Part shown: one piece after another, positions 1-64,000 of the stretch
Layout: each line of letters opens with the position of its first letter
How positions within the stretch are numbered: the stretch's first letter is position 1
Origin: Bacteroidales bacterium
GTDB taxonomy: Bacteria > Bacteroidota > Bacteroidia > Bacteroidales > UBA3663
Direction of reading: 5' to 3'
NCBI GenBank assembly: GCA_045639585.1
Contig: JAZUDJ010000088.1
Span: forward strand, 562 to 64,561
Length of the DNA: 64,000 nt
Position numbers and translations under genes: made by a program
The notes under the pieces: generated by a model
Databases searched by the model: none
What the model was told of the DNA's origin: nothing
What the model saw: only the letters and a program-made list of their open reading frames with translations

Positions 1-1
1 G

Positions 2-241
2 GTACAGCAGGCCATGATCCAGCAGTACGAAGAGGCTGCCGCCTCGCTCCGCGCGCTTGGATCTCTGCCAAGCCTGCTCCAGCCAATGCAGGATACACTC
101 GATGCGATGAAGGAGATGCCTGTCGCCTCTCCTATCGAGACCGCCATCAGCCAGCTGAGCACCGACATCTTCTACGGCATGATCCTGATGATCCCGATCG
201 CATTCATCGTCCGCAAGAAGGGTGAGGAAAGTAATTTGTAA
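2..241 (+). CDS. 3' end of a CDS that starts upstream of the window; hypothetical protein with a C-terminal hydrophobic anchor
   Basis: The frame is open from base 2 and stops at TAA 239-241. The C-terminal hydrophobic stretch IFYGMILMIPIAFIV is followed by RKKGEE. No family recognised. Confidence 0.4.
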   Translation, partial: VQQAMIQQYEEAAASLRALGSLPSLLQPMQDTLDAMKEMPVASPIETAISQLSTDIFYGMILMIPIAFIVRKKGEESNL

Positions 242-258
242 TTCGTAATTTGTAATTG
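224..258 (+). repeat. heptamer array (GTAATTN variant), 5 units, across a stop/start junction
   Basis: GAGGAAA GTAATTT GTAATTC GTAATTT GTAATTG. TAA occurs at 232, 239, 246 and 253, which covers all three forward frames. The upstream CDS stops at 239-241 and the next ATG is at 264. Confidence 0.8.
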
Positions 259-263
259 TTCTT

Positions 264-1220
264 ATGTCTTTAGATATAAGCGTAATCGTCCCTCTATATA
301 ACGAAGCCGAGTCACTGCCAGAGCTGGCAGCATGGATCGACCGAGTCATGCAAGCCAATGGCTTCTCTTACGAAGTCATCTTCTGTAATGATGGCTCGAC
401 CGATGAGAGCTGGCAGGTGATCCGCCAGTTGCATGAGAAGTATCCGCAGATGCACGGCATGTCGTTCCGCACCAATCACGGCAAGAGCCCGGCTCTTCAT
501 GTCGGTTTCGGCATGGCGCAAGGCAATGTGGTCATCACGATGGATGCAGACCTGCAGGACTCTCCTGACGAGATTCCAGAGCTCTACCGCATGATCACTG
601 AGGATGGGTATGACCTGGTTTCTGGTTGGAAGAAGAAGCGTTTCGACCCGCTGTCGAAGACCATTCCGACCAAGCTTTTTAACGCCACCGTCCGCAAGGT
701 CAGCGGCATCAAGAACCTGCATGACTTCAACTGTGGTCTCAAGGCTTACCGCGGCGAGGTCGTCAAGCACATTGAGCTCTATGGCGATATGCACCGCTAT
801 ATCCCATATCTGGCCAAGAACGCTGGGTTCGGCAAAATCGGTGAGAAAGTTGTGCAGCACCAAGCGCGTAAGTATGGCAAGACCAAGTTCGGCCTCGACC
901 GTTTCGTCAATGGTTACCTCGACCTGATCACCCTCTGGTTCCTCAACCGCTTCGGCTCGAAGCCGATGCTGATCTTCGGTCTCTGGGGTACCGTGGTCTT
1001 CCTGATCGGTTTCGTCGCCGTGCTGAGTATCATCTGCCACAAGATCTATGTGCTCAATACCGTCGGCACCGGCACATTGATCACCAATATGCCAGCCTTC
1101 TACATTGCACTCACCTGCATGCTCCTCGGCGGACAGCTGTTCCTGGCAGGCTTCCTCGGCGAACTCATCTCACGCACCGCACAAGAACGTAATAAGTACG
1201 ATGTTGCAGAAACGATCTAA
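264..1220 (+). CDS. GT2 polyprenyl-phosphate glycosyltransferase (GtrB/DPM1/ArnC-like)
   Basis: Motifs VIVPLYNEAESL, CNDGSTDES and DADLQD (DXD), plus two C-terminal hydrophobic helices typical of GtrB-like enzymes. Confidence 0.85.
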   Translation: MSLDISVIVPLYNEAESLPELAAWIDRVMQANGFSYEVIFCNDGSTDESWQVIRQLHEKYPQMHGMSFRTNHGKSPALHVGFGMAQGNVVITMDADLQDSPDEIPELYRMITEDGYDLVSGWKKKRFDPLSKTIPTKLFNATVRKVSGIKNLHDFNCGLKAYRGEVVKHIELYGDMHRYIPYLAKNAGFGKIGEKVVQHQARKYGKTKFGLDRFVNGYLDLITLWFLNRFGSKPMLIFGLWGTVVFLIGFVAVLSIICHKIYVLNTVGTGTLITNMPAFYIALTCMLLGGQLFLAGFLGELISRTAQERNKYDVAETI

Positions 1221-1713
1221 CATACTCATCCTCCTGATCGGCATGGCGCTGGCCGTGCTGGGTGTAGCGTCGTGCGATAATGGCTGCGAACAGATGCGCG
1301 AGAGCTTTATGCACATCAGCCTCACCGGTACTACCAGCCGTTCGATCCGCAGCCTCAACATTGATGCTCATGGTCGCAAGCAAGGTATGGTGATGAGCGA
1401 CAGCACCACGCTGCAGTATACTCTGCCGGTCAGTAAGTTCGACAATATCGAACTGGAACTCAATCCGAATGACTCGCTCGTGACCTTCGTGCTCCGCAGC
1501 GAATATCAGGATTATGGAGATAAGTTCCAGGCCAATGATACCGTCCGTATCGTCTACAGCGTCAACGGACGATTCCTCGATATGGATTGTGGCTGCACCG
1601 TCGACTATGAGATCAAAAGCGTAAGCCATACCAAGAATCTGCTCGAAGACGTACACATCACCGATCCGAAGATCTTCACTGAGTCTGGTATCAATCTCGA
1701 GTTAACCTACTAA
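1201..1713 (+). CDS. hypothetical lipoprotein
   Basis: ATG at 1201 (MLQKRSNILILLIGMALAVLGVASC) gives a signal peptide with a lipobox Cys. The upstream part of ORF 1105-1713 overlaps the GT2 gene and is not signal-like. Confidence 0.55.
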   Translation: MLQKRSNILILLIGMALAVLGVASCDNGCEQMRESFMHISLTGTTSRSIRSLNIDAHGRKQGMVMSDSTTLQYTLPVSKFDNIELELNPNDSLVTFVLRSEYQDYGDKFQANDTVRIVYSVNGRFLDMDCGCTVDYEIKSVSHTKNLLEDVHITDPKIFTESGINLELTY

Positions 1714-1741
1714 CGATTAGTTGATAATAATCACTTATTAC

Positions 1742-2509
1742 ATGAATAGAATACTTCTGCCTCTCCTCCTCCTGCTGGCCTGCTGCATGCAGACCTTGCC
1801 GTCATGGGCTCAGGGCCGAAGTATCCCGAAAGGATCGCAGGCCAAGGCCGAAGAAGCCGCCGCGCTGATCGATGAAGAACTGCCGGAGGGCCAGACCTAC
1901 CGCTATCCGTTGTTCAATGGCCTTAATGTGAGCATCGACATCTTCGATCCGCTCTACGATCTCTTCTTAAGCGACCATGCCTCCTACGAAGCTCAAGCTA
2001 TGGTCGATCTGCATCATCGCTTTTTCCCACTCGCAGCCTTCGGTATGGGTTACGCGGATGAGAAATCGAATAATGGTATCGAATTCAGCACCGGGCAGAA
2101 GCAGGAGTTTACCTTCAAGTCAGAAATGGCGCCATTCCTCAAACTGGGTATGGCCTACAACCTCCGATACAACAGCACCAAGCCAGACGACCTCTATCTG
2201 ATCTTTGCCCGCTATGGCATTGCTCAGAATAAGGTTAATCTGACCAATCTCTACTACGCTTCGTCGAAATGGGATGACGTCCATCTGCCCGACATCATCG
2301 GCCAGAAGTACACGACCCAATGGATTGAGGCTGGCGTGATGCTCAAGGTGCAGCTTATCAAACACGTCTCACTCGGCTGGGATCTCTATGCGAAGATCAA
2401 GCTCAGCCAGAGTGGTACCGAAAACGGCAAGCCAGCCTTCGTCCCTGGCTACGGCGACTGCAGTTCACTCTTTGGATTCAATTTCAGAGTCTACTATGAT
2501 ATTTTCTAA
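1742..2509 (+). CDS. hypothetical outer-membrane beta-barrel-like protein
   Basis: Signal peptide MNRILLPLLLLLACCMQTLPSWAQ, alternating beta-strand-like composition and a C-terminal aromatic end (YYDIF). Confidence 0.5.
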   Translation: MNRILLPLLLLLACCMQTLPSWAQGRSIPKGSQAKAEEAAALIDEELPEGQTYRYPLFNGLNVSIDIFDPLYDLFLSDHASYEAQAMVDLHHRFFPLAAFGMGYADEKSNNGIEFSTGQKQEFTFKSEMAPFLKLGMAYNLRYNSTKPDDLYLIFARYGIAQNKVNLTNLYYASSKWDDVHLPDIIGQKYTTQWIEAGVMLKVQLIKHVSLGWDLYAKIKLSQSGTENGKPAFVPGYGDCSSLFGFNFRVYYDIF

Positions 2510-3551
2510 AAACACAGCCAAGATCCTGCTCTACCTGAGCACCGCCATCTGCCTCCTGTGCATCGTCCTTTTCCGACAGCACAAGCAGCAGGGAGAGGTG
2601 TCTTCGTCTATTCCATTTACTCGCATTGAGGGTAGCGTCTTCCACACCCTATACCATATCCAATACGCTGATAGCGTTGACTATCACCCACAGATCAAGC
2701 AACTGTTTGCCCAGTTCGACGGTTCGCTTTCCATGTTCAACGACACCTCCATCATCTCACGCATGAATCAGAATGATCCGGAGGTCATTGCCAACTGCTA
2801 CGTCCGCACCGTCTTCGAGAAAGCGCTCGAAGTCAGCAATCGCACCAACGGTGCTTTCGATATCACCGTCGCTCCTCTCGTTAACCTCTGGGGCTTCGGC
2901 TTCAAGAATTCTGACAATGTCAATCAGCAGATGATCGACAGCATCCTGCCTTTCGTCGGTTACCAAGGCGTCTGTCTCGACGTCGAAGGCCATCTGCACA
3001 AGAACGATCCCCGCACCATCCTCGACGCTTCGAGTATCGCCAAAGGCTATATGTGCGATATCGTGGCCGACTTCCTCCAAAGCAAAGGCGTCAATGACTA
3101 TATGATCGAGATCGGTGGCGAACTTGCCATCGGCGGGCACAACGCGCAGGACAAGATCTGGAGCGTGGGTATCAACCAGCCAGTCAATGACAGCCTGCAG
3201 ATCGGCAGCAACGAGCTCCGCGACATCATGCACATCACCGACTGTGGCGTGGCAACCAGCGGCAACTACCGTAACTTCTACTACAAGGACGGTCAGCGTT
3301 ATGCACATACCATCGACCCTAAGACCGGTTATCCTGTACAGCAGGACATCCTCAGCAGCACCGTAATCGCTCCCGACTGCATGACCGCCGATGCCTATGC
3401 CACCGCCTTCATGGTGATGGGTAGCGAGCGTGCACTCCGCGTCCTTGCAGCTGACACCACGCTGATGGCATACTTCATTGTCACCAAGCCTGATAGTGAT
3501 GAAACAAATGTCATTTATTCTCCAGGATTAAAGAAAATGTTAGGTCAATAG
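2496..3551 (+). CDS. apbE: FAD:protein FMN transferase (ApbE family)
   Basis: Motifs AFDITVAPLVNLWGFGF, DASSIAKGY and ATSGNYRNF. I chose ATG 2496 (MIFSKNTAKILLYL, N-terminal TM anchor) rather than 2388, which overlaps the upstream gene. Confidence 0.85.
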   Translation: MIFSKNTAKILLYLSTAICLLCIVLFRQHKQQGEVSSSIPFTRIEGSVFHTLYHIQYADSVDYHPQIKQLFAQFDGSLSMFNDTSIISRMNQNDPEVIANCYVRTVFEKALEVSNRTNGAFDITVAPLVNLWGFGFKNSDNVNQQMIDSILPFVGYQGVCLDVEGHLHKNDPRTILDASSIAKGYMCDIVADFLQSKGVNDYMIEIGGELAIGGHNAQDKIWSVGINQPVNDSLQIGSNELRDIMHITDCGVATSGNYRNFYYKDGQRYAHTIDPKTGYPVQQDILSSTVIAPDCMTADAYATAFMVMGSERALRVLAADTTLMAYFIVTKPDSDETNVIYSPGLKKMLGQ

Positions 3552-3574
3552 TCTCGCGCAACCGAAACTATCGG

Positions 3575-3622
3575 CCCCTAGTATCCCTTAATATCCTTTA
3601 GATTCCCCTAGATATCCCTTAA
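3575..3622 (+). promoter_or_regulatory. tandem ~10-nt pyrimidine-rich repeats in the pyrB leader
   Basis: CCCCTAGTATCCCTTAA (3575-3591) and CCCCTAGATATCCCTTAA (3605-3622) flank TATCCTTTAGATT. Read as ~10-nt units: TATCCCTTAA / TATCCTTTAG / ATTCCCCTAG / ATATCCCTTAA. The array ends 10 nt before the pyrB ATG. Confidence 0.4.
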
Positions 3623-3632
3623 ATAAAATAAT

Positions 3633-4547
3633 ATGGAAAAGAAATTCATTTCCGTTACCGACCTCAGCAAAGACGACATCCTGAGTTTGCTCGAAGATGC
3701 CGCTCAGTTTGAGCAGAACCCTAACCAGCGACTTCTGGAGGGTAAGGTCGTGGCTACGCTGTTCTTTGAGCCAAGTACACGTACCCGCCTTAGTTTCGAA
3801 ACCGCAGCCAACCGCCTCGGTGCTCGTGTCATCGGCTTCAGTGATCCGAATGCCACCTCTACCAGCAAGGGCGAGACGCTGAAAGACACCATCAAGATGG
3901 TCAGCAACTACGCTGACGCCATCGTGATGCGCCACTACCTCGAGGGTGCTGCACGCTATGCCAGCGAGGTGACCAACGTGCCTATCATCAATGCAGGCGA
4001 CGGTGCCAACCAGCATCCATCGCAGACCATGCTCGACCTCTATTCGATCTGGAAGACACAGGGGACACTCGAGAATATCGACATCACTATGGTAGGTGAT
4101 CTCCGCTACGGCCGCACCGTCCACTCACTGGTACAGGCCCTCTCGTTCTTCAATCCACGCTTCCACTTCATCGCACCAGATCTGCTCCGCATGCCACACG
4201 GCTACCGCGACTTCTGCGTACGTCACAACCTCTACTACGATGAGAGCGAGGTATTCGACGAGAATGCCATCAACAATACCGACATCCTCTACATGACCCG
4301 TATCCAGAAGGAGCGCTTTACTGATCTCCGCGAATACGAGCAGGTCAAGAATGTCTATACCCTCCATCGCTCGATGCTTGAGAATGCACGTCCAAACCTC
4401 CGCGTCCTCCATCCGCTCCCACGCGTCAACGAGATCGCATACGATGTGGACGACAGCGATAAGGCTTATTACTTCCAGCAGGCTCAGAATGGTCTCTACG
4501 CCCGTCAGGCCATCATCTGCAAGATGTTAAATATTAAAGTAAGATAA
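3633..4547 (+). CDS. pyrB: aspartate carbamoyltransferase catalytic subunit
   Basis: Motifs [13 protein letters not shown] (STRTR carbamoyl-phosphate motif), HPSQ and HPLPRVNEI. Length 304 aa. Confidence 0.95.
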
Positions 4548-4548
4548 T

Positions 4549-5007
4549 ATGAGCGAGAAAACCGAACTCGAAGTCAGCGCCATCAAGAATGGCACCGTCA
4601 TCGACCATATACCAGCCGACGTAACTTTCAAGATCGTCCAGATCCTGAATCTGTATAACCACCCGGGAGCCATCACCATCGGCACCAACCTGGAGTCAAA
4701 GACCCTGGGCAAGAAGGGTATCATCAAGATTGCTGACCGTTTCATCTCAGACGAGGAGATCGGCCGCCTCTCTGTCGTTGCTCCAAATGTCACACTCAAC
4801 ATCATCAAGGATTACCAGATCGTGCAGAAGAAGTACGTCCAGTACCCTAAGCAGATCATCGGCGTTGTGAAGTGCAGCAATCCTAAGTGCGTCACTAACC
4901 ACCAGCCAATCCCTACCAAGATGGAAGTCTTCGACATGAAATACAAGTCCCTCCGCTGCGTATACTGCGAAAGAGTGATGCAGCATAGTGAGATTGAGCT
5001 TCTGTAA
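4549..5007 (+). CDS. pyrI: aspartate carbamoyltransferase regulatory subunit
   Basis: Lies immediately downstream of pyrB. It has the C-terminal Zn cluster CSNPKC...CVYC and is 152 aa long. Confidence 0.95.
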   Translation: MSEKTELEVSAIKNGTVIDHIPADVTFKIVQILNLYNHPGAITIGTNLESKTLGKKGIIKIADRFISDEEIGRLSVVAPNVTLNIIKDYQIVQKKYVQYPKQIIGVVKCSNPKCVTNHQPIPTKMEVFDMKYKSLRCVYCERVMQHSEIELL

Positions 5008-5060
5008 GCTCAATCTCTTAAATATCAAATCTCAGGGAGCAAATACATTCCCCCTAACGC

Positions 5061-5099
5061 AAGTTTCCCCGCCACGATTCTTTCGTAGCGGGGAAACTT
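5061..5099. terminator. 12-bp perfect hairpin between convergent pyrI and the OMP gene
   Basis: AAGTTTCCCCGC (5061-5072), 15-nt loop, GCGGGGAAACTT (5088-5099). The flanking U-tract is weak. Confidence 0.55.
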
Positions 5100-5136
5100 G
5101 ATATTTGTTACCTGATATTTGTTATTTACGACGAGA

Positions 5137-6111
5137 TCAGATCTCGTTATACAGTTTCTTTTCCTTCAGATTTTTAGCACGCTGCTCCTTATCTTTCTTT
5201 ATCTGCTGCTGAGCCTCTTCCAACGCCTTGGTGCGCTTCTTGAGCTCCTTAGCACGGTTGGCGCGACGCTTCTCGTTCTCCTTTTGAGCTCTCTTCAGCT
5301 TTTCTTCACGCTGCTTGGCTACACGCTGGCGATCTTTCTCTGTATAGCTTGGCTCCCAAGCATCATTCTCATCGGTCGTAAGGCTGACACGATTCACATT
5401 ATTATAACGTGAGCCAGGACGGTTCCATTGACGCTGGTGGAAATGATAAGTGAAACCTGTATGCAGCTTTACGAAACCACTCGTCGCGACACGGCTCTCT
5501 ACACCGTCATATCGGCCATCAGTAATCGTATAACCGCCTTCGAGCATCCAGTCCCAACTTGGAGATATACGGTAAGTGACAAGCAGACCAGCATGGGCGG
5601 CCCAACAGGTCTTGTCCCAGCAATCTACAGGATAGAACTCCCAGTCCTTTACCTTCTCATGATCGAAGTGGAATGACTCAAGACCACCGCCACCGAGGAA
5701 TGCCACCACATCAAAGGATGGACGATACTTCCTGCGAGGAGTGAACAATGTCGTCAAGTCAATCAACATATCACCGAAACCTGTCAGCACATTGAAATTA
5801 TAATGTGTGTCGTAAGTCTCAGGATCGCCCTCACGCTGCGCTCTACCTGGACGTCCTTTCTGGGGATTGAGGCCCAAACTCAATCGGAAACCCAATGCAC
5901 GGTTAACGAAAGTACCTACCTGCAATTCTCCACCAGGATAATTCTTGATGAAGTCATTGCTCGTAGCATTCTCTGCCAAGCTATGCGTCACACCAGCAGA
6001 TATACCAATCCACCAGTCGTTCTTGCGCATCGAGCGCGCCTTCTCCTGACCGAAGACCGTCAGGCATGACATCCATGCCAAAAGCAGAAATATGATTGAT
6101 TTTTTCATCAT
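5137..6111 (-). CDS. outer-membrane beta-barrel (porin/OmpA-N-like) protein with a Lys/Glu-rich C-terminal tail
   Basis: Signal peptide MMKKSIIFLLLAWMSCLTVFGQ and beta-barrel-like repeats. The last ~75 aa are KE-rich (EKLKRAQKENEKRRANRAKELKKRTKALEEAQQQIKKDKEQRAKNLKEKK). Start placed at 6111/6108 because a -7 box covers 6133-6140. Confidence 0.6.
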   Translation of the reverse strand: MMKKSIIFLLLAWMSCLTVFGQEKARSMRKNDWWIGISAGVTHSLAENATSNDFIKNYPGGELQVGTFVNRALGFRLSLGLNPQKGRPGRAQREGDPETYDTHYNFNVLTGFGDMLIDLTTLFTPRRKYRPSFDVVAFLGGGGLESFHFDHEKVKDWEFYPVDCWDKTCWAAHAGLLVTYRISPSWDWMLEGGYTITDGRYDGVESRVATSGFVKLHTGFTYHFHQRQWNRPGSRYNNVNRVSLTTDENDAWEPSYTEKDRQRVAKQREEKLKRAQKENEKRRANRAKELKKRTKALEEAQQQIKKDKEQRAKNLKEKKLYNEI

Positions 6112-6132
6112 AAACAACAAGTTATTCGCGTG

Positions 6133-6164
6133 CAAAAATACAGATTATTTTCGACACATGCAAA
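6133..6164 (-). promoter_or_regulatory. Bacteroidetes-type promoter for the OMP gene
   Basis: On the minus strand: TTTG (6164-6161), 20-nt spacer, then TATTTTTG (6140-6133), which matches TAnnTTTG. It lies 22 nt upstream of ATG 6111. Confidence 0.55.
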
Positions 6165-6213
6165 TTTTCATTCGCTTTTTTGCAATATGAGTGCAAATAA
6201 ATGTCTTGAAGTT

Positions 6214-7362
6214 TCAAGGGCGGAAAGAATTGACCCTCTTCACTACCTCTTCCACTTCTACATCCGCCAGCACGGGACTCATCGGCAGCGAGAGTTCCTG
6301 TGCACAAATCTGTTCTGTGATAAGCAACGACAGATGATGTAATTCCGGGTAACATTCCTGCTGATGAGGAGGTATCGGATAATGAATCTGCGTCTGGATT
6401 CCTTGCGAAGACAAATGCTGCTGCAAGGCGTCTCGATGGGTAGAAAGAACCGGGAAAATATGGTAGACAGAAGAGAGCGACATCTGCTCATACTTCTGCG
6501 AAGGAACAGCGACGAAGCTTTGCTCCATATTCTCATGATAGTATCGAGCGATTTCCTGACGTCGCTGGTTATCATCATCCAGATGGTGGAGCTTGACAGA
6601 AAGTATGGCCGCCTGCAGTTCATCTAATCGGCTATTGCGACCTTTATACTTGAACTCATATTTCTTATGGCTGCCATAGTTGGCCAACGCTCGGATGACC
6701 TCAGCCAACTCGGCATCATCCGTTGTTACCGCACCACCATCGCCTAAAGCTCCGAGGTTCTTGCTCGGATAGAAGCTGTGTGCAGCTGCATGGCCTAACG
6801 CCCCGGTCTTTCGGCAGCACCTCTCAGCACTCCGCACTCCACACTCCGCACTCCCAAGACCATGCGCCTGTGCATTGTCCTCCAGAACTAGCAGGCCATA
6901 TTTCTTAGCCAGTTCCCCAATTCTCTCAGTATAGGAGCATGCACCATAGAGATGCACCAACAGGATAGCTCGAGTGCGAGAACAGATGGACTGTTCTATC
7001 AGCGAGTCATCTATCTGCAGTGTATCGAGACGAGGCTCCACCAGCACCGGAGTCAATCCATTCTCTGAGATTGCCAGAATTGTCGCAATATACGTATTGG
7101 CAGGAACGATCACTTCATCTCCAGGAGCGATCTTTCCCAATTCCATATACGCTCGCAGCATGAGAATCAGTGCATCGAGACCACTAGCACAGGATATACA
7201 GTAACGGGTTCCGATGTATCGCGCATACTCCTCCTCGAAGCGTGTGCACTCCTCTCCAAGCAAATACCAACCTCGATCAATCACCCTGCGAGTTGCCTCA
7301 TGCAGTTCCTCGGCATAGCGTGCATTGATCTTCTGCAAATCCAGGAACTTAACCTCTCTCAC
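6214..7362 (-). CDS. DegT/DnrJ/EryC1/StrS-family sugar aminotransferase (PLP-dependent)
   Basis: Motifs EDNAQAHG and HSFYPSKNLGALGDGG (PLP-Lys region). GTG start at 7362-7360 overlaps the stop of the upstream GT4. A heptamer array sits between the two motifs. Confidence 0.9.
   Translation of the reverse strand: MREVKFLDLQKINARYAEELHEATRRVIDRGWYLLGEECTRFEEEYARYIGTRYCISCASGLDALILMLRAYMELGKIAPGDEVIVPANTYIATILAISENGLTPVLVEPRLDTLQIDDSLIEQSICSRTRAILLVHLYGACSYTERIGELAKKYGLLVLEDNAQAHGLGSAECGVRSAERCCRKTGALGHAAAHSFYPSKNLGALGDGGAVTTDDAELAEVIRALANYGSHKKYEFKYKGRNSRLDELQAAILSVKLHHLDDDNQRRQEIARYYHENMEQSFVAVPSQKYEQMSLSSVYHIFPVLSTHRDALQQHLSSQGIQTQIHYPIPPHQQECYPELHHLSLLITEQICAQELSLPMSPVLADVEVEEVVKRVNSFRP
6827..6854 (-). 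repeat. heptamer tandem array, 4 units, inside the DegT ORF (sense orientation)
   Basis: Plus strand GCACTCC GCACTCC ACACTCC GCACTCC. On the gene strand it is translated as SAECGVRSAE. Confidence 0.85.
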
Positions 7363-8584
7363 TAAGTACTTCTCTATAGAATTCGTAGAGTTTTTCTCTC
7401 ACAAATCCCTGCTCCCAACGCTCCGATATAATCTGACGAGCTCGCTTACCCATCTGCAGGCGCTCCTCCTCATGCTCCATCATCCAGCACATAGCCTCAT
7501 AAAGAGCATCAGCATCCTTCGATGGAACCATGACTCCATTCTCGCGGATACTCATTGTCTCCCCTGGCTGCAGATGCTGCGATACGTATTGTGAATCTAT
7601 CGCTTTAAGAATGATATCCCTGCATCCATTGATATCCGTCACGATCGATGCCAGCTCCATAGCACCAGCTTCGAGCACCGTATTCGGGAAACCTTCACGA
7701 TAGCTAGGGAATACGAAGCAATCAGCAGCGGCATAATATGCCAGCAGGTCTTCTATTGGTTTTGGACCTACCGCCTCAATCTCTGGCATCGTATCAATAA
7801 GGTGGCGTGTCTCTGGAGTAACGGGATCCAGATGATCCTCAATCCATCCGACCAGCACTAGACGACAACTTCTCCCTTCTCCCTTATTCTTTTTACTTTC
7901 AATAAGCTTGTTAAATGCAGCAACAAGCTCATTGATACCCTTATCGCCTACGATACGACCTACAAACAGAAACGTGAAGAGCTTTTTTCCATCAGGGGCA
8001 ATAGCTCCTAACTCCTCACTCCAAACTCCTACCATTTCTGGCTTTTGCCAGAATGAAAGATCTACTCCCTTCACATTACCATAGCCAAGAAGACGCATCG
8101 GCTTTTTGGTAATTCCGTAATTCTTCAGATCGTCGAGAACTCCGAGACTCTCAGGAATCACATGGGTGGCACAGGCGCAGGTTATTCTGTCGGTCATCAT
8201 CAGGATCTTACGCTTGATTCCTGATGTCGTTGGCCATATCAATCCTGTAAATGTATGAATACGATATGGAACTCTTGCCATCCATGCCGCCATCATACAC
8301 AGCAGACCAGCTTTCGGGGTCATGGAGTGCACCATATCCGGTTTCTCAGCGCGGAAGACACGATACAAAGCCCACAAGGCCTTCATATCCTTGACCAAAG
8401 AGATCTTTCTCTCCATCTCCACCCCGATGGTGCGGACATCCTCACGGGCAGCGACCTGCTTCAGATCCTCATCGGGTGAAGACACCGCTACTACCTCATA
8501 TCCTTGATCCTTCAAATCCTGTAAGATACCTTTACAGAAGATATTCAAGGATAGGCCGATCGTTGCACAACGTATAATTTTCAT
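7349..8584 (-). CDS. glycosyltransferase family 4
   Basis: FVFPSYREGFPNTVLEAGAMELASIVTDINGCRD (the E-x7-E region of the GT4/GT1 fold). Length 411 aa. Confidence 0.85.
   Translation of the reverse strand: MKIIRCATIGLSLNIFCKGILQDLKDQGYEVVAVSSPDEDLKQVAAREDVRTIGVEMERKISLVKDMKALWALYRVFRAEKPDMVHSMTPKAGLLCMMAAWMARVPYRIHTFTGLIWPTTSGIKRKILMMTDRITCACATHVIPESLGVLDDLKNYGITKKPMRLLGYGNVKGVDLSFWQKPEMVGVWSEELGAIAPDGKKLFTFLFVGRIVGDKGINELVAAFNKLIESKKNKGEGRSCRLVLVGWIEDHLDPVTPETRHLIDTMPEIEAVGPKPIEDLLAYYAAADCFVFPSYREGFPNTVLEAGAMELASIVTDINGCRDIILKAIDSQYVSQHLQPGETMSIRENGVMVPSKDADALYEAMCWMMEHEEERLQMGKRARQIISERWEQGFVREKLYEFYREVLSERG
8002..8029 (-). repeat. heptamer tandem array, 4 units, inside the GT4 ORF (sense)
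   Basis: Plus strand TAGCTCC TAACTCC TCACTCC AAACTCC. Translated as GVWSEELGA. Confidence 0.8.
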
Positions 8585-9237
8585 CCGAGTACGGTTTCAA
8601 GAATATACTTTATATCCAAAGACAGAGACTGATGGCGATAATACTCCAGATTGATTTTCACCTTATCCGGATAGATCACATAATCATTATACCACAGCGC
8701 AATCTCCTCATCGCTCATCGACGAGAACTCGACAGCAGGGCATTCACTCCTAACTCCTAATTCCTCACTCCTAACTTGATGAAGAAAATCTGCAATCAGA
8801 TTTTCCTCATCTCTGTACTTCAGCGTTGCCGGCCCCGTAATTCCAGGACGAAGCTCTAGCACCAATCGGTCCTCCCCGACCAACTTATCAGCATAGCCTG
8901 GGACATCCGGGCGCGGACCGACAAAACTCATGTCGCCGATAAAGACATTCCACAATTCAGGCAGTTCGTCGAGCTTATATTTGCGAAGCTTTGCGCCCAA
9001 TGGAGTGATACGCGCCTCTCCAGCCACACTCACGCTGCTACCGCCATGGCTCACAGTCATCGAGCGGAACTTATACATCGTGAACAGATCGCCATGCAGC
9101 CCCACTCTCTTCTGCTTGAAAATCGCAGGTCCTCCCGGCATCTTTACCTTTATTAATATAGCTACAACGATCAGCACCGGCCATAACAGCAGTAGCCCGA
9201 TCAGTGCCATCACTCTATCAAATATCCATTTACTCAT
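8581..9237 (-). CDS. small bacterial sugar transferase (PglC/WcfS-type polyprenyl-phosphate hexose-1-phosphate transferase), likely the initiating enzyme
   Basis: N-terminal re-entrant helix, then FTMYKFRSM and DELPELWNVFIGDMSFVGPRP. At 218 aa it is slightly longer than the ~200 aa I expect for this family, and it carries a heptamer array. Confidence 0.9.
   Translation of the reverse strand: MSKWIFDRVMALIGLLLLWPVLIVVAILIKVKMPGGPAIFKQKRVGLHGDLFTMYKFRSMTVSHGGSSVSVAGEARITPLGAKLRKYKLDELPELWNVFIGDMSFVGPRPDVPGYADKLVGEDRLVLELRPGITGPATLKYRDEENLIADFLHQVRSEELGVRSECPAVEFSSMSDEEIALWYNDYVIYPDKVKINLEYYRHQSLSLDIKYILETVLG
8744..8778 (-). repeat. heptamer tandem array, 5 units, inside the sugar-transferase ORF (sense)
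   Basis: Plus strand TCACTCC TAACTCC TAATTCC TCACTCC TAACTTG. Translated as VRSEELGVRSEC. Confidence 0.85.
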
Positions 9238-9260
9238 AGCCTAAGCGTTATCAGCAAAAT

Positions 9261-9274
9261 TCACTCCTCACTAA
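9261..9274 (-). repeat. two heptamer units forming the 3' end and stop codon of the GNAT gene
   Basis: Plus strand TCACTCC TCACTAA. On the gene strand this reads ...CTT AGT GAG GAG TGA (LSEE-stop). Confidence 0.5.
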
Positions 9275-9875
9275 GAGGCAGGTCCTCAATGAGCAGATCT
9301 CCATGCTCCAGTTCCTGCAATATCACCTGCTTCAGCACCGCCCCTGTCGACCGCATCGAAGCCATATTATTCTTATTAATAGACTCGAACATCCTGACTC
9401 CCAGTGTCACAGCCACATCCATCGCAGCCTTGCACATCATCTTGCCGATGCCCTGCCCCTGATGTGCATGATCCACCATCTTGCCAAGATAAGTCTGTCC
9501 ATGCACAAATGATCGCAAGAAGAAATATCCTACAATCTCCTTTTTATCACTTTCCTCATAAGCCTCCGCCACAAACATCATAAACGACGTCCTTTTCAGC
9601 AACACCTTGAGTGATTCGACATCAAATCCATGAGGTCTGAAGAACTCAAAATCCCCCTCCGGCTGTTTCGCAAAAAACTGAGCCAACGCCTCCGCATCCG
9701 CCACCACAGCCTCTCGCAGCAGTACCTTCTCCGTACTGTTCTTCGCCAGCACTCCAGCAATCTTCTTCAGTGATTTGCGATACCTGATCCCGAAAGCAGC
9801 AGAATTCATCCCCTCCGCCACTTCCCAGAGCCATCCCATGTGGTCGCGCAGTAAATGTGCAAGTTTATATAGCAT
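9261..9875 (-). CDS. GNAT-family N-acetyltransferase
   Basis: HAHQGQGIGKMM (the Q/RxxGxG/A acetyl-CoA loop). Lies between the aminotransferase/initiating-transferase genes and the GT genes. Confidence 0.8.
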   Translation of the reverse strand: MLYKLAHLLRDHMGWLWEVAEGMNSAAFGIRYRKSLKKIAGVLAKNSTEKVLLREAVVADAEALAQFFAKQPEGDFEFFRPHGFDVESLKVLLKRTSFMMFVAEAYEESDKKEIVGYFFLRSFVHGQTYLGKMVDHAHQGQGIGKMMCKAAMDVAVTLGVRMFESINKNNMASMRSTGAVLKQVILQELEHGDLLIEDLPLSEE

Positions 9876-9888
9876 AATAATCAGCTGT

Positions 9889-10704
9889 TCAAATACTCAT
9901 TACCTTGATCTGGAGTCCACGCTTCGCCAAAAAACGATTCGCCCACTTAAACAAGTAATAAGTCAAGTTCTTTTTCCTTGGTTTCTCCAACATTCTAAGG
10001 TCGAGACGACCTTGATTGAAAGGCGTCCATGAATGGAAATGGAAATGGATACAAACCACATCATCCATTCCCTCATACTTAGGAGAATCGAAAAATCTGG
10101 CAGGATAGACATGGATGTCCTCTCGAAGCACTTCCTCCTTCCCTACCTCCAGAATTGGACCTCGATATCCATAGTTCTCCGAAGCAATCAATGTCTGAAT
10201 AAATGGCATCGGACGCATATCCATCCGTAACGCCTCAGGAAGCGTTAAGTTCTCCGACCTCACAAAATGACGCTCTCGGTAATAATCGACACATTCTTTG
10301 AGGAACGGATGTCCTTTCTCTGCGCCAAAACAATGAGAAGTCAGCAAGTTGGCATGCTGGCAACATCCTTCCAGCAGAAACTCCTCAGCATGTTCCTTTC
10401 CGATGAACATACGATGATGAAGGAACGAATCGAACGATTTATAAACCGCCACATCACCATCCAACCAGATTCCTCCCTGAGTGTATACAGCATACACACG
10501 TATTGCATCAGCCGCAAATGCCCACTTTCGAGCTGCCGCAGCCTCCTTGGCAAAAAGCAGACCTGAAGCTTCGAGCGCTTCCCGGTCCCAGCATACAAAG
10601 GTATAATCCTTCAGATGCTCCTGCCAGGTAGCCATCATCTCCTTAAATGATGCCGGCATCTCTTCTCCAGAAAACCAGCTATAATGAATGATCTTTGGTA
10701 TCAT
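9889..10704 (-). CDS. GT32-like glycosyltransferase (DXD sugar-binding region)
   Basis: MIPKIIHYSWFSGEEMP and GGIWLDGDV. Clear paralogue of 47211-48029. Confidence 0.8.
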   Translation of the reverse strand: MIPKIIHYSWFSGEEMPASFKEMMATWQEHLKDYTFVCWDREALEASGLLFAKEAAAARKWAFAADAIRVYAVYTQGGIWLDGDVAVYKSFDSFLHHRMFIGKEHAEEFLLEGCCQHANLLTSHCFGAEKGHPFLKECVDYYRERHFVRSENLTLPEALRMDMRPMPFIQTLIASENYGYRGPILEVGKEEVLREDIHVYPARFFDSPKYEGMDDVVCIHFHFHSWTPFNQGRLDLRMLEKPRKKNLTYYLFKWANRFLAKRGLQIKVMSI

Positions 10705-10710
10705 ACGTAG

Positions 10711-11721
10711 TTATGCATTACGTTTCAATCGAGGCAGAATCCACGGCACAAAGACATGCCGATAGCACCAGCCGCCAAGGGAATACCTGCCATAGCCAGC
10801 CATCATCCATCCCATACATTGCCCGACGCGACCTGCTTGGGTCAATGGCAGACCACCTACTTCTTGCATTTTATCTGTAATAGTGCGCCACTCCTGTCGA
10901 CAATAATTTGCCGATAAAGCGCGACTTAGACAAGGAATCATCTGCTGCTGGATATAGGTCTGCATCTTCTGCTGCAGTTCCAGAAGTCGTGTGCCATACT
11001 CTTTCATGCTCGTCATCATCTGCAGATAACTATCGACTATCCGACGCATCTTCTCCGGGTTGCGTGTCGTAGTCATCGAATCTGGCTCCACCACATACCT
11101 ATATATATTAGCGCGCACGGAGATCATCCTCGGATTCGCCATCATCAGATCCAAACAAAAAGCTGCATCATCACAAAGCGTATAGTTTCGGAATCGCACC
11201 TCATGACACATCACAAAGTTCTTTCGGATCAGCAACTGCCACACAAAATACGGCATCATCGTCTGGTAGAATCCATGGCCATCACCCGCATAGTCGATGC
11301 TCAGGTCTATCTCCGTAGGTTCTTTCCAATGCTTTCGGGAGTAGTCATCCATCGTACGCGAGGAGAATCGGATCAAATCAATCTCATCACTCCAGTGCTG
11401 TCGCAGTATAGCAGCATACGCTCCAGCCACCAGATAGTCATCTGCGTCGCAGAACGTTATGATCTCGCCTCGCGCCTCCTCAATGCCACGGTTCCTAGAG
11501 GCCGGACACCCTAAATTCTGAGGATTCTCAATCAGTCTTACCGACGCGCCCGATCTTCCTTCGTAGCTCCTTATGATCTCCTTCGATCCATCCGTCGAAC
11601 CATCGTCTACGCATACGATCTCCATCTCTTCCTCACTCAAACCCTGATTCAGCAACGATTCAAGGCAACGAGGCAAAAACTTCTCGGCATTATAGACAGG
11701 TACAATGACAGACAACAGCAT
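10711..11721 (-). CDS. glycosyltransferase family 2
   Basis: LSVIVPVYNAEKFL, VDDGSTDGS and FCDADDY. I prefer ATG at 11721; the ORF track begins at TTG 11727. Paralogue of 26166-27182. Confidence 0.85.
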   Translation of the reverse strand: MLLSVIVPVYNAEKFLPRCLESLLNQGLSEEEMEIVCVDDGSTDGSKEIIRSYEGRSGASVRLIENPQNLGCPASRNRGIEEARGEIITFCDADDYLVAGAYAAILRQHWSDEIDLIRFSSRTMDDYSRKHWKEPTEIDLSIDYAGDGHGFYQTMMPYFVWQLLIRKNFVMCHEVRFRNYTLCDDAAFCLDLMMANPRMISVRANIYRYVVEPDSMTTTRNPEKMRRIVDSYLQMMTSMKEYGTRLLELQQKMQTYIQQQMIPCLSRALSANYCRQEWRTITDKMQEVGGLPLTQAGRVGQCMGWMMAGYGRYSLGGWCYRHVFVPWILPRLKRNA

Positions 11722-11730
11722 CGGCAATTC

Positions 11731-11765
11731 TACCTTTTCACTATTAACTGTTAACTTTTATCTTA
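11731..11765 (-). repeat. degenerate heptamer array, 5 units, across a gene junction
   Basis: Plus strand TACCTTT TCACTAT TAACTGT TAACTTT TATCTTA. On the gene strand it supplies the C-terminus KIKVNS and three consecutive in-frame stops, TAA TAG TGA (11746-11738). Confidence 0.6.
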
Positions 11766-12880
11766 AGCGCATACCCTGGAATGCTTCTATATTCCTCCGA
11801 ATGCACAAATCGCCATGCATCCACCAATCCCTGCACAAAATAGATCGGTATCCTCAAATCAAGCAGCAGGACGCCAGCAATAATATTGACCAGCAGCAAC
11901 CACACACATTTCAGCACGAAAGCTGTAACAAGAGCGGCTTGAGACGAAGAATTTACTCCAAACTCCTCACTCTTCGAGCCCTCAGCTAAAGCTTCGTCTT
12001 CTCGCCAAGAGCATAAAAATGCTCTTGCTATTGGCTGCGAGGACCTCACTCCTAACTTAATTCTGTACCATATTATCGCAGACATCAGCGACCTGATATA
12101 ATACTTCTTATGCGTATGATGATACACCGAGCTTGCCGTCTTCGCATTGAGGTAATTCACTCCTGCATCATAGTTGAGCATGAGCTTACCTCCATTGACG
12201 AAGCACTTGAATGATTCCACCAGGTCATCACCGTATGCGAACTCCGAGAGCCGGTCCATCCATAGCTCATCCTCCCAGTGGAGTGATAGGAGCGAAGACC
12301 TCTTCCACATCACACACGGGCCATCCAGTTTCTGCGTTGGCAAACATAATCCAGAATCACACTTCTTAGCATCCCGAATCTCTGCAATCTTTCGCTTTGA
12401 GAGATAGCTGAACGCTCCCGTGCGAGTCACCTTATACGCCCACTTAACATCATAATGAGGAGCCACCCAGTTGGTCAGGATAGCAAAAGTCTTCAGACCA
12501 AGACTCATATCCTGATCCTTGAAACAGTCGGCACCCATCGCATCCACATCATGCGCCACCAAGCTCTTGAGCAATCGCTCTGCCGTATCCGGAGCCAGCT
12601 CCACATCGTCATCGAGCAATAGCAGATAAGGCGATGTCAATTCATCGTATGGCAATGCACGCTGTGCCACCATGCCCTTCTTGACATAGCGATACTCCTC
12701 ACGACCGATTGTTCCGTCCACGAACTTCACGCCACATGTCTCCGCCACATATACGATCACCCTCTCCGGCTGTATCGTCTGGCGAGCAATGGACTCCAGC
12801 TCCTGTCTGAACTTTTCTCCTGCCGTACCAAGTGTACGTATCGCTATCGAATATTTAGGTATCAATTCCTCACACCTCAT
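11744..12880 (-). CDS. GT-A fold (GT2-like) glycosyltransferase with a C-terminal membrane segment
   Basis: YSIAIRTLGTAGEKF and LLLLDDDVEL. Paralogue of 17871-18836 but 32 codons longer near the C-terminus. Confidence 0.7.
   Translation of the reverse strand: MRCEELIPKYSIAIRTLGTAGEKFRQELESIARQTIQPERVIVYVAETCGVKFVDGTIGREEYRYVKKGMVAQRALPYDELTSPYLLLLDDDVELAPDTAERLLKSLVAHDVDAMGADCFKDQDMSLGLKTFAILTNWVAPHYDVKWAYKVTRTGAFSYLSKRKIAEIRDAKKCDSGLCLPTQKLDGPCVMWKRSSLLSLHWEDELWMDRLSEFAYGDDLVESFKCFVNGGKLMLNYDAGVNYLNAKTASSVYHHTHKKYYIRSLMSAIIWYRIKLGVRSSQPIARAFLCSWREDEALAEGSKSEEFGVNSSSQAALVTAFVLKCVWLLLVNIIAGVLLLDLRIPIYFVQGLVDAWRFVHSEEYRSIPGYALKIKVNS
11953..12059 (-). repeat. composite insert: heptamer units at both ends plus a 9-bp hairpin
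   Basis: TTACTCC AAACTCC TCACTCT (11953-11973). Hairpin CAAGAGCAT-AAAA-ATGCTCTTG (12006-12027). TCACTCC TAACTTA (12046-12059). This corresponds to the extra peptide SQPIARAFLCSWREDEALAEGSKSEEFGVNSS that the paralogue lacks. Confidence 0.7.
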
Positions 12881-12897
12881 TCCTCGCTCCTAACTAT
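12863..12897 (-). repeat. heptamer array, 5 units, spanning a stop/start junction
   Basis: Plus strand CAATTCC TCACACC TCATTCC TCGCTCC TAACTAT. On the gene strand: AGT TAG GAGCGAGGA ATG AGG TGT GAG GAA TTG. The upstream stop, a 9-nt purine spacer and the downstream ATG all lie inside the array. Confidence 0.8.
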
Positions 12898-13591
12898 ATT
12901 GGGCCATCCCCAACATCTCCTGCACTCTGTGCCATACCTGTGTTATCTTGCTTCGATAGTACGCCATCTTCCCGTGAGGAGACTTCGTAAACCAATGGAT
13001 GCTGAACGTATTCTCCGTCTTCTTCAGCACTCCAGTCAGATCATTATACGGACACATCCAGTCTCGCGGCAGGATCTCCGCCTCCAGCACCTTTTGCCTC
13101 TCGCCATTAGTCTTTAGTCCATTGGCAAGCATGGCTTCCGTATTCAACTGCGGGCAACCCATGATCTCCGTCAAGTTCTCATACATTCCCAGCATCGCTT
13201 GCACAGCCGGATGATGAGCCGCAGCAGCAAAACCCAGACCCGTATTGATATACTCCTTAGTCTCCCAGCCAAACCAGGCCGACACCTCGTCCGACTCCAG
13301 CAGTTCCGTCGGTCTTCGCACCAGCTCTACATCCGTATCGAAGTAGAAACCACCTTCATGCTCCACCACGATCAGTCGTACCACATCGCTCAAATAGGCC
13401 CAACGCCTCTGCTCATACGCCATCTTGGCATACGGGTGGCAATTCACATCGAAGTTCTGCTCATTCCACTCCTTGATTTCAAAGTCTGGCAAGTACTTCT
13501 TCCAGCTCTCGATGCATTTCTTGGCCGATGCTGGTAACGGATTACCACCGAACCAACAATAATGTATTATCTTCGGAATCATCTGAAACAA
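12890..13591 (-). CDS. GT32-like glycosyltransferase (DXD sugar-binding region)
   Basis: MIPKIIHYCWFGGNPLP and FYFDTDVEL. Confidence 0.75.
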   Translation of the reverse strand: MFQMIPKIIHYCWFGGNPLPASAKKCIESWKKYLPDFEIKEWNEQNFDVNCHPYAKMAYEQRRWAYLSDVVRLIVVEHEGGFYFDTDVELVRRPTELLESDEVSAWFGWETKEYINTGLGFAAAAHHPAVQAMLGMYENLTEIMGCPQLNTEAMLANGLKTNGERQKVLEAEILPRDWMCPYNDLTGVLKKTENTFSIHWFTKSPHGKMAYYRSKITQVWHRVQEMLGMAQYS

Positions 13592-14250
13592 ATCGTAAAT
13601 AGGCTCTTGGCGTAGCTATCAGCCAGCAAATAGTAATATCGGACAAGAGACAAGTTGCTCCGGTTCATTCGGATCGCCGTCCTTCCCTGCCTGCGTCTCA
13701 ATAAATATTTCTCCTTATCATACTTCTCTGGTCTTCGATAGATAATCAGCGGTTCCTGCAGGAATCCGAAAGTCGAAATCTTTCGCGTCCTCGTCCACAG
13801 ATCCCAGTCCTCGCACCCATCGCACTCACTCCGGTAAGGATGCTCACGGAACCACTCCGTCCGTCCCATCACCGACGGATGGATGAACGTCCATTCTCCT
13901 GCTCCCGTGCCACACACATCCACCTCGGGATGCTCCTGCAGATACTTTACCTGTAATGCCAGTCGCTCCGGCAGCATCACATCATCTGCATCCATACGCG
14001 CGAAGTACTCTCCCCGCGCCATCGCCACCTGCTGGTTCAGTCGATAAGAAATACCATGATGTTCTCCATCAACCTGCAGAACAATTCGGTCATCCTTCAA
14101 ATACTCCTTAATGATTTCAACCGAACAGTCAGACGAACCATCATCAGTAATGAAGAGTTCCCAATCCTCATACGTCTGAGCCAGAACAGACTCAATTGCC
14201 TCTCCTATCCATTTCTCTGCATTATAAACCGGAAGACCAATTATAATCAT
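13579..14250 (-). CDS. glycosyltransferase family 2 (short form)
   Basis: IIGLPVYNAEKWI, ITDDGSSDCS and ARMDADDV. Confidence 0.8.
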   Translation of the reverse strand: MIIIGLPVYNAEKWIGEAIESVLAQTYEDWELFITDDGSSDCSVEIIKEYLKDDRIVLQVDGEHHGISYRLNQQVAMARGEYFARMDADDVMLPERLALQVKYLQEHPEVDVCGTGAGEWTFIHPSVMGRTEWFREHPYRSECDGCEDWDLWTRTRKISTFGFLQEPLIIYRRPEKYDKEKYLLRRRQGRTAIRMNRSNLSLVRYYYLLADSYAKSLFTICFR

Positions 14251-14301
14251 CAGAAATCTCTATCGGCAAGAAAAATTACAAAAATCGCTTAAAAGCATTT
14301 A

Positions 14302-14323
14302 TTTTTGCCGATACCGGCAAAAA
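14302..14323. terminator. weak A/T-extended hairpin in an 84-bp intergenic gap
   Basis: TTTTTGCCG-ATAC-CGGCAAAAA. Only 4 G:C pairs, so it is a weak candidate. Confidence 0.3.
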
Positions 14324-14334
14324 TCATAGTCGAA

Positions 14335-15600
14335 TTACTCACACAGCTTATAGATCTTCTCGATCTCCGACTCATTGCCATAATCATGCTCTGACAGATA
14401 CTCAGTCAATGAGCTCAGCAACTTCTCATCCTTGATTACCTTAATCATCGCCTCAGCACACGCCTCACGCTCCAATGGCACAATCACTCCATCCACACCA
14501 TCCTGCACCTGCGACGGCGCCGTAGGATAATGCGTCACAATCACCGGCTTGCACAATATCTGCGCCTCCCTCACCGTAATGCTTTTCCCTTCATACCGCG
14601 AAGGCTGTACATAGATATCGCACGTACGGATATATGGATAAGGATTCGACTGCTTGCCAAGTAGAATCACGTGCTCCTCCATCCCTTCCTTGCGAATCTC
14701 ATCCCTCACCTGTTGCTCAATCTCAGGACTTCCGTAGCCGATAATGTACCACTTGACATTCCTACCTCCAAACTCTTCACTCTTACTTATGTCGTCGACC
14801 AATCGCCGACATAAGTAAGGAATGTCTTCCATCTTCTTAGCCTTCGAGTATCGTCCTATCGTCAAGAGCTTTAAATAATGATCCTGCTCAAATATAGGGC
14901 AAGACTCCTGACTTCTCTGACGAATAAAACGCGGAGATAGAATATTCTCGATATCAATAATCTTATTTTTCAAAGAAGGGAATACCTCCACGAACTTAGC
15001 CGATACATCAGGAGAAATAGAAGAGATCACATCCAGACGCTCCCACATGCGCAGCTCCATCTCCCGATTGATGAATACATTCGTATAGTCCGTGTGGATC
15101 CATCCAAGCTTCTTCTTCGCACGGACTTTATCCAGTACAATATAATGAGGTGTCAGAAACGAAATTGCCAGATCATATTCCACCTCAGGATTAATCTTCG
15201 GCAAACACTTCACAGTCCTATGCTGCTGAAACACAACATGCGCATTACTCTCCAGCCCCTTAACATTACGCTTCAGATATCTCTTATCCTCCCATCTACC
15301 CCAAAGTCGAGCAAGAGCCAGTCGCCAGTATCCTTTCTTTATCAGCAACGCTATCGGCTCTTCCAGCATCGCATAAGCCTCCACCTCCGGCAGCAATCTA
15401 AATCTAGGGACAATCTGGCATTCCTCACTCCTCACTCCACACTCCTCACTAATATAATGCATCAACTCCCCTCTATGCGCATAAATAAAAACATCCACCT
15501 CTGAACGAACAGGATCCACACTCTGCAGCAAGCCGAGAAGTGCCATCTCAGCACCACCCAGCTCCATATAATGCATCGCTATAAGAATCTTCGGCCTCAT
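14335..15600 (-). CDS. glycosyltransferase family 4
   Basis: IYVQPSRYEGKSITVREAQILCKPVIVT. Carries two repeat insertions (14763-14819 and 15418-15452). Confidence 0.8.
   Translation of the reverse strand: MRPKILIAMHYMELGGAEMALLGLLQSVDPVRSEVDVFIYAHRGELMHYISEECGVRSEECQIVPRFRLLPEVEAYAMLEEPIALLIKKGYWRLALARLWGRWEDKRYLKRNVKGLESNAHVVFQQHRTVKCLPKINPEVEYDLAISFLTPHYIVLDKVRAKKKLGWIHTDYTNVFINREMELRMWERLDVISSISPDVSAKFVEVFPSLKNKIIDIENILSPRFIRQRSQESCPIFEQDHYLKLLTIGRYSKAKKMEDIPYLCRRLVDDISKSEEFGGRNVKWYIIGYGSPEIEQQVRDEIRKEGMEEHVILLGKQSNPYPYIRTCDIYVQPSRYEGKSITVREAQILCKPVIVTHYPTAPSQVQDGVDGVIVPLEREACAEAMIKVIKDEKLLSSLTEYLSEHDYGNESEIEKIYKLCE
14763..14819 (-). repeat. heptamer units fused to a 13-bp perfect hairpin inside the GT4 ORF
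   Basis: TACCTCC AAACTCT TCACTCT (14763-14783). Hairpin CTTACTTATGTCG (14782-14794) / CGACATAAGTAAG (14807-14819). Translated as PYLCRRLVDDISKSEEFGGRN. Confidence 0.75.
15418..15452 (-). repeat. heptamer tandem array, 5 units, inside the GT4 ORF (sense)
   Basis: Plus strand GCATTCC TCACTCC TCACTCC ACACTCC TCACTAA. Translated as ISEECGVRSEEC. The reverse complement of 15427-15446 equals 23100-23119. Confidence 0.85.
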
Positions 15601-15636
15601 GGAATATTAGTTTTTCTTCGTTATGGGATTATTTAC

Positions 15637-15671
15637 GAACTCCTCACTCCTAGTTCCTCACTCTTCATTAA
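15637..15671 (-). repeat. heptamer tandem array, 5 units, filling an intergenic gap
   Basis: Plus strand GAACTCC TCACTCC TAGTTCC TCACTCT TCATTAA. The reverse complement of 15638-15667 matches 21994-22023 at 28/30. Confidence 0.85.
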
Positions 15672-15672
15672 T

Positions 15673-16794
15673 TTAGAGTTTTCCAATCAAGAACATAAAT
15701 AATGTAAATCCCGCATGCAGCAGCAAGAACAATCCAATCTTGCGATCCTGATCATCCCAAATATGCAAACGGATTAAGCCATACGCTAGCACCAATGGAT
15801 AAAGAAACCAGGAAAGATAAGCAAAACGATTACTGAAATTCACACGAATTACTAAAATCCAAATACTATTAGCCAAAAGATAGGTTACGGCCAAGTAGTC
15901 AAAAATACGTTCTCGGATTTTCTTCTTGATATTAACATAGTATATTAGCAATACTGGCATGGCACTATATAACAAAAAGTCCCAGCGGAAGCCAGTACGA
16001 GAGAACCCCGCCTCTGTAGTATGACCAACTGCATAATCAGCATATTTTGCTTCACCAGCCATCAAACTTCCTAAGTGGCTCGTAAAGAAGCCTCCTGCCA
16101 CAAGTGACAGTCCAATAGATGCCACCCAAATCATCAGAGCATATTTTGGATTCTTTATAATATACAAAGCAGTAACAGCGCAAACAATAGGAATAATTGT
16201 AGACTTATGAATTGACAAAACCAAATATGCGATAATCGCTGCTAATAAAAGTTGCATTTTATTACCATTAGCCCGTATTGCGATTGTCATTGCCGCCATT
16301 ACTATAGCGCAGGCTAAACCATTACGAACGCCATTCACTGCAAACACATAAAACTCAAAAGCAGAAAGAATAAATAGCATCGCTATCCATACATTTTCCC
16401 ATAATAGTTTCCGGCAAGCCCAATATTGCAAATAGATATAGCCAATCGCACAAACTAAAAAAAAGATCTGCTCACTCATCCCCAAATTAATGAGCACTTG
16501 TTGAATCCAGGAAAAGACCCATTCTCCCTTGTCCTCAATAGCCGCTCCAGATATTAATCCTGCTCGATACCCACGCGCATAAGTGACCATATCTCCGAAC
16601 ATCCAATGCGTTGGTCGCAATCCCAAATATAAAATAACCAACACACTTAATAAAAGAGCTGGAACAAAAGTATTTTGCTGAAGTAAAAGCTTATTATTAG
16701 GAGATGCTGAATATCGTATAAACACAAACCCACATAGGGCAAAAGCTACCCAATAATAAACTTGAGAATAAATAAAAGGAGAAATCCCAAACAT
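15673..16794 (-). CDS. EpsG-family / Wzy-like polysaccharide polymerase (polytopic membrane protein)
   Basis: 373 aa and hydrophobic throughout (about 10-11 predicted helices). Positioned among GT genes. The assignment rests on architecture and context only. Confidence 0.6.
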   Translation of the reverse strand: MFGISPFIYSQVYYWVAFALCGFVFIRYSASPNNKLLLQQNTFVPALLLSVLVILYLGLRPTHWMFGDMVTYARGYRAGLISGAAIEDKGEWVFSWIQQVLINLGMSEQIFFLVCAIGYIYLQYWACRKLLWENVWIAMLFILSAFEFYVFAVNGVRNGLACAIVMAAMTIAIRANGNKMQLLLAAIIAYLVLSIHKSTIIPIVCAVTALYIIKNPKYALMIWVASIGLSLVAGGFFTSHLGSLMAGEAKYADYAVGHTTEAGFSRTGFRWDFLLYSAMPVLLIYYVNIKKKIRERIFDYLAVTYLLANSIWILVIRVNFSNRFAYLSWFLYPLVLAYGLIRLHIWDDQDRKIGLFLLLHAGFTLFMFLIGKL

Positions 16795-16806
16795 AGATAG
16801 AATGAA

Positions 16807-17874
16807 TTAATTCGTTTCAGAAATGTACAAGATGGCATATTGCTCTGCCATTTTTCCTATATCAAATTTCTGTGCACGTGCAAAACAGTTAGTACCTACT
16901 TCAACAGCATAGTGTTTATCGGTGCAGCATTGACGAATCTTGAATGCTAAAGAATCCGAGTCTTGGTGCGGGAAAAGGATTCCTGCCCCTGAAACGATAT
17001 CATGAAGTCCCTCGACATCACTAGCGATAAAAGGTTTGCCAGATGCCAACCCCTCTATAGAGGACAAAGATAAACCCTCATAATGAGACGAAAGCACCAC
17101 AACATCGCTACAAGCAAGTATTTCAGGAATATCACTACGATTGCCCAAGAAGAAAATCCTATCACCAGAAGCGAACTGCTTTGCAAATTTTTCCGTTTCG
17201 TTGCGAAGCTCACCTTCTCCGACTAATTGTAAGATATAATCATTAGGCAACAGATCAAAAGCCTTAATCAACGTCTTATGATCTTTCTGTGCTCGAAATG
17301 CAGCCACCATAGTAATGACTTTTTTGCCATCAGTTCTTTTCTCTTGAGGGGTATCCATTTGAAATCGCCTCAAATCAATGCCATTATAAATAGTAACTAT
17401 CTTTTCTGACTCGCCGATGTAGTCCACCAGATTCTTCCGAGCCTGGTCTGAAATGCAGATTATTTTCTTATATTGACAATACATCCACAGATCACCTAGT
17501 TTTAGATACCATTTACCACGCCTACGATTCGTTGTATTATGCTCTGTAGTCAATAATGAAACCTTAGGGAGAAACACACCTGCCATAGCCACAAACAGCT
17601 GACAAGCAGTATTATGAGTATGCACTACATCATAATTCTTGATAAGCGAGAAAAGCGAAAAGATATTGCGTGGATCATAAACACTTCCTCCAAGACGCAA
17701 AGGAATTATCTTTATGCCTTCATTCTCCAGATCTTGATAAAACGCTGTCCTAATACCATCAAACACACAAAGATCCACCTCATGACCCATATCACGAAGC
17801 CTTGGCAGAAGATCTACCATCAATTTTTCTGCACCTCCTGTGCGTAGGGAAGTTATAACGTGCAGGATCTTCAT
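16807..17874 (-). CDS. glycosyltransferase family 4
   Basis: VVVLSSHYEGLSLSSIEGLASGKPFIASDVEG, plus N-terminal ITSLRTGGAEK. Confidence 0.85.
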   Translation of the reverse strand: MKILHVITSLRTGGAEKLMVDLLPRLRDMGHEVDLCVFDGIRTAFYQDLENEGIKIIPLRLGGSVYDPRNIFSLFSLIKNYDVVHTHNTACQLFVAMAGVFLPKVSLLTTEHNTTNRRRGKWYLKLGDLWMYCQYKKIICISDQARKNLVDYIGESEKIVTIYNGIDLRRFQMDTPQEKRTDGKKVITMVAAFRAQKDHKTLIKAFDLLPNDYILQLVGEGELRNETEKFAKQFASGDRIFFLGNRSDIPEILACSDVVVLSSHYEGLSLSSIEGLASGKPFIASDVEGLHDIVSGAGILFPHQDSDSLAFKIRQCCTDKHYAVEVGTNCFARAQKFDIGKMAEQYAILYISETN

Positions 17875-18836
17875 TTTTTATAACTATTAAACAACGGAAT
17901 CTGGCAATATTCTGAAGAATGTACAAATTGCCATGCATCAAGAACTCCTCTTACATATAAATATGGAATTCTAATATTTTTAAATGCAATCGCAGAAATA
18001 CAATTCACAAAAAATAGCCATATAACTTTAGTACAATATATTATAGCAACTACAGTCTTGCATGATCTTACTTGAAAACAAGTTCTCCACCAAAGTATAA
18101 AACTGCTTTTTGACCGAACATAAAACTTCCTTTCATTGCTATGGTATGCCGCACTAGAAGATTTTCCATCTAAATGGTCAATGCCACAATTATAATGAAC
18201 TAACAGCTTAAAACCATTGACATACACCTTGTGGAATTCCAACAAATCGTCCCCATAAGCAAAGCCTAGACTATCAAGGAACAATTCATCCTCAAGATGC
18301 AAATTCAATAATGTATCTTTCCGCCACAAAGAAGCAGGCCCTGCACAAGATTGAGACAGATAATAATCTTTTATTGGATTATTTAGATAGCTGAAACCAC
18401 AGTGGCTATGCATTTTAAATGCCCAATTCTTGTCAGAATGAGGGTAAATCCAATTTGTCAGCAGTGCAAAAACCTTTGACGTCAAAGCCATATTCTGGTT
18501 TTTGAATGTATCTGCACCAACAACATCCGCATTCTCCGTTTTTGCGACTCCCAATAATTTGCTCACACTATCTGGAGCTAATACCACATCATCATCCAGC
18601 AATAAAATGTAATCGGACTCAATCTCCGCATAAGGTAAAGCTCGTTGAGCTACCATTCCCTTTTTTACCCAAACATATTCCTCCTTACCAATCTGAAAAG
18701 ATGGCCGATCATAACCTTCTGCAATATAGATTAAAACCTTATCCGGTTGAATTGTTTGCTTCGATATTGAGTCTAATTCTCGCACAAACTTATCACCAGA
18801 GGTTCCTAATGTTCGTATTGCAATAGAATAACTCAT
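17871..18836 (-). CDS. GT-A fold (GT2-like) glycosyltransferase, paralogue of 11744-12880
   Basis: MSYSIAIRTLGTSGDKF and LLLDDDVVL. ATG at 18836 sits 1 nt from the upstream stop. Confidence 0.7.
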   Translation of the reverse strand: MSYSIAIRTLGTSGDKFVRELDSISKQTIQPDKVLIYIAEGYDRPSFQIGKEEYVWVKKGMVAQRALPYAEIESDYILLLDDDVVLAPDSVSKLLGVAKTENADVVGADTFKNQNMALTSKVFALLTNWIYPHSDKNWAFKMHSHCGFSYLNNPIKDYYLSQSCAGPASLWRKDTLLNLHLEDELFLDSLGFAYGDDLLEFHKVYVNGFKLLVHYNCGIDHLDGKSSSAAYHSNERKFYVRSKSSFILWWRTCFQVRSCKTVVAIIYCTKVIWLFFVNCISAIAFKNIRIPYLYVRGVLDAWQFVHSSEYCQIPLFNSYKK

Positions 18837-18837
18837 A

Positions 18838-19797
18838 TCACTTATCTTCCAATTGTTTTGATATAAAACTATAAACACTAAATGGGAGTATAGTATAAAT
18901 CATTCGCATCACACGGAGAGGAAAAGATGAATATGCTTTCCGTTTAGGAGCATTCTTCCATTCCGTTTTATTATGATACTCTTCATAAATGTAAAGAAGT
19001 GGGTGTTTTGAACTTGATGTCCATGGCCGATCAAACAATCCTGGTGTAAAATGAATTATCTTTGGGTTATTTTTTGCTTGCTCAAACTCTACTTCACTAT
19101 AAAACGGAACAACATTTTTTGAAGCATACTTATATGGATGCGAATAGAAATTAGATGTAGTATTGTATTGTGGATGAAGCATCAATTTCCGTCCTTTGCA
19201 TACACCATTTATTATGCCTTGATCATGATGATATACCACGCCATTGTATTTGTTCATAAATTCAGTTATTTTAGATTCGAGGTCATCCTCACGCCAAGCT
19301 CTCAAATTGATTAACAATACTCCAGAATTGATATATAATTCCGATTCGGATAAACCAACCATTCGCTTCATTTTACTTCCAGGCCAAATATCCGAAACAC
19401 CTGCTACATAATACCCCTGCAAATCTATCTCCCATAAAGAAGAAATATCTCCATTAAATACCACATCGGTATCTACATATAATACTCTGTCAATTTCCCT
19501 CGGCAAAAGATTTTGAACTAATAATCGAGAATATGCAGCTATTGATATTGTTGTCGGCAGGTTTGTATTGAGTTTCTCTCTGGTGTTTGAAATATCATAA
19601 ACCAAAAGCTCTCCTCGATCCTGTGGTACATGTTTCCTTAAGACGGCTATTGTCGATTCTTGGATATTATTTGAAAATAAATGAACACAGATATTATGAT
19701 TCTTATTCGTTTCAAACAAAGAAACTATTACTACAGCTACAAACTCTGCGTAATTTTCATCTGATGATAAAACAATATGAAGAGAATTCTGCATCAT
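18838..19797 (-). CDS. glycosyltransferase family 8 (RfaJ/LgtC-like)
   Basis: LHIVLSSDENYA and LYVDTDVVF (DXD). Confidence 0.85.
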   Translation of the reverse strand: MMQNSLHIVLSSDENYAEFVAVVIVSLFETNKNHNICVHLFSNNIQESTIAVLRKHVPQDRGELLVYDISNTREKLNTNLPTTISIAAYSRLLVQNLLPREIDRVLYVDTDVVFNGDISSLWEIDLQGYYVAGVSDIWPGSKMKRMVGLSESELYINSGVLLINLRAWREDDLESKITEFMNKYNGVVYHHDQGIINGVCKGRKLMLHPQYNTTSNFYSHPYKYASKNVVPFYSEVEFEQAKNNPKIIHFTPGLFDRPWTSSSKHPLLYIYEEYHNKTEWKNAPKRKAYSSFPLRVMRMIYTILPFSVYSFISKQLEDK

Positions 19798-20789
19798 CTT
19801 TTATTTAGGCGATTACGTTTTGTAACTAGATAAAAATACAACAATAGGCCCAAAGGTGCTGCCAGTAGAACAAGAGTTTTACTATTTGCATTAGTTAGCC
19901 AGCTTCCATCTCTTGCAATGAAACTTTCACAAACATAATGAATGGCCGAACGAAACTTATGCTTGAATGAAAAATGGCAAAGTTCCATTTCTTGCAATCT
20001 CATCTTTGCAAAGCTCCGAGGACTATTGAAATACTGATTAATAATTCCGGCAGACATTGAATCAGTGCCTATTTGATACTCCACCCAGCACAAATTTTCA
20101 TTCAAAATTAGCACAGGATATTTATCTCCGACTTTAACTGCAAGATACTGTGGATTAAAATTTTTTTCTCCAGAGAAACCTAATAAAGGGGCAACTTCTT
20201 TCATTAAATCCGTTCTAAAAACTAATTTTGAATCTCCTCTATGAATATTTTTTTCATCCATTTCTATAAAGTTGCCCTCATATAAATCTGTCGGCATATA
20301 GCCTCCAATAGGAGATTTCTTACAAAGATCAAAATCAAGTCCTAAGATTCCGCAATACTTTTTCTTCTCCTCTTCTCTCACCCCACTCCACTTCTTCACA
20401 ATCTTCTCCACCGCATCATCCGGCATATAGTCATCCGAATCAATGCAAACACAGAGATCTGTCTGAATGGTCTGATATGCCACATTATAACCCGTATAAA
20501 GCCCTCCATTGGGCTTGTACACATACTCAATGCGAACATTAGGAGCTTGAATCATAAAATGATTATCATCCTCGCCACCTTTAACTCGTCCCATCCAGTC
20601 AAACCTCTGACCTGAAGAAACAATTTTCTCTCCTAGAGCAGTGATCCACTCGCGCGTTCCATCCGAACTCCCATCATCTATGACGAGCCAATCAAAGTCC
20701 GTGCACGTCTGGCGACATAAAGACTCGTATGTGCGTGGCAACGTATGCTTGCGGTTATAAGTTGGAGTAAATACAGTTAGAGTTTTCAT
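19794..20789 (-). CDS. glycosyltransferase family 2
   Basis: LTVFTPTYNRKHTL, VIDDGSSDGT and CIDSDDYM. The compositional break near 20340 falls inside this gene. Confidence 0.85.
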   Translation of the reverse strand: MKTLTVFTPTYNRKHTLPRTYESLCRQTCTDFDWLVIDDGSSDGTREWITALGEKIVSSGQRFDWMGRVKGGEDDNHFMIQAPNVRIEYVYKPNGGLYTGYNVAYQTIQTDLCVCIDSDDYMPDDAVEKIVKKWSGVREEEKKKYCGILGLDFDLCKKSPIGGYMPTDLYEGNFIEMDEKNIHRGDSKLVFRTDLMKEVAPLLGFSGEKNFNPQYLAVKVGDKYPVLILNENLCWVEYQIGTDSMSAGIINQYFNSPRSFAKMRLQEMELCHFSFKHKFRSAIHYVCESFIARDGSWLTNANSKTLVLLAAPLGLLLYFYLVTKRNRLNKR

Positions 20790-20813
20790 GTTTTGCGTAA
20801 ATTTCTGGATATG

Positions 20814-21053
20814 CTAAAGAAAATTGGACAAAGATACTTGGGCAATCATCGTCCTACAACCCACATTCCACCTAGTATCTTGCCAACAATCCATACAAAC
20901 AGGCTTGTAACAAAGCCCGCAGCGGTAATGTATGATGATCCGCTCAGGAACCAAGCAGGCCCCCCCCATACCCGGACGCTGGGAGTGCATAAATACAATC
21001 ATCACACAGGCGATGATGCGAAGGAGATCAAGATAGAGGATTCGCTGGTTCAT
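20814..21053 (-). pseudogene. 5' remnant of an acyltransferase-3 family gene, frameshifted at a G8 tract and truncated
   Basis: MNQRILYLDLLRIIACVMIVFMHS is a typical family N-terminus. After the G8 run (C8 on plus, 20960-20967) the frame becomes Cys-rich nonsense. With G7 it would read PAWFLSGSSYITAAGFVTSLFVWIVGKILGGMWVVGR before stopping. Only about 80 codons remain of an expected ~330 or more. Confidence 0.6.
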
Positions 21054-21834
21054 GATTGTTCCATCCGGTTTTGAAATTCTCCGTTGCATTCTTTTTATCT
21101 GCTATTTCCTTCTCCATTCGCATGATGGCTGTGCGGAAAAAGAATTCTATGAGAGGCTGCGCATCATTGCGGAAAACTTTCATACAGGAAAGATAATCCT
21201 CTCGCTGCTCCTGCGTAACGATGAGAATGGGGAGATTGTATCGAAGGAGAATCTTATTACAAAGCAGTCGACCCAACCGACCATTACCATCACGGAACGG
21301 ATGAAGCCACTCAAAGTGACCATGGAAGATTGCTGCTGCCTCCATGGGATGCCATCTGCCACCAGCCAGCGCCTGCTCTACCTGAGTCAGGAGCTGTGGC
21401 ACTCTGGCTATAAGTACCTCATGATCGCCGAAGATGGTATCTCCCGCACACATATCATGATCGGTGTATTCACCAGGCAAGGCTCCAGCATGGCGGTATG
21501 CGATGGTGTGCTCGGTGAGCAGGAAATGCAGGTGCTTGATATAGTCTTCGGTCAATGGAACCTCAACGGTTCGTACCATCTCCTCGTATGCACGGAAATG
21601 GTCAAGCATCTCAAAGGCTTCAACCAAAGGTTTACCCTGGGGGATCATTCCAAGGCCTCTCTCTTTCAGCGTGCGTGTCTCATCTACAGTAAAGGAATTA
21701 CCTTCTATAGCACAGCTATGAGCAGAGAACAGAATCTCGTTATAATCCCTGAAGTCTTCGTATGAGAATCTGTCAGATATATACTCGCGATACTCTTGAG
21801 ATAAGGTATCAAATCTTTGGATGAGTTGTTCCAT
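21028..21834 (-). CDS. Fic-family protein (AMPylase-type active site, auto-inhibitory motif present)
   Basis: HPFRDGNGRLGRLL matches HxFx(D/E)GNGRxxR. An N-terminal SCAIEGN matches the (S/T)xxxE(G/N) inhibitory helix. ATG at 21834; the longer ORF to 22098 overlaps the VirE-like gene. Confidence 0.85.
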   Translation of the reverse strand: MEQLIQRFDTLSQEYREYISDRFSYEDFRDYNEILFSAHSCAIEGNSFTVDETRTLKERGLGMIPQGKPLVEAFEMLDHFRAYEEMVRTVEVPLTEDYIKHLHFLLTEHTIAYRHAGALPGEYTDHDMCAGDTIFGDHEVLIARVPQLLTQVEQALAGGRWHPMEAAAIFHGHFEWLHPFRDGNGRLGRLLCNKILLRYNLPILIVTQEQREDYLSCMKVFRNDAQPLIEFFFRTAIMRMEKEIADKKNATENFKTGWNNHEPANPLS

Positions 21835-21849
21835 TTTGAAAATATTCAG

Positions 21850-21986
21850 GTTCCACGGGGTGGAAGGGTGTGTCACTTTTCGAACATTTCGTTCCACCCA
21901 CCAATAATTCCCGACACCTTGCCTACCCCCTCGGGAATTATTTCTTTTCCGCAGAAAGTTTATGAATCCGATACACCCTTCCACCC
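21850..21986. other. highly structured 187-nt spacer between the VirE-like and Fic genes (nested inverted repeats)
   Basis: Outer IR GGGTGGAAGGGTGT (21858-21871) / ACACCCTTCCACCC (21973-21986). Inner 12-bp stem AATAATTCCCGA (21903-21914) / TCGGGAATTATT (21931-21942) with a 16-nt loop. Small hairpin TTCCAC-GGG-GTGGAA (21851-21865). Confidence 0.6.
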
Positions 21987-21996
21987 TTTTTTGTGA

Positions 21997-22024
21997 AGAG
22001 TGAGGAATTAGGAGTGAGCAGTTA
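21997..22024 (+). repeat. heptamer tandem array, 4 units, at the 3' end of the VirE-like gene (antisense to it)
   Basis: AGAGTGA GGAATTA GGAGTGA GCAGTTA. The last TTA is the stop codon (reverse complement TAA) of 22022-24280. Confidence 0.85.
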
Positions 22025-24280
22025 TTCGACGCGAACCAAATATCTTTTGATACCATGAAGAATGCGGCATTCAAAACCCTGACGGCCAAGCGCAGCACCT
22101 AAGGCTCTGACATTCAGCTTTGCCGACGGATTGTAGTAATTGATTCGCGCTGCAATCTCCGCCGCAGTCATCCACTTGCTGTCGCTCAGCGGTTGGCCAT
22201 CCTCTCCAAGATTAGGTTGGTGTACATAGACACTGCACAGTTCCACCTCAACGCTCTGCGACACATACTGCTCATTGTGCTTGTCGAGCTGTCGGATGTC
22301 CTGCTGGCTCATCACAAACATCCCAGCCTCATGCTGCGCCAGATAGAGAGCTTGCGCGTAAATATGTTCGTAGTCGGGACGACACTCGAAAGGATTGACG
22401 GTAAAGCGACGCACCGTAAATGTCAGCCAGCGGCGGTTGCCTGTCGGGTCGGTCAGGAAGTCGGCGCGATTGCCCGTAGCGCAGAACGTAGCGATACGCG
22501 GCATGGTACGTGGCGACTTGTCGTATGGCAAACGTTCGCGGATCACATCGAGCGTGACGAGAGACTTGAGTTGATTGACCTCCACCTCGCTCATCGCATC
22601 GATCTCCTCCAGGTTAATCAATCCGCACTCGGCCAGCTGGATGCGGTCGTCCTTGTCGAGGTTGCGGAAGCGCATCTGCTCCTTATAATAAGCGCGAAGC
22701 TCCGGTGGCATCAGCATACGCATCCACGAGGACTTGCCTATGCCCTGCGCACCGATGAAAGTCAGGATTGTGCCATGGGTGCTCGACATGTGAATCCAGC
22801 CGTGCACCATCGCCACCATCCAGCGCTTGAAGAAGTCGTCGAGCAAGGCGCGCGTCTCCTCGCCACCCTCCACCTCCACCGTCTGGATCAGCTCGTGAAG
22901 GTAGTCCTTATCACCAGGCTTCCACAATCCTTGCAACGGCTGCAGATACGCTATAATAGGATTGTAGGGCAATGAGCAGGTGTCACTCTGAAGGACATTA
23001 TACACGTCGGTCGATGTGGTGGTCAATGCAGTTTCCTCAAAGAACAGGCGCATCAAGGTGGCGACATCCGAGTCGTGCAACTCGTAATAGTGTGGAATTA
23101 GGAGTGTGGAGTGAGGAGTTTTTCCACTCTCGCACAAAGATCCGACCAAAGCCAATGACGACAGGTTACGCTGAGCGTATTGAGCCATTTGCGAGCCTTC
23201 ATTCCACTCGACCTCCAGTCGGTGAGAGATCATATTCTTGCGATACGTTCCCTGACTCAGCAAAAACGCCTCGATGTCAGCCGACGTGGCGCGATGCACC
23301 TTCTTCTCGCTGTTTTTCTGCTGGTTAGGCAATCGAAGTGTACCGAACTCTGCCTGCTTCGACTCGTAAATGCTCTTCACCACGCTCGTGATACCACGCT
23401 CTCCGTCACCATAATAGAAGTAGCGCTCCTTAGCCTCAGCCAGCGCCTCTTCCTGCTCGATGCCATAGCGATTGACCTCATAAATGACGGTGCTAAGGAA
23501 CTTGTTCAACGTGCCATGCTTCGCCTCAAATCCTTGCGTCTTGGCAAAGGCCTCAGCGGCATCAAAGGCTCTGGACAGCTGCGTCTTGACAGGTCGTCCC
23601 ACCGGATTGCCCGTCGCCATATGGGCCTTGCTCTGCTCAAAGTCGAGCAAAGCCTGGCTTAAGATAACGGTATAGGGCTGATAGTTATCCTTAAAATACT
23701 TAGCCTCAGGATCGTATGCCATAGCACTCGGTCGCGCTGCATCCTTACACTGCGTATCGACACGGAGATCCTTCAGCGTCGGAGCATTCGAGAACCACTC
23801 CTCAAACTGGCGGCGCACATCCTCCCAGATGGCATTCCACAGCAGGCGTGAGCGCTGACTCTTCTTCGGATCACGGAAGTCGAGCTCCGCCAAGTCCATC
23901 GGCTGCATATCGTGATAGCACACCTGATAGGCCACGATGACGTGCAGGCCCTTGCCGCTCAACGACCGGTGATAGCCAACGACATGCATCAGCATACCGA
24001 GGTAAGCGACCATGTATTCCATCTGCTTCTCATCCAGATGGTCATAGTCGAAGTAAAGCAATCCAGTGAGCTGCTTGATATTCTCCGTCTTCCTGCCACC
24101 CTCCATGATGGCCGACGGTACGAACACCGGCACGCGCTGCTTTTGCCCCACTCCCTGACGGTGCATCTCTGTCTGCATCCGCAAGTCCTGATCCGTCTTT
24201 ATTTTCGTAAAGACGTCGCCCAGCGACACTATCTGCGGGGGGGTAGACAGTAGATTATTGAAAGTTGAAACGGTTTCCAA
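22022..24280 (-). CDS. VirE-like P-loop NTPase with an N-terminal primase-like (VirE_N/BT4734-like) region
   Basis: Walker A FIGAQGIGKSSW. 752 aa with a large N-terminal domain. TTG start at 24280, 9 nt after the HTH gene stop. The family call comes from remembered architecture, not a search. Confidence 0.75.
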   Translation of the reverse strand: METVSTFNNLLSTPPQIVSLGDVFTKIKTDQDLRMQTEMHRQGVGQKQRVPVFVPSAIMEGGRKTENIKQLTGLLYFDYDHLDEKQMEYMVAYLGMLMHVVGYHRSLSGKGLHVIVAYQVCYHDMQPMDLAELDFRDPKKSQRSRLLWNAIWEDVRRQFEEWFSNAPTLKDLRVDTQCKDAARPSAMAYDPEAKYFKDNYQPYTVILSQALLDFEQSKAHMATGNPVGRPVKTQLSRAFDAAEAFAKTQGFEAKHGTLNKFLSTVIYEVNRYGIEQEEALAEAKERYFYYGDGERGITSVVKSIYESKQAEFGTLRLPNQQKNSEKKVHRATSADIEAFLLSQGTYRKNMISHRLEVEWNEGSQMAQYAQRNLSSLALVGSLCESGKTPHSTLLIPHYYELHDSDVATLMRLFFEETALTTTSTDVYNVLQSDTCSLPYNPIIAYLQPLQGLWKPGDKDYLHELIQTVEVEGGEETRALLDDFFKRWMVAMVHGWIHMSSTHGTILTFIGAQGIGKSSWMRMLMPPELRAYYKEQMRFRNLDKDDRIQLAECGLINLEEIDAMSEVEVNQLKSLVTLDVIRERLPYDKSPRTMPRIATFCATGNRADFLTDPTGNRRWLTFTVRRFTVNPFECRPDYEHIYAQALYLAQHEAGMFVMSQQDIRQLDKHNEQYVSQSVEVELCSVYVHQPNLGEDGQPLSDSKWMTAAEIAARINYYNPSAKLNVRALGAALGRQGFECRILHGIKRYLVRVE
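23094..23121 (+). repeat. heptamer tandem array, 4 units, inside the VirE-like ORF (antisense orientation)
   Basis: GGAATTA GGAGTGT GGAGTGA GGAGTTT. Read on the gene strand as KTPHSTLLIP. Confidence 0.85.
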
Positions 24281-24289
24281 ATTATGGAG

Positions 24290-24766
24290 TTATTTCGAAT
24301 TAAGACTACGGCGCTTCTTAATCTCCTCGCGCATCATGAGCCACAACTCAGGACCGGCATTGCTCTTCTCCCCTCGTACAGTCAAACCGAGTTTGCGCTG
24401 GAATAATCGCCACAAGGTGGAGTCATTCGCATAACCGAAAACCTTGGCGACGTCATCGAGCTTAGCATCCGGATGCACCCCGATATACTCCTCCACCTGA
24501 TGGATACGGTATTGCTGAATCACATCGATCAACCGCATATCCATTTCGAGCTGAATAGCATAAGCCAACTTGCGAGCATCGACAGCGAGATACTCTGCCA
24601 GTTCCTTGCTCTCAATGCACTTCGTATCATAAAGAGCTTCCGCCACCGCATTGACGAGGCGCGACGCTGTGTATGTCTCCGGCTGACCAGGGATATAATC
24701 GAAAACTTGCTGTAAAGTGACAGCAGGAAGATAAGGTTTAGTTTCTTTCATAATAGATTTTGACAT
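24290..24766 (-). CDS. AraC-type helix-turn-helix DNA-binding protein (single HTH_18-like domain)
   Basis: ELAEYLAVDARKLAYAIQ... and LDDVAKVFGYANDSTLWRLFQRKLGLT. ATG at 24766 (MSKSIMKETKPY); 24751 is an alternative. The track ORF to 24934 starts at TTG and only translates the upstream repeats. Confidence 0.7.
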   Translation of the reverse strand: MSKSIMKETKPYLPAVTLQQVFDYIPGQPETYTASRLVNAVAEALYDTKCIESKELAEYLAVDARKLAYAIQLEMDMRLIDVIQQYRIHQVEEYIGVHPDAKLDDVAKVFGYANDSTLWRLFQRKLGLTVRGEKSNAGPELWLMMREEIKKRRSLNSK

Positions 24767-24949
24767 TAGGGACGTGATGTTAGAATAATTGTCTTGTGAG
24801 TCTAACACTGCGGACGTAGTGTTGGTATCTGAGAGCTGCGAGTCTAACACTACGTCCCTAGTGTTAAGTCTCACGGCCTGCGAATCTAACACTACGTCCG
24901 CAGTGTTAGATCCATTCGTGCAAGATATTAACAACGCGAACGTAGTGTT
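24762..24949. repeat. five palindromic sites with exact 42-bp phasing upstream of the HTH gene
   Basis: Cores: 24762-24781 GACATTAGGGACGTGATGTT (degenerate), 24804-24823 AACACTGCGGACGTAGTGTT, 24846-24865 AACACTACGTCCCTAGTGTT, 24888-24907 AACACTACGTCCGCAGTGTT, 24930-24949 AACAACGCGAACGTAGTGTT. Centres fall at 24771.5, 24813.5, 24855.5, 24897.5 and 24939.5. Confidence 0.85.
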
Positions 24950-25035
24950 AACACATAAGCTTCGCTAAGGTCTCCCACGAATCTTTTCGCGACAAACCCC
25001 GCTCAGTTATTGTATAAATAATATATTGCACGCGA

Positions 25036-25043
25036 CAAAGATA
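25036..25043 (-). promoter_or_regulatory. candidate -7 box for the HTH-VirE-Fic unit
   Basis: The minus strand reads TATCTTTG, matching TAnnTTTG. No convincing -33 TTTG. It sits about 270 nt upstream of ATG 24766, so the five palindromes would be in the leader. Confidence 0.3.
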
Positions 25044-25083
25044 ATAATAATTATAATACGTTGGTAAAAAAGGGATAAAAAAA

Positions 25084-25119
25084 GTGAGATTGACACGGGA
25101 AAAGTCGTGTCAACCTCAC
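25084..25119. terminator. bidirectional intrinsic terminator downstream of the last gene of the upstream glycan sub-cluster
   Basis: GTGAGATTGACACG - GGAAAAGT - CGTGTCAACCTCAC (14-bp stem, 1 mismatch). Flanked by A7 on the left and TTTT on the right. Confidence 0.7.
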
Positions 25120-25169
25120 TTTTAATAACGATTTATTATTATTTCGTATATCAAAATATAGAATTCTTC

Positions 25170-26156
25170 CTATCTGCAAGGGCTTAATGAAGCAATCTTG
25201 ATTGCTATTTTCTGATAAAGATTAGGAAAAAAACTAATAATGATGAGACTCATTTTCTTAAAGAGAGGGAAAGATGAAATAAGCAGATCTCTCCTGTATG
25301 AACTAAGGTATGCTTTTGAGTGTTCCTTTGCATAACTATAAAGCTCTGTATTTCGAGACTCACACAAGATATTCAAAATTGTTTTAATGCACTTCTGTAA
25401 ACAGACATTACTCAGCTCAGATCGTTCTGGCTTCAAGATTTTATAACACCTATCATATACATCGATTTGATCTATATACTTTTTTGTAATACCTTGATGA
25501 ATAATCGATCCAGTACGTTGCACATAATAATAGAGTGGAGCATTCACCAGGATTGCCAGATTCATACGCAATGATACTTCTGTATTAAAAATCAAATCTT
25601 CAGAAATTGGACACTCTGCGAATTTAATGGGTTGGATAAAATTCCTTCGATACAACTTATTCCATGCTACAATATAAAAAACGCCATTATCCTTCCATGT
25701 TCCAAACATTCGACTGACCATCTGATCCTTTGAAATCTCTTGTTTAGAGACATCTGAATATTGGAAATGCTGTTGAGTCAAAGTATCCCCATCATGAAAA
25801 GTGGAAAACAAACAGAATGAGAAATTGGCACTAGGATTCTCGGCTAATGCACGATAAAGAAACTCGTACATCAGTGGATGAATGAAGTCATCACCATCAA
25901 CGAATGCAATGTATTCTCCTGTCGCTTGTTCCAGCCCAAAATTCCTTGCTGCAGACAATCCTCCATTCTGTGTATGAAAGGCCTTACATCGAGCATCTAC
26001 AAGGGCAAAATTATCACATATCTGACCACAATCATCAGTTGAGCCATCATCTACTAAGATAATCTCCAGATCCTTAAACGTTGAATCCAAAATACTTTGA
26101 ATACAATCATGCAGATAACTAGACACATTATAAACTGGTACAATGACGCTTATCAT
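25170..26156 (-). CDS. glycosyltransferase family 2
   Basis: MISVIVPVYNVSSYL, LVDDGSTDDC and FVDGDDF. Paralogue of 32480-33475. Confidence 0.85.
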   Translation of the reverse strand: MISVIVPVYNVSSYLHDCIQSILDSTFKDLEIILVDDGSTDDCGQICDNFALVDARCKAFHTQNGGLSAARNFGLEQATGEYIAFVDGDDFIHPLMYEFLYRALAENPSANFSFCLFSTFHDGDTLTQQHFQYSDVSKQEISKDQMVSRMFGTWKDNGVFYIVAWNKLYRRNFIQPIKFAECPISEDLIFNTEVSLRMNLAILVNAPLYYYVQRTGSIIHQGITKKYIDQIDVYDRCYKILKPERSELSNVCLQKCIKTILNILCESRNTELYSYAKEHSKAYLSSYRRDLLISSFPLFKKMSLIIISFFPNLYQKIAIKIASLSPCR

Positions 26157-26165
26157 ATATCAACA

Positions 26166-27182
26166 CTAATTTCTTGATAAGTGTGGTAAAATGAGCTTCA
26201 CAAAAATGTTCTTATAAAAGAATCCAGATATACGGAACAGATAAAAATTCTTTATAGAAAAGTTAATAAATTCCCCCCACAAGCCTAACCCTTTCGCTGG
26301 AATCAGTCCATTCTTGGCTAAAAAATGTCGGAGTTTCAGAAAATCATTTCTAGACAATTTAGCACAAAGGGCTCTACTAATAAATGGAAGCAGTAGTCCT
26401 TGGAGTCTGTTTTTCAACGTTTCGCTAAGATCCGTGTATTGGTGGGAGTATTCTATGTACTTATCAAACGACTGAAGGTAACCATTGACAGACTCGCGCA
26501 TGGACTTTTTTTCCCTAACTCGCGTCAGCTGTGTTTTAGACGTAGTATAGAAATACGCGCAAGTATCGACTTCTCGAACTTTTGGATTTTTCACATAAAC
26601 CTCCAGATTGAATAAATCATCCTCTCCAATAACAATAGACGCAAACTGAATGTTATTTCTTTCGAGAAGCTCTCGTCTATAGAATGTAGTCCATATAAAA
26701 GATGGGAGCCTATTCAATAAGATTGCATCCTGACCATATCCTTCAAAAAGAATGTTGCCAGACAATGGCATCTCTTGCCATTTTCTAAGCATTTTCTTAT
26801 CCAAAGTGACAGACCAAAATTTTAAGATATCTATCCCTTCTTCCCAAAAATGTGTAAAAAGATAATAATATGATCCTTTGGCTAAATAATCATCGGCATC
26901 ACAAAAGGCGATGATTGCACCTTGTGCTAATGCCAAACCTGCATTGCGAGCGGCAGAATGTCCTTGGTTCTCCTGATGATGAAGTTTTATGCGAGAAGGG
27001 AATCTAATCTGGTATTCTGAAAGAATTTGAGCAGAGCTATCTGTAGATCCATCATTTATACATATAATCTCGTATCTGGAATCTTCTTCAGGCCATTGGC
27101 ATAACAAAGAATCCAGACAACGCGAAATGAAATGTTCCGCGTTATAAACTGGAACAATGACAGATAGAATGATTTCTTGCAT
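26166..27182 (-). CDS. glycosyltransferase family 2
   Basis: LSVIVPVYNAEHFI, INDGSTDSS and FCDADDY. Paralogue of 10711-11721. Confidence 0.85.
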   Translation of the reverse strand: MQEIILSVIVPVYNAEHFISRCLDSLLCQWPEEDSRYEIICINDGSTDSSAQILSEYQIRFPSRIKLHHQENQGHSAARNAGLALAQGAIIAFCDADDYLAKGSYYYLFTHFWEEGIDILKFWSVTLDKKMLRKWQEMPLSGNILFEGYGQDAILLNRLPSFIWTTFYRRELLERNNIQFASIVIGEDDLFNLEVYVKNPKVREVDTCAYFYTTSKTQLTRVREKKSMRESVNGYLQSFDKYIEYSHQYTDLSETLKNRLQGLLLPFISRALCAKLSRNDFLKLRHFLAKNGLIPAKGLGLWGEFINFSIKNFYLFRISGFFYKNIFVKLILPHLSRN

Positions 27183-27195
27183 TATTACATGAAAC

Positions 27196-28347
27196 CTATA
27201 ATATCTTACTTACATCAATTCTTGAGATGTATTCTGGCATAAACGCCTGATAATACTCCCGTATAGTTTTCTCATTCTCCATCAGCCATTGGAACGCATT
27301 TGTCAGCTCGTCTGGTTGCGTCATTGACTGCACCGGCAAGACATAATTCTCTTCTGTACCAAAGATGTCTCGGGCAATTCCCCTTGCTTTGACACTATAA
27401 CCCACTACTAAAGTCGGTACCTGCGTGGAATATGCGGCAATCGAAGCATGTGTACGAGCAGCGACCAAGAAGCGACACTTTGAGATAATGTATTTCAATT
27501 CCTCTGCATTCAGTTTTGCCTCAGCATCGATCATAATGACACGACCTGTATCCTTGAACTGCTCATGCAATGCAAGCAAAGGCTTACGGTCATCATTATG
27601 GCTCCACACGACATGCGGGATCAATGCTATCTGCATGTCGGTATGCTTAATAATATATTGGATGAGATTTATGTAATTCTCAAGTGTCATACCTGCAGCC
27701 TTCTCATAGCCGATAATCATCGGGCTCACGTTGATGCCGACAGTGTTACCCTCGGCGAAGCCAGAAGGTAAGAGGACATCCCTTCGAGAAAGTGTAAATG
27801 CCGGATCGGGCATCAAGACAACGTTATTAGCCCCCAACGCGATCAAAGATTTATAGGTCAATGACTCTCTTGTCCAAATGACTTTGTATTTCTTAAGATC
27901 CTGGAGTATAGTATCACTCAATCTGGATGCATCGACAGAACATCCAACCAAAATCGTATCAATCTTTTTTTTTGCGAATATCTGCCGCATAGCAGTCATC
28001 TCTGTCATCATCCCGGAATAACAATAGTTATCTCCTCCAATTGACAGGGCGACATCTCCTATCTGCGCTGTATCTGAAATCCGACTATATAATTTTTTAT
28101 AATAGAATAAATCTTTGTCTTTATGAAATTTACAGCAGATCTGATATAACAATCCAGTATTGACTGCTGTTTGAGATTTCTTAATAGTCAATAAATTATC
28201 TATACCATAGAGTATATCCTCCTCTGGATGATTGGAAATCAATAAATTATTCGTATTATCGCCAATCAGCGCAGATAAACTTCTGACAATAGCTTCACAC
28301 CCGTGGTTCTTGCTACCACCATGAGCGTACAAAATCTTTCTTACCAT
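27196..28347 (-). CDS. polysaccharide pyruvyl transferase family protein
   Basis: The N-terminal AHGGSKNHGCEAIVRS pattern and ~380 aa size are typical of the WcaK/CsaB-like PS_pyruv_trans family. Recognised by resemblance only. Confidence 0.7.
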   Translation of the reverse strand: MVRKILYAHGGSKNHGCEAIVRSLSALIGDNTNNLLISNHPEEDILYGIDNLLTIKKSQTAVNTGLLYQICCKFHKDKDLFYYKKLYSRISDTAQIGDVALSIGGDNYCYSGMMTEMTAMRQIFAKKKIDTILVGCSVDASRLSDTILQDLKKYKVIWTRESLTYKSLIALGANNVVLMPDPAFTLSRRDVLLPSGFAEGNTVGINVSPMIIGYEKAAGMTLENYINLIQYIIKHTDMQIALIPHVVWSHNDDRKPLLALHEQFKDTGRVIMIDAEAKLNAEELKYIISKCRFLVAARTHASIAAYSTQVPTLVVGYSVKARGIARDIFGTEENYVLPVQSMTQPDELTNAFQWLMENEKTIREYYQAFMPEYISRIDVSKIL

Positions 28348-29381
28348 TATTGCAATGGATTTTTATCACTTTTATACCATGAGATAAACTGACGGATGCC
28401 ATCATGTAGCGTCCAATGTGGGTGATACCCGATCTCGGTTTCCAATCTTGTCGTATCTGCATTGGTCTGATAGACATCCCCAGGCTGCATCGGCATATAT
28501 ACCTTCTCAGCCTCTTTGCCCATTGCCGCTTCAATCTCACTAATAAAGTCCATCAATTTCACAGGATGACTACAACCAATATTGTAAATACGATAAGCTA
28601 CATGATTCGGGCAATCCTCTGCTTTTGGCATAGAATCGACGACTTTAATCGTACCTTCTACAATATCATCGATGTAAGTAAAGTCTCGAATCATATCGCC
28701 ATGATTAAATACCTTTATAGGCTTATTATCTCGTATTGCATTGGCAAAAAGGAATGGAGACATATCTGGTCTTCCCCAAGGGCCATAGACCGTAAAGAAT
28801 CGCAAACCGGTAACAGCTATGCCATAAAGCTTGCTATAGCAATGAGCCATCAGTTCATTGCTTTTCTTGCTTGCTGCATAAAGACTCACGGGAGTGTCGA
28901 CCTTATCATCCTCACAATATGGCACTTTTTCATTTAGTCCATAAACAGAAGAGGATGAAGCAAAAATCAGATGCTTCACGCCACGATGTCGACAAGCTTC
29001 AAGTATATTCAAAAAACCGACAAGGTTGCTCTGCATGTAACTATATGGATTTGTGATGCTATAACGGACACCTGCCTGTGCTGCCAAATTAACAACCTTA
29101 TCAAATTTCTCATTTTCAAAAAGATAATCAAGCAATTCTTTCTCTTCTATGCTCATGCGGACAAAACGCAAATTAGGGAAGGACTTGCTAATATAGTTTT
29201 TGCAAGAAATAAACTCTCCATCAGTAGTTATTCCATTTTCTGCTAAACGTCCATATTTGAGACGTACATCATAATAATCATTCAGATTGTCTACACCAAC
29301 GACGTCATCTCCCCGTTCTGCCAGACAACGAGAAAGTTTAGATCCAATAAAGCCTGCTGCTCCTGTTACTAATATTTTCAT
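28347..29381 (-). CDS. NAD-dependent epimerase/dehydratase (UDP-glucuronate 4-epimerase-like)
   Basis: MKILVTGAAGFIGSKL Rossmann motif and YAASKKSNE (YxxxK). Length 344 aa. Confidence 0.85.
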   Translation of the reverse strand: MKILVTGAAGFIGSKLSRCLAERGDDVVGVDNLNDYYDVRLKYGRLAENGITTDGEFISCKNYISKSFPNLRFVRMSIEEKELLDYLFENEKFDKVVNLAAQAGVRYSITNPYSYMQSNLVGFLNILEACRHRGVKHLIFASSSSVYGLNEKVPYCEDDKVDTPVSLYAASKKSNELMAHCYSKLYGIAVTGLRFFTVYGPWGRPDMSPFLFANAIRDNKPIKVFNHGDMIRDFTYIDDIVEGTIKVVDSMPKAEDCPNHVAYRIYNIGCSHPVKLMDFISEIEAAMGKEAEKVYMPMQPGDVYQTNADTTRLETEIGYHPHWTLHDGIRQFISWYKSDKNPLQ

Positions 29382-29388
29382 TATAAAT

Positions 29389-30477
29389 TTATTTTTGAGT
29401 AAGCAATTTCAAAATTGTACGTACATACCATCTTAACCGATCTATAGCGACATTCATATAGTGATAAATCATAAAAAGAATATATGATTCTTCCTCAATT
29501 GCTTTCCAATTAGTGAGTTCATAACGTCCTGTGGGGACAAGATCATGACTACGCATATAATCCATACAAGAGCGAGTATCTGATTCCTGCATGATCTGTA
29601 GTATCTTTGCTTTCCTTTCTGATTTATTTAATCCTGAATTCGGATGGAAAGTATTAAAATTCAATACAGTCAGAATATTTGAATAAAAACGCTTATAGAC
29701 ATAACTCAGCATACGATCGTCTTCAAGCCCCCAATATGAATATAAAGACAGAAATTCGTCTTTGATAGTGCTATATAATTCATAACGGTTAGGAATATAT
29801 TTCGATCGGTTATTGCCTGTATTATATGTATAATAATGATAGAGCACATCTGGGATCAACTCGACTCGCTCGGCATGACGATATGCCTTCAAATTGAACA
29901 GTTCATCCTGCTGGATGCGGAAAGCATCTCCAAACCGGATATTGTTCTGCTCAATGAAACTACGCTTGTATATCTTATTCCACATGAATCCATTCTGATA
30001 CTGAAGTCCAAGAAGGTAATCGACATAATTATCGGCAATCTTACGGTTTGAAGACATTGACTTGCGCTCATATTCAACTTTGGTCAAAGAATTATACTTC
30101 ACATCATAATCATCATAGCCAAAAATAGTAATATCATTATCATTGATTGTGGCATTATGCATTGCAGTTTCAAGAAGCGTCGTTTCACACTCATCATCCA
30201 CATCATAGAACCAAAGATAATCTCCTGTGGCAACTGCTAAGCCAGCATTCCTTGCACTACCTAACCCACCATTCTCTTTGTTAATAATAATAATTCTCTG
30301 GTCTTTGACCCTTAACTCTTCACAGAGAGCAGGAGTTTCATCCGTAGAGCCATCATTGACCAAAATAATCTCCAAATTTCGATAAGACTGGTTAAGAATG
30401 CACGAAAGGTGCTTGTCTCGCAAGTATTTGGCTACATTGTAGAGTCCGATAATAATACTAACCTTCCACTTCTCCAT
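29389..30477 (-). CDS. glycosyltransferase family 2
   Basis: VSIIIGLYNVAKYL, VNDGSTDET and FYDVDDE. Confidence 0.85.
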   Translation of the reverse strand: MEKWKVSIIIGLYNVAKYLRDKHLSCILNQSYRNLEIILVNDGSTDETPALCEELRVKDQRIIIINKENGGLGSARNAGLAVATGDYLWFYDVDDECETTLLETAMHNATINDNDITIFGYDDYDVKYNSLTKVEYERKSMSSNRKIADNYVDYLLGLQYQNGFMWNKIYKRSFIEQNNIRFGDAFRIQQDELFNLKAYRHAERVELIPDVLYHYYTYNTGNNRSKYIPNRYELYSTIKDEFLSLYSYWGLEDDRMLSYVYKRFYSNILTVLNFNTFHPNSGLNKSERKAKILQIMQESDTRSCMDYMRSHDLVPTGRYELTNWKAIEEESYILFMIYHYMNVAIDRLRWYVRTILKLLTQK

Positions 30478-30480
30478 ATC

Positions 30481-31476
30481 TTACGACTGATATTTCTTTC
30501 CAAAAAGATAGTTAAACCTACGATTACCCCAATATATTATAGGGAGTTCAAATAATAAAACAATCAATGTTAACATTATTGCGCCACCAAATCCCATCAT
30601 TTTAATTCTGTCATCAAACAACTTATAATCAATTAGACGAATTATCTCAATAAGAATATTATGAGTACAGAGTACGATAATAGAGTTCATCCCCCAGAAT
30701 GAAATCTTTTGTAATATATTATGCCACCTATCGCTATTTGAAAGAGATTTCAGTACGGACAAAAAACCGACATTAATCAAAGCAAAACTGATTGTATAAA
30801 AAGCGACATTATTTAATTGGAGCGTACACATATCCACTTGATTATTAAGAAGACCAAGTATCGATCCGATTATTATCAACAATATCCCATATAAAATTTT
30901 TAAATCACAAAGGCGATATTTTCCAATTATGAGACCGACATAAGCTATCATGAAGCCCAAAAGCCCCCTTGCAAATACATTGAATCCATAGGCTTTCATT
31001 TCCTCGTAAGAGAATAATGAATAGATAGCAGCAAACACTCCTAAACCTAGTATTACCAGCAAGTGTTTTGTTTTTATGCTGAGCAATAATAAAAGTTCAG
31101 AAATAAAGAAACATGGCAAGAACCATAGTGCTCCAATTCCTCGCAATAGCAATGATTGCTTCAAAAGATCTTGCCAATCACAAGTCTCATTGGCAGCAAA
31201 AGCGAGAAGAAAATAAAACAAAATTTTGATTAAACAAAAGGAAAGATACGGTACTCCTAACTGAAAAAGTCGTTTCTTAAACACTACTATTAACGATACA
31301 TCCTCCACATTGCCTTTTACTGACCATAGAACACCACAAACAATAAAAAACAAAGGCATGTGAAAGGCATAAATCCAATGGGTCAATAAATTCTGGGAAA
31401 GATCCAGATGACCAAATACCATTAGAATAATACCAATGCCCTTTAAGCAATCAAGGTAAAGCAATCGCTCTTTCAT
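30481..31476 (-). CDS. acyltransferase family 3 (membrane O-acyltransferase)
   Basis: ERLLYLDCLKGIGIILMVFGH N-terminus, and about 10 hydrophobic helices. Confidence 0.85.
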   Translation of the reverse strand: MKERLLYLDCLKGIGIILMVFGHLDLSQNLLTHWIYAFHMPLFFIVCGVLWSVKGNVEDVSLIVVFKKRLFQLGVPYLSFCLIKILFYFLLAFAANETCDWQDLLKQSLLLRGIGALWFLPCFFISELLLLLSIKTKHLLVILGLGVFAAIYSLFSYEEMKAYGFNVFARGLLGFMIAYVGLIIGKYRLCDLKILYGILLIIIGSILGLLNNQVDMCTLQLNNVAFYTISFALINVGFLSVLKSLSNSDRWHNILQKISFWGMNSIIVLCTHNILIEIIRLIDYKLFDDRIKMMGFGGAIMLTLIVLLFELPIIYWGNRRFNYLFGKKYQS

Positions 31477-32483
31477 CAGTGTTGTCTAAACGATAAATAC
31501 AGTCGCCAAAAGGTAAGATATGCTTTAGTGAGATACTTATTTTTTGATACGACTAAAAACTTGAGTACTCTATACGGAGTTTTTATTCTAGAAAGAGCTC
31601 CAGTCGCTTCTGTGCTTGAAGACAAGAAATCAAACAATTCTTCAATCTTGGCAGTACTTACTGGATTCATTTCCAAAAAACCTGAAATAAGCAGATTCGC
31701 GCAAGTATTCTCTAATCTTTCAATACTAGACAATGGCACTCCATTATCTTTGGCGATACTCTGGCACTTACTAGCAATGCCATATAATTGGATATAATTT
31801 ACATTTCCTGATTTACGCTGGCATTGTGGAGCAACGTCTATGATATAATGGTAGCCACAAGCACCGAAACAAAAAAAAGATTCAGCATGACGATAACATT
31901 CGAGGAAAAAGTCATAGTCTTCCTGAAGTTTTAACTGAGGATTAAACTTAATTCCATTTTTTATGATCAAATCCCTACGGATTGCTTTATTGCAGATATA
32001 TCCATAAAGACCTTCGTTGCTGCCATATTGTTCTTCAACCATATTACTCATGAAATCTTGCCGACAATAAACTCCATCCATAACTGGTATTTGAACTTTT
32101 GATCTATCTGAATAATCTTTTGTGAGTCCCCAAATGTAGATATCAGCAGACTTCTGGAAAATCGCATTATTAATCTTCTCTAAATAATCAGCCTCAATCC
32201 AATCATCTGCATCAATGAACAAAACAAATTCCCCTTGCGCTAACTCAATTCCTCGGTTACGAGCAATAGAAACTCCGGCATTATCAAATCGCTTATATAC
32301 GATTCTAGAATCATGTGCCGCCAGTTCCTCTACAATAATTGAAGATCCATCAGTTGATCCATCGTCGATAACAATAATCTCAAAATCCTTGAAAGTCTGA
32401 GAAATTATTGATCGAAGACCCCGATCTATATAATCTTTTTTGTTATATAGTGGAATAATAATACTAAATAAGCAAGAGGTCAT
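31476..32483 (-). CDS. glycosyltransferase family 2
   Basis: FSIIIPLYNKKDYI, IDDGSTDGS and FIDADDW. Confidence 0.85.
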   Translation of the reverse strand: MTSCLFSIIIPLYNKKDYIDRGLRSIISQTFKDFEIIVIDDGSTDGSSIIVEELAAHDSRIVYKRFDNAGVSIARNRGIELAQGEFVLFIDADDWIEADYLEKINNAIFQKSADIYIWGLTKDYSDRSKVQIPVMDGVYCRQDFMSNMVEEQYGSNEGLYGYICNKAIRRDLIIKNGIKFNPQLKLQEDYDFFLECYRHAESFFCFGACGYHYIIDVAPQCQRKSGNVNYIQLYGIASKCQSIAKDNGVPLSSIERLENTCANLLISGFLEMNPVSTAKIEELFDFLSSSTEATGALSRIKTPYRVLKFLVVSKNKYLTKAYLTFWRLYLSFRQH

Positions 32484-33475
32484 TTCTTAAGCATAGCATA
32501 TAATGTATTACAGCCCTTATATGTTTTTTCTCCAATCGAAGCTGATAGCATCAAAAATTTCAAACCGTAAGGAAGTGCTTTTGATGATAAAATTCGAGCC
32601 CTATGCTGTCGCAGGAAAGAGAGTTCATGCTTGTAAGCTGTGAAAAAAGATTGAGACTGTTCTTTCTGATATCTAGTAGTAAACGCACTTATATTTCCCA
32701 TTAAAATATTGAAAGCATAACTTGCACTATCAGGGTATTTTTCATCAATAAACGAAGAAACCAAATGAGCATTTACCACAGCATCATGAAGATTCTTGAG
32801 TTTTGGAGCAGTAGAAATACTTCCTTCTCTTTTACAATAGTTATATAATTTATTATAATTTACTGCTATCGTATCGCTCTTATCATATACCATCAGCATA
32901 ATGGCAAAATCTTCATTTGTTCTTCCTTCTGGGAAATGAACGACATCCTTTAATGTACGATGATATAATTTAGTACAGGCGCTGAACCAGATAACATCCT
33001 TCAAACATATATTAATTAATTCTTTCTTTGTAAATAATTCAGTTCTTTCACAGGGCTGATTATAAGATATTTTACCATAATAGCACATATTGGGCTGACA
33101 GAATGCCAAATTGGTCCCGTATGTTTTTATATCATTGTACAAAAGCTCATACATTTGCGGATGAATGCAATCATCACTATCCACAAAGCCGAAGTATTCT
33201 CCTCTGGCAATGGATAATCCTGCATTACGCGCAGAAGATAAACCACCATTTTCTTTGTGAATTACTTTAATTCGAGCATCTACTGTGGCAAGGTTATCAC
33301 AAATCTGACCACAATTATCTGGAGATCCGTCATCAACAAGAATAATCTCAATATTCTTATATGTCTGATTCTGGATACTCTTAACGCAATTCTCCAGGTA
33401 TTGTTCGACTTTAAATATAGGTACAATAATTGATATAAGAGGTTTGTTAACGATTTCCATACAAAAATTATCCAC
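32480..33475 (-). CDS. glycosyltransferase family 2
   Basis: ISIIVPIFKVEQYL, VDDGSPDNC and FVDSDDC. Confidence 0.85.
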   Translation of the reverse strand: MDNFCMEIVNKPLISIIVPIFKVEQYLENCVKSIQNQTYKNIEIILVDDGSPDNCGQICDNLATVDARIKVIHKENGGLSSARNAGLSIARGEYFGFVDSDDCIHPQMYELLYNDIKTYGTNLAFCQPNMCYYGKISYNQPCERTELFTKKELINICLKDVIWFSACTKLYHRTLKDVVHFPEGRTNEDFAIMLMVYDKSDTIAVNYNKLYNYCKREGSISTAPKLKNLHDAVVNAHLVSSFIDEKYPDSASYAFNILMGNISAFTTRYQKEQSQSFFTAYKHELSFLRQHRARILSSKALPYGLKFLMLSASIGEKTYKGCNTLYAMLKK

Positions 33476-34256
33476 GAATCTTCTTGATTAACTTAAATAA
33501 CCTATAAACGACATTGATTGGCCAAACTCTTTGAACAAATAAGAACTCATCCTCAATGGAAAGAAGGCGATCTATATCTTTTGATACTTGATCTGAGTAT
33601 AGTTCTTTTTTGATTGCCGAGAATTGTCTTCGCCTCTCTTCTATTGTTTTAGGCGAAGAGCCAATTCCTTCAGTATCAAAGAATACTATTGGGAGAGGAA
33701 GATATTCAAATTTACACTCTTTTTTATACAACTCTAAATAAAATGCTCTATCTGCAGAAATAGTATACTTCTCCCGATAAGGATTATCTTTGATGCACCG
33801 AGTACGGAAAAATGACGCCTGATGACCCAGTGGAGCCTTAAATAAATAAGAAAGATTCATTACCTCAGGATATGTCCTTTTCTCTATGACAATACCATCT
33901 TTCACACACCACTGTTGGCCATAATAAACATCCGAATCGGATAGCAATGGGATAACAGAAGACAATACATGATTATCAATAAAAGAATCTCCCGAATTAA
34001 GGAACTGACAGAATTCTCCAGTTACGTTCTGAATTCCTTTATTCATAGCATTGTAAATGCCATTATCTTTTTCTGAGACCCAATAACTAATCCTATGCTC
34101 GTTTTCTTTTATTAATTCAATGGATCCATCTGTACTACCGCCATCAATAATTACCCATTCGAAATCTTGATAGTCTTGTTCAGTTACGCTCTTAATCGTT
34201 TTACGAAGACCATCAGCATTGTTGTAATTAATGGTTATAATCGATAATTTTTTCAT
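33468..34256 (-). CDS. glycosyltransferase family 2
   Basis: LSIITINYNNADGL and IDGGSTDGS. Confidence 0.8.
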   Translation of the reverse strand: MKKLSIITINYNNADGLRKTIKSVTEQDYQDFEWVIIDGGSTDGSIELIKENEHRISYWVSEKDNGIYNAMNKGIQNVTGEFCQFLNSGDSFIDNHVLSSVIPLLSDSDVYYGQQWCVKDGIVIEKRTYPEVMNLSYLFKAPLGHQASFFRTRCIKDNPYREKYTISADRAFYLELYKKECKFEYLPLPIVFFDTEGIGSSPKTIEERRRQFSAIKKELYSDQVSKDIDRLLSIEDEFLFVQRVWPINVVYRLFKLIKKIRG

Positions 34257-34262
34257 AAACTT

Positions 34263-35153
34263 TTATTTCAAAACTTTATGTTTTATGGTAGACAATAATC
34301 GTTTCCTATTATGATAGTAGATTTTGAGAACACTATTGACAGACCTTCCATTTCCTTTAGTTATCTCCATCATAGAAGCCCTATTTCCTTGCATCAAACC
34401 AATGCTTGTCTTGCTTTCATCAAAAGCGCTAAAATATAGTTTATATCCAGAACAATCCTTAATTAATGAGCTTCTATATAATCCATCAGAATAGAATGAC
34501 CCATAAACCAAAGAAGGGCTTAATATCTCCTTAATATACTCAAAAGAAATACCATCTTTACTTCCCCAAAGAGTAAGATTCCAAAGATCATATATAGTCA
34601 AATAATAAATATCATCTATTTTTGAAACGTCAATATGCCATGGTTTAATCTCTTTTCCTGACAAAACACAGGTTTTTCGGTTTTGCCATGTGCGTCCATC
34701 TGGACTCTCTGAATAGCATATATTGCGAAGACCGACATTCCTTTTATTGTCAACATACCACATTCTATATTTACCACTATTATATAAGACCGCCTGGCTA
34801 CGAACCATATCGCCCAATGTGGAGGCTATAAACGGATCTTCAGGATTAGCCAATATTTCTCTTTCGCTCCAACTGATACCATCTAAAGTTTTCTTGCGAA
34901 TTAATATTGTATTAGCATCATCCTGTGTCTTCTTTGTAATTCTATACCAACACTCTAGCTGTCCATCCTTAACAACCAAATGAGGATCAGAGAAGAAATT
35001 CTTGGCTTTTATATCTTCTGTAGATAAATCGTCAATAGGATTAACTAAACCCGATGGTGATTCCCATTTGATGCCATCATTTGAAGCATAAATACAAGGA
35101 CATTCCCATCGGTCTTTATATTCGACATGCATGGGATATGGAGTCACAACCAT
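34263..35153 (-). CDS. beta-propeller (GH43/GH32/GH130-like fold) protein, apparently 5'-truncated
   Basis: Repeated S-x-DG-x-x-W blades (SNDGIKW, TLDGISW, SPDGRTW, SKDGISF). The in-frame sequence upstream of the ATG still reads NGWNGYKYW before a TAG that abuts a T9 tract. No signal peptide or earlier start found. Confidence 0.5.
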   Translation of the reverse strand: MVVTPYPMHVEYKDRWECPCIYASNDGIKWESPSGLVNPIDDLSTEDIKAKNFFSDPHLVVKDGQLECWYRITKKTQDDANTILIRKKTLDGISWSEREILANPEDPFIASTLGDMVRSQAVLYNSGKYRMWYVDNKRNVGLRNICYSESPDGRTWQNRKTCVLSGKEIKPWHIDVSKIDDIYYLTIYDLWNLTLWGSKDGISFEYIKEILSPSLVYGSFYSDGLYRSSLIKDCSGYKLYFSAFDESKTSIGLMQGNRASMMEITKGNGRSVNSVLKIYYHNRKRLLSTIKHKVLK

Positions 35154-35336
35154 CCAATATTTATATCCATTCCAACCATTCTAAAAAAAAAGAACTGACG
35201 GATGATATGGCTGATTGCTCCTTCAGAGGTTTTAATATCTAATGGAGATTGAGCATATATATAGAATAGCAGATGAAATCTAGAATGGCAAGAACTATAA
35301 TAAAGAAAGAAACATATATTACAAACATAGCATCAA

Positions 35337-37121
35337 TTATAAACAATTTATGACCTCATCATAGTTTATAGTCCCTCTAAGCAATCTAGGACGTTTATCA
35401 TTATAAAAAGGACTAAGGATATCATTCTTGGGATTATATGATTCTGTTGTAATACCTCCAAGAGATAATAATAAATGTGGTATATTATCAGTCATATAAG
35501 CGTTATCTTTCACCTCTTTAATCCGCTCCCATATAGAAGGATTTGCCCTAATGAATTCTGACGATCCCCAAATCCAGAATGGTATTTCAAATTGTTGCTT
35601 GATTGAATTAGGTTCTTCTGAATAAGAACGGCCAAACATTTTGTTACCATCAAAACATTGTTCTCCATGATCTGGACAATAAACTACGATAGCATTTTTA
35701 TCTTTATATAAAGTCAAAATATCACACAGGATTTTGTCATTATACAATGTGGCATTATCATAGTCTGCCAATATCTCTATTTGATCAGGGGTAAGTTCAT
35801 TCCTGTCATACACATCTGGAGTAAACAATCTTTCATGCTCTGGATAACGCTGTCGATAATCAACATGCTGACCATAAAGGTGGAATATCGTGAGATTATT
35901 ATCAGTTTCAAATACTTTCAAAGAATCATAATCACAAATAAGACCATCATCATACTTATGAGATCCTGTATTGCGACAATCAAACTGAGCTGAAGAAAGC
36001 TTTGGAGTGTTGAATATAATCCCAGCACTATAATCCCATCGATTCTCGGCGATTGTTTTTACGAATTGGTTTGTAATAAAAGTAACATGATAACCTGATT
36101 TCTTAAATAACGATGGAAATAAAGGATAATCATACCAGTCTCCTTCATCGCCTATGCTATAGGTCGAAAACATTCTAGTGAATGACTCGTATGTATAATT
36201 CCATGATGACACGACATTTGTAAATGGAATCAAGGATCCTTCTGTTTTATATCTGACTTGATTGGGAGTTGTATGCAGTTTATACCCGTACAACTCGGAA
36301 TGTTGTTTATTATACGATTCTCCAATAATAAAAACGATATGAGGTAATCCCCTCCCCATTATTTTTGAAGAAGCTTCTAGTGTCGACGTTTCTAGTCTTT
36401 CGATATTTTCATTTGCCAATTGAACCGCTTTTATAGAATACATCAATTTGTATTCAGGAGAATAAAAACCAGTTACAAGTATATCATTGGACAGGTGTTG
36501 AAATTCACTAGAATTTGCACTCAGAAATCGATAAATTCCTTCTTTGTTTCTTAAGCTACAGAAAAAAGAGATTATTAATAAGGGGCCAATAGAAAAACAA
36601 AAAAATGAGTTCCACTTTCTTCTATATACATATTCCTGAATAGACTGCTTACACTTTCTATAGATAACAAAATGAGATACGGCAATAACAAATACCCACC
36701 ATATATTATTAATGACATCGCAAATTGGGAAATACGTTTGGAATGCTTCTGTTGCCTCTTGCGTATTAGTTTGTATAAACAATTGCAACAAAGACGGACT
36801 TATTCCCTGGCCTGTTATTCTCAAACTTTCTAACTCAACTATAACCAGGAGATATGCAATGAATGAAAACAAACAAGATAAAATATAGCGAAAAGAATCT
36901 GGGATTAGAGAGAGTATAAATGACATCATATAGACGTCAAGAATAATTTCCATAATCAGTCGGAAAAAGATTGTCCCTTCTATCGTAGATAAAGCAATTT
37001 GAAGAATGCACATCATTACAAAAAAAGTAGCATTCTTCAAGATAGGATTTATTATTAACCGAAAGACGCACTTCATTACTATTTTCTTGTCTGTTACCGA
37101 TGCAGCTTGTCTATAACCCAT
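35337..37121 (-). CDS. sulfatase-fold hydrolase/transferase with an N-terminal membrane domain (phosphoethanolamine-transferase/LTA-synthase-like)
   Basis: An N-terminal region of about 5 TM helices, then PHIVFIIGESYNKQHSELYGY and YCPDHGEQ. The start may be ATG 37076 (MKCVFRL). Confidence 0.75.
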   Translation of the reverse strand: MGYRQAASVTDKKIVMKCVFRLIINPILKNATFFVMMCILQIALSTIEGTIFFRLIMEIILDVYMMSFILSLIPDSFRYILSCLFSFIAYLLVIVELESLRITGQGISPSLLQLFIQTNTQEATEAFQTYFPICDVINNIWWVFVIAVSHFVIYRKCKQSIQEYVYRRKWNSFFCFSIGPLLIISFFCSLRNKEGIYRFLSANSSEFQHLSNDILVTGFYSPEYKLMYSIKAVQLANENIERLETSTLEASSKIMGRGLPHIVFIIGESYNKQHSELYGYKLHTTPNQVRYKTEGSLIPFTNVVSSWNYTYESFTRMFSTYSIGDEGDWYDYPLFPSLFKKSGYHVTFITNQFVKTIAENRWDYSAGIIFNTPKLSSAQFDCRNTGSHKYDDGLICDYDSLKVFETDNNLTIFHLYGQHVDYRQRYPEHERLFTPDVYDRNELTPDQIEILADYDNATLYNDKILCDILTLYKDKNAIVVYCPDHGEQCFDGNKMFGRSYSEEPNSIKQQFEIPFWIWGSSEFIRANPSIWERIKEVKDNAYMTDNIPHLLLSLGGITTESYNPKNDILSPFYNDKRPRLLRGTINYDEVINCL

Positions 37122-38617
37122 CCTTTAATTGCCAATTTAGTATCTTTTGTAAATCCTAAATTGTAAGCGAAGAAAGAAACAGATAATATGGAGGATATAG
37201 TTACGGCACATAATCGAATAAAACCCTCTTCCATCACATTATGAATATAAAATGGCAATACAAATGAAAGTAATGAAACTGAAATATTCCGTCCGTATAC
37301 ATTGAAAAAGTAGTCACAGATGGAGTAATCCAAAGATCTACGCAGTACGAAACATGCACACAATTCAGCAATGACTGTCATTACGATCGTTACCCAAAAC
37401 ACAGATGTTGGAGAATAACCGAAATATAAAAAAAGATATGCTACAGGCAATGTGGCACAAAGAATAACGCCAACAGTAAGATTAGATAACTTAATATGAC
37501 CCGTTGCATGCTGCATGGTAACTCTTTGTGTTTTAATACTCCATATTAAGCTGTTTCCAATTATTAATATGGTAAAAATCTCTGTATATGCAGGAAATTC
37601 GACTAACCATAATGTAAGCACGTAGTGAATCTCTAAACACAATGGCAACGCAAAGATATATAATAGGAAATAAGAAAGTGTACTAGTATTATAGACCAAC
37701 CTAAGCATATCCTGTATTTGTCCTTGGGCATAAAGTTTTATAATTTGTGGTTTAGATGCAACAACGAAATTACCAGAGAACTGGGCAACGGCACCCTGTA
37801 CGGTCATTGCTATTCCTCTTGCGGAGTTGATTGCAGGACCGAAAAACATGTTTAATAAAACATTCAGACCTTGTCCTTGTGCCAAAGAAGACAAACTGCC
37901 CAAAAAATCCCAAAAAGAATAGGAGAACATTTTCTGATAATAGGTGCGCTCCTTGTGAAAAGAAAACGCAGTTTCTTCAAATGCCCGATGGCAATAGATT
38001 CTATAAAAAAAGAAACTGATGAAAGAGCTTGCTAATCCTGCAACTGCCCAATATTTCAATTTGTCGAATGAAATGTATTGTAATGCAATAACTAATACGA
38101 ACTTCAATGCTACATCAAGAATAGAAAGATATGCATATACACCCATCTTCTCATGTGCAATTATTAGCGAGTTATAAGGTACAAGTGTGATAGAAATGAC
38201 TGCACTAATAATAGCACACTGATATATCCATAAAGCTGCATCTATTCTGGGTGCCGGAATAACCATTTTATTATATAGGAACCATAGCCCTATAGTTTCT
38301 GACAAAAGTATAATAACAAAAGCCAAAAACCAATGGTTCACTACTGCTGCAGAAAATGTTTTTCGCATTCTATCAAGATTTCCTAAACCTAATTCAAAAG
38401 TTAAGAATCTTGAAGTTGCGCCACTTAATGCCCCATTCAAAAAAGTAAACATAGAAAGTATGCCACCTACAACACTATATAGGCCATAATCGACCTCTCC
38501 TAATTGCTGTAATACGATTCTTGATGTGTACAATGAAACTAACATTGTCACACCCATACGTATGTACAACATAATAGTATTCTTTGCTATACGCTTGTTC
38601 CCTGACGATTCTGACAT
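37094..38617 (-). CDS. wzx: Wzx-type polysaccharide flippase (MOP/PST family)
   Basis: 507 aa with about 12-14 hydrophobic helices. The N-terminus NKRIAKNTIMLYIRMGVTMLVSLYTSRIVLQQLG is typical of PST flippases. Confidence 0.8.
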   Translation of the reverse strand: MSESSGNKRIAKNTIMLYIRMGVTMLVSLYTSRIVLQQLGEVDYGLYSVVGGILSMFTFLNGALSGATSRFLTFELGLGNLDRMRKTFSAAVVNHWFLAFVIILLSETIGLWFLYNKMVIPAPRIDAALWIYQCAIISAVISITLVPYNSLIIAHEKMGVYAYLSILDVALKFVLVIALQYISFDKLKYWAVAGLASSFISFFFYRIYCHRAFEETAFSFHKERTYYQKMFSYSFWDFLGSLSSLAQGQGLNVLLNMFFGPAINSARGIAMTVQGAVAQFSGNFVVASKPQIIKLYAQGQIQDMLRLVYNTSTLSYFLLYIFALPLCLEIHYVLTLWLVEFPAYTEIFTILIIGNSLIWSIKTQRVTMQHATGHIKLSNLTVGVILCATLPVAYLFLYFGYSPTSVFWVTIVMTVIAELCACFVLRRSLDYSICDYFFNVYGRNISVSLLSFVLPFYIHNVMEEGFIRLCAVTISSILSVSFFAYNLGFTKDTKLAIKGWVIDKLHR

Positions 38618-38645
38618 AATAATATGCTTATTTCCCTATACCAAT

Positions 38646-39488
38646 CTATACGGTATCCATAAAGTTGCGCTCGGTATGAGAAAAGACAATGACGCTTAGG
38701 AAGAGGCCGACAAACATGAAGATGGTGCTGTAGAGGAGTCCTCCCCAATCAAGAGTGCCACATCCGAGGCTGGAGTATTTGAAAGCCTCGAAAATAGGAG
38801 TCAAAGGATTTAGGGCAATGATTTCGCGATACTTCTCTGGAGCGGCGCTCAGTGGATAGATGACTGGGGTGGCATACATGAATAGCTGGATGCCAAACTG
38901 AATGAGAAACTTGAGGTCGCGATACTTTGTGGTCAGCGAGGAGATGATCAGACCCCAGCTCATAGAATGGAGAGCGAGCAATACCACTAAAAGTGGGAGA
39001 ATGAGGAGTGAGGAATGAGGAGTAAGGAATTGACCTGCTTGGGTAAAGAACTTGAAATAGAGATATACCATTATGAAGAGGACGAGCTGAATGAGCATCT
39101 TCAGCAGGTTGCTCGTAGCAATGCTGAGGGGCACCACCAAACGTGGGAAATAGACCTTACCAAACACGTTGGCATTAGCAGAGAAGATATCAGAGCAAAG
39201 GGTGAAGGTCTCACTGAAATAATTCCAGAGCAAGATGCCAGCCATGTAAAAAAGTGGTTGAGGTGCCCCATCGGTACTGATGCCGGCTAGTCCACCAAAC
39301 ACAAACATGTACATAATGGTGGTAAAGACGGGCTGGATGACATACCATAACGGTCCAAGGATAGTCTGCTTGTACTTGGTGACGATATCACGCTTGACAT
39401 ACATGACATAAAGGTCGCGATAGCGCCATAAACCTTTGATATCAATATCCAATAGGCCTCGACGTGGGGTGATTACATGTTCCTGCAT
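38646..39488 (-). CDS. wzm: ABC-2 type polysaccharide exporter permease (Wzm/TagG/KpsM-like)
   Basis: 280 aa with six hydrophobic helices and an ABC-2 pattern (KYKQTILGPLWYVIQP). The ATPase partner lies 8.5 kb upstream at 48037-49317. Confidence 0.8.
   Translation of the reverse strand: MQEHVITPRRGLLDIDIKGLWRYRDLYVMYVKRDIVTKYKQTILGPLWYVIQPVFTTIMYMFVFGGLAGISTDGAPQPLFYMAGILLWNYFSETFTLCSDIFSANANVFGKVYFPRLVVPLSIATSNLLKMLIQLVLFIMVYLYFKFFTQAGQFLTPHSSLLILPLLVVLLALHSMSWGLIISSLTTKYRDLKFLIQFGIQLFMYATPVIYPLSAAPEKYREIIALNPLTPIFEAFKYSSLGCGTLDWGGLLYSTIFMFVGLFLSVIVFSHTERNFMDTV
38998..39032 (+). repeat. heptamer tandem array, 5 units, inside the wzm ORF (antisense orientation)
   Basis: AGAATGA GGAGTGA GGAATGA GGAGTAA GGAATTG. 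Read on the gene strand as FLTPHSSLLIL. Confidence 0.85.
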
Positions 39489-39556
39489 AATAAAAGCTTC
39501 GCTAGAGCCACATCCATAATGGATATGGTTCTACCGTATGTCTAAAATATCTTGTG

Positions 39557-39564
39557 CAAATATA
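39557..39564 (-). promoter_or_regulatory. candidate -7 box for a wzm-led transcription unit
   Basis: The minus strand reads TATATTTG (TAnnTTTG), about 70 nt upstream of the wzm ATG. No clear -33 box. Confidence 0.3.
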
Positions 39565-39659
39565 ATAATATTTAATGATATTGGTAATTTATTGGATAAA
39601 AAAAAGCAAAAATCAATTGATTTTCGAACGTTTTAAATGAATAATATGTTTTATAACAT

Positions 39660-39687
39660 AAAAAACGCAGCCACTTATGTGACTGCG
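39660..39687 (-). terminator. intrinsic terminator directly after glf
   Basis: CGCAGCCAC-TTAT-GTGACTGCG (39666-39687, 9-bp stem with 1 mismatch). On the minus strand it is followed by TTTTTT (A6 at 39660-39665 on plus). It lies 5 nt from the glf stop. Confidence 0.6.
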
Positions 39688-39691
39688 CGAT

Positions 39692-40822
39692 TTATATCTT
39701 AAAATAGCTCATTGCTTTCTCTATCACCGGAGCCATATCATAATATCGATATTCTGCCAACCGGCCACCAAAGATGACGTCCGTCTCTTGTTCGACTAGC
39801 CGTCGATAGGCAGCTGCTAATTCATTATTGCGATTATCATTGACTGGATAATAAGGCTCCATCCCTAGCGAATACTCCTCTGAATATTCCTCACTGATTA
39901 CGGTCTTTGGACAATTATACAATTCCTGCCCGAACATCTCGAAGTGCTTATGCTCTATGACGCGGGTATATGGGATCTCATGGCTGGTGAAGTTGATGAC
40001 TGCATTGTTCTGATAATTCGGAGTATCCTCTACTCGTGTTCTGAAAGATACTGTACGCCAATCCAAACGACCTAAACTGTAACCAAAATATTCATCAATG
40101 GGTCCTGTATAAATTAATTGAGAGGCCATGTCCTGCCAATGGTCTTTGAAACGATCGAAGAAATCACATTCTGTAACACACTCAATGCCGCAAAGAAGAC
40201 CTTCGATAAGCTTATTATAACCTCCGATTGGGATGCCTTGATACTTATCGTTGAAATAGTTATTGTCAAATGTCATGCGTACCGGGAGCCGGCGAATGAT
40301 GAAGGCGGGCAGCTCTTTGCATTTACGCCCCCATTGCTTCTCTGTATATTCTTTAATCAGTTTCTCAAAGATATCTTTACCGACCATACAAAGCGCCTGT
40401 TCCTCCAGGTTCTGCGGGCCACGCCCATTCAATGCTGCTATAGCGTTAGCCTTTTGTTCCTCGATTCGCTTCTGGGCCTCTTCTGGGGAATGTACGTCTG
40501 GCCACATCTGGATGAATGTATTCATATTGAATGGCAGATTGAACAATTCTCCCTTGTAATTCGCTAATGGGCAATTGATAAAACTATTAAATTCGACGAT
40601 GGAATTGACGAAGTCCCAAACTTGCTTGTTAGAGGTATGGAAGATGTGAGGACCATATTTATGGACGTGGATGCCCTCGATATTCTCACAATAGACATTG
40701 CCGCCAAGATGAGAGCGCTTGTCGATGACCAGACATTTCTTCCCCTCTTTATTTGCTAGATGGGCAAAGGTGGCGCCAAAAAGGCCAGAACCGACAATGA
40801 GGTAGTCGTATCTTTGAGGCAT
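39692..40822 (-). CDS. glf: UDP-galactopyranose mutase
   Basis: YDYLIVGSGLFGATFA FAD fold. 376 aa. Characteristic ...HKYGPHIFHT... and the C-terminal FGGRLAEYRYYDM. Confidence 0.95.
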   Translation of the reverse strand: MPQRYDYLIVGSGLFGATFAHLANKEGKKCLVIDKRSHLGGNVYCENIEGIHVHKYGPHIFHTSNKQVWDFVNSIVEFNSFINCPLANYKGELFNLPFNMNTFIQMWPDVHSPEEAQKRIEEQKANAIAALNGRGPQNLEEQALCMVGKDIFEKLIKEYTEKQWGRKCKELPAFIIRRLPVRMTFDNNYFNDKYQGIPIGGYNKLIEGLLCGIECVTECDFFDRFKDHWQDMASQLIYTGPIDEYFGYSLGRLDWRTVSFRTRVEDTPNYQNNAVINFTSHEIPYTRVIEHKHFEMFGQELYNCPKTVISEEYSEEYSLGMEPYYPVNDNRNNELAAAYRRLVEQETDVIFGGRLAEYRYYDMAPVIEKAMSYFKI

Positions 40823-40824
40823 AT

Positions 40825-41931
40825 TTACTTCAGTTTCTGGAAGAATTCGTCATGACAATAAAGCATCTGTTCCTTGCGGAATCGTCGGATGCTATCCTGC
40901 GATCGTTGTGCATAATGCTGAAGAAGGCCAGAGGTGGTGAGCATTTGGCTCAAACCGTCATAAAGGCCCTGTTCTGAGTTATCGACAACCAACCCATATT
41001 CGTTCGCCTTGCCTAACAGTTCCTCTGCACCGCTGCATCGCGTACTCACGACGGGGGTACCGAGTAGCAATGACTCGATAACGGTGGTGGAAAGGCCTTC
41101 GTTATGCGAAGAGCAGACATATAGATCGGCCTGCGCCATATAGGGATAAGGATTGTTCCGAAAACCGAGGAGATGTACAGTGTCTTGTAATTGTAATTCT
41201 CTCACTAGCGGCTTCAGTTCGGACTCTTGAGGCCCTGTCCCGATGAGATACAGATGGTGTAAAATGCCCGAATCCAAGAGTTGTCGATGAACACGAATCA
41301 ATCGATCATAACCTTTGACTGGAGCTAAGCAGCCGACACTGATAACATTACAGGAGGTGGGAAAAGGAAGATCCGCCATCGACGATTGTGATAAACGGAG
41401 TACTCGTTCGCTATCGATGATATTATAAAGCAAATCACACTTTCTGTCTAAAAGCTTCTCTATATGCTGACGGATAGTATCAGAGACGGCCACTACCCTA
41501 TCAAATTTGGCATAACAGCTGATGGTCTCCTGCTCGCTGCGAAAACAATAAGAAAGTGACGACATGTCTGGTTGGTCGATATGTATCCAAGCCACTTTCT
41601 TTGAGTCAGGATAGGGGCAACCAGAGATAATACGTGTAGTGGAGCCTTCCAGATAAGCAACCGCCACATCATATTTTTTTTTGACAATGAGACGATAGAG
41701 CCACTGCGGAGAGAAAAACTTCATCAACTGTACATAGCCGCGAAGGAGGAACGGCAGGCCGGGACGATACTCTACCTTAGAACTGAGGTCTTTCCGCAAC
41801 TCTCCCACATCAAACAATGTCTGCACTGTGATGCGATACTCGTTCTTGTCAAGGCCATTAACCAGGTTGACAAGGACTCGCTCTGCACCACGAGTAGCAA
41901 GGGAAGGAATGAGGAAGAGAAGGGACTTCAT
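40825..41931 (-). CDS. glycosyltransferase family 4
   Basis: LYVCSSHNEGLSTTVIESLLLGTPVVSTRCSGAEELL. ATG at 41931 (MKSLLFLIPSLATRGAERV) preferred over 41994. Confidence 0.85.
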   Translation of the reverse strand: MKSLLFLIPSLATRGAERVLVNLVNGLDKNEYRITVQTLFDVGELRKDLSSKVEYRPGLPFLLRGYVQLMKFFSPQWLYRLIVKKKYDVAVAYLEGSTTRIISGCPYPDSKKVAWIHIDQPDMSSLSYCFRSEQETISCYAKFDRVVAVSDTIRQHIEKLLDRKCDLLYNIIDSERVLRLSQSSMADLPFPTSCNVISVGCLAPVKGYDRLIRVHRQLLDSGILHHLYLIGTGPQESELKPLVRELQLQDTVHLLGFRNNPYPYMAQADLYVCSSHNEGLSTTVIESLLLGTPVVSTRCSGAEELLGKANEYGLVVDNSEQGLYDGLSQMLTTSGLLQHYAQRSQDSIRRFRKEQMLYCHDEFFQKLK

Positions 41932-41978
41932 GAAGGGAAAAAGGAGAAGGATGAAGGGAAAAATGATAGACAAGAAGG

Positions 41979-42884
41979 CTACAGAAGAAGCCAAGAAGGT
42001 GCGTAAAGGGCGACGGGGGTGCTATCGTTCATCCAGCGACGTGGAGCAATGACAAGTTGGTCATTACTATGGGCAAGGTACTGCATCCACCAAGAGAAGG
42101 AACTATTGGATAGAATATGATGACGGCAAAGAGTACCAAGATAAAGGGACTGTTGATCGGTGAATGACGATGGGACGATGGTAATCTGGTGATCAGGAAC
42201 CAGATGATTGTGTATTATCTGGATGGCCAGCTCGGGGTCATCGGAGAAGAGGAAGAAATGGGCATCAGGATGATATTGAAGCATCTGACTGATGGCTTGC
42301 TGATAGTATTCTGCATCACAGACATGATGGCGAAGAGAGGACAGATAATCTCCAAGACGGACATGAAGGCAGACGGCATTGCAAGACTGAATCTGTGAAG
42401 CAAGAGACTCACAAGAACAGACTATATCTTTTGAGAAAGAAAAGTCCTGACGAATCTGGTCTTGATAGTCCTCAAAGTATTGCTCCGACTGGAAGTACCC
42501 GCTGCAATAGAGTTTCTGTCCACGGAGTCTTTTTTCTCGAAATGGCAGGTAGCCATCGAGGCAGAAAAATACTCCACAAAAGTTAATTAGCGGCTGAACG
42601 AATCGCTCGGCCTTATATAATGATACGGGATGGTTGGCTAATAGTTTTGCCAGTTTGCCCATAAATCTGGCAGCGAATTTTGTCAGAAAAGGCAGATCAT
42701 CAAAACTATCTTTGTATTGTATGCTTTCTGCTAAAGCAAAACAGTCCAAGCGAGATTCCTCCTGTCCGACCAAATAACATTGAGTGATATTCATCCGCAA
42801 CATTACAGTTCGGGCAAAGGCATACTGAAACATTTGGTTCCCGAGGCGGTTGTTGTGACGAACGAACAAGATACGCGAGGTCAT
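41979..42884 (-). CDS. GT11 alpha-1,2-fucosyltransferase
   Basis: NRLGNQMFQYAFA and LHVRLGDY (the GT11 signature motifs). Confidence 0.85.
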   Translation of the reverse strand: MTSRILFVRHNNRLGNQMFQYAFARTVMLRMNITQCYLVGQEESRLDCFALAESIQYKDSFDDLPFLTKFAARFMGKLAKLLANHPVSLYKAERFVQPLINFCGVFFCLDGYLPFREKRLRGQKLYCSGYFQSEQYFEDYQDQIRQDFSFSKDIVCSCESLASQIQSCNAVCLHVRLGDYLSSLRHHVCDAEYYQQAISQMLQYHPDAHFFLFSDDPELAIQIIHNHLVPDHQITIVPSSFTDQQSLYLGTLCRHHILSNSSFSWWMQYLAHSNDQLVIAPRRWMNDSTPVALYAPSWLLL

Positions 42885-44347
42885 AAAACACGTTTGTATA
42901 GAGAGAGATTATGACGATGCTCAGAATGAGTACATGCCACAGACTGATAATGCTGTAATAGGAAATGAGTCTCAGCTTTCTGCGGATCTAAATCATTTTC
43001 ATCCACAATCACCCAAAGAGGTTGTTGATCAACGAATGATGGCTGCGGATATGTGTCAACAGTAAGACTAGGACGGTCGACACGATTGACGGGGAACAAA
43101 CGATGACAATAAGCGACATCTACAAAATGATAGATCATCGCATTCAAATTCCAGAGCTGATTACGTTTTGCAGGAGAGAGCATATCAATAACCTGTGCGA
43201 ACTCCTGCTGAAATTCAGTGTTTATAGAATTCTCCTGATAATACTTCCACTCATTGCCGACAACATATTTACACATGTAAATACTTGTCAATAGCAATAC
43301 CGATAATGCAAGATGCAGATGATTCTTGGACAAAAGGCAAAATGACACCAAGAAGGTAGGCATCAAGATCATCTGATAATGTGCATACCACGATTGTCCG
43401 ATAGTCAGATAGGTCAATAGAAAGGTCAAGACTAAAGATAATACAAGTCGAGACTGAGATGGCCTGTGGTATTTATACAAACACAAGCAGATAAAGATAA
43501 CGTGGAAGAAAACTGCAGGAAGAATTTTCCACAATGGGATCTCTGATGGAGTTGTGGCCTGATACTTAAAGAAATCAAAATTTACAATAATTGTAGCATA
43601 AATCCATTCGTAGATACCATATAGTCCTGCTTTCTGATAGAACCATAATGCTGCGGCAACAACAGGCAACAGGAATCCGATGGAAGCAAAGGCAATAAAG
43701 CGAGCAAGTGACACAAATTGCTTACGTTGGATTAAATCAATCAGCCACAATAACAATATCGCTAGCAACGGAACTGCGTTATTCAATCGAAGTAAAGAAA
43801 GAAATCCGATGCACAAGCCATAAAAAAAAGAATGAGATGGATGGATATCTGTTCTATCTCCCTGATATAAAGGGATGATATAAAACAATGGAATGATCAG
43901 CAGCAACAGACTCCACTCTTCGGTCAAACCACCATCGCCCAGATACCGAACAATAAATGTAACAAGTAATGGAAGAACCCAAGAATAGAAATGACATGAA
44001 TGAAGCAACAGATGCAAACGAAAGCAGAGGTAGAAAAAAATACTTAAGTGCAACCACTGTAACCCCAGGATTCCGTATTCTTCATCAAGTAAAAAAGCAA
44101 TATAGTTGATAAAATAGAGAAAGGGACCTTTATTATCAAAAACATCGACATAAGGAATCCTACCCTCTGCAATAGCCATACCGACGTACTGAAAGACACG
44201 TCCATCGGAATATGCCAGATTATAAATAGGTGATGTGGTAGCAGAAAAAAACAGAAGAACAATCGCTGAGACTACCACGCTAATAAGGAAAGGATAAATA
44301 TGCTCTCTCCTGACCCGTGAATCAAACATATCGAGCCTTAATGCCAT
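42881..44347 (-). CDS. polytopic membrane protein, GT-C (ArnT/PMT-like) glycosyltransferase or polymerase
   Basis: 488 aa with more than 10 helices. The first periplasmic loop, RIPYVDVFDNKGPFLYFINY, resembles the GT-C D/E loop motif. Confidence 0.5.
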   Translation of the reverse strand: MALRLDMFDSRVRREHIYPFLISVVVSAIVLLFFSATTSPIYNLAYSDGRVFQYVGMAIAEGRIPYVDVFDNKGPFLYFINYIAFLLDEEYGILGLQWLHLSIFFYLCFRLHLLLHSCHFYSWVLPLLVTFIVRYLGDGGLTEEWSLLLLIIPLFYIIPLYQGDRTDIHPSHSFFYGLCIGFLSLLRLNNAVPLLAILLLWLIDLIQRKQFVSLARFIAFASIGFLLPVVAAALWFYQKAGLYGIYEWIYATIIVNFDFFKYQATTPSEIPLWKILPAVFFHVIFICLCLYKYHRPSQSRLVLSLVLTFLLTYLTIGQSWYAHYQMILMPTFLVSFCLLSKNHLHLALSVLLLTSIYMCKYVVGNEWKYYQENSINTEFQQEFAQVIDMLSPAKRNQLWNLNAMIYHFVDVAYCHRLFPVNRVDRPSLTVDTYPQPSFVDQQPLWVIVDENDLDPQKAETHFLLQHYQSVACTHSEHRHNLSLYKRVL

Positions 44348-45329
44348 AACGAATAAATGCCAATCTCACCAAAAGAAGATACAAACGATAATGGCGATGG
44401 ACAATGGCCCACTTCAAGGATCTGGTGAATTTTGTCCAAGGCCGATAATTCAGAGCATATTCATCGAGGAATTTGCATTCAATCTCTGCAATATTCTGTT
44501 TTTGATATTTTTTGTTTATGGGATGAGTCAGTCCAGAAAATACTAAACGATGCAAGTATGGTCCATAAAAAGAACCAAAGGAAGCCTGGAGTGCAGGACA
44601 AGGGTTAGTGGAGAATAAACGATCCCATACTTTTCTTAATTCGAAGAAACTCTGTCGCTCCGTCTCATAATCCCAATAACGAGTAGACATGCTTTCTCCA
44701 TGGGCAATGTAATGGTAGTTATTTGCTGAGGAGAGCAATAAGTTTCGACAAAATGAGATATAGGATACAACAAAATACATATCCTCACACATGTAAACAT
44801 GAGGAGAAAACAAAAGATGATGATCCTGAATGATGCTTCTACGATAAAGTTTTGCGAAAACATTACTTAAACTGGAAACATCGAAAGAAGAAAAAGCTGC
44901 CTGTGCGGACTCAATCAAATCGAAAAATCCAGGAGTGTATACAGACATCACTTCCTGACGGTCTTTCCTAATACGGGTAAAGCCTTGCACAACCAAATCT
45001 GCATCTGTCTGCTGAATATCTGTGTAAAGACCAGACAGATAATCCGGAAGTAATTCATCATCGGCATCGAGAAAGCAGATATACTCACCTCGTGCTTCTG
45101 CCAACGCCTTATTTCGAGCATGAAACAAGCCTTTCTGCTCATTCTGTATCAAACGAAAACGTTCGTCTCCGTGTGTAAGTTGTTCTGCTAAGGCATAGGA
45201 TCCATCGGTCGAAAGGTCATTGACAAGCAGCACCTCATAATCAGCAAAGGCCTGTTGCTGTATGGAGCGGATGCTACGAGATAGATGTTGCTCCTCGTTA
45301 TAAAAAGGGACGATGAGGGTAATCAGCAT
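44322..45329 (-). CDS. glycosyltransferase family 2
   Basis: MLITLIVPFYNEEQHL, VNDLSTDGS and FLDADDE. Confidence 0.85.
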   Translation of the reverse strand: MLITLIVPFYNEEQHLSRSIRSIQQQAFADYEVLLVNDLSTDGSYALAEQLTHGDERFRLIQNEQKGLFHARNKALAEARGEYICFLDADDELLPDYLSGLYTDIQQTDADLVVQGFTRIRKDRQEVMSVYTPGFFDLIESAQAAFSSFDVSSLSNVFAKLYRRSIIQDHHLLFSPHVYMCEDMYFVVSYISFCRNLLLSSANNYHYIAHGESMSTRYWDYETERQSFFELRKVWDRLFSTNPCPALQASFGSFYGPYLHRLVFSGLTHPINKKYQKQNIAEIECKFLDEYALNYRPWTKFTRSLKWAIVHRHYRLYLLLVRLAFIRYGIKARYV

Positions 45330-46273
45330 GACTTACGAGCGATTGACAAAAGAGAGCGCATAGGCCAAATGATGTGATAGGATCCGAGCAGATAGCAGAA
45401 ACGGTAAGCAAAACTCAAGTGATGATTCTTCCAAATAAGAGGCCAAGTTTCGGGATAATTACGACTCCATGCTTCATAATCTGGATGTTCTCCTTCGAGA
45501 TATAGGTCTCTTGCAGCTCGTTTCAGCAAGTTTAGTGCAGTTAAATGCTGCGGTGCATAAGTCTGGAAATAGGAAGTGAGATGACCGATTACTCTCTGGC
45601 ACTGAATAAAACCTTTAGTTCCTTTATTTTGATGGACAGTTGATTGTTCATGTGTCCTATCATAATGATATAAAGGTACTGATAGATATGCAACGGTCTT
45701 AACATGAACAAATACACGCATCAAAAGATCCAGATCTTCCCAAAAAGTGATTTCCTCGAAAGGATAAATATTATATTGCTCTATCAAAGAGCGTCGTACA
45801 GCATGTGTGCAGAGACTCCACCAACGCTGGTCGCCAAGACATGCTGCTGGAGGCAATTCCCGATAGGCCTCAACATATTGATAGGCTGAAAACTCATGGA
45901 TGAAAGAGCAGATTACGACATCGGCCTGTGTTTCAGATATCTTTTCACAAAAAGACTGATAGGCAGTCGGTTCCACCCAATCATCCGCATCACAATGAAT
46001 CAGATAGTCTCCGGAAGCTTCCTCCATGCCTCGCTTTCTAGCTCTTCCTATCCCTTCATGCCCCTGCAAAGTGATCATCTTGATCTGATCGTGACGCTCT
46101 GGGTATTCGCCGAGAGTCTGCTGAAGAATCTGCTCAGAATCATCATTGGATCCGTCATTTACAAAGATATATTCCAATCCTTCTCTCTGTATCTGCGCCA
46201 TCAAACTTCTAGCACATCGTTCAATGTATGTTGACACATTATAATAAGGAATGATGACTGAAAGCTGGATCAT
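45323..46273 (-). CDS. glycosyltransferase family 2
   Basis: LSVIIPYYNVSTYI, VNDGSNDDS and HCDADDW. Confidence 0.85.
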   Translation of the reverse strand: MIQLSVIIPYYNVSTYIERCARSLMAQIQREGLEYIFVNDGSNDDSEQILQQTLGEYPERHDQIKMITLQGHEGIGRARKRGMEEASGDYLIHCDADDWVEPTAYQSFCEKISETQADVVICSFIHEFSAYQYVEAYRELPPAACLGDQRWWSLCTHAVRRSLIEQYNIYPFEEITFWEDLDLLMRVFVHVKTVAYLSVPLYHYDRTHEQSTVHQNKGTKGFIQCQRVIGHLTSYFQTYAPQHLTALNLLKRAARDLYLEGEHPDYEAWSRNYPETWPLIWKNHHLSFAYRFCYLLGSYHIIWPMRSLLSIARKSC

Positions 46274-47208
46274 GAAAAGAATCGATACAGATTGTAGTGA
46301 TCAAACAAGGCTTTGAGCTGAATGTCGTTGCCTCCACAATCGACATTCTCTTTACTAAGTGCGATATCCTGAACAGACTCATCGCGGTAGATATCATACC
46401 ATAAATCAGTTGAGTTATGCAGGCGAAGAATAGGAATCCCAGCCAAGAGACTCATGGCTTTGAACCAAAGATCATCGGCAGTTGGGGACAGGCGCATAAA
46501 CAGGTCTTCATTGAAGACCTCCTCTGGCAAAGAATGAGGGGGATAAAGCACTCCATTAAAGCCTTCAGGAAGATAGCTATTAGAGATAGAATCTTCATAG
46601 GATGGAATCCCATAGCTGAATGTACTAAAAGGCTGTAACTGATGATCTGGAGTAAAAGATAGTGTTAATGAGGTGCGGCAGCAGATTGCTTCAGGATGTG
46701 ACTGATGCCCCTTGACAAGTTGCTCCACCAAGTAGGGAGGATACAACAAATCATCATCGACCGTAATGATACAGGCTTCAGGATATTCTTTGAGTGCGGG
46801 CAACAACTTAGTATAGGAACGCTGATCCTTAACAAATCGAATAGTCAAGCCCCGTTCTGTCTGCTTCTGCAAGACAGACGGAAGTTGATCTATGGACTGG
46901 TATTCTTCCTCTCCTATATATAATATAATATGATTAGGACGAAGTGTCTGCAGGAGCAATGACTCAATTGTTAAGTAGACAGTATCAATCCTCTTGCCAT
47001 GGGTAGTCAATGATACGACAATAGGCTTATCAGATACGAGGCCTTCTGTCACACCATATTGAGTAGAATGAAGAGCAGACTTCTGGAGCCTTTCTTTTAG
47101 CTCTTTATACTCTTTCTGACGCTGACACTTCTTGCGATAAGCATCAGGGAATCTCAAATACCAAAGGAATGTCCGAAGACTATGGTACAACGATCGAAAA
47201 GATATCAT
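46270..47208 (-). CDS. GT-A fold glycosyltransferase (unclassified)
   Basis: IVVSLTTHGKRIDTVYLTIESLLLQT and ITVDDDLLY. Confidence 0.6.
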   Translation of the reverse strand: MISFRSLYHSLRTFLWYLRFPDAYRKKCQRQKEYKELKERLQKSALHSTQYGVTEGLVSDKPIVVSLTTHGKRIDTVYLTIESLLLQTLRPNHIILYIGEEEYQSIDQLPSVLQKQTERGLTIRFVKDQRSYTKLLPALKEYPEACIITVDDDLLYPPYLVEQLVKGHQSHPEAICCRTSLTLSFTPDHQLQPFSTFSYGIPSYEDSISNSYLPEGFNGVLYPPHSLPEEVFNEDLFMRLSPTADDLWFKAMSLLAGIPILRLHNSTDLWYDIYRDESVQDIALSKENVDCGGNDIQLKALFDHYNLYRFFS

Positions 47209-47210
47209 AC

Positions 47211-48029
47211 TTATTGACGTCTATCAGGATGTATATGGACCAACTTATAGTCAAACTTTTCGAGAATCTTATTGATAAAAGCGACAATTCTCCACCCTAT
47301 CTTATAAGTAATTGTATATGGTTTACGGGTATGGCTCTTCCAGTATTCAGGTTCACGCCAACTACCTTGGCCTAGATGTTCTGCATAATGAAGTGTTTCT
47401 TCCCCAAATTTTTCCTTTTTCCAACTAAAGAAATGAGGAGGATATATAGTTATTCCATCTACTAGAGCCTGAGTTTTTGTGATTAATGGAGCAGGATCAT
47501 AGCCTATACTCTCTGCTAATTTACTTTGAATATATGGCATCATAAGCATATCATATCGCAGGGATTTTGGAACTTCAAGAGAAGAACAAGTCTGAAAATG
47601 CCTATCCTGATAATAAGAAAGATTCAATTTCAAGAATGGATGACCTTCTTCTGCACCAAAACAATGAGACGTAAGAAATACTTGTTCACCATCATCAAAT
47701 GTATGATATGGTGTGTCTTCTCGTCCAATAAAAAAACGGTCTTTCAGAAATGGGTCAAATGGTTGGAAAACCAAGACATCACTATCAAGATATACACCAC
47801 CCTCATGATATACGGCCCATAGACGAATATAATCGGCTGCAAATGCCCATTTTCGGGCAGCAATACACTCTTTCAGCCAAATTGAATCAATATCTTTGAT
47901 TCTTTCATAGTCCCAAAGAATGAATTCCCAGTCCGGCATGACCAGTTTCCATGAAGCAATGCATCGCTTAACGAGCTCTGGATAAGGTTCATTGCTAAAC
48001 CAACAATAATGAATTCTTTTCGGAATCAT
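47211..48029 (-). CDS. GT32-like glycosyltransferase, paralogue of 9889-10704
   Basis: MIPKRIHYCWFSNEPYP, ARKWAFAADYIR and GGVYLDSDV. Confidence 0.8.
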   Translation of the reverse strand: MIPKRIHYCWFSNEPYPELVKRCIASWKLVMPDWEFILWDYERIKDIDSIWLKECIAARKWAFAADYIRLWAVYHEGGVYLDSDVLVFQPFDPFLKDRFFIGREDTPYHTFDDGEQVFLTSHCFGAEEGHPFLKLNLSYYQDRHFQTCSSLEVPKSLRYDMLMMPYIQSKLAESIGYDPAPLITKTQALVDGITIYPPHFFSWKKEKFGEETLHYAEHLGQGSWREPEYWKSHTRKPYTITYKIGWRIVAFINKILEKFDYKLVHIHPDRRQ

Positions 48030-48036
48030 GATCGCC

Positions 48037-49317
48037 TTACAGTTCTATATTGTCCGTAGAAACTAACCCAATGATTCCATCCCTATCGCATATTAATGGC
48101 TGTCCAAATTGAGCTACTCCACCATCGACATGGATGACAGCACAATGAGGTGCATGCATATAATGACAAACATTGGGTTGGTGTAAGAAAATATCTATCA
48201 AATAATCACCACTACTAAGAAAACGCGGCAACTTGATCGTTTTTTTTATTGTAAATACTTTTGTAGTAATTGTCTTTGTGATGCCTCTATAATGTCCTTC
48301 GGCAAGGATAGCCATCGGTATTCCTTGCATATTCCGAAATTCAATGCGGACGTCCAGATCTGGAATAATTTCTGTCGTAATACCCTCCAAGAAAAACTCT
48401 AGAGTGGTCTGATTAGAAGTGATTATGCTTTCGGAAAATGGAGTACCATTCAGCTCTATTCGTGAAATTTTCAGAAAAGAACTCGTCCAGGCAATTCCAT
48501 CTATGATTTTTGGAGACGTGGGGGAAACTAACCCACTCATATATTTGAGGATTAGACTATCTACATCACCATCAAAGACTAAATGTCCATTGTCTAATAA
48601 CAGTCCTCGTGTACAGAGATTTTTTACAGCAGCCATATTGTGACTGACAAAAAGGACTGTTCGGCCCTCGCCTTTAGCCACATCCTGCATCTTGCCGAGA
48701 GCCTTTTTCTGAAACTCGGCATCACCAACTGCCAGGACCTCATCAACGACAAGAATCTCTGGTTCAAGGAATGCAGCAACGGCAAAACCGAGACGGACAG
48801 TCATGCCAGAAGAGTAGCGCTTAACTGGGGTATCGAGATAGCGCTCTATACCAGCAAAATCAACAATAGCATCAAGTTTTCGGCTAATCTCATGACGGGT
48901 CATTCCCATGATCGATCCGTTCATAAAGATATTTTCACGGCCGGTCATCTCGGGATGAAAACCCGTACCGACTTCGAGAAGGCTGGCTACGCGCCCCTGA
49001 TAGCGGATGCGTCCCGTGGTGGGACTGGTAATGTTAGAAAGCAGTTTGAGCAAGGTGCTCTTGCCTGCACCATTTTTACCAATGATGCCAACAACTTCAC
49101 CCTGCTCAACCTGAAAGGAGATATCCTTGAGTGCCCAAACGTAGTCAGAAGAACCTCGTACAGAACGATCGTTGACCTCTCCAATCTTTAGATAAGGATC
49201 TTCACGATGCAGAATACGAGTCTGCCACCAACGATTCAGGTCATGACTTAAAGTACCTGTACCGACTCGGCCGAGTCGGTACATTTTTCCTACATTATTA
49301 AATTCTATAGAACTCAC
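48037..49317 (-). CDS. wzt: polysaccharide ABC exporter ATP-binding protein with a C-terminal extension (Wzt-like)
   Basis: Walker A GIIGKNGAGKSTLLK, signature YSSGMTVRL, Walker B ILVVDEVLAVGD. About 180 extra C-terminal residues, as in glycan-binding Wzt proteins. Confidence 0.85.
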   Translation of the reverse strand: MSSIEFNNVGKMYRLGRVGTGTLSHDLNRWWQTRILHREDPYLKIGEVNDRSVRGSSDYVWALKDISFQVEQGEVVGIIGKNGAGKSTLLKLLSNITSPTTGRIRYQGRVASLLEVGTGFHPEMTGRENIFMNGSIMGMTRHEISRKLDAIVDFAGIERYLDTPVKRYSSGMTVRLGFAVAAFLEPEILVVDEVLAVGDAEFQKKALGKMQDVAKGEGRTVLFVSHNMAAVKNLCTRGLLLDNGHLVFDGDVDSLILKYMSGLVSPTSPKIIDGIAWTSSFLKISRIELNGTPFSESIITSNQTTLEFFLEGITTEIIPDLDVRIEFRNMQGIPMAILAEGHYRGITKTITTKVFTIKKTIKLPRFLSSGDYLIDIFLHQPNVCHYMHAPHCAVIHVDGGVAQFGQPLICDRDGIIGLVSTDNIEL

Positions 49318-51812
49318 TTTTTCTTCTTAGAAGTCTCCTTCTCGTCATCATCCTCGCCATATCCGTATGAAGAATACTGACTACCAGATCCGTATGCATA
49401 ACCATAACGTGCACCATAACGGTGGTTGCCATAGCGAGAGAAGGCGTCGGTAGTACCATTGAGAAGGACTGTCATCTTTGGCAAGCGCTTCTCGTCATAG
49501 TACTTCTGTACATCAGGCAACGCGGTACGCTGGAGAGCCTCTGCTCGGATAACAAAGAGGGTCATTGTAGCCAATCGTGCACAGATAGTTGCATCAGCAA
49601 CGATCTCGAGTGGAGGACAGTCGATAAAGATATAATCGTACTCCTTCTTCAACTCATTGATCATCGTATCGAGACGCTCCTCAAACAACAACTCGGTCGG
49701 GTTTGGTGGAATCTTACCGGCTGGAAGGACATCCAGATGATCGTTTAATCCGCTTGGCTTAATCAATGAGTGGAAATCATCGACATGACCAGCGAGATAG
49801 TTAGAAAGACCGATACTACGCTTTCCGACCATGGCCGAGAGGGAACGCTTGCGCATATCGATATCAACCACAAGAACACGCTTATTCTTTAATGCCAAAG
49901 CCATAGAGAGGTTGGTCACAACGAAAGTCTTACCAGAGTTCGGATTGAATGAGGTAAGCATAATGACTTGACCCTCTTCTGTGCGACCAGCCACGAATTC
50001 GAGGTTAGTACGAACCACTCGGAAAGCCTCATTCATGACATCGGTCTTTCCATCTCGGACCATAATATGCAATGTCTTGTCCTCCTTAGGCTGCTTACCG
50101 AAATGGAATCGCATACGAAGATTACGGAAGAAACGGACAAAAGCACCATCCGGATTGGTCATTGGAATCTCACCAAGGAATGGAATAGAGAGCACATCCA
50201 GATCCTTACGGCCACGAACAGAAGTGTTGACCATTTCACTTAGGATAATGATAACACATGGCAACAGGAAGCCGATCAAAAGACAGAGGATATAGACATT
50301 CTTTGCGACTGGGAAGGTAGGCCAATTGCTACCTGACGGAGGAGTCACAACGCGGCTATTATAAGCGGTGAAGGCCTGCGAAAGCTCATTCTCCTCACGC
50401 TTCTGAAGCAGGAAAAGATAAAGCGACTCCTTGACCTTCTGCTGACGCTCTACAGATAGCAAATATCGACTCTGTCCTGGAGCAGAAGCCACGCGGCTAT
50501 TACTGATAGCTTGTACACTCTGAGAACTACGAACCAAAAGGGAGACCTCACTGATGTAGCTGTCAATAGAACTGAGCATAGACGAGCGGAGACCCGCCAA
50601 CTGCATATCCATATCCTGGACCAAAGGGTTCTGAAGGGAGGATGCAGAAACCAAGTTGTTACGGCGAAGAAGCATCTCATTGTAAGCAGAGACCTGACCA
50701 CCTACCGATCCACCAAGACCCTCACTGGTAGGAATCAATTGATTATGGCTGGACTCATTGGTCAGATAGCTACGAATAGTACGGGCCATATACAACTGGT
50801 TGTTGAGCTTGACCTGCTCCTCACTGGCACTCTGGGCCTTACCCATATAGGCGCCTGCAGTTGCCTCAGCATCACCAATGATCAAGTGCTCAGACTTGTA
50901 GCTGGAAATATCACCTTCGACATTTCCCAACTCATTCTCAATAATCTTAAGTCGTTCACTGATGAAGTTATTGGTGCTGATGCTGACTTGGTTCTTCTCC
51001 TTCATCCACTGCTCATTGTAGATGTTAATGACATTATAAAGAATGTCTTCGGCCTTCTGGGGATTAAAGTCATTTACCACGAGGTTGATGACAGATGAAC
51101 CATTCTCAGGAGAAACAATCAACTCATTGACATAGAACGCCAAGGTGCTCTGCAAACTATGCTGTTCGACTACAATCGGACGATCGGTCTGATAATAGAA
51201 ATCAGTAGCATAGATCTTTACTTTGCCGACAGGGGTCTCAATCGTAGTACCCAATCGACCTTTCAAAGATTTATCGCTCCATTCCTGATCGTTAAGATAG
51301 ATGTTATGCAGAAGGAAGGCTGAATCTGGCAGTAACTCAAGGTTAAAACCGGCAGCCTTATTATCTGGAACATCAAGGAATTCAACCTTGACAGGGAGCG
51401 AGCTTCCATAAAGTGTACTGCGATAGAATCGACCTTGCACGAAATACTCCATCTGAAGACCTAAACGCTTGATAGCCTCAGTCATAATGACAGGTGACTT
51501 GAGCGTAAAGATCTCATTGTTCATATCGACATTGCTCTGGAACAGTTTATCATCAGACAAGACACCCAAATCCTGACTCTTTGCCACATCCTTGATCATA
51601 ATAGAGGATGTACGAGTATAAATAGGACGAGTATACTGAAGGTACAACTCGGCAGCTCCCCATCCCAGCAAAAGGCAAAGGATAATCCAAGGCCAATGGG
51701 AAACCAGAAGAAGAAGAATGTCGAGAGGACGCAAAGAAGGTCCTGCAGGCACCTGTGTCTGTTGAGCCGGCTGAGTTGCCTGAGTCTGTGTGGTTTGTGA
51801 TTCTGGTAACAT
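49314..51812 (-). CDS. wzc: polysaccharide co-polymerase / tyrosine autokinase (Wzc/GumC-like)
   Basis: Two TM segments flank a large periplasmic region. Motifs TSFNPNSGKTFV, VLVVDIDMRKRS and YIFIDCPP. Tyr-rich tail RYGNHRYGARYGYAYGSGSQYSSYGYG. Confidence 0.9.
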   Translation of the reverse strand: MLPESQTTQTQATQPAQQTQVPAGPSLRPLDILLLLVSHWPWIILCLLLGWGAAELYLQYTRPIYTRTSSIMIKDVAKSQDLGVLSDDKLFQSNVDMNNEIFTLKSPVIMTEAIKRLGLQMEYFVQGRFYRSTLYGSSLPVKVEFLDVPDNKAAGFNLELLPDSAFLLHNIYLNDQEWSDKSLKGRLGTTIETPVGKVKIYATDFYYQTDRPIVVEQHSLQSTLAFYVNELIVSPENGSSVINLVVNDFNPQKAEDILYNVINIYNEQWMKEKNQVSISTNNFISERLKIIENELGNVEGDISSYKSEHLIIGDAEATAGAYMGKAQSASEEQVKLNNQLYMARTIRSYLTNESSHNQLIPTSEGLGGSVGGQVSAYNEMLLRRNNLVSASSLQNPLVQDMDMQLAGLRSSMLSSIDSYISEVSLLVRSSQSVQAISNSRVASAPGQSRYLLSVERQQKVKESLYLFLLQKREENELSQAFTAYNSRVVTPPSGSNWPTFPVAKNVYILCLLIGFLLPCVIIILSEMVNTSVRGRKDLDVLSIPFLGEIPMTNPDGAFVRFFRNLRMRFHFGKQPKEDKTLHIMVRDGKTDVMNEAFRVVRTNLEFVAGRTEEGQVIMLTSFNPNSGKTFVVTNLSMALALKNKRVLVVDIDMRKRSLSAMVGKRSIGLSNYLAGHVDDFHSLIKPSGLNDHLDVLPAGKIPPNPTELLFEERLDTMINELKKEYDYIFIDCPPLEIVADATICARLATMTLFVIRAEALQRTALPDVQKYYDEKRLPKMTVLLNGTTDAFSRYGNHRYGARYGYAYGSGSQYSSYGYGEDDDEKETSKKKK

Positions 51813-51854
51813 ATAAGGATAATTACGAATTACAAAACTCTGGTTACAAATTAT
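51813..51854 (-). repeat. heptamer array (GTAATTN variant), 6 units, filling the wza-wzc gap
   Basis: Plus strand ATAAGGA TAATTAC GAATTAC AAAACTC TGGTTAC AAATTAT. The reverse complement of 51821-51836 equals 235-250 (TTTGTAATTCGTAATT). Confidence 0.8.
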
Positions 51855-52684
51855 TTGAAGATTGCGATGACAGTAAGAGCGCTGGTGAGAAGACCGACCC
51901 AGAAGGTATAATTAACCATGCTGCTACCATACTCTGTAGTGGTACGCTTCACCTTATCACTTGGCTCTACATAAACGATGTCATTCTGCTGGAGATAATA
52001 AGCAGGAGAATTATAAAGTTCCTCTGCGGAACAGAGATTTACCTCGTATGCAATACGCTGATTGGCACCGCTCTCACGGATAACTCGCACATTCTCACGC
52101 TGGCCAGTGATATCCAAGTCTCCTGCCTGAGTGATGGCATCAAGAATAGTGAACTGGTCGCGATCGATAGGAATACGACGTACACCAGTTGCACCCATCA
52201 TCAAAACGTTAAGATTAACAAATTCAACAGTAATGATAGGATCTTTCACCAAATTCTGAGCAATCAGCTCTTCCTTGATATATTCCTGTAGTTCTTCACG
52301 CGTCTTATTAAGGACATTCAAACGGCCCAAAATAGGGAAATTAATGTAGCCATCCGATCCTACTGTATACTCAGAAGGTTGAGTACCAGTATTTGTTGTC
52401 ATAGCATTACCAGCACTATTGATAGAATAATTACTGTGCAAGCTGAACAACTGCGACAATGATGCATCACGGGTACTAACAAGGATACTCACCTTATCTG
52501 CTGGGTGCAGGCGAATGCTCTGTGGCTTAACGATAGGGACTCGCTTCTCAAGTGGCATATCCTGGAAATAAGCCACGTTGTAAGGTGTAGAGCAAGATGA
52601 TAGCGCTACAAGTAAGAGCATCAGTGAGAACAAGAATGACCGATGAGAGGTCATGTGACTGAATGAGTTACTAAGAATTTTCAT
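51851..52684 (-). CDS. wza: polysaccharide export outer-membrane protein (Wza/Poly_export + SLBB)
   Basis: Signal/lipobox LLLVALSSCS. Size and position immediately upstream of wzc fit Wza. Has the PADKVSI and GAxGVRRIPI-type SLBB pattern. Confidence 0.85.
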   Translation of the reverse strand: MKILSNSFSHMTSHRSFLFSLMLLLVALSSCSTPYNVAYFQDMPLEKRVPIVKPQSIRLHPADKVSILVSTRDASLSQLFSLHSNYSINSAGNAMTTNTGTQPSEYTVGSDGYINFPILGRLNVLNKTREELQEYIKEELIAQNLVKDPIITVEFVNLNVLMMGATGVRRIPIDRDQFTILDAITQAGDLDITGQRENVRVIRESGANQRIAYEVNLCSAEELYNSPAYYLQQNDIVYVEPSDKVKRTTTEYGSSMVNYTFWVGLLTSALTVIAIFK

Positions 52685-52721
52685 ATCAGGAGTTATTTTA
52701 TATTTGGCAAAAAAGATTTGG

Positions 52722-52729
52722 CAAAGGTA
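52722..52729 (-). promoter_or_regulatory. candidate -7 box upstream of wza
   Basis: The minus strand reads TACCTTTG (TAnnTTTG), 38 nt upstream of the wza ATG. No clear -33. Adjacent direct repeat ATTTGGCAAA x2 (52702-52711 and 52717-52726). Confidence 0.3.
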
Positions 52730-52823
52730 TACATTTCTAGAGAGACATGCCTACGGCGGTGGTCACCACACGGAGCGTACGGCAATCACACTATACGTCG
52801 CGCAAATATATAAATAAATAATG

Positions 52824-52866
52824 ACTCCTCAAAATCTCAGCGAAAAAAAATGAGATTTTGAGGAGT
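52824..52866. terminator. 16-bp perfect hairpin terminating the ABC-2 transporter operon
   Basis: ACTCCTCAAAATCTCA (52824-52839), 11-nt loop, TGAGATTTTGAGGAGT (52851-52866). T-rich on both outer flanks. About 100 nt downstream of the stop at 52969. Confidence 0.65.
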
Positions 52867-52968
52867 TTTCGTGGGTTTATTGCACAAAAAAGCAAAAATA
52901 AACGATTTTTTGATGTTGTTTTATGTTTATTTATCAGTTTTCTCTATGACTATGATAATATGTTGTAA

Positions 52969-54315
52969 TTACTGACGAATCCACTTAAGAATATCTTTCC
53001 AGCTGAACTTCTTGCCATACATCAGGATACCCGTGCGATAGATACGAGCAGCAAGCCAAAGGATAAGAAAGGCTGTAACATAGAGAATGAGCAGCGAGAG
53101 GGCAATCTCATATACGGGGACGTCGAACGGGAGACGGACCATCATGGTGATGGGCGAAGTGAAAGGAACCATGCTGCACCACCAGGCCAGAGGGCCATCA
53201 GGATTCTGCATGCTGAACATACCCGCATACAGAGCAAAGACCATAAAGAACATGATCGGTGCCATGAACTGTGATGTATCCTGCTGCTGATCGACAGCCG
53301 AACCGAAGGCGGCAAAGAGACTAGCATAAAGCAGATAACCTCCGACGAAATAGAGCAAGAAACAAGTGAGAATAAGTGGATAGTTGACACTCATGATCAT
53401 CTGGAAAATCTCTCCAGCCTGACTAGGAGCCATTGCAGCAGCCTCCACAAGAGCAGCATCGGCAGAGAGTGAAGAAGGATCAGGGACACTACCTAAACCG
53501 AATGTCACAGTGGCAATAATACCGGAAACGCCCAATAGTACTCCCCACACTGCAAATTGTGTGAGTCCGACGAGTGCCACGCCGATGATTTTGCCGAGCA
53601 TCAGTTCGATCGGTTTGCAAGAAGAGATGATGACCTCGACGATACGGTTGGTCTTCTCCTCCACTACTCCACTCATGATCATGGCACCATAAGTCAGCAC
53701 GAACATATAGGTCAGGAAGGCAAGACAGAGGCCGACAATCTCAGACACCATGGCCGACGAGACGGTCTCCTTGCCATCCTCTCCCCATTTGATGGTGCGG
53801 ACGTCGAGGTTAACGTCACAGTCCTGCAGGATCTCTTCAAGGCCCTCGATGTCATGTGCTGCGATCTTAAGACTGCGCATAGGACGATACAGGATGCTTC
53901 GGATATCCGATTCGAGACTTCCGCTCAGGGACTGTTCACTAAGAATAGACAACTGCTGAGTAGATACAATATCCTGCGGAATAATCACGATAGCATAAAG
54001 CGCATCATTCTGCTTATAAAAGTCATAATAGGAATCATCGGACGCAGACTGTAAGTCAGATGAAGTGCAAGTAACGAATTGATACTCATCAGTAGCCGAA
54101 AACAATGGCAGGAATTGCTCGCCGTCTGTCTGATCGACCACTGCCACGACCTTTTTTTCGTCGCTCTTGACATTTGACAACATGATTGGCAGCACGCCAC
54201 AGAGCAGGATGCTGAGGATAGGTACAAGAATGGTGGTGACGATAAAGGACTTCTTGGCCACCATCTGCAGGTACTCACGCTGAATGATCAGACCTAACTT
54301 ATTCATAGACTTCAT
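52969..54315 (-). CDS. ABC-2 family transporter permease (NatB-like)
   Basis: 448 aa: an N-terminal TM helix, a large extracytoplasmic loop, then 5-6 C-terminal helices. Overlaps its ATPase partner. Confidence 0.75.
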   Translation of the reverse strand: MKSMNKLGLIIQREYLQMVAKKSFIVTTILVPILSILLCGVLPIMLSNVKSDEKKVVAVVDQTDGEQFLPLFSATDEYQFVTCTSSDLQSASDDSYYDFYKQNDALYAIVIIPQDIVSTQQLSILSEQSLSGSLESDIRSILYRPMRSLKIAAHDIEGLEEILQDCDVNLDVRTIKWGEDGKETVSSAMVSEIVGLCLAFLTYMFVLTYGAMIMSGVVEEKTNRIVEVIISSCKPIELMLGKIIGVALVGLTQFAVWGVLLGVSGIIATVTFGLGSVPDPSSLSADAALVEAAAMAPSQAGEIFQMIMSVNYPLILTCFLLYFVGGYLLYASLFAAFGSAVDQQQDTSQFMAPIMFFMVFALYAGMFSMQNPDGPLAWWCSMVPFTSPITMMVRLPFDVPVYEIALSLLILYVTAFLILWLAARIYRTGILMYGKKFSWKDILKWIRQ

Positions 54316-55153
54316 TCGAATTTACGGTCTCTACGAAGATCTCGTGCATGGATGGCAAGATCTCGCGGAAACCGGTGAGTGAGTACTTGTCGTTGAGTGA
54401 TGCGATGGCATCGTGCATAGTCTGACCATGGTCGAGGCGGTAGTCGAAGCGCTGTCCGTCAGCTGTAGTGACTTCGAGGATATTCTTCTTAAAACGCTGG
54501 CGCACCTCCTCAACTTTGCCTTGCAGCACGGCCTTACTATGGTTGATGAGGGTGATCTCCTGGCACACCTCCTCGACCGACGACATGTTGTGTGTAGAGA
54601 AGAGAATGGCTGCACCTTCGTCACGAAGGCGCAGGATCTCACGCTTCAGCTGGTCGGCATTGACGGGATCGAAGCCGGAGAAAGGTTCATCGAAGATCAG
54701 AAGCGGTGGTCGATGGATGACGGTGGTGATGAACTGCACCTTCTGCGCCATGCCCTTGCTGAGCTGCTCGACCTTCTTCTTGCGCCACTCTGTGAGGTCG
54801 AAGCGCTCGAGCCATTCGGTCATGGCATGCAATGCATCCGAGCGCGACATGCCACGAAGGCGGGCGAGATAGACGATTTCGTCCTCGACGGTCATCTTCT
54901 TATACAAGCCACGCTCCTCAGGGAGGTAGCCGATGTGGTGCACGTCCTCATCGGTCATCGGACGACCATGAAGCAGAACTTCGCCACTATCGGCATGCGT
55001 AATACGATTGATGATACGTATTAAAGAAGTCTTGCCGGCTCCGTTAGGACCCAGCAAGCCATAGATTGAACCGTCAGGAACATTGAGACTCACGTGGCTC
55101 AGAGCCACGTGGTCTCCGTATTGTTTGCTGACGTCTTTTACTTCGATGAACAT
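54299..55153 (-). CDS. ABC transporter ATP-binding protein (NatA-like)
   Basis: GLLGPNGAGKTSL, LSKGMAQKV and LLIFDEPFSGFD. Confidence 0.9.
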   Translation of the reverse strand: MFIEVKDVSKQYGDHVALSHVSLNVPDGSIYGLLGPNGAGKTSLIRIINRITHADSGEVLLHGRPMTDEDVHHIGYLPEERGLYKKMTVEDEIVYLARLRGMSRSDALHAMTEWLERFDLTEWRKKKVEQLSKGMAQKVQFITTVIHRPPLLIFDEPFSGFDPVNADQLKREILRLRDEGAAILFSTHNMSSVEEVCQEITLINHSKAVLQGKVEEVRQRFKKNILEVTTADGQRFDYRLDHGQTMHDAIASLNDKYSLTGFREILPSMHEIFVETVNSNEVYE

Positions 55154-55157
55154 AATT

Positions 55158-56585
55158 TTATGCTTTCCTCTTCAGCTGCTCGATAGAAGCCGCGATCTTC
55201 TCCAACTGCTGTGGGATGCGGATGTTCTGAGGGCAGTGAGGTGAACACTGGTTACAGTTGATACAGTGATCGGCCTGACGGAGCGTAGGGATGGCGCGAT
55301 TGTAGCTGATGAGATAGTTACGACGGAGCTCACTGTAGTTAGCATCCTCCTCGCCACCAGGGAGCACACCTTCATTGACACATTTATTATAATGTACGAA
55401 GATACCCGGGATGTCGAGGCCGTAAGGACATGGCATGCAGTACTTACAGTCGTTACATGGGATGAGCGGATATTTGATCAGCTGCTTGGCTGCACCCTCG
55501 AGGTAATCGAGCTCCTCCTGTGTCAGTGGCACGAGAGGAGAGAAGCTGCGGAGGTTGTCCTGCAGGTGCTCCATGTAGGTCATACCCGACAGGGCGCTGA
55601 GTACGCGTGGATAGGTACCGCAGAAACGGAAGGCCCATGAAGCAGCACTCATCTCTGGCAGACGCGCCTTGAGGTGAGCGATGACGTGGTTTGGCAGGTT
55701 GCTGAGTCGGCCGCCGAGCAATGGTTCCATGATGACAACAGGGATCTCGCGCTTGTCGAGTTCATCGTAGAGCCATTCGGCATTGATGCTTCGGCCCTCC
55801 TGCTTATCACCGTTGTTCCAGTCAAGGTAGTTCATCTGGATCTGCACGAAGTCCCAGTGATACTTACCCTCATCGTGCCACTTAAGCATGGTCTCAAAGA
55901 CTTCAGCCTCGCCATGGAAAGAGAAGCCGAGGTTGCGGATGACGCCTTTCTGCTTCTGCTCGACGAGCCAGTCGAGGATGCCATTGTCCATGTAGCGACG
56001 GTTGAAGTTGGCCATACCGCCACCGCCGATGCTGTGCAGAAGGAGGTAGTCGATATAGTCGGTCTGCAGGTACTTGAGCGAATTGCGCAACATCTCCTGC
56101 GAAGCCTCACGGGTCTGCTGCTGGACAGCGAAGTTTGAGAGCTTGGTTGCAATATAATATGACTCACGTGGACGGCCGGTAGCCTTCAAGGCGATACCGA
56201 CAGAACGCTCAGAGAAGCCCTTGAGGTAAGCAGGGCTCGTATCGTAATAGTTAACACCATGATCCATGGCGTATTTGATCAGTTCGTTGATCTTCTCCTG
56301 GTCGAGGTCATTGCCATCAGGGCCTTTCTGGCCATCGGTACGCTGAGGAAAGCGCATACAGCCATAGCCGAGGATACTTACCTTATCACCATTGGCAGGA
56401 TTGACACGGTAGGTCATCTCACCCAACTGGTCTTCGCTGAATGGTCCACCCTTAGGATTGAAGTCGCCCTCCTCTGATGGTTTAGGGGCAGAGATGCACG
56501 ATGGCAAAGTGGCAGCGGCAGCAACGGCAGCCGAACCCATGCCAAGGCGCTGTAGGAACTCGCGACGATTGATTATCTTTTTCAT
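55158..56585 (-). CDS. Tat-signal aldo/keto reductase with a C-terminal 4Fe-4S domain
   Basis: MKKIINRREFLQRLGMGSAAVAAAA twin-arginine signal, an AKR core (GVNYYDTSPAYLKG), and C-terminal CNDCKYCMPCP and CINCNQCSPHCP. Confidence 0.8.
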   Translation of the reverse strand: MKKIINRREFLQRLGMGSAAVAAAATLPSCISAPKPSEEGDFNPKGGPFSEDQLGEMTYRVNPANGDKVSILGYGCMRFPQRTDGQKGPDGNDLDQEKINELIKYAMDHGVNYYDTSPAYLKGFSERSVGIALKATGRPRESYYIATKLSNFAVQQQTREASQEMLRNSLKYLQTDYIDYLLLHSIGGGGMANFNRRYMDNGILDWLVEQKQKGVIRNLGFSFHGEAEVFETMLKWHDEGKYHWDFVQIQMNYLDWNNGDKQEGRSINAEWLYDELDKREIPVVIMEPLLGGRLSNLPNHVIAHLKARLPEMSAASWAFRFCGTYPRVLSALSGMTYMEHLQDNLRSFSPLVPLTQEELDYLEGAAKQLIKYPLIPCNDCKYCMPCPYGLDIPGIFVHYNKCVNEGVLPGGEEDANYSELRRNYLISYNRAIPTLRQADHCINCNQCSPHCPQNIRIPQQLEKIAASIEQLKRKA

Positions 56586-56639
56586 TGTTTTTCTAAGAGA
56601 ATTTAAGAGATCACAAAGGACTCTAAAAGACACTAAGGG

Positions 56640-58181
56640 TTAAATCTCACGCTGGGTATCGACACCCTCTACATAGATAGCAGAGAATGGACGCGATGGA
56701 CAGAGATTCTCACAGGCACCACAACCGATGCACTTCTCCTCGTCGACCACAGGAATCTTGGCAGACTTAGGATCCTCAGCATCGACTGGAACCATCTGGA
56801 TGGCGTTCTGAGGACAGCGACGAGCACAGAGACCACAGTTGACGCCATCATTGAGAACGACACAATTGTCCTTGATCCAGTGAGCGGTACCAATCTTGGT
56901 GCTGGCCTTGACAGCCTGACGCTCCTCGGCATCGCCCTTGAACTTGATGATCGCACCAGCTGGACAGACATCCGAGCAGCGGGTACACTCTGGACGACAA
57001 TAGCCATGCTCATAGCTGACCTCTGGCACCATCATGTGCAACAAGTCGCTGCTAGGACGAAGCACACCATTAGGACACTCGCTGACACAGAGCTGGCAAC
57101 CCGTACAATGCTGCTGGAGATGCTTGAGGCTGATAGCGCCTGGAGGGCAGATGGTGTTCTTGCGCTCTGGAACCTGCTTGTCGAGGATGGTAGCAAAGCC
57201 GCCATCGGTAGTCTTCTCCTGCGCCTTGATAGCGGTAGCGCCAAGGACAGCTGCGGTGGCGGTCAGGAAGGCGCGGCGAGAAGGCTCCTTGCTCTCTGAG
57301 TTAGGAGTCTGGAGTGGGGAGTTAGGAGTATTTGTCTTCTTGGCGATTGAGTAAGTCAATGCACCATGATTACAGGTATCGAGACAGTCGAAGCAATCGA
57401 CACAGCGTGAACCATCGACGGTGTGATTCTTGAAGTCGATAGCTGCACCCTTACACTTACGAGCGCAGAGACCACAGTTCTTACACTTATCAGCATCGAT
57501 CTGCACACGGAAGAGGCTGCGACGTGAGAGAAAACCGAGCAAGGTACCTACTGGACAGATGTTATTGCAATAAGCACGACCTCCTACCCAAGCCATGATA
57601 GCCACGATAAGGAAGGTGCAGCCAGCCAGGATGGTGAGAGGCAGTGAGCGTTGCCATATGTCGATCGTATAATACTGGAACGATCCAACCGATTCAGCCT
57701 TAGCAGCCAGGACGTTATTGCCCATCTCATAGAGTGGCTTGAGCAGCATGGTGACCATACGACCGAATGAGCTGTAAGGAGCAAGCAGCTGTACGAAGAA
57801 GCCGAAGCCTGCGAGCAATGAGACGACAAAGAGGGCAAAGACAACGATACGTGCCAGCTGATGCCACTTGGTGTCATCGTAAGAGAAGCGTCCGAACTTG
57901 CGCTTGTTCTTGTTGAGATTCAACTTGCCAGCAATCCACGAGATGGCATCCTGCAAGATACCCAATGGACAGATGACGGAGCAATAGATGCGGCCGAAGA
58001 GCCAGGTGATGACCAATAAGGCCACGACCACCACCCAGTTGAGCGCCAGGATCGATGGCAAGAGCTGTAACTTAGCCATCCAGCCTAACATGGACTGTGC
58101 TGTACCCGTGAAGTCAAGGAACAGCCAGGTGAGACCCAACAAAAAGATGAGGGCCACGATGCGGCGTGTCAGTTTTAACAT
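56640..58181 (-). CDS. membrane polyferredoxin (NapH-like N-terminal half plus multi-4Fe-4S C-terminal half)
   Basis: GRIYCSVICPLG, GRAYCNNICPVG, CKNCGLCARKC, CTGCQLCVSECP, CGLCARRCP and CIGCGACENLCP. An internal SRRAFLTATAAVLGATA motif follows a heptamer-encoded linker. Confidence 0.8.
   Translation of the reverse strand: MLKLTRRIVALIFLLGLTWLFLDFTGTAQSMLGWMAKLQLLPSILALNWVVVVALLVITWLFGRIYCSVICPLGILQDAISWIAGKLNLNKNKRKFGRFSYDDTKWHQLARIVVFALFVVSLLAGFGFFVQLLAPYSSFGRMVTMLLKPLYEMGNNVLAAKAESVGSFQYYTIDIWQRSLPLTILAGCTFLIVAIMAWVGGRAYCNNICPVGTLLGFLSRRSLFRVQIDADKCKNCGLCARKCKGAAIDFKNHTVDGSRCVDCFDCLDTCNHGALTYSIAKKTNTPNSPLQTPNSESKEPSRRAFLTATAAVLGATAIKAQEKTTDGGFATILDKQVPERKNTICPPGAISLKHLQQHCTGCQLCVSECPNGVLRPSSDLLHMMVPEVSYEHGYCRPECTRCSDVCPAGAIIKFKGDAEERQAVKASTKIGTAHWIKDNCVVLNDGVNCGLCARRCPQNAIQMVPVDAEDPKSAKIPVVDEEKCIGCGACENLCPSRPFSAIYVEGVDTQREI
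57297..57331 (+). repeat. heptamer tandem array, 5 units, inside the polyferredoxin ORF (antisense orientation)
   Basis: TGAGTTA GGAGTCT GGAGTGG GGAGTTA GGAGTAT. Read on the gene strand as NTPNSPLQTPNSE. Confidence 0.85.
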
Positions 58182-58216
58182 AGATTAGGGGTATTAAAAT
58201 GAATTGATTATTCTGT

Positions 58217-59368
58217 TTATGAGAAGAGGTTCTTGACCTGCTCCTTGAAGCGGGCAAAGGCCGATGCAGGAGCCTCGAAGGCCTTGGTCTCTCGCATCTG
58301 CTCGACGAGACTGCGCTGAGAATCAGTGAGACGCTCTGGTACATAGACTCCGATGTTGACCACCAGATCGCCACGGTGCGAAGAGACGCGGCCATAATGA
58401 TCGACCACTGGCAGACCCTCGCCATGGATACGCATCTGGGTATCTGGCTGTGTACCTGGCTTGATAGTGATGGTCTTCTTACCCTGCACGAGCGGAATCT
58501 CCACTTCGCCACCGAGAGCGGCGGTCGGGAAGTCGATGAGCAGGTTGTAGATGAGGGTATCCTCCTGACGGATGAAGTCTGGATGTGGCTCCTCCTCGAT
58601 CACGACGTAGAGATCGCCGGCAGGACCACCCATCTTGCCAGCATGACCATAACCGCTCATATTGAGCTGCATGCCGTCGGCCACACCTGCAGGGATCTTG
58701 ATATCTACGACCTGTTCGCCGAGGATGACACCCTCGCCGTGGCAATGTGTACACTTGTTCTTGATCTTCTTGCCAGTACCGTGGCAATCCGGACAGACGG
58801 TCTCGGTCTGCATGCGGCCGAAGAGGCTGTTGACCACCTGTACTACGCGGCCACGACCCTTACACTTCGGACAGGTATCGAAGTCCTTACCATCCTTGGC
58901 ACCCGTGCCATGACAATGCTGGCACTCGACATATTTCTTAATTTTGATATGCTTCTCAACACCATAGACGACGTCGGCCAAGCTGACCTTGACACGGACA
59001 CGGATATTCGATCCGCGTTGACCAGCAGGTTCGTCATCGCCACTGAAGAAAGAGCTAAAGCCGCCTCCGCTGCTACCACCTCCGAAGAAGCTGTTGAAGA
59101 TATCGAATGGATTGAAACCTGCTCCTCCGCCGAAGCCACCCATGCCAGGATCGTTGAAACCGAACTGGTCATAACGCTGGCGTTTCTGTGGGTCGCTGAG
59201 TACCTCATAGGCCTCAGCACATTGCTTGAATTTCTCCTCGGCGGTCTTGTCGCCAGGATTCTTATCTGGATGATATTTGATGGCGAGCTTACGATAGGCT
59301 CGCTTGATTTCGTCGTCTGAAGCGTCTTTCTTGACGCCTAATACCTCGTAGTAATCTTGCTTTTCCAT
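58217..59368 (-). CDS. dnaJ: molecular chaperone DnaJ
   Basis: J-domain [10 protein letters not shown], a G/F-rich linker, and four CxxCxGxG repeats ([32 protein letters not shown]). Confidence 0.95.
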
Positions 59369-59390
59369 TGTTTACGTTAAAAATCGGGCG

Positions 59391-59422
59391 CAAAGATACT
59401 CAATTGTAGGCATAAAAGCAAA
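59391..59422 (-). promoter_or_regulatory. Bacteroidetes-type promoter for dnaJ
   Basis: On the minus strand: TTTG (59422-59419), 20-nt spacer, TATCTTTG (59398-59391). It lies 22 nt upstream of the ATG. Confidence 0.6.
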
Positions 59423-59488
59423 TAAATGGCCGAAAAGTTGGCTATATTTTATAAGGTTCGCGTAGAAAACTCCGATTTTCGCCTATTT

Positions 59489-60100
59489 TTATACATAAAA
59501 CTGAGTACAGAGAGCTTCGAAACGCTCAATACTATCTGCTCCGAATTTCTGCATGGATCGACGGACACGATCAATATCTTTTTCCTTCGACGGATTGCCT
59601 GATTTGCTATAAAACTTGTCGGCCAGACAAACCAGTTGTTCCTCCGGAGTCTCAGGCAAAAGGTCTCGGACAGGAGAGATTGGCAACCGTTGATCGAGGA
59701 TGTTTTGAGCGGTCAGACCAGCTCCTGTATGACGTTCACAGATACGAGCGCAAGCTTCGAAGTCAACTCCCGAAGAATCTTTCCCTTCAAGCTCTAATTC
59801 AGCACGATACTCTCGTAGCATCTGCGCACCGATGGTACCGTGACAGATGTAAGGTTCAGTTCCTTCACAAAGGATACCACGAGCATCGCAGCGACAGATA
59901 CCGATGTCATGCAGCATGGCTCCATCAACAACGAGTTGATGGTCGACACGGAGCGGAGTCACACCTTTAGGAAGGGACTCCTCATAATGATGCAGAATAG
60001 CCATGACCTTGTCGGCTACACACTTACTGTGAAGAAACAATAACTGTCGCAAAGGAGTGTCCTCTGGATAGAAATGATAGATGATATCGAGTGCAGTCAT
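59489..60100 (-). CDS. HD-domain phosphohydrolase
   Basis: AMLHDIGICR (HD motif) and CERHTGAG. ATG at 60100 (MTALDIIYHFYPED) preferred over 60166. Confidence 0.7.
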   Translation of the reverse strand: MTALDIIYHFYPEDTPLRQLLFLHSKCVADKVMAILHHYEESLPKGVTPLRVDHQLVVDGAMLHDIGICRCDARGILCEGTEPYICHGTIGAQMLREYRAELELEGKDSSGVDFEACARICERHTGAGLTAQNILDQRLPISPVRDLLPETPEEQLVCLADKFYSKSGNPSKEKDIDRVRRSMQKFGADSIERFEALCTQFYV

Positions 60101-60126
60101 TTTTTCAAAGAAAAAAGAGTCCGAAA

Positions 60127-60158
60127 TTTGGACTTTTAGAGAATTATAATTATATTTG
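60127..60158 (+). promoter_or_regulatory. Bacteroidetes-type promoter for the DUF1343 gene
   Basis: TTTG (60127-60130), 20-nt spacer, TATATTTG (60151-60158). It lies 38 nt upstream of ATG 60197. Confidence 0.6.
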
Positions 60159-60163
60159 CCGCG

Positions 60164-60171
60164 CAAAATTA
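60164..60171 (-). promoter_or_regulatory. candidate -7 box for the HD gene
   Basis: The minus strand reads TAATTTTG (TAnnTTTG), 64 nt upstream of ATG 60100. No -33 seen. Confidence 0.3.
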
Positions 60172-60196
60172 AATATTTTTTCTTGCAACTCCAACA

Positions 60197-61306
60197 ATGA
60201 AGCGCATTTTCTTGCTATTATTGGTCTTAATCGCCACTTTTTCCTCCTCAAAATACAATCTTTGCGTAGCCAAAGTCCTTACAGGCGCCGAAAGTATGTC
60301 GGCTTACCTACCATTGCTCGAAGGCAAGCGAGTGGGTCTCGTCGTCAACCAGACGGCCGTGGTCACCCGGCCTTCTGACGGCGCGTTGATTCCCTTACCA
60401 GATACACTGATGGCTCGTGGCGTCAATGTGCGATGCATCATGGCTCCAGAACACGGTTACAAAGGGACGGCCGAAGCCGGTGCACACATCACCAATGGCA
60501 AGGACGAAACTACAGGTCTGAACATCTACAGTCTTTACGGCAACAACAAGAAGCCAAAACCGGAATGGTTGAAAGAGGTGGACGTCTTGGTGTTTGACAT
60601 TCAGGATGTCGGCTGCCGCTTCTATACCTACCTATCGACGCTTTATTATGTCATGCAGGCCTGCAGTGAGCAGCACGTCGACCTGATCATCCTGGATCGT
60701 CCGAACCCGAAGGACGAGGTCGATGGACCGACGCTCGACATAAAATTCTCTTCCTTTGTCGGTATCATCCCTATCCCATTGCTACATGGCTGCACACTCG
60801 GCGAACTGGCTCGCATCATGGTAGAACAAGACTGGTTGAAGGAACAGCAGCAGCCAGGTCAAGCCGCGCCATCGCTCAACTATACAGTCATTCCTTGCAC
60901 TGGCTGGAAGCATGGACAACCATACTCTTTGCCGATAGGTCCGTCGAAGAATCTGCAGAACGACCATGCCATCGCGCTTTACCCAAGCCTCTGTCTGTTT
61001 GAGGGAAGCGAGGTCAGCGTGGGTCGTGGCACCGATCATCCATTTGAGATGTTCGGCAAACATGACCTGCGTCAGACCGAGGCGCCTAAGGGGTTCAGCC
61101 TGCGCTTCTACCTGCAGCACCAGAAAGAAAAAGGATGGGGATGGATCACCCGTCGGCAATTCTTCAATCAATTAGCAGGATCGGACAAACTTTATAACCA
61201 ACTCAAAGCCGGCATGACCGAAGAACAGATCCGCGCCACCTGGCAGGACGACCTGAAACGGTTCCGTGCCATTCGAGCCAAATACGCCATCTATCCCATA
61301 GAATAA
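60197..61306 (+). CDS. DUF1343-family protein (NamZ-like exo-beta-N-acetylmuramidase)
   Basis: Signal peptide, then VGLVVNQTAVV and LVFDIQDVGCRFYTYLST. Confidence 0.8.
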   Translation: MKRIFLLLLVLIATFSSSKYNLCVAKVLTGAESMSAYLPLLEGKRVGLVVNQTAVVTRPSDGALIPLPDTLMARGVNVRCIMAPEHGYKGTAEAGAHITNGKDETTGLNIYSLYGNNKKPKPEWLKEVDVLVFDIQDVGCRFYTYLSTLYYVMQACSEQHVDLIILDRPNPKDEVDGPTLDIKFSSFVGIIPIPLLHGCTLGELARIMVEQDWLKEQQQPGQAAPSLNYTVIPCTGWKHGQPYSLPIGPSKNLQNDHAIALYPSLCLFEGSEVSVGRGTDHPFEMFGKHDLRQTEAPKGFSLRFYLQHQKEKGWGWITRRQFFNQLAGSDKLYNQLKAGMTEEQIRATWQDDLKRFRAIRAKYAIYPIE

Positions 61307-61309
61307 GTC

Positions 61310-64000
61310 TTGAAACGATTATCGACCATCATACGACGCAGTCTGCACACCATCGTCTATTCGGTGGTGCTGCTGATTGTGGCCTTATATCTGGCCACCC
61401 GCTTCAACCTGGTGGGGCTGACGGTCGATAAATCTTTGACGACAATTCTTAGCGACAAATTAGGGACACGTGTGGAGATTGATGGAGACGTAGAAGTAGA
61501 TTGGCGCAACCAGGTCGTACTGAACCGATTGACCATTTATGACCAGCAAGACGACACTCTCCTCTATGCCCGTCGCGTGATGATGGCCTATGATGTCTGG
61601 CCTCTGCTAAGTCATCATCTGGTACTCAATACCTGCCAGCTTATTGACTTCGATCTCAGAGGAAAGAAACAAGAAGGTGACAGCGTGGCAAACTTCCAGT
61701 TTGTCATCGATGCTCTCCGGAACTCGGATGATGATAGTCCTTCATTCATCCAGCAGCTCGACCTCAACGCAATCCTCCTACGACAAGGACATATTTCTTA
61801 TAATCAATATGCTGTAACCGATCTCAGTGCCAACCTGCATCTACACGACAATCACCTGCAGATTAAGAAGATGCACTTCGAGAGTATGGATGCACTGGTT
61901 AAAGCAAACCGTTGTGACCTATTCGTCGATCGCCTGCAGTATCTCCGAAAGAAACCACAGGAAGTCCAGGACATCTTCGAACTAAAAGGCTTACAGATTG
62001 AACATAAGGACCTTCTCTGTAAAGCAATCGCCAAAGGTTCATCGGAAGGGATCGCAGTGGAATTGCAACAGCTGCAGTTACCTCATGGACACAGCAAGAT
62101 CCGAGGCTTGCGTAGTGCACAGATACAGTCCTCGCTTTTCGTTTCTCGTCTCAATGCACCGCTGGACAGTTTGCTGGTCAGCATGGATATCCATGAGAGC
62201 TCTTTCCGCACCGATACACTCGGAGACCTCAGCATCAAAGCGCATCTGGAGGGCATGCCGTGTGATGCCGACTTCCAAGGTGCAATCTCTACCAGCCTTG
62301 GCAACGTCACATTGGAGGGTCATGCGATCTCGAACCTCCAGCAACGCGCCTTCCAGTTCGCAGGCCATTGTCTGACTTCTGGATTCCAACTGGCGACGCT
62401 CCTACCAGCCTCAGCGCAGGTCGGCACAATAGCGGCAAATACCGATTTTGAGATCCGATATGCACAGGACTCAACTCTTTTCTTGGCGATGGATGGCAAG
62501 ATCGACCGACTGGATTTCCGACAGCATACCTATCATGATATCCAGATCAAAGGCGAAGGATCGAAAAAGGATGGACTGAAGGGAAGCATAGCCCTGAATG
62601 ATTCCTTGGGCAATATTGACCTGAACTTTGACCTGAACATGGCCAATGTTCAAAAGAGATATAAGATAGATGGCATGCTGCATCAGCTGCAGCCCAACGC
62701 GTTACACCTGACCGACTATGAACTGACCGACAGTCTGACCATCTCTGCCAAAATTCATGCCGACCTTTTAGCCAGCAGTTGGCAGGACACAGAGGGAGAA
62801 GTCCAGCTCACGAATCTTAAGCTGCAACGTAATGAGAAGCAACTGGAGATGGAGCCGATCTATTTCGAAGGAACAGCTGATCGTGGCCAGTTGAGCAGTC
62901 AGATGCTACAGATGCAGTATCGACGAAACAGAAAACAGAAATCATATAATATCCAAGGACGTATCCCTGTCCAAAACGATCTGGCGAACTTATTGAATCG
63001 TCCGGAGCGAATGACCAACGAGGCTCATTTCGCACTGGATGTCGACTCTTTACAGCAGCTCAGAAGCCTGACACTTGACCTTCCTACCGTCTTCTTTGAT
63101 GCCAAGACTCGTTTGTCGCTTTATGCGGAGATGGAGAAAGACAAGCATGGCACGCTGCTGCCAATCCTCGACTTCAGCGCTGGCAATGGTTCTCATGGTC
63201 TTAGCGGCACCTTGAAAGGAGAGGTTGATCTCGATCCATTGGAGATCACGCTCTACCCTACCACCTTATTATATAATAATGAGGACGAGCTGACCCTGCA
63301 TGGTGGCCATCTGGCACAGACTGACGACGGCAGCTTTGCCCTCCAGAACTTCAGCTTGGAAGGTGCAGATCAATCCGTGTCCGCCTCAGGTATCTTAGGA
63401 AAGAATGGAGACAAGGACTTTATCGTCCAGCTCGATCGCTTCGAGCTCGGACAAGTATTCCGCAACTTCGACAAAGGCTATCTCCAGTTCACCGGCAAAG
63501 CCAGCGGCGACCTGGTGTTCTCAAGTGAACCAGAGAATAAACTCCACACTGAAGGCCTGAAGATTGAGAACTTTGCCTATATTGACACTCTTTTAGGCGA
63601 CGCAGACATCAATCTCGACTTTGTATTTGACAAAAAGAAGATCGATGTCGAGGCCAATTTCCTGTCCGACCATCGCTATCATACCCATGCTTATGGTGAT
63701 ATCAGACTCGGCAAGCGAGACTCCCTCGATCTCTATTTCGATACCGATCACCTGCCATTAGGCTTCATCAACTATTGGACGGGCAACATTCTTCAGAAGT
63801 TCACTGGCACTATCACTGGTCCAGCGCGCCTCTTTGGCGACGCCAAGCGACTGGAACTGGCAGGCCATCCCGTGGTCGATGGCCGCTTCACCCACAAGCT
63901 GCTCGACGCTCATTTCCATCTGAACGACACGGTTCATCTGGAACATAACTTACTATATCTTACTGACGTGACCGTTGACGACTGCCATGGACATACTATG
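61310..64000 (+). CDS. 5' part of a very large TamB/AsmA-like translocation-and-assembly protein (continues past the window end)
   Basis: Not in the ORF track because it never closes. The frame is open from TTG 61310 to base 64000 by my own translation. It has an N-terminal TM helix TIVYSVVLLIVALYLA, then long repetitive beta-rich sequence. The first in-frame ATG lies after the TM helix, hence the TTG call. Confidence 0.6.
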   Translation, partial: MKRLSTIIRRSLHTIVYSVVLLIVALYLATRFNLVGLTVDKSLTTILSDKLGTRVEIDGDVEVDWRNQVVLNRLTIYDQQDDTLLYARRVMMAYDVWPLLSHHLVLNTCQLIDFDLRGKKQEGDSVANFQFVIDALRNSDDDSPSFIQQLDLNAILLRQGHISYNQYAVTDLSANLHLHDNHLQIKKMHFESMDALVKANRCDLFVDRLQYLRKKPQEVQDIFELKGLQIEHKDLLCKAIAKGSSEGIAVELQQLQLPHGHSKIRGLRSAQIQSSLFVSRLNAPLDSLLVSMDIHESSFRTDTLGDLSIKAHLEGMPCDADFQGAISTSLGNVTLEGHAISNLQQRAFQFAGHCLTSGFQLATLLPASAQVGTIAANTDFEIRYAQDSTLFLAMDGKIDRLDFRQHTYHDIQIKGEGSKKDGLKGSIALNDSLGNIDLNFDLNMANVQKRYKIDGMLHQLQPNALHLTDYELTDSLTISAKIHADLLASSWQDTEGEVQLTNLKLQRNEKQLEMEPIYFEGTADRGQLSSQMLQMQYRRNRKQKSYNIQGRIPVQNDLANLLNRPERMTNEAHFALDVDSLQQLRSLTLDLPTVFFDAKTRLSLYAEMEKDKHGTLLPILDFSAGNGSHGLSGTLKGEVDLDPLEITLYPTTLLYNNEDELTLHGGHLAQTDDGSFALQNFSLEGADQSVSASGILGKNGDKDFIVQLDRFELGQVFRNFDKGYLQFTGKASGDLVFSSEPENKLHTEGLKIENFAYIDTLLGDADINLDFVFDKKKIDVEANFLSDHRYHTHAYGDIRLGKRDSLDLYFDTDHLPLGFINYWTGNILQKFTGTITGPARLFGDAKRLELAGHPVVDGRFTHKLLDAHFHLNDTVHLEHNLLYLTDVTVDDCHGHTM

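Follow-up and report, generated by a model that had tools for sequence, protein, structure and literature searches.

We lean towards reading the HTH, VirE-like and Fic genes that interrupt a long run of polysaccharide genes in this Bacteroidales genome as a mosaic accessory island, located at an internal operon head of the glycan locus, and not as a three-gene machine. This reading draws on the observed anatomy, distributions, selection and family matches. The head, composed of a terminator, a candidate promoter, a 42-bp palindrome array and an AraC-type HTH gene, is a lineage-specific arrangement found repeatedly in the glycan loci of the genus. The HTH protein would bind the palindromes that lie in its leader and thereby set the amount of transcription that passes on to the genes behind. 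The slot behind the HTH gene would gather selfish and defence-type genes, two of which are found here. The primase-helicase is presumably of mobile-element origin and would have lost any integrase; the gene, which comes with a conserved 3' hairpin element of its own, is kept by selection. The Fic protein, putatively auto-inhibited (class II) and belonging to a defence-candidate family, is packed against the downstream acyltransferase gene. Considering the co-orientation and tight packing, the island probably shares a transcript with the downstream glycan genes. The passengers may act as toxin, abortive-infection or addiction-type genes, and would be comparable to the toxin-antitoxin (TA) cassettes dispersed over chromosomal integron arrays.

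Anatomy and genomic setting of the island

The window, i.e. the whole stretch of 64,000 nucleotides that was analysed, is part of a 76.9-kb contig (C88) of a metagenome-assembled genome (MAG) of 2.83 Mb that is 87% complete. Every anatomical feature listed in the sequence-only reading was found again by profile searches and sequence scans. The features are, in order of position:

19794..20789, minus strand: GT2 gene, the first intact gene of the downstream glycan block (Pfam and synteny)
20790..21089, minus strand: N-terminal remnant of an acyltransferase-3 gene plus deletion scar (the remnant itself spans 21089-20814)
20829..20836, minus strand: a further candidate -7 box, TATCTTTG, located 40 nt upstream of the GT2 start
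21028..21834, minus strand: predicted class-II Fic AMP-transferase of 268 aa with motif HPFRDGNGRLGR (Pfam)
21857..22021, minus strand: conserved non-coding element on the 3' side of the VirE gene, which it accompanies
22022..24280, minus strand: fusion protein of 752 aa that joins an archaeo-eukaryotic primase-polymerase of BT4734 type to a P-loop helicase of VapE/DUF5906 type (Pfam)
24290..24766, minus strand: stand-alone AraC-type HTH_18 protein of 158 aa (ATG at 24766, stop at 24290)
24761..24949, no strand assigned: palindrome array, five copies of (T)AACACT-N8-AGTGTT(A) in exact 42-bp phase
25036..25043, minus strand: candidate Bacteroidetes -7 box, TATCTTTG, upstream of the 42-bp array
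25065..25138, minus strand: terminator (hairpin plus T7) that closes the upstream glycan sub-cluster

The glycan setting and the single orientation of the run are backed by Pfam matches in 26 flanking genes, with Wza, Wzc, ABC transporter, glycosyltransferase (GT), EpsG, Bac_transf and DegT among the families; the gene-by-gene annotation covered these 26 genes, and the middle part of the upstream block falls outside of it. The GC content of the island is 47-55%, close to the genome average of 48.9%, and that of the adjacent glycan genes is 34-41%. Taken individually, the proteins of the island are ordinary members of known families. The reported lack of a recombinase extends to the whole 76.9-kb contig, on which the tyrosine recombinase family (PF00589) had no match. 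As to att-like repeats, the sole repeat that could bracket the island is a heptamer microsatellite dispersed over some 50 loci; the 28/30 inverted repeat at 15638 / 21994 is such a microsatellite and was rejected as an element boundary. An integrase or recombinase together with attachment-site repeats, as expected of integrative mobilizable elements and phage satellites, is not found at the locus. An Rfam scan of positions 20000-26000 yielded nothing beyond sub-threshold microRNA-model noise over the terminator.

The terminator behind the upstream sub-cluster was recovered on the minus strand, and it is at this point that the DNA homology with the relatives L005, L008 and L039 begins. The candidate -7 box at 25036..25043 precedes the array, so that the array would fall in the transcribed leader. 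At the paralogous HTH gene on contig C142, TATCTTTG is located around 390 nt before the start codon and ahead of that gene's own array. The sequence-only reading saw no obvious promoter for the downstream glycan genes. This can be upheld only in part, since the Bacteroidetes-type -7 box at 20836-20829 makes an independent downstream promoter possible; the box is a weak one, given that TATCTTTG occurs 58 times in the window.

The HTH head and its palindromes

The AraC-type HTH protein matches HTH_18 with an E-value of 5e-9 and passes the AraC/XylS threshold marginally (36.7 bits versus a cut-off of 33.6). It has no ligand or dimerisation domain, is MarA/SoxS-like in size and is under purifying selection (dN/dS 0.08-0.14). 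The protein belongs to a lineage-specific multi-copy family, each copy having its own palindrome variant: a variant with 42-bp period was seen at about 9-11 of the 16 paralogous loci, where the array begins some 120-250 nt upstream of the HTH start codon, and locus L130 likewise has its own array of this period. Moreover, HTH gene and array recur jointly at internal operon heads inside glycan loci of the genus, a pattern that would fit the regulatory role proposed earlier. In the sample of 17 HTH loci, which is small, the gene after the HTH is most often an ordinary glycan gene or an unrelated ATPase, and around the paralogues one finds glycan genes interspersed with genes for Fic, HipA, ATPase_2, AAA-ATPase/PDDEXK_9 and AAA_15/21. 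The slot behind the HTH is taken in relatives by a ShosT-like PRTase (matching ShosT at 6e-7), HipA, ATPase_2 or AAA-ATPase/PDDEXK_9. Island-type genes encountered in glycan loci include Fic, the ShosT-like PRTase, HipA, AbiE and ATPases.

The array copies measure 21 nt each (AACACT-N8-AGTGTT) and alternate in loop orientation. A pattern scan of the window that allowed up to two mismatches gave five matches, four of which are array copies, where 2.0 were expected by chance. The array has been kept upstream of the HTH in L005, L007, L008, L015 and L039, and its leader folds with z = -7.2. The sequence-only reading took the array for the operator of the locus. A private operator is, however, ruled out: the same palindrome is found at 26 loci genome-wide, and the 2.83-Mb genome contains at least 50 arrays of 42-bp period, which form a superfamily. 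In fact, the 25 other loci of the array family are without an HTH gene and often lie between convergent genes, and the family may simply be of REP/BIME type, with a preference for gaps of this kind.

Primase-helicase, Fic protein and the distribution of the three genes

The VirE-like gene was confirmed at 24280-22022, with a TTG start 9 nt past the HTH stop. Its product has Pfam matches to BT4734-like_N (3e-20), VapE-like (2e-33) and DUF5906, and matches the VapE-like protein of PDB entry 7pds. The primase domain (PF08800, residues 47-194) scores 73.1 bits against a cut-off of 22.4. With the primase motifs defined as I (DxD/E), II (sxH or sxK) and III (hD/E) (PMC5862659, PMC11724360), motif I is YFDYDH with D78, D80 and H81 invariant, motif II is GKGLH with the H kept in 7 of 8 sequences, and motif III is CKD with D180 invariant. 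The VapE/VirE helicase part (PF05272, DUF5906) scores 116.1 bits; its Walker A (G510-x-Q-G-x-G-K516-S517) and Walker B (E558-E-I-D561) are invariant. Primase and Walker motifs are unchanged down to 31% identity, and the catalytic motifs of the primase-helicase are, judged by these alignments, intact. The N-terminus also matches CRISPR- and DRT-associated PrimPol models.

The 187-nt structured spacer that follows was confirmed as a set of nested inverted repeats (arms 21858-21874 / 21970-21986). The conserved element within it combines an outer inverted repeat and a run of heptamers with an inner hairpin, AATTCCCG-N18-CGGGAATT, that hardly varies. It is always present with the VirE clade, is single-copy in the genome and has no Rfam match. 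A stable RNA was considered and rejected, as the fold is no better than that of shuffled sequences (z -1.4) and covariation is weak.

Of the 39 species in the genus, 5 have the VirE clade, in two cases as a pseudogene (frameshifted in G024, deleted in G016). The clade, of which a small sample of eight contexts was analysed, lives in glycan loci that have no recombinase and has stayed in such loci over very deep divergence (dS > 2.5). One locus of the clade was found in the JGI metagenomes, and IMG/VR gave only distant helicase-domain relatives (at most 34% identity). The order-wide neighbourhood, sampled at 16 loci from different families of the order, is dominated by Phage_integrase (8 proteins), Arm-DNA-bind_5 (7), HTH_17 (4) and restriction-modification (R-M) genes, and no glycosyltransferase family is among the 25 most frequent families listed. 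Such neighbours, the 87%-identical copy that adjoins an integrase (L009) and the patchy distribution over the species together point to a mobile-element origin of the VirE gene. VirE-like genes are known beside capsule loci in Bacteroides proper. As a general rule for the Bacteroidales such an association was rejected, since the 16 loci of the order-wide sample showed no such case; it does apply to the clade present here. A literature search on VirE or Fic in capsule loci returned nothing specific.

The claimed Fic protein with intact active site was borne out (E 4e-17; PF02661, 63.2 bits versus a cut-off of 24). HPFRDGNGRLGR conforms to HxFx(D/E)GNGRxxR. N-terminal to the Fic core, the same chain has the inhibitory motif SCAIEG, in agreement with the (S/T)xxxE(G/N) of class II. 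The closest PDB relatives are class-II FICD and a C. difficile Fic, and the protein is predicted to be a class-II auto-inhibited AMP-transferase. Its best profile matches are PDC-S04 (2e-34), itself no more than a candidate defence system, and SoFic (2e-24). The latter match is limited to profile positions 62-271 of 361, and the score with the NCBIfam equivalog model for SoFic, NF046030, is 30.7 bits, where 550 is the cut-off. Together with the ShosT match of the neighbouring PRTase, these family relations lend some plausibility to the defence or abortive-infection role that had been put forward. The linkage of the Fic gene is with the downstream acyltransferase and not with VirE, and the gene is met again in other glycan loci: six of the eight contexts of its clade (a small sample) are in glycan loci, where the gene is co-oriented and has short or overlapping junctions with acyltransferase, hexapeptide-transferase or GT genes. 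Homologues of 57-65% identity are found in a PUL or beside ileS. The supposedly decayed acyltransferase gene was identified by Pfam as an Acyltransferase-3 remnant (21089-20814); in the sister strain L045 this place is occupied by two intact acyltransferase genes, of which about 1.9 kb is absent from the window. The GT2 gene at 19794..20789 corresponds by synteny to the GT2 gene behind the acyltransferase of L039 and L045.

The proposal that HTH, VirE and Fic form a unit did not stand up to this survey, in which the complete trio was found at no other locus. It is partially repeated on a near-identical strain contig (L045), which begins inside VirE and contains VirE-Fic only. L005 and L008 have HTH-PRTase-VirE without Fic, L039 and L040 have HTH-PRTase-Fic without VirE, and L006, L010 and L011 have VirE alone, in glycan loci. 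In fact, the homology with relatives breaks off right at the spacer's outer repeat (21857), which places Fic outside the VirE block, and the window is syntenic with L039 according to the scheme terminator-array-HTH-[PRTase or VirE+spacer]-Fic-acyltransferase-GT2. The three genes are independently distributed pieces and no obligate unit. The candidate role of a decayed replicon is retained only in half: the integrases, excisionases and R-M genes of the order-wide VirE neighbourhood agree with a replicon, but the genes here are not decayed. Their dN/dS values of 0.06-0.14 (0.06-0.11 for Fic; 0.08-0.11 for VirE, even between copies with dS > 2.5) indicate that all three are functional.

Alternative explanations and known systems

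In a dedicated HTH-VirE-Fic unit, the array would be the operator and the primase-helicase and Fic would jointly switch or defend the locus. Such a unit is very unlikely in our view. The common strand and the tight packing, with VirE starting just behind the HTH, would be in line with it, and so would the HTH-Fic adjacency of L039/L040, which G018 and G021 also show with Fic genes of another family, and the occurrence of VirE-type primases in CRISPR- and RT-associated defence contexts (PMC11724360). However, each of the genes occurs without the others, the conserved homology ends before Fic, and the HTH is mostly followed by ordinary glycan genes or unrelated ATPases. The VirE part might also be what is left of a phage satellite or integrative mobilizable element that inserted into the glycan locus and lost its integrase, now in decay and without present function, as the integrase- and excisionase-rich neighbourhood across the order, the integrase beside the L009 copy, the patchy spread with its frameshift and deletion, and the integrase-free contig could suggest. 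This we consider unlikely, because the low dN/dS persists between highly diverged copies that are all in glycan loci, every catalytic motif is invariant and the 3' element is conserved with the gene. The long residence of VirE in glycan loci also counts against the passenger view in our preferred reading, as it hints at a selected role.

An active role in situ has been considered as well. VirE and the 3' hairpin could drive local over-replication of the glycan locus, which would favour the amplification, recombination or transfer of glycan cassettes; an intact primase-helicase is always accompanied by the structured element directly 3', the clade is a long-term resident of glycan loci, and glycan cassettes have been swapped on both flanks while the island is conserved. 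There is a precedent in the staphylococcal pathogenicity islands, in which the replication origin adjoins the initiator gene. The poor covariation and unremarkable fold of the element, and the fact that ordinary homologous recombination can explain the exchange breakpoints, nevertheless make such a module highly improbable. Fic, perhaps with other inserted enzymes, could instead modify a glycan-assembly protein post-translationally and tune the polymer output. The recurrence of its clade in co-oriented positions within glycan loci and the strong purifying selection would agree with this, but the neighbouring glycan genes vary by locus, the more distant homologues are in a PUL or beside ileS, and the top profile matches are defence-type Fic families, so that we give it little credence. 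A more speculative extension, to which we assign a low probability, is a capsule-coupled immunity in which an array-binding HTH heads sub-operons with effectors placed deliberately behind it (Fic, the ShosT-like PRTase, HipA, AbiE and the domesticated primase-helicase), and the same HTH family acts genome-wide on 42-bp arrays, e.g. as programmable roadblocks. If true, every type of surface glycan would come with anti-phage or addiction genes of its own, expressed together with it.

The surface glycans of gut Bacteroidales serve as the principal receptors for phages and as the main structures presented to the immune system. Capsule choice and phage immunity would be coupled genetically if toxin or defence genes routinely sit in glycan operons behind a dedicated regulator, and the conserved island would double as a homology anchor for the swapping of glycan cassettes. 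Moreover, the strict 42-bp hairpin arrays, enriched at one small HTH family, suggest an undescribed system of repeat and DNA-binding protein in an uncultured genus.

Several known systems resemble parts of the island. The primase-helicase has the domain order of the VirEN proteins (BT4734-like AEP primase-polymerase plus VirE/VapE helicase; the classification of Iyer et al. as relayed in PMC5862659 and PMC11724360), with PF08800, PF05272 and PF19263 above cut-off and motif I (D78, D80), the motif II region and Walker A/B kept. It differs in the variable heptamer-repeat linker between its two domains and in having a glycan operon around it in place of the usual integrase, excisionase and cargo R-M genes. 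The Fic protein shares the canonical core motif and the profile matches with SoFic and the PADLOC candidate PDC-S04, single-gene Fic defence proteins for which abortive infection through AMPylation has been proposed (PMC12249575). Unlike these, it has an intramolecular N-terminal inhibitory motif and is located inside a glycan operon; with 268 aa versus 361 aa it also misses the C-terminal domain of SoFic, which is reported to be required for toxicity (PMC12249575).

The array resembles REP/BIME elements in its tandem short palindromes of alternating orientation, intergenic and often between convergent genes, and in the dozens of copies per genome that fall into several sequence families. The strict period and the strong enrichment upstream of one small HTH_18 gene family set it apart. 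A RAYT (Y1) transposase as the agent behind the repeats was rejected, since a genome-wide search of the 87%-complete MAG gave no match to PF01797. The HTH head is reminiscent of UpxY/UpxZ, the small regulators that, behind a long leader, open the run of glycan genes in Bacteroides capsule operons. Here, however, the regulator is of AraC type and unrelated to the NusG-like family, the head is internal and not at the 5' end of the locus, and there is no invertible promoter or recombinase. Finally, the island can be compared to the TA and defence cassettes of chromosomal integron arrays or defence islands. Although the host array is in this case a polysaccharide biosynthesis operon and no integron, attC-like sites and integrase are absent and no antitoxin partner was identified at the locus, the likeness lies in the scattered, co-oriented selfish or defence-type genes and in the mosaic, recombination-prone array of exchangeable genes that houses them.

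Anatomy of the island within the glycan locus

The source Bacteroidales MAG (2.83 Mb, 87% complete, 48.9% GC) carries in the window a glycan locus, recognized from the Pfam domains of the flanking genes, with Wza, Wzc and ABC-transporter genes at its head, an EpsG-type polymerase and numerous glycosyltransferases (GTs) in its body, and DegT aminotransferase, Bac_transf and GT4 genes at its tail. The island (21028-25133) has a GC content of 47-55%, near the genome average; the glycan flanks have 34-41%. The relevant features are:

52684 down to 6214, minus strand: glycan locus
25043-25036, minus strand: candidate -7 box TATCTTTG, between terminator and palindrome array
20836-20829, minus strand: second candidate -7 box, ahead of the downstream glycan genes

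All elements listed by the sequence-only reading were recovered: a terminator (hairpin with T7), five copies of the palindrome AACACT-N8-AGTGTT spaced exactly 42 bp apart, a 158-aa HTH_18 protein (HTH), a 752-aa BT4734_N/VapE/DUF5906 protein (VirE) whose TTG start lies 9 nt past the HTH stop, a 187-nt spacer containing nested inverted repeats, a Fic protein with the active-site motif HPFRDGNGRLGR and the inhibitory motif SCAIEG, and an acyltransferase-3 stub. The reported absence of an integrase likewise stands, as a search of the whole contig C88 found no tyrosine recombinase. The same reading saw no obvious promoter for the downstream genes; this has to be relaxed, because the box at 20836-20829 makes an independent promoter possible. 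The other box lies upstream of the array, which would thus sit in a transcribed leader; the predicted fold of this putative leader is very stable (z = -7.2).

Separate histories of HTH, VirE and Fic

The three genes had been proposed as perhaps one discrete unit. We read the surroundings of eight VirE-clade genes (51-94% identity). Beyond the species of the window, none of the relatives has Fic beside VirE; HTH, VirE and Fic have separate histories. In locus L008 (93%) three GT2 genes, HTH, a PRTase-like gene and VirE are followed by EpsG, GT2 and LicD, and in L005 (90%) the order is pyruvyl transferase, HTH, PRTase, VirE, an intact acyltransferase and GTs. L007 (86%) has a frameshifted VirE with array and HTH downstream of it, and in L006/L013 and L010 (63-64%) and L011 (51%) VirE resides amid glycan genes and HTH is absent. 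In L009 (87%) VirE adjoins a tyrosine integrase and a SocA/Panacea-domain gene; this pair of VirE and integrase (L009:7062-12247), beside a thiamine operon, is the only integrase-linked copy seen in the clade. The blastn homology to L008 (27170-24305 and 24281-21857) breaks off precisely where the outer inverted repeat of the spacer lies, which makes the spacer part of the VirE block and places Fic outside it.

Fic has relatives in settings of their own. L045 (99%) holds the VirE C-terminus, Fic, two intact acyltransferases and GT2; in L039 and L040 (87%) the order is HTH, PRTase, Fic, acyltransferase and GT2, and VirE is absent. Alignment of the window with L039 gives a common frame of terminator, array, HTH, either PRTase or VirE plus spacer, Fic, acyltransferase and GT2. 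In L041, L046 and L047 (70-74%) Fic lies in other glycan loci, adjoining AAA_15/DUF4276, AbiE, PRTase, ATPase_2 or AAA-ATPase/PDDEXK_9 genes; in L048 (65%) it is in a PUL and in L042-L044 (57%) beside ileS. Two of these glycan loci combine Fic with defence-type genes: L041 has AAA_15/AAA_21, DUF3226 and DUF4276 genes between wzm and wzt (8001-11012), and in L046 the GT genes are interspersed with PRTase, ATPase_2 and an AbiE pair, DUF6922 plus AbiEii (2268-8813).

The PRTase-like gene (268 aa) lies between HTH and the next gene in L008 (8888-9727), L005 (1255-2061) and L039 (7125-7931) and is missing from the window at 24281-24305; it matches the Shosta toxin ShosT (6e-7), the retron PRTase and PsyrT. 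Compared with L045, the window has lost approximately 1.9 kb with two acyltransferase genes. A 125-bp scar remains at 20790-20915, where in this sister strain both acyltransferase-3 genes are still intact (L045:1532-3411); the loss is a recent deletion.

By its sequence, Fic combines the canonical Fic core with an inhibitory motif at the N-terminus. It is under strong purifying selection, and the solved structures nearest to it are those of FICD and of class-II Fic proteins from bacteria. Among PADLOC profiles it matches PDC-S04 (2e-34) and SoFic (2e-24), but it lacks the C-terminal domain that belongs to SoFic and falls below the NCBIfam equivalog cut-off.

The primase-helicase and its 3' element

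From its domains and motifs, VirE joins a BT4734-type primase-polymerase to a VapE helicase in one protein. D78, D80, H81 and D180, as well as Walker A (G510-S517) and Walker B (E558-D561), stay unchanged in homologues with as little as 31% identity, and in PHROGs the C-terminal half is labelled DNA helicase or primase. Of 121 genera sampled across the order, 30 have PF08800. The neighbours of 16 PF08800 genes, taken from different families of the order, include Phage_integrase (8 proteins), Arm-DNA-bind_5 (7), HTH_17 (4) and restriction-modification genes in a Pfam scan, and no glycosyltransferase family is among the 25 commonest neighbour families listed for these loci. Since these neighbours are rich in integrases, the family normally belongs to integrative elements. 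Only 5 of the 39 species representatives compared within the genus have the window's clade, and two of these copies are broken; its dN/dS is 0.08-0.11, even against a glycan-locus copy at dS of about 2.6.

An element of approximately 165 nt past the VirE stop accompanies VirE in each context read, the integrase-linked one among them. Its inner hairpin, AATTCCCG-N18-CGGGAATT (window 21903-21942), encloses a G-rich loop and does not vary across the seven VirE loci that were aligned; hairpin and element are both single-copy in the genome. No Rfam match to the element was found, and the stability of its fold is unremarkable. The hairpin is a candidate cis site, either an origin or a processing signal. 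A heptamer microsatellite (CTCACTC/CTAATTC units; some 50 loci genome-wide) occurs directly past the VirE stop (21994-22023) and again, in frame, in the linker joining the primase domain to the helicase domain (23089-23127), the length of which is hypervariable among homologues.

The proposed operon head, its arrays and the slot behind it

An array private to the HTH locus is ruled out by the 26 genome loci that carry the same palindrome. At 13 of them at least two copies lie 42 or 84 bp apart, and convergent genes flank many of the loci. A generic scan of this genome (G000) gave at least 50 arrays of 42-bp period in several stem families, for example:

C14:2029-2216, 42-bp hairpin array
C119:400-587, 42-bp hairpin array
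C34:77546-77827, 42-bp hairpin array
C8:4293-4463, 42-bp hairpin array

The stems (AACACT..AGTGTT, GGACGTC..GACGTCC, GGAAGGGATC.., CATCTCCTCC..GTAC.. and others) are unrelated to each other, and convergent genes often flank the arrays. Both stem families covered by the genus-wide count occur in a few species only (G000, G016, G017, G023 and G026). No RAYT transposase was found in the genome (MAG 87% complete).

The HTH gene is strongly tied to these arrays. Every orthologue has one upstream, as do approximately 9-11 of the 16 paralogous copies in the genus, where a 42-bp-period array begins some 120-250 nt before the start codon, each with its own palindrome variant built on the core (T)CAACA(C)...(G)TGTTG(A); array and HTH are arranged likewise in L130, another HTH locus. 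The family has 3-6 copies in array-bearing species and is absent from 19 of the 39. Upstream of its copies lie largely glycan genes; downstream are found both glycan genes (wzm, GT1, WecG, GT2, acyltransferase) and selfish or defence-type genes (Fic, HipA, ATPase_2, AAA-ATPase/PDDEXK_9, AAA_15/21, PRTase). Of the paralogues in this genome, that at C142:17262-17970 has its own 42-bp array with a different palindrome (GACGYTGYGTACAGAACGTTGA), followed by an unannotated 321-aa protein, and that at C4:1703-2149 has no array.

The best-supported picture has three layers. Array and HTH would form a regulated internal operon head, native to the glycan loci of the lineage, and the insertion position behind it, the slot, would gather selfish or defence-type genes. 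In this genome two genes would occupy the slot: a domesticated primase-helicase that has its cis element but no integrase, and a Fic AMP-transferase tied to the acyltransferase. The island genes are probably co-transcribed with the downstream glycan genes; HTH would bind DNA, and some island genes may have defence or addiction activity.

As proteins, the products of the island are unremarkable members of established families. What is unusual is that this primase-helicase clade and several toxin-like genes reside inside polysaccharide operons, that they are placed behind a lineage-specific HTH, and that the hairpin arrays form a superfamily with a strict 42-bp period.

Follow-up and report, generated by a model that had tools for sequence, protein, structure and literature searches.

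The window, the whole stretch of 64,000 nucleotides that was analysed, is about 92% coding, and its nearest relatives with a name are MAGs annotated as Prevotellaceae or Bacteroidales. Three unrelated proteins encoded on its minus strand share a short peptide. A 752-aa protein with a BT4734-like N-terminal domain and a VapE-like/DUF5906 NTPase (22022..24280, minus strand; Pfam scan, 23 homologues) reads KTPHSTLLIP at 23093..23122, a 280-aa ABC-2 (Wzm-type) permease (38646..39488, minus strand) reads FLTPHSSLLIL at 38997..39029, and a 513-aa membrane polyferredoxin with a Fer4_5 and several 4Fe-4S domains (56640..58181, minus strand) reads NTPNSPLQTPNSE at 57294..57332. A preliminary description had reported T-P-(H/N)-S-x-L-L in these three proteins and proposed that a single nucleotide repeat underlies it. 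All three peptides were indeed found in long minus-strand ORFs, at the sites reported there although with ends that were off by 1-3 nt, and each overlies a C-sense array of four to five units of the heptanucleotide ACTCCNN on the minus strand: ACTCCTC ACTCCAC ACTCCTA ATTCCAC in the VapE-like gene, ATTCCTT ACTCCTC ATTCCTC ACTCCTC ATTCTCC in wzm, and ACTCCTA ACTCCCC ACTCCAG ACTCCTA ACTCAGA in the polyferredoxin gene. Furthermore, every match to TP[HN]S in a real ORF lay over heptamer DNA. The possibility that the three sites are annotation frame errors or pseudogenes was ruled out, as homology continues in one frame on both sides of each array.

The repeat unit is ACTCCNN, or NNGGAGT on the opposite strand, and the units are arranged head to tail in tandem arrays for which TRF reported a period of 7. 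Using a threshold of at least three units and at most one mismatch per core, we detected eight arrays in 64 kb compared to 0.01 expected from first-order Markov shuffles, together with three to four weaker arrays. The arrays comprise 3-5 imperfect units with at most two identical neighbours; the pentamer core is constant while the two spacer positions vary, NN being mostly TC, TA or AC in both orientations. Short-range distances from one ACTCC to another were 7, 14 and 21 only, and lone ACTCC pentamers were not enriched (rank 172 of 512). When codons were shuffled synonymously in 55 ORFs with all peptides kept, 0.1 C-sense arrays remained compared to three observed, and 0.4 G-sense arrays compared to five observed. 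Synonymous shuffling thus abolishes the arrays, and the signal therefore belongs to the DNA rather than to the peptide. The codons used within arrays are also rare ones, with TCC accounting for 9% of serine codons and CAC for 26% of histidine codons. Chance and codon usage were ruled out as sources of the arrays by the Markov and synonymous shuffles.

On the C-rich strand, the succession ACT CCN NAC TCC NNA CTC CNN runs through the three frames and is translated as T P H/N S x L L. As 7 and 3 are coprime, a run of three units (21 nt) visits all three codon phases; the reading is therefore always T-P-(H/N/D/Y)-S-x-L-L for the C-rich strand and G-V-R/W-S-E-E-L/C for the G-rich one. The peptides are thus common to unrelated proteins because they are fixed readings of one DNA repeat, which explains the odd recurrent peptides TPHSSLL and GVRSEEL; such peptides can lead homology searches and the annotation of Prevotella MAGs astray. 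An array of identical units is closed in either orientation for (ACTCCTA)n and open in the C-sense orientation only for (ACTCCTC)n; coding arrays must therefore be mosaics of different NN.

In the VapE-like protein, the array maps to a linker (residues 376-395) with pLDDT below 50 in the AlphaFold model, that is, to a linker predicted to be disordered. The length of this linker varies among orthologues; the window allele is about 8 aa longer here than the shortest alleles, and an orthologue at 86% identity has no array in the linker. Two further alleles share 91% and 93% identity with the window protein and differ from each other by exactly 21 nt, L208 having three units more than L209. A degenerate 3-unit array is also present just downstream of the stop codon (21993..22013, minus strand). 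The polyferredoxin array falls within a hypervariable linker that directly precedes a conserved SRRAFL motif; this linker measures 21 aa compared to 22 aa in array-free orthologues and has thus not gained in length. A related case was observed next to a polyferredoxin gene 97% identical to that of the window: there, the adjoining gene for an ABC2_membrane_3 permease (L001) encodes ITPNSSLLTPHY, where the window counterpart has an unrelated loop sequence. Array presence and copy number are thus polymorphic, as seen for L208 compared to L209 (+21 nt) and for the L001 permease compared to that of the window. The preliminary description held that the repeat survives as an in-frame insert; the arrays do lie inside intact genes, but among the three C-sense sites an insert is clear only in the VapE-like protein.

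At the third site, the Wzm array maps to a loop (residues 155-158) and the start of a transmembrane helix (159-188), loop and helix cap in the structure model. In a gapless alignment, its 11 residues match a conserved LT[VI]NxS[IL]LLFP segment in about 120 orthologues, N-x-S-[IL]-L-L-F-P is kept across all Wzm orthologues retrieved, and the orthologue in L002 encodes a near-identical LTVNSSLLLFP from non-periodic codons. The Wzm array is therefore not an insert but a length-neutral replacement of a conserved segment, and its peptide is largely ancestral; what is derived is the periodicity of the DNA and not the peptide. The earlier argument that three such proteins have no reason to share a peptide does not hold for Wzm: there, a near-identical peptide occurs without 7-nt periodic DNA, an outcome that the preliminary description had itself named as refuting its claim. 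A motif acting at the protein level, or a coincidence of codon usage, with the nucleotide periodicity as a secondary consequence, could draw on this conserved Wzm motif and on the occurrence of T-V-N-S-S-L-L over non-periodic DNA. We nevertheless find it barely credible, since the arrays vanish on synonymous shuffling, the codons observed for TPHSSLL have a probability of only ~2e-4 under the codon usage of the window, and the VapE-like and polyferredoxin peptides lie in non-conserved linkers and are absent from orthologues of 86-89% identity. A protein-level motif as the source has already been refuted at the VapE-like and polyferredoxin sites, two of the three.

The codons of the Wzm array, including the rare TCC, persist in five alleles whose nucleotide identity is 75-84%: 3 of 5 positions within the array are codon-invariant compared to 17 of 101 elsewhere (Fisher p = 0.045, post hoc, five alleles). 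This hints at a constraint at the DNA level, or at recurrent conversion, rather than neutral survival. Consistent with such a constraint, the arrays could be functional DNA or RNA motifs, for example phased protein-binding sites or SD-like AGGAG tracts, kept by selection or recurrent conversion, with read-through into protein as a side effect. The gapless replacement of the Wzm segment, the invariance of the core while two spacer positions vary, the presence of ACTCC-core arrays in distant phyla (among the matches listed) and the length of three units, which at 21 bp would correspond to about two helical turns, all fit this explanation. However, the Wzm statistic is marginal and post hoc, the array of one Wzm allele (L205) is decaying through C-to-T changes, and the motif has decayed repeatedly on the Wzm protein tree. 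Moreover, array positions differ between close relatives and the single pentamer is not enriched, and on balance we regard functional motifs as unlikely. To our knowledge, no binding protein or phenotype is known for ACTCCNN arrays. Among Wzm relatives, a metagenome scan recovered orthologues of at most 79% identity only, and none of them had the array.

The preliminary description had also stated that the repeat is tolerated in both orientations, and G-sense copies were found in other genes of the window, with ACTCC on the plus strand and the host ORFs on the minus strand. These arrays read GSAECGVRS in a DegT aminotransferase (6829..6854, ORF 6214-7362), GVWSEELGA in a GT4 glycosyltransferase (8004..8029, ORF 7349-8584), RSEELGVRS in a Bac_transf protein (8746..8771, ORF 8581-9237), KSEEFGV from three units in ORF 11744-12880 (11955..11973) and EECGVRSEEC in a GT1 glycosyltransferase (15420..15445, ORF 14335-15600). 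The last gene also holds a degenerate 2-unit remnant, SEEFG (14767..14781, plus strand), and an intergenic array, ACTCCTC ACTCCTA GTTCCTC ACTCTTC (15639..15667, plus strand), separates it from ORF 15673-16794. The DegT array corresponds to an 8-aa insert relative to L002 and the GT1 array to a 12-aa insert relative to L003, while the GT1 remnant falls within an 8-aa insert relative to L003 and the Bac_transf array within a 26-aa insert relative to L158. Insertion into coding sequence is well supported for the sense-orientation arrays (8, 12, 8 and 26 aa). A microsatellite with a non-triplet unit can in this way lengthen or rewrite the proteins of working genes.

Eight of 11 arrays lie inside ORFs, and six of the eight arrays above threshold lie in a polysaccharide locus with glycosyltransferases, a sugar transferase, an aminotransferase and Wzm. 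Together with a 7-nt unit that is not a multiple of three and a copy number that differs between alleles (L208 and L209), this location is what would be expected of contingency loci, in which slippage by one unit shifts the frame and causes phase variation of surface-polysaccharide genes; heptanucleotide repeats drive phase variation in Haemophilus. However, the arrays are short and imperfect and therefore poor substrates for slippage, the sole copy-number difference seen, +21 nt, is in frame, and none of ~260 retrieved homologues, a limited sample, was truncated or frameshifted at an array. Arrays were furthermore present in the polyferredoxin and in the ABC permease of a different locus, and we give phase variation very little probability. 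The arrays also provide cheap strain-typing markers in polysaccharide loci.

In 587 kb around 80 Wzm orthologues (at most 79% identity, Prevotella-like), no array was found, compared to eight in the 64-kb window. ACTCCNN arrays are thus a lineage-specific feature of the DNA that is polymorphic between close relatives, with the census for the lineage covering ~120 kb of its DNA. A pattern scan of a genome collection, which shows presence in taxa and not frequencies, placed ACTCCNN-core arrays in cyanobacteria, including many Nostocales genomes, in Planctomycetota and in other phyla (in each case among the matches listed). Long intergenic inverted arrays of ACTCCNN units occur in another Prevotella MAG, and pairs of arrays in inverted orientation, 50-130 nt apart, were found there as well as in other taxa.

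The recurrence of one core at many loci, its restriction to certain lineages, its presence/absence polymorphism and its uneven spread across phyla could also reflect a mobile element whose footprints or cargo the arrays would be, for example a MITE-like element or a transposon that repeatedly inserts and excises with 7-bp duplications at an ACTCC target. The inverted pairs seen elsewhere would fit such an origin, and excision of a transposon has been raised as a source of heptamers (PMC4679880). However, the arrays in the window showed no inverted partner, no conserved or shared flanks and no internal sequence of their own, and no transposase was linked to the arrays. Footprints added stepwise by 7 nt would, moreover, pass through frameshifted intermediates in genes, and the Wzm and polyferredoxin sites have no net insertion. 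A mobile element is hence an improbable source.

A literature search for ACTCCTA, TAGGAGT, ACTCCTC and GAGGAGT returned no paper, and one for Prevotella heptamers returned nothing specific. An Rfam scan of the window gave no match. Mazel and colleagues reportedly described cyanobacterial STRR heptamers in 1990, which PMC4692102 cites as the heptanucleotides of Calothrix. Long simple sequence repeats (LSSRs) with units of 5-11 nt are known from Mrazek et al. 2007, which PMC4679880 summarises. Like STRRs and LSSRs, ACTCCNN forms tandem 7-nt units at many dispersed loci, strongly over-represented, lineage-specific, patchy in phylogeny and variable in copy number. Unlike them, it resides in a Prevotellaceae-like gut bacterium in short arrays of 3-5 units that are heterogeneous at two positions; the described families are also mainly intergenic, which is a tendency and not a strict criterion, whereas 8 of 11 ACTCCNN arrays in the window are in ORFs.

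The TAACTGA heptamer forms direct repeats in Beggiatoaceae, Cyanobacteria and Bacteroidetes (MacGregor 2015, PMC4679880), and in its stop-free orientation it is read through some ORFs as a 7-residue periodic LSVISYQ, mostly at the periphery or outside the domains of unrelated proteins (PMC4679880). ACTCCNN is likewise common to distant phyla including Bacteroidetes and read through in ORFs. However, TAACTGA is closed in all frames of one orientation whereas ACTCCNN can be open in both, and TAACTGA lies mostly just upstream of start codons whereas ACTCCNN is found in mid-protein, including the gapless replacement in a conserved membrane domain. GGGNATC / GGGGA(C/T)T heptamers of Xanthomonas and Nostoc, which can form G-quadruplexes (Rehm 2015, PMC4692102), share with ACTCCNN the heptameric unit, one G-rich strand, a genome-wide occurrence and a preference for about four units, but NNGGAGT has GG tracts only. 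Finally, tandem repeats of Borg elements create disordered protein regions (PMC9879509) and resemble ACTCCNN in their behaviour, namely in acting at the DNA level, in arising independently in many genes and in adding disordered segments; in contrast to them, the 7-nt ACTCCNN keeps the frame by steps of three units only and uses one motif at all loci. ACTCCNN thus adds to the heptanucleotide families already described (STRR, TAACTGA, GGGNATC) and does not represent a new mechanism.

Altogether, we consider it likely that the window belongs to a lineage of Bacteroidales resembling Prevotellaceae, that the genome of this lineage carries dispersed short heptanucleotide arrays with the unit ACTCCNN, and that these are of the same general kind as STRRs and 5-11 nt LSSRs, with an origin as blocks followed by selection. 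The arrays would arise or be copied as blocks, by replication slippage or by template switching between arrays, and sequence with a prior resemblance to the repeat may in addition be converted in patches. Selection would then act as a filter, such that inside genes only in-frame, stop-free arrays survive, and these in tolerant places: the disordered linkers of the VapE-like protein and the polyferredoxin, presumably also the loop in the L001 ABC2_membrane_3 orthologue and insert-tolerant positions of glycosyltransferases. Wzm may tolerate its array because the peptide that it yields imitates the ancestral one.

Simple slippage leaves unexplained both the combination of one common 5-nt core with variable NN and the recurrence of this core across phyla, and a plain insertion model does not predict the codon-for-codon, length-neutral replacement in Wzm. 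No generating machinery was identified for ACTCCNN arrays. Only two observations could point to a new mechanism, namely the gapless overprinting of the Wzm segment and the occurrence of one pentamer core in several phyla. It is a doubtful but conceivable reading that the arrays are written by an active, sequence-specific and horizontally spreading process, or are held in place by selection at the DNA level; this would account both for the overwriting of conserved coding sequence in Wzm and for the shared core in Prevotella, cyanobacteria, Planctomycetota and others. In one version of this reading, the arrays might be tandem SD-like AGGAG tracts that are tolerated only where Shine-Dalgarno pairing is little used.

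The coding strand beneath all three peptides shared by these unrelated proteins (KTPHSTLLIP, FLTPHSSLLIL, and NTPNSPLQTPNSE) proved to consist of ACTCCNN heptamers repeated in tandem. With a detection threshold of at least three units, eight arrays were observed in the 64-kb window compared to 0.01 in Markov shuffles, and ACTCC-to-ACTCC distances within 30 nt were exclusively 7, 14, or 21. In five of the eight arrays ACTCC lies on the plus strand, and minus-strand genes read the G-rich strand (G-sense) as G-V-R/W-S-E-E-L/C; in the other three it lies on the minus strand, and these are the C-sense sites with TP(H/N)S peptides. The NN dinucleotide mix (chiefly TC, TA, and AC) was equal in both sets, so they form one repeat family.

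Read in C-sense, three units (ACT CCN NAC TCC NNA CTC CNN) run through all three codon phases and thus always encode T-P-(H/N/D/Y)-S-x-L-L. Permutation of synonymous codons in 55 ORFs, with all peptides preserved, left 0.1 C-sense arrays versus three observed and 0.4 G-sense arrays versus five observed. Array codons are rare, TCC accounting for 9% of Ser codons, and every TP[HN]S match in a real ORF lay on top of heptamer DNA, the overlap that the preliminary description had proposed to check. Since codon permutation abolishes the arrays and all TP[HN]S matches overlie them, the shared peptide results from shared DNA. The peptides noted earlier are present, all in minus-strand ORFs, and the explanation offered for their sharing, a common nucleotide repeat, is borne out. 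Homogeneous (ACTCCTA)n contains a stop codon in either orientation and homogeneous (ACTCCTC)n is open only in C-sense, and consequently coding arrays are mosaic at the NN positions. The further claim that the repeat survives as an in-frame insert was supported only in part, as the three C-sense sites differed in this respect.

Support for insertion came from the VapE-like NTPase (ORF 22022-24280, minus strand), in which the array encoding KTPHSTLLIP (23093-23122, minus strand) is positioned between the two Pfam domains, a BT4734-like N-terminal domain and a VapE-like/DUF5906 NTPase domain. The segment holding it (residues 376-395) had a pLDDT below 50 in the AlphaFold model. Orthologues with 81-93% identity carried variable heptamer-derived peptides at this linker, e.g. 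NSSLLTPNSSLNSTPH and STPNSSPLTPH, while those with at most 70% identity showed unrelated sequence. The allele L208 (93%) equals L209 (91%) plus exactly 21 nt, ATTCCTC ACTCCTC ACTCCTA, demonstrating a real in-frame three-unit length polymorphism. DNA-level comparison found no ACTCC array at the linker of a third allele, L211 (86%); at the corresponding position (L211 ~3700-3760) was another 7-8 nt repeat, ATATCAA ATATCAAG TATCAAG. Given this different repeat, the linker seems generally liable to short tandem duplication.

In the polyferredoxin (ORF 56640-58181, minus strand), the array encoding NTPNSPLQTPNSE (57294-57332, minus strand) falls within a hypervariable linker, differing in both sequence and length among 120 homologues, with an invariant SRRAFL motif directly downstream. 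The array is present, with substitutions, in a 97% relative (L001) and absent from an 89% relative (L210), whose linker is nonetheless of the same length (22 vs 21 aa) and has one ACTCC in common with the window at the aligned position. Thus, the array occupies a tolerant linker with no net insertion, and the insert claim did not hold here. Two homologues from other lineages, P0009 and P0022, carry other tandem peptide repeats in this linker, KPETL x3-4 and STLNSQPSTLNS. Directly after the linker, at mid-protein, a twin-arginine-like motif, S/T-RRAFLTATAAVLGA (57240-57293; aa ~296-312), is kept in 120/120 homologues and could represent an internal Tat-type signal or membrane anchor.

The Wzm-type ABC-2 permease (Pfam; ORF 38646-39488, minus strand) contradicts the insert reading, because its array (38997-39029, minus strand) encodes an 11-residue peptide, FLTPHSSLLIL, whose alignment to the conserved segment L-[TS]-[VI]-N-x-S-[IL]-L-L-F-P is gapless, and all orthologues are 278-280 aa long. 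In the structure model, the segment covers the loop at 155-158 and the beginning of the transmembrane helix 159-188. The L002 orthologue (84% amino-acid identity) reads LTVNSSLLLFP with codons ACT GTC AAT AGC TCC CTG TTG; five of the seven residues that the heptamer would specify are thus encoded by non-repeat DNA. Among 80 loci compared, the site was read in 66, the other 14 not being located by motif search, and none of the 66 readable alleles (at most 79% identity) showed periodic DNA there. The array was present in five diverged alleles (the window, L204, L206, L207, and L212; mutual nucleotide identity 75-84%), all of which kept ACT CCT NAY TCC NCA CTC CTN, and in another allele, L205, it had decayed through C-to-T changes. 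Degenerate codons invariant in amino acid were also codon-invariant at 3/5 positions in the array compared to 17/101 elsewhere (p = 0.045, post hoc). On a rough protein tree the TP[HN]S form was patchy, with decay via single-nucleotide changes. The Wzm peptide is largely ancestral and the nucleotide periodicity is the derived feature; this is better accounted for by a patch-like replacement, or by evolution biased toward the repeat, than by insertion. Two distant orthologues, L202 and L189, showed a 6-nt periodicity at the homologous site (TTA NNN x6, LWLGLALTLAL), which may reflect no more than a single favoured Leu codon in an L-x-L-x helix.

G-sense arrays were true inserts compared to array-free orthologues: +8 aa in the DegT aminotransferase (vs L002), +12 aa and +8 aa in GT1 (vs L003), and +26 aa in Bac_transf (vs L158). 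One more array, ITPNSSLLTPHY, occurs in the 97% relative L001, in an ABC2_membrane_3 loop; the window's sequence at that loop is unrelated.

No arrays were found in 587 kb around the 80 Wzm orthologues (related Prevotella-like metagenome contigs), indicating that the family is sublineage-specific. A reference-genome scan for ACTCCNN x4, which scores only presence in taxa, gave among the matches listed many Nostocales and other cyanobacteria, several Prevotella, Prevotellaceae, Paludibacteraceae, Muribaculaceae, and Alistipes MAGs, and also Planctomycetota, Verrucomicrobiota, and others. Inverted pairs were frequent among these matches. In eight loci from various phyla (L005, L009, L020, L023, L024, L028, L058, and L116) the pairs are 50-130 nt apart, sometimes within long ORFs, and hairpin- or MITE-like in appearance. 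In a Prevotella sp. MAG (SBF912SR2HQ0004; L072 6030-6245), ~20 G-strand units (TTAGGAG/TTAGAAG) are directly followed by ~11 C-strand units (ACTCCTA/ACTCCTC), and the two blocks make up a long inverted repeat of the same heptamers between genes.

The ACTCCNN arrays belong to a described class of heptanucleotide repeat families; how they are generated is a matter of inference. STRRs are one such family. Others are GGGNATC (PMC4692102) and the TAACTGA heptamers, which are patchy across Cyanobacteria and Bacteroidetes and whose stop-free orientation yields, in unrelated ORFs, a translated peptide with a 7-residue period, mainly at peripheral positions (PMC4679880); the LSSRs of Mrazek 2007, as summarised in PMC4679880, also exemplify the class. 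A literature search found no paper naming ACTCCNN units. In contrast to the described families, ACTCCNN has a different host lineage, a large share of arrays within genes in both orientations, and a gapless overprint in Wzm.

A different heptamer array in the window (231-258; GTAATTT GTAATTC GTAATTT GTAATTG) has its end 6 nt before the start codon (ATG) of ORF 264-1220 (plus strand), a placement reminiscent of TAACTGA arrays, which sit just upstream of start codons. In the polysaccharide locus, G+C content is largely 0.34-0.41 (at 16-20 kb and 24-40 kb) and is 0.49 at 20-24 kb, compared to 0.47-0.52 in the flanks; the drop across 16000-40000 suggests a horizontally exchanged gene cluster. Both G+C compartments contain ACTCCNN arrays. 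Finally, a repeat of 21-nt period (GAAGGGAAAAAGGAGAAACAA, 2.2 copies; TRF) at 41932-41978 lies where ORFs 40825-41994 and 41979-42884 meet.

Follow-up and report, generated by a model that had tools for sequence, protein, structure and literature searches.

Organization of the locus and anatomy of the array

The window, i.e. the whole stretch of 64,000 nucleotides analysed here, carries on its minus strand a gene (24290..24751) coding for a 153-aa stand-alone two-HTH AraC-family (MarA/SoxS-like) protein, hereafter the HTH protein, which is the conserved partner of a tandem array lying upstream of it. Nine bp after the HTH gene begins a VirE-type gene (22022..24280, minus strand) assigned by Pfam to a VirE/BT4734-like N-terminal domain and the VapE-like primase-helicase type, and a Fic-domain gene (Pfam) is found at 21028..22098, also on the minus strand. 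Among the compared loci, the VirE-type gene follows the HTH gene in the window and in locus L013 alone, and a Fic gene does so in L017/L018 too, there without VirE. By locus comparison, both genes are variable cargo outside the conserved module. At the far end of this cargo, a search for att-like boundaries detected neither a further array nor part of a unit; it turned up just a truncated acyltransferase ORF and one more -7 box.

Reading of the sequence together with pattern and repeat searches bore out the five AACACT-N8-AGTGTT cores at exact 42-bp intervals reported in a preliminary description of this DNA. The whole array (24751..24960, no strand assigned) consists of five contiguous head-to-tail 42-bp units, measures 210 bp and ends exactly at the HTH start codon. 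The pattern search of the window returned three perfect cores, those of unit 4 (24804..24823, AACACTGCGGACGTAGTGTT), unit 3 (24846..24865, AACACTACGTCCCTAGTGTT) and unit 2 (24888..24907, AACACTACGTCCGCAGTGTT, a perfect palindromic site); the cores of units 3 and 4 were found by the repeat search as well. The core of unit 1 (24930..24949, plus strand AACAACGCGAACGTAGTGTT) has two mismatches and is promoter-proximal in the HTH sense, and unit 5 (24762..24781) is degenerate and start-proximal, reading AACATCACGTCCCTAATGTC and then AAAATCTATTATG in the HTH sense. As for the arrays, no strand was assigned to the cores. The repeat search placed the degenerate core at 24761-24781, with start-to-start steps of 42, 42, 42 and 42. 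A palindrome-centre scan located the symmetry centres at 24771, 24813, 24855, 24897 and 24939, with intervals of 21 and 42 bp; at low threshold the scan is noisy, the 21- and 42-bp intervals dominate, and the interval in L057 is 42 bp.

The 42-bp phasing described earlier was confirmed, but not as a spacing of separate sites: each 20-bp site is the core of one 42-bp unit, the units being contiguous, so the phasing is the unit length. In related arrays, the palindrome of a unit extends over as many as 17 bp per arm. The asymmetric centre flips between copies (-> -> <- <- -> along the array), as had been proposed, because 24886-24909 (CTAACACTACGTCCGCAGTGTTAG) is the exact reverse complement of CTAACACTGCGGACGTAGTGTTAG, with which 24802-24825 agrees at 23 of 24 positions. 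ACAC-N10-GTGT has four exact matches in the 64 kb against 0.48 expected, all of them inside 24805-25110, and the full pattern with at most two mismatches has five matches in the window against 2.0 expected, four of which are clustered at the array. Chance does not explain the clustered palindromic cores.

The fifth core does not overlap the HTH start codon, contrary to the earlier reading. The start is the ATG at 24751-24749, since MKETKPYLP is conserved across the HTH family; the core is situated 11-30 nt upstream, and the sole ATG that it overlaps is an alternative in-frame one at 24766-24764. The 214-aa ORF starting at TTG is spurious, a translation of the repeats as had been recognized before, and such arrays are a hazard for annotation that yields spurious ORFs and over-long HTH calls (81-198 aa in related contigs). 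A CRISPR array was considered and rejected: the 'spacers' are repeated or are palindromic unit extensions, none is unique, and the centre orientation flips; no cas gene was found among the window genes scanned against Pfam.

Analysis of the HTH protein revealed a Pfam HTH_18 match, and its AlphaFold2 model (mean pLDDT 85.7) matched MarA (1bl0, rmsd 1.9 A over 102 columns), SoxS and the DNA-binding domain of AdpA in Foldseek. Profile matches in the PDB were to VirS and SoxS, with a best E-value of 1.5e-4 that indicates weak similarity to characterised members. Together, these results make the protein a complete AraC DNA-binding domain with both HTHs and without a sensor domain. The family is very small: clustering at 50% identity (E<=1e-30) leaves 13 clusters out of 1.84 billion protein representatives. 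Proteins of the MarA, SoxS and Rob type have binding sites of about 20 bp, and MarA-type monomers normally bind asymmetric sites with recognition elements about 10-11 bp apart. The arms of the array are symmetric and about 14-15 bp apart, a geometry that differs from that of MarA-type sites and speaks against a binding platform.

Linkage, promoter and conservation of the module

A 4-7 unit array in 42-bp phase was found directly upstream of the HTH gene at 12 of 13 independent loci, the relatives being 42-100% identical and all compared loci coming from uncultured metagenome assemblies. The array-bearing loci are the window, L013/L011, L017/18, L015, L016, L019, L020/21, L022/23, L048-50, L054/55, L056 and L057/58; the exception is L051-53, a family member without an array. 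The array precedes the HTH gene regardless of the genes downstream, which elsewhere, without VirE, code for HipA, ABC2 membrane proteins, WecG, VanZ/RhuM, phytase-like proteins and AAA-ATPases. At several loci it fills the entire gap between two co-directional genes. The 42-bp unit phase is kept at every locus, even with unrelated spacer sequence, and the loci are mostly polysaccharide loci, except L022, L056 and L057. Of the tightly autoregulated control region envisaged at first, the tie to the adjacent AraC-type gene is the part that stands, and the occurrence of the upstream array at these 12 loci fits an operator or autoregulatory control region.

Among 185,579 species genomes, in-phase two-site AACACT arrays were detected only in three Bacteroidales MAGs and one HTH-bearing contig, and all three MAGs encode a member of the HTH family; this co-occurrence of a rare family with the arrays favours a binding platform. 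Bacillus arrays with a 52-bp period and a Flavobacteriales array with a 22-bp period that came up in the genome-collection scan were set aside, since they have the hexamers in common with the present arrays by chance only. A protein-guided scan of the JGI metagenome collection using the HTH alignment gave no relatives there, and a relaxed two-site DNA pattern gave 23 loci, almost all of them unrelated 21/22-bp tandem repeats and none with an HTH gene. The lineage of the window is essentially absent from that collection. Our literature search returned nothing relevant on a described Bacteroidales repeat or AraC array of like kind.

The Bacteroidetes-type -7 box proposed in the preliminary description (25036..25043, minus strand, TATCTTTG) is conserved in related loci. 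It is invariant in L011, L013, L015 and L017, and in the window, L013, L015 and L017 it occupies position -291/-292 relative to the start codon. Since the box is real and conserved, the window array lies most likely within a leader of about 280 nt. The leader between the -7 box and unit 1 (24955..25035, minus strand) contains a small hairpin at 24969-25000, GGUUUGUCGCGA-AAAGAU-UCGUGGGAGACC, whose stem changes in L017 and L015 preserve pairing as judged by eye on five sequences only, those of L017 converting G.U to A-U and C-G. Leader and promoter are 87-94% identical across loci, compared with 48% at the HTH third codon positions (L015). An AT-rich stretch (about 25010-25060) adjoins the array. 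The position of the array relative to a -7 box varies: in the window-type loci and L022 the array is downstream of the box, in L056 it precedes one, and L016, L019, L020, L048 and L057 yielded no -7 box.

Farther upstream, a strong hairpin flanked by an A-run and a T-run (25081..25122, no strand assigned) is read as a bidirectional intrinsic terminator of the upstream glycosyltransferase operon. Its core, TTGACAC-N10-GTGTCAA (25090-25113), is similar to the unit core, and the notion of a sixth binding site there is speculation. The arms of this hairpin are conserved and its loop is variable in L011, L013, L015 and L017, and the conserved block starts exactly at the hairpin whatever gene stands upstream.

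Alignment of the window with L015 showed 92% identity in the arms and 85% in unit 5, as against 28% in the centres, 32% in the spacers and 48% at HTH third codon positions, a pattern suggesting that the arms are under selection. Unit 5 is 85-95% conserved in all window-type loci, L015 included, and AATGTCA(A/G) recurs just before the start codon in L016, L019, L022 and L048. The centre of unit 1 is flipped in the orthologous unit of L017 (ACGTTCGC vs GCGAACGT, HTH-sense orientation), and the orthologues of unit 2 in L013 and L011 have the exact reverse-complement centre with unchanged flanks. Across paralogs the two arms change together (AACACT/AGTGTT, AACACC/GGTGTT, AACGTT/AACGTT, GACAAC/.ATGTC, TACACC/GGTGTA and GACAC/GTGTC), and one recognition-helix residue follows the arm flank, Y with CTAACA, H with GTCAACA and C with CTGACA, an association confounded with phylogeny. 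Logos of the 21-bp half-units, made to look for marbox-like sites of two blocks a turn apart, displayed ACA and one conserved A seven positions away, with no clear second block.

Dispersed arrays in the Bacteroidales genomes

The association of the motif with the HTH gene held in part at the genome level: arrays front HTH genes, but they also occur at unrelated loci without one. Beyond the HTH-linked arrays, same-unit arrays were found at (at least) seven unrelated intergenic loci in the three Bacteroidales MAGs, with no HTH gene within the 8-kb stretches examined. Six of these seven independent loci lie between convergent gene ends, with neighbours whose identity Pfam or Rfam bore out; taking 25% as the prior for convergent spacers, such a placement has a binomial probability, computed by hand, of about 0.001. 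The arrays at convergent 3' ends are far from promoters, a placement typical of REP/BIME elements and not operator-like, which tells against a platform.

Spacing is 42 bp throughout the dispersed arrays, and the orientation changes are irregular and not strictly alternating. In JAZQQH, GTCAACACT is present in every array, the dispersed arms being those of the HTH-linked array of the same genome; in JAZRXZ, too, dispersed and HTH-linked arms agree, reading CTAACACT there and in the window, and some dispersed units have the related CTGACA and TCAACA variants. Arrays with two perfect sites number four per MAG in two of the three MAGs and two in the third, and about 130 kb of unselected sequence contained no array beyond the HTH-linked ones. 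No Y1 transposase was found near any array in the flanks examined. GTAG occurs inside many unit stems, although not consistently, and no conserved unpaired GTAG or CGTC tag was established.

Interpretation and comparison with known systems

On the sequence evidence presented above, our main reading, to which we would give a probability of roughly 0.45, is that the array serves the HTH protein as a binding platform and that its units belong to a palindromic repeat family which is clade-specific and dispersed. Five tandem units and the downstream HTH gene would form a conserved two-part module, in which the conserved ACAC...GTGT arms would be read by the HTH protein, no constraint would fall on the 8-bp centre or the spacer, and a period of 42 bp, about four helical turns, would hold successive sites in register. 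Because the array is located between the promoter (-7 box) and the start codon, its occupancy would gate expression of the HTH gene and read-through into VirE, Fic and the second half of the surface-polysaccharide locus of about 47 kb. Since units are also scattered behind unrelated genes, the whole is probably a system of protein and repeat and not a replication origin, and the HTH protein probably has targets beyond its own leader. The use of multiple sites, including some downstream of the start site, is familiar from Rns and ToxT.

One rival holds that the array is a structural or selfish repeat of REP/BIME type, not bound by the HTH protein, of which one copy was tolerated or recruited ahead of the HTH gene. 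Such elements would have spread by their own expansion through transposase action, or by slippage or template switching at hairpins; any action of theirs would be that of DNA or RNA hairpins, which might serve as terminators or insulators, in the protection of mRNA 3' ends, or in the management of supercoils between convergent genes. The dispersal over at least seven unrelated intergenic regions and the preference for convergent genes agree with it, as do the full 42-bp palindromes of some dispersed units (17/17 arm pairs), the mosaics of several unit types within one 42-bp frame (L005, L008, L010), the differing copy numbers of orthologous arrays (L004 vs L012, L006 vs L007), the centres that flip in place and the unit sequence evolving in concert within a genome. 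In Thauera, REPs in tandem beside exopolysaccharide genes have been described (PMC3733652), as have RAYT subclasses with atypical flanking structures in Bacteroidetes (PMC6006769); both count for this rival. It leaves unexplained, however, why 12 of 13 members of a rare family are preceded, in contexts that are unrelated, by their own array type ending at the start codon, down to 42% identity. The arm sequence is moreover conserved beyond mere pairing, the copy number looks low, and the transposase is missing from the flanks examined; we regard this explanation as possible, if on balance improbable. The array might instead act as RNA, the five stem-loops and the leader hairpin of a 5' UTR of about 280 nt controlling mRNA stability, read-through or initiation of HTH translation. 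E. coli intercistronic REPs act as hairpins in intercistronic RNA, and at loci lacking a promoter the same hairpins would function likewise. The conserved promoter and leader, the pairing kept in L017, the arrays filling gaps between co-directional genes and a predicted fold of -104 kcal/mol (z = -7.8 vs shuffled controls) all point in this direction, but a strong fold score is expected of any palindrome array, independent hairpins need no strict 42-nt period, and arm conservation again exceeds what pairing requires. Non-Watson-Crick positions of the HTH-sense stems are A.C in 81 cases and G.U in 40, the reverse of the prediction for a sense-strand RNA hairpin under selection, in counts that are not phylogenetically independent; the only -7-like box of L056 lies downstream of its array, and there is no Rfam family match. 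Scans against Rfam 15 gave no gathering-score match in the window, sensitive scans gave weak generic hairpin or miRNA-like matches, and the best match on the window array, BTnc231, reached 18.6 bits against a threshold of 80.4 bits and is absent from other arrays. The five-stem-loop leader RNA suggested originally is conceivable, gains nothing from the G.U versus A.C asymmetry, and is clearly unlikely as an account of the array.

Two further explanations invoke DNA transactions. The array may be centromere-like or a recombination platform, on which a large nucleoprotein complex would serve segregation or the exchange of cassettes where polysaccharide sub-clusters join. In architecture it closely resembles sopC of plasmid F, in which SopB binds the 16-bp inverted repeat contained in every one of 12 direct 43-bp repeats (PMC3177203). 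Gene content behind the HTH gene varies widely, with many toxin- or defence-like genes, and the exact start of the conserved block at the terminator hairpin likewise speaks for this reading. No ParA, ParB or recombinase gene was however found in any flank examined in the window and related loci, the loci are chromosomal, and the far end of the window's cargo has neither a second array nor a partial unit; we consider this very unlikely. The preliminary description had raised, as one possibility, an iteron-like or replication-origin-like region beside the VirE-like gene. A role in replication, as an iteron-type origin, or in some other DNA processing by the VirE-like primase-helicase is largely refuted by distribution, the VirE and Fic genes accompanying the array only in the window and its closest relative, and we hold it to be next to untenable. 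A BT4734-N/VapE-like NTPase is indeed encoded 9 bp after the HTH gene in the window and L013, another family member (L051) lies in an operon with a DUF3987 primase-helicase-like gene, and the AT-rich stretch adjoins the array. Nevertheless, 10 of the 12 array-bearing loci (all but the window and L013/L011) have no VirE-like gene, the single locus with an upstream DUF3987 gene has no array, like arrays are found between housekeeping genes, and the composition profile shows no skew change at the array. Iterons are direct repeats tied to their Rep gene, and the units here are palindromes with centres flipping between copies and between orthologues.

Returning to the binding platform, a wider form of it, which we advance tentatively and consider doubtful, rests on analogy with RAYT-REP and ParB-parS. 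The HTH gene and its array would be the home copy of an undescribed MarA-like protein-repeat partnership with insulator or roadblock arrays, in which each paralog would recognise its own 42-bp unit variant and cognate units would stand at polysaccharide-locus junctions and convergent gene ends across the chromosome. Arrays coated by protein could then act as programmable transcription insulators or roadblocks and make a locus-specific choice of the glycan genes read through, a functional counterpart of UpxY/UpxZ reached by a different solution.

If the HTH protein binds the units, a compact regulator-plus-array module would be located at the sub-cluster junction of large surface-polysaccharide loci in uncultured gut Bacteroidales, a group in which little is understood of capsule regulation outside Bacteroides. 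The module would, in addition, be a rare case of a dispersed REP/BIME-like family with an identifiable non-transposase cognate DNA-binding protein, and would bear on the old question of the role of such repeats and of how their uniformity is kept. Independently of mechanism, three observations are of interest: a unit length kept strictly at 42 bp although the spacer sequence is free, the 8-bp centre that flips in place between close relatives, and the genome-wide concerted evolution of the arms.

The module can be compared with several known systems. Like the plasmid and phage iterons (e.g. the ori/crr repeats of the P4 alpha primase-helicase), it has short repeated sites beside a primase-helicase-type gene, but its units are palindromic and tied to the HTH gene rather than to VirE. 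With sopC it shares tandem units of about four helical turns, each with one palindromic core, the binding of which by protein is known for sopC; it differs in having no partition ATPase or ParB-type protein, in being chromosomal and in the multiple arrays per genome. Bacteroides UpxY/UpxZ exemplify leader-based control of polysaccharide operons with a NusG-like antiterminator regulator. The module resembles the Bacteroidales polysaccharide leaders in its promoter, long structured leader and small regulator gene heading a polysaccharide block, and in the own leader sequence type of each paralog; the regulator here is instead an AraC-type DNA-binding protein and the leader a tandem repeat, and the likeness noted is one of architecture. 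The K-antigen locus of P. gingivalis has a 77-bp inverted repeat upstream (cited in PMC8757827). The REP/BIME elements of Enterobacteria and Pseudomonas, with their RAYTs, have in common with the present arrays the short extragenic palindromes in regular clusters with orientation changes, the preference for 3' ends and convergent genes, the genome-specific sequences and a single-copy gene flanked by cognate repeats. The flanked gene here, however, codes for an AraC-type DNA-binding protein and not a Y1 HUH transposase, and the units are contiguous, exactly 42 bp long and apparently of low copy number. MarA, SoxS and Rob resemble the HTH protein in the complete two-HTH AraC domain, in size and in the lack of a sensor domain, and their boxes resemble the candidate sites, which are of about 20 bp, in both orientations and beside the regulator's own gene. 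The known boxes are asymmetric, usually single or few, and not in tandem palindromic repeats, whereas the candidate sites described here are symmetric, come in sets of 4-7 per array with a strict 42-bp phase, and are also found far from the gene.

Organization of the array and its surroundings

Pattern and repeat searches, together with reading of the sequence, revealed five copies of a 20-bp palindrome (core AACACT-N8-AGTGTT) in 24740-24965: three perfect (starting at 24804, 24846 and 24888), one with two mismatches (24930) and one degenerate (24762). The exact 42-bp phasing claimed in the preliminary description was confirmed, the start-to-start interval being 42 bp four times, and its claim of reverse-complement centres among the copies was likewise correct. 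ACAC-N10-GTGT matches four times in the 64 kb against 0.48 expected, all four within 24805-25110, which excludes a chance origin of the array.

The array lies directly upstream of the HTH gene, which starts with ATG at 24751 on the minus strand and encodes 153 aa with Pfam HTH_18; a BT4734-N/VapE-like (VirE) gene (22022-24280) follows after 9 bp, and then a Fic gene. Upstream of the array are a Bacteroidetes -7 box, TATCTTTG (25043-25036), and a strong hairpin flanked by an A-run and a T-run (25081-25122). This hairpin holds a unit-like core, TTGACAC-N10-GTGTCAA, some 72 bp ahead of where transcription is inferred to start; to call it a sixth site is speculation. The hairpin-array-HTH-VirE-Fic block is enclosed by a minus-strand, low-GC surface-polysaccharide locus of about 47 kb, with Wza (51851-52684) at one end, followed by Wzc (49314-51812), an ABC transporter, many glycosyltransferases and an EpsG-type polymerase, and an aminotransferase (6214-7362) at the other.

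Several further features were observed. Gene callers translate the arrays into spurious ORFs or N-terminal extensions of the HTH protein, an annotation artefact: a 214-aa TTG ORF over array and HTH gene (24290-24934, minus), called genes of 81 and 95 aa in two other contigs (L054 2891-3136; L055 1616-1903) and, for protein P0010, an HTH call of 198 aa that shows a periodic VNT motif. Downstream (3') of the Fic gene, a 91-aa ORF (20814-21089, minus) has a match to the Acyl_transf_3 profile that is limited to positions 1-24, whereas the orthologous gene in contig L017 is intact; a run of eight G in the ORF (20960-20967) might mark a frameshift or a phase-variable tract. Another TATCTTTG box (20829-20836) lies about 40 nt ahead of a GT2 gene starting at 20789. 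Tandem repeats of a 7-bp unit (GAGGAGT/ACTCCTC type), each with 3.9-4.6 copies, are found at 6823-6854, 8005-8031, 8746-8776, 15422-15450, 15639-15667, 23089-23119, 38999-39030 and 57298-57329; at least that at 15639-15667 is intergenic, just upstream of a gene starting at 15600, and others are inside ORFs. AT-rich (GTAATTT)n repeats occur at the left end of the window (231-257) and also in contigs L006 (4445-4560) and L007 (4856-4999), where long inverted repeats of this kind separate tsf from a tRNA gene; they appear to be a second small repeat family of the lineage.

Occurrence of the arrays with and without the HTH gene

A scan of 185,579 species genomes with two perfect sites and a free 12-42 nt gap returned 14 loci, 11 of them from three Bacteroidales MAGs or one small contig carrying the HTH gene, and all 11 had the exact 42-bp phase. 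The other three (two Bacillus, one Flavobacteriales) were unrelated 52- and 22-bp repeats. Set out in the 42-nt register, the arrays consist of contiguous units, some of them palindromes almost from end to end (in the unit CCGTGAATACTGACACTACGTACCAAGTGTCAGTATTCACGG of locus L001, all 17 arm pairs match), and symmetry-centre intervals of 21 and 42 bp dominate in all 22 arrays examined, so the phasing is the unit length. That 42 bp is held although spacers are unrelated between loci argues for a length constraint. Other 42-bp palindromic unit types, TCACGGCATCCTCCAC...GTGGAGGATGCCGTGA and TGCACGAAACCATAAC...TATGGTTTCGTTCA, share array and frame with AACACT units (L005 6719-6886; L008 926-1009; L010 2859-3026), and the arrays are thus mosaics. 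Paired 42-bp palindromic units, TTGTCGAATCCAACAC-N10-GTGTTGGATTTGACAA, were also seen after gene ends on JGI metagenome contigs without the HTH protein gene (L030 493-576; L032 836-919; L045 153-236); these may be a related repeat family of another lineage. The loci used for comparison with the window array all come from short metagenomic contigs or MAGs labelled 'Bacteroidales bacterium'.

Inspection of every HTH relative with enough upstream sequence revealed an array of 4-7 units directly upstream of the HTH-family gene in 12 of 13 independent loci, in most cases reaching to within about 10-40 nt of the start codon. These are the window, L013/L011 and L017/18 (89-94% protein identity), L015, L016, L019, L020/21, L022/23, L048-50 and L054/55 (62-67%), L057/58 (49%) and L056 (42%). 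The sole member without an array among the 13 (L051-53) has its HTH gene last in an operon (136-4459) after a DUF3987 (VirE-like primase-helicase) gene, a 308-aa gene and a 164-aa gene, which hints that the family may have come from a primase-bearing mobile element.

What follows the HTH gene differs from locus to locus: VirE plus Fic, a 268-aa protein plus Fic, HTH_31 plus HipA, ABC2 membrane proteins plus AAA_15/DUF3226 or DUF4276, WecG, VanZ plus RhuM, a phytase-like protein or an AAA-ATPase/PDDEXK protein. It is thus the HTH gene, not VirE or Fic, that the array accompanies, so that only the first part of the proposed tie to HTH-VirE-Fic genes stands; the motif also occurs at seven dispersed loci with no HTH gene in the 8-kb stretches examined. 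The slot just downstream often holds toxin- or defence-like cargo (of the above, VirE plus Fic, HTH_31 plus HipA, RhuM, AAA_15 with DUF3226 or DUF4276 and AAA-ATPase/PDDEXK, as well as DUF3990 and Tubulin_2; window 21028-24280, L015 6560-10064, L016 6706-10313, L048 3677-5337, L054 3779-7595, L057 5582-10447) and looks like an insertion hotspot inside polysaccharide loci.

For the dispersed arrays (L001, L003, L004/L012, L005, L006/L007, L008 and L010), the 8-kb stretches examined contain no HTH gene. Six of these seven independent loci are flanked by genuine convergent genes (carboxyltransferase/sugar transporter, SusD/GT2, PD40/GH5, an unannotated ORF with no Pfam hit/DUF418, glucosaminidase/MFS and lipoprotein/tRNA-tsf), with a hand-computed binomial probability of about 0.001 at a 25% prior for convergent spacers. 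Such a position is the classic placement of REP/BIME elements.

Conservation and turnover of the units

Alignment of window-type loci and L015 from hairpin to start codon gave identities between the window and L015 of 87% for promoter and leader, 92% for unit arms, 85% for the start-proximal unit 5, 28% for centres, 32% for spacers and 48% for third codon positions of the HTH gene (amino acids 62%). Between the same two species lineages, third-position identity was 95% for tsf, 89% for rpsB, 70% for a 253-aa gene and 53% for a lipoprotein gene, and an ordinary intergenic spacer was 68% identical, with indels. Against this baseline, constraint is evident in the arms, in unit 5 and in the promoter-leader block. 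Centres and spacers turn over, yet stay uniform within one array.

The conserved block starts at the hairpin regardless of the upstream gene: GT2 (window), pyruvyl transferase (L013, L015) or LB_356 (L017). Within it, the stretch 24955-25138 (minus), made up of terminator hairpin, TATCTTTG box and about 75 nt of leader, retains 87-94% identity between loci whose HTH proteins share only 62% and whose upstream genes are different, and a small hairpin within the leader (24969-25000) keeps its pairing through compensating changes. This stretch may act as a regulatory RNA or DNA element in its own right, or else serve to anchor recombination that swaps polysaccharide sub-clusters.

Paired arm changes between paralogs keep the palindrome (AACACT/AGTGTT, AACACC/GGTGTT, AACGTT/AACGTT, TACACC/GGTGTA, GACAC/GTGTC), as would be expected of a hairpin and equally of a symmetric site for a protein. 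In two of the MAGs with dispersed arrays, JAZQQH and JAZRXZ, dispersed and HTH-linked arrays of one genome have common arm sequences: GTCAACACT in all five JAZQQH arrays, and CTAACACT or related forms in those of JAZRXZ and the window. In the third, JAZUIL, the only family member found (L056) has an arm type, CCATTACACC, that differs from the dispersed arrays. Close relatives carry exact reverse-complement centres in orthologous units with unchanged flanks, in unit 2 (GCGGACGT in the window, ACGTCCGC in L013 and L011) and in the promoter-proximal unit 1 (ACGTTCGC in the window, GCGAACGT in L017), which indicates that centre orientation is without strong selection. Such in-place flips would be the expected product of recombination or template switching between short inverted arms. 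Orthologous dispersed arrays also differ in copy number (L004 versus L012).

Candidate function and relation to known systems

The confident AlphaFold2 model of the HTH protein (mean pLDDT 85.7) showed a seven-helix AraC DNA-binding fold that is extended by 30 residues at the N terminus and carries a C-terminal helix; the protein has no domain for ligand binding or dimerisation. The best Foldseek matches were all AraC-family DNA-binding domains (AraT, AdpA, Rns, ToxT, SoxS and MarA; MarA 1bl0, rmsd 1.9 Å over 102 columns), and a PDB profile search retrieved VirS and SoxS. The protein belongs to a very small family, with 87 clusters at the 90% identity level and, in a library of 1.84 billion representatives, 13 at a cut-off of E<=1e-30 (31 at E<=1e-10). 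A residue of the first recognition helix (Y64 in the window) pairs with the arm flank as Y-CTAACA, H-GTCAACA, C-CTGACA and N-TTAACG or ATTACA, a suggestive tracking of the base flanking the ACA core that is confounded with phylogeny.

The most economical reading, to which we give a probability of about 0.45, is that the array is a predicted platform to which the MarA-like protein encoded next to it binds. The two are inherited as a single module, and the dispersed arrays of the clade would be additional copies of this binding unit. In the window, the array lies within a presumed leader of about 280 nt from -7 box to start codon, and its occupancy would control expression of the HTH gene as well as read-through to VirE, Fic and the remaining polysaccharide genes. 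Against this binding platform, the symmetric arms are 14-15 bp apart, atypical for monomeric MarA-type proteins, the promoter sits at differing positions relative to the array in different loci, and gene-distal arrays look like structural repeats. The last point and the convergent placement favour a pure REP/BIME-like repeat without HTH binding, an unlikelier account that leaves the HTH linkage aside; the two readings are not fully exclusive, since 'REP/BIME-like' describes a mode of evolution and 'HTH operator' what reads the repeat. An RNA-leader mechanism is rather improbable. A centromere or recombination platform, suggested by the phased architecture, is less probable still, and an origin served by VirE, a neighbour of the array in the window, is very improbable given the changing downstream genes.

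No Rfam family matches the array region, and no paper on such arrays in Bacteroidales was found in the literature. In architecture the nearest match is sopC of plasmid F, with 12 repeats of 43 bp that each contain a 16-bp inverted repeat and are bound by SopB (PMC3177203); the array loci differ in being without partition genes. In genomic distribution the nearest match is REP/BIME elements (PMC2817692, PMC3733652). RAYT subclasses with atypical flanking structures occur in Bacteroidetes (PMC6006769), whereas here the flanks examined hold no transposase and the repeat-flanked gene encodes a DNA-binding protein. For the HTH protein itself the nearest matches are MarA, SoxS and Rob. The array-HTH system belongs to none of the sopC, REP/BIME and MarA-type systems and differs from each of them.
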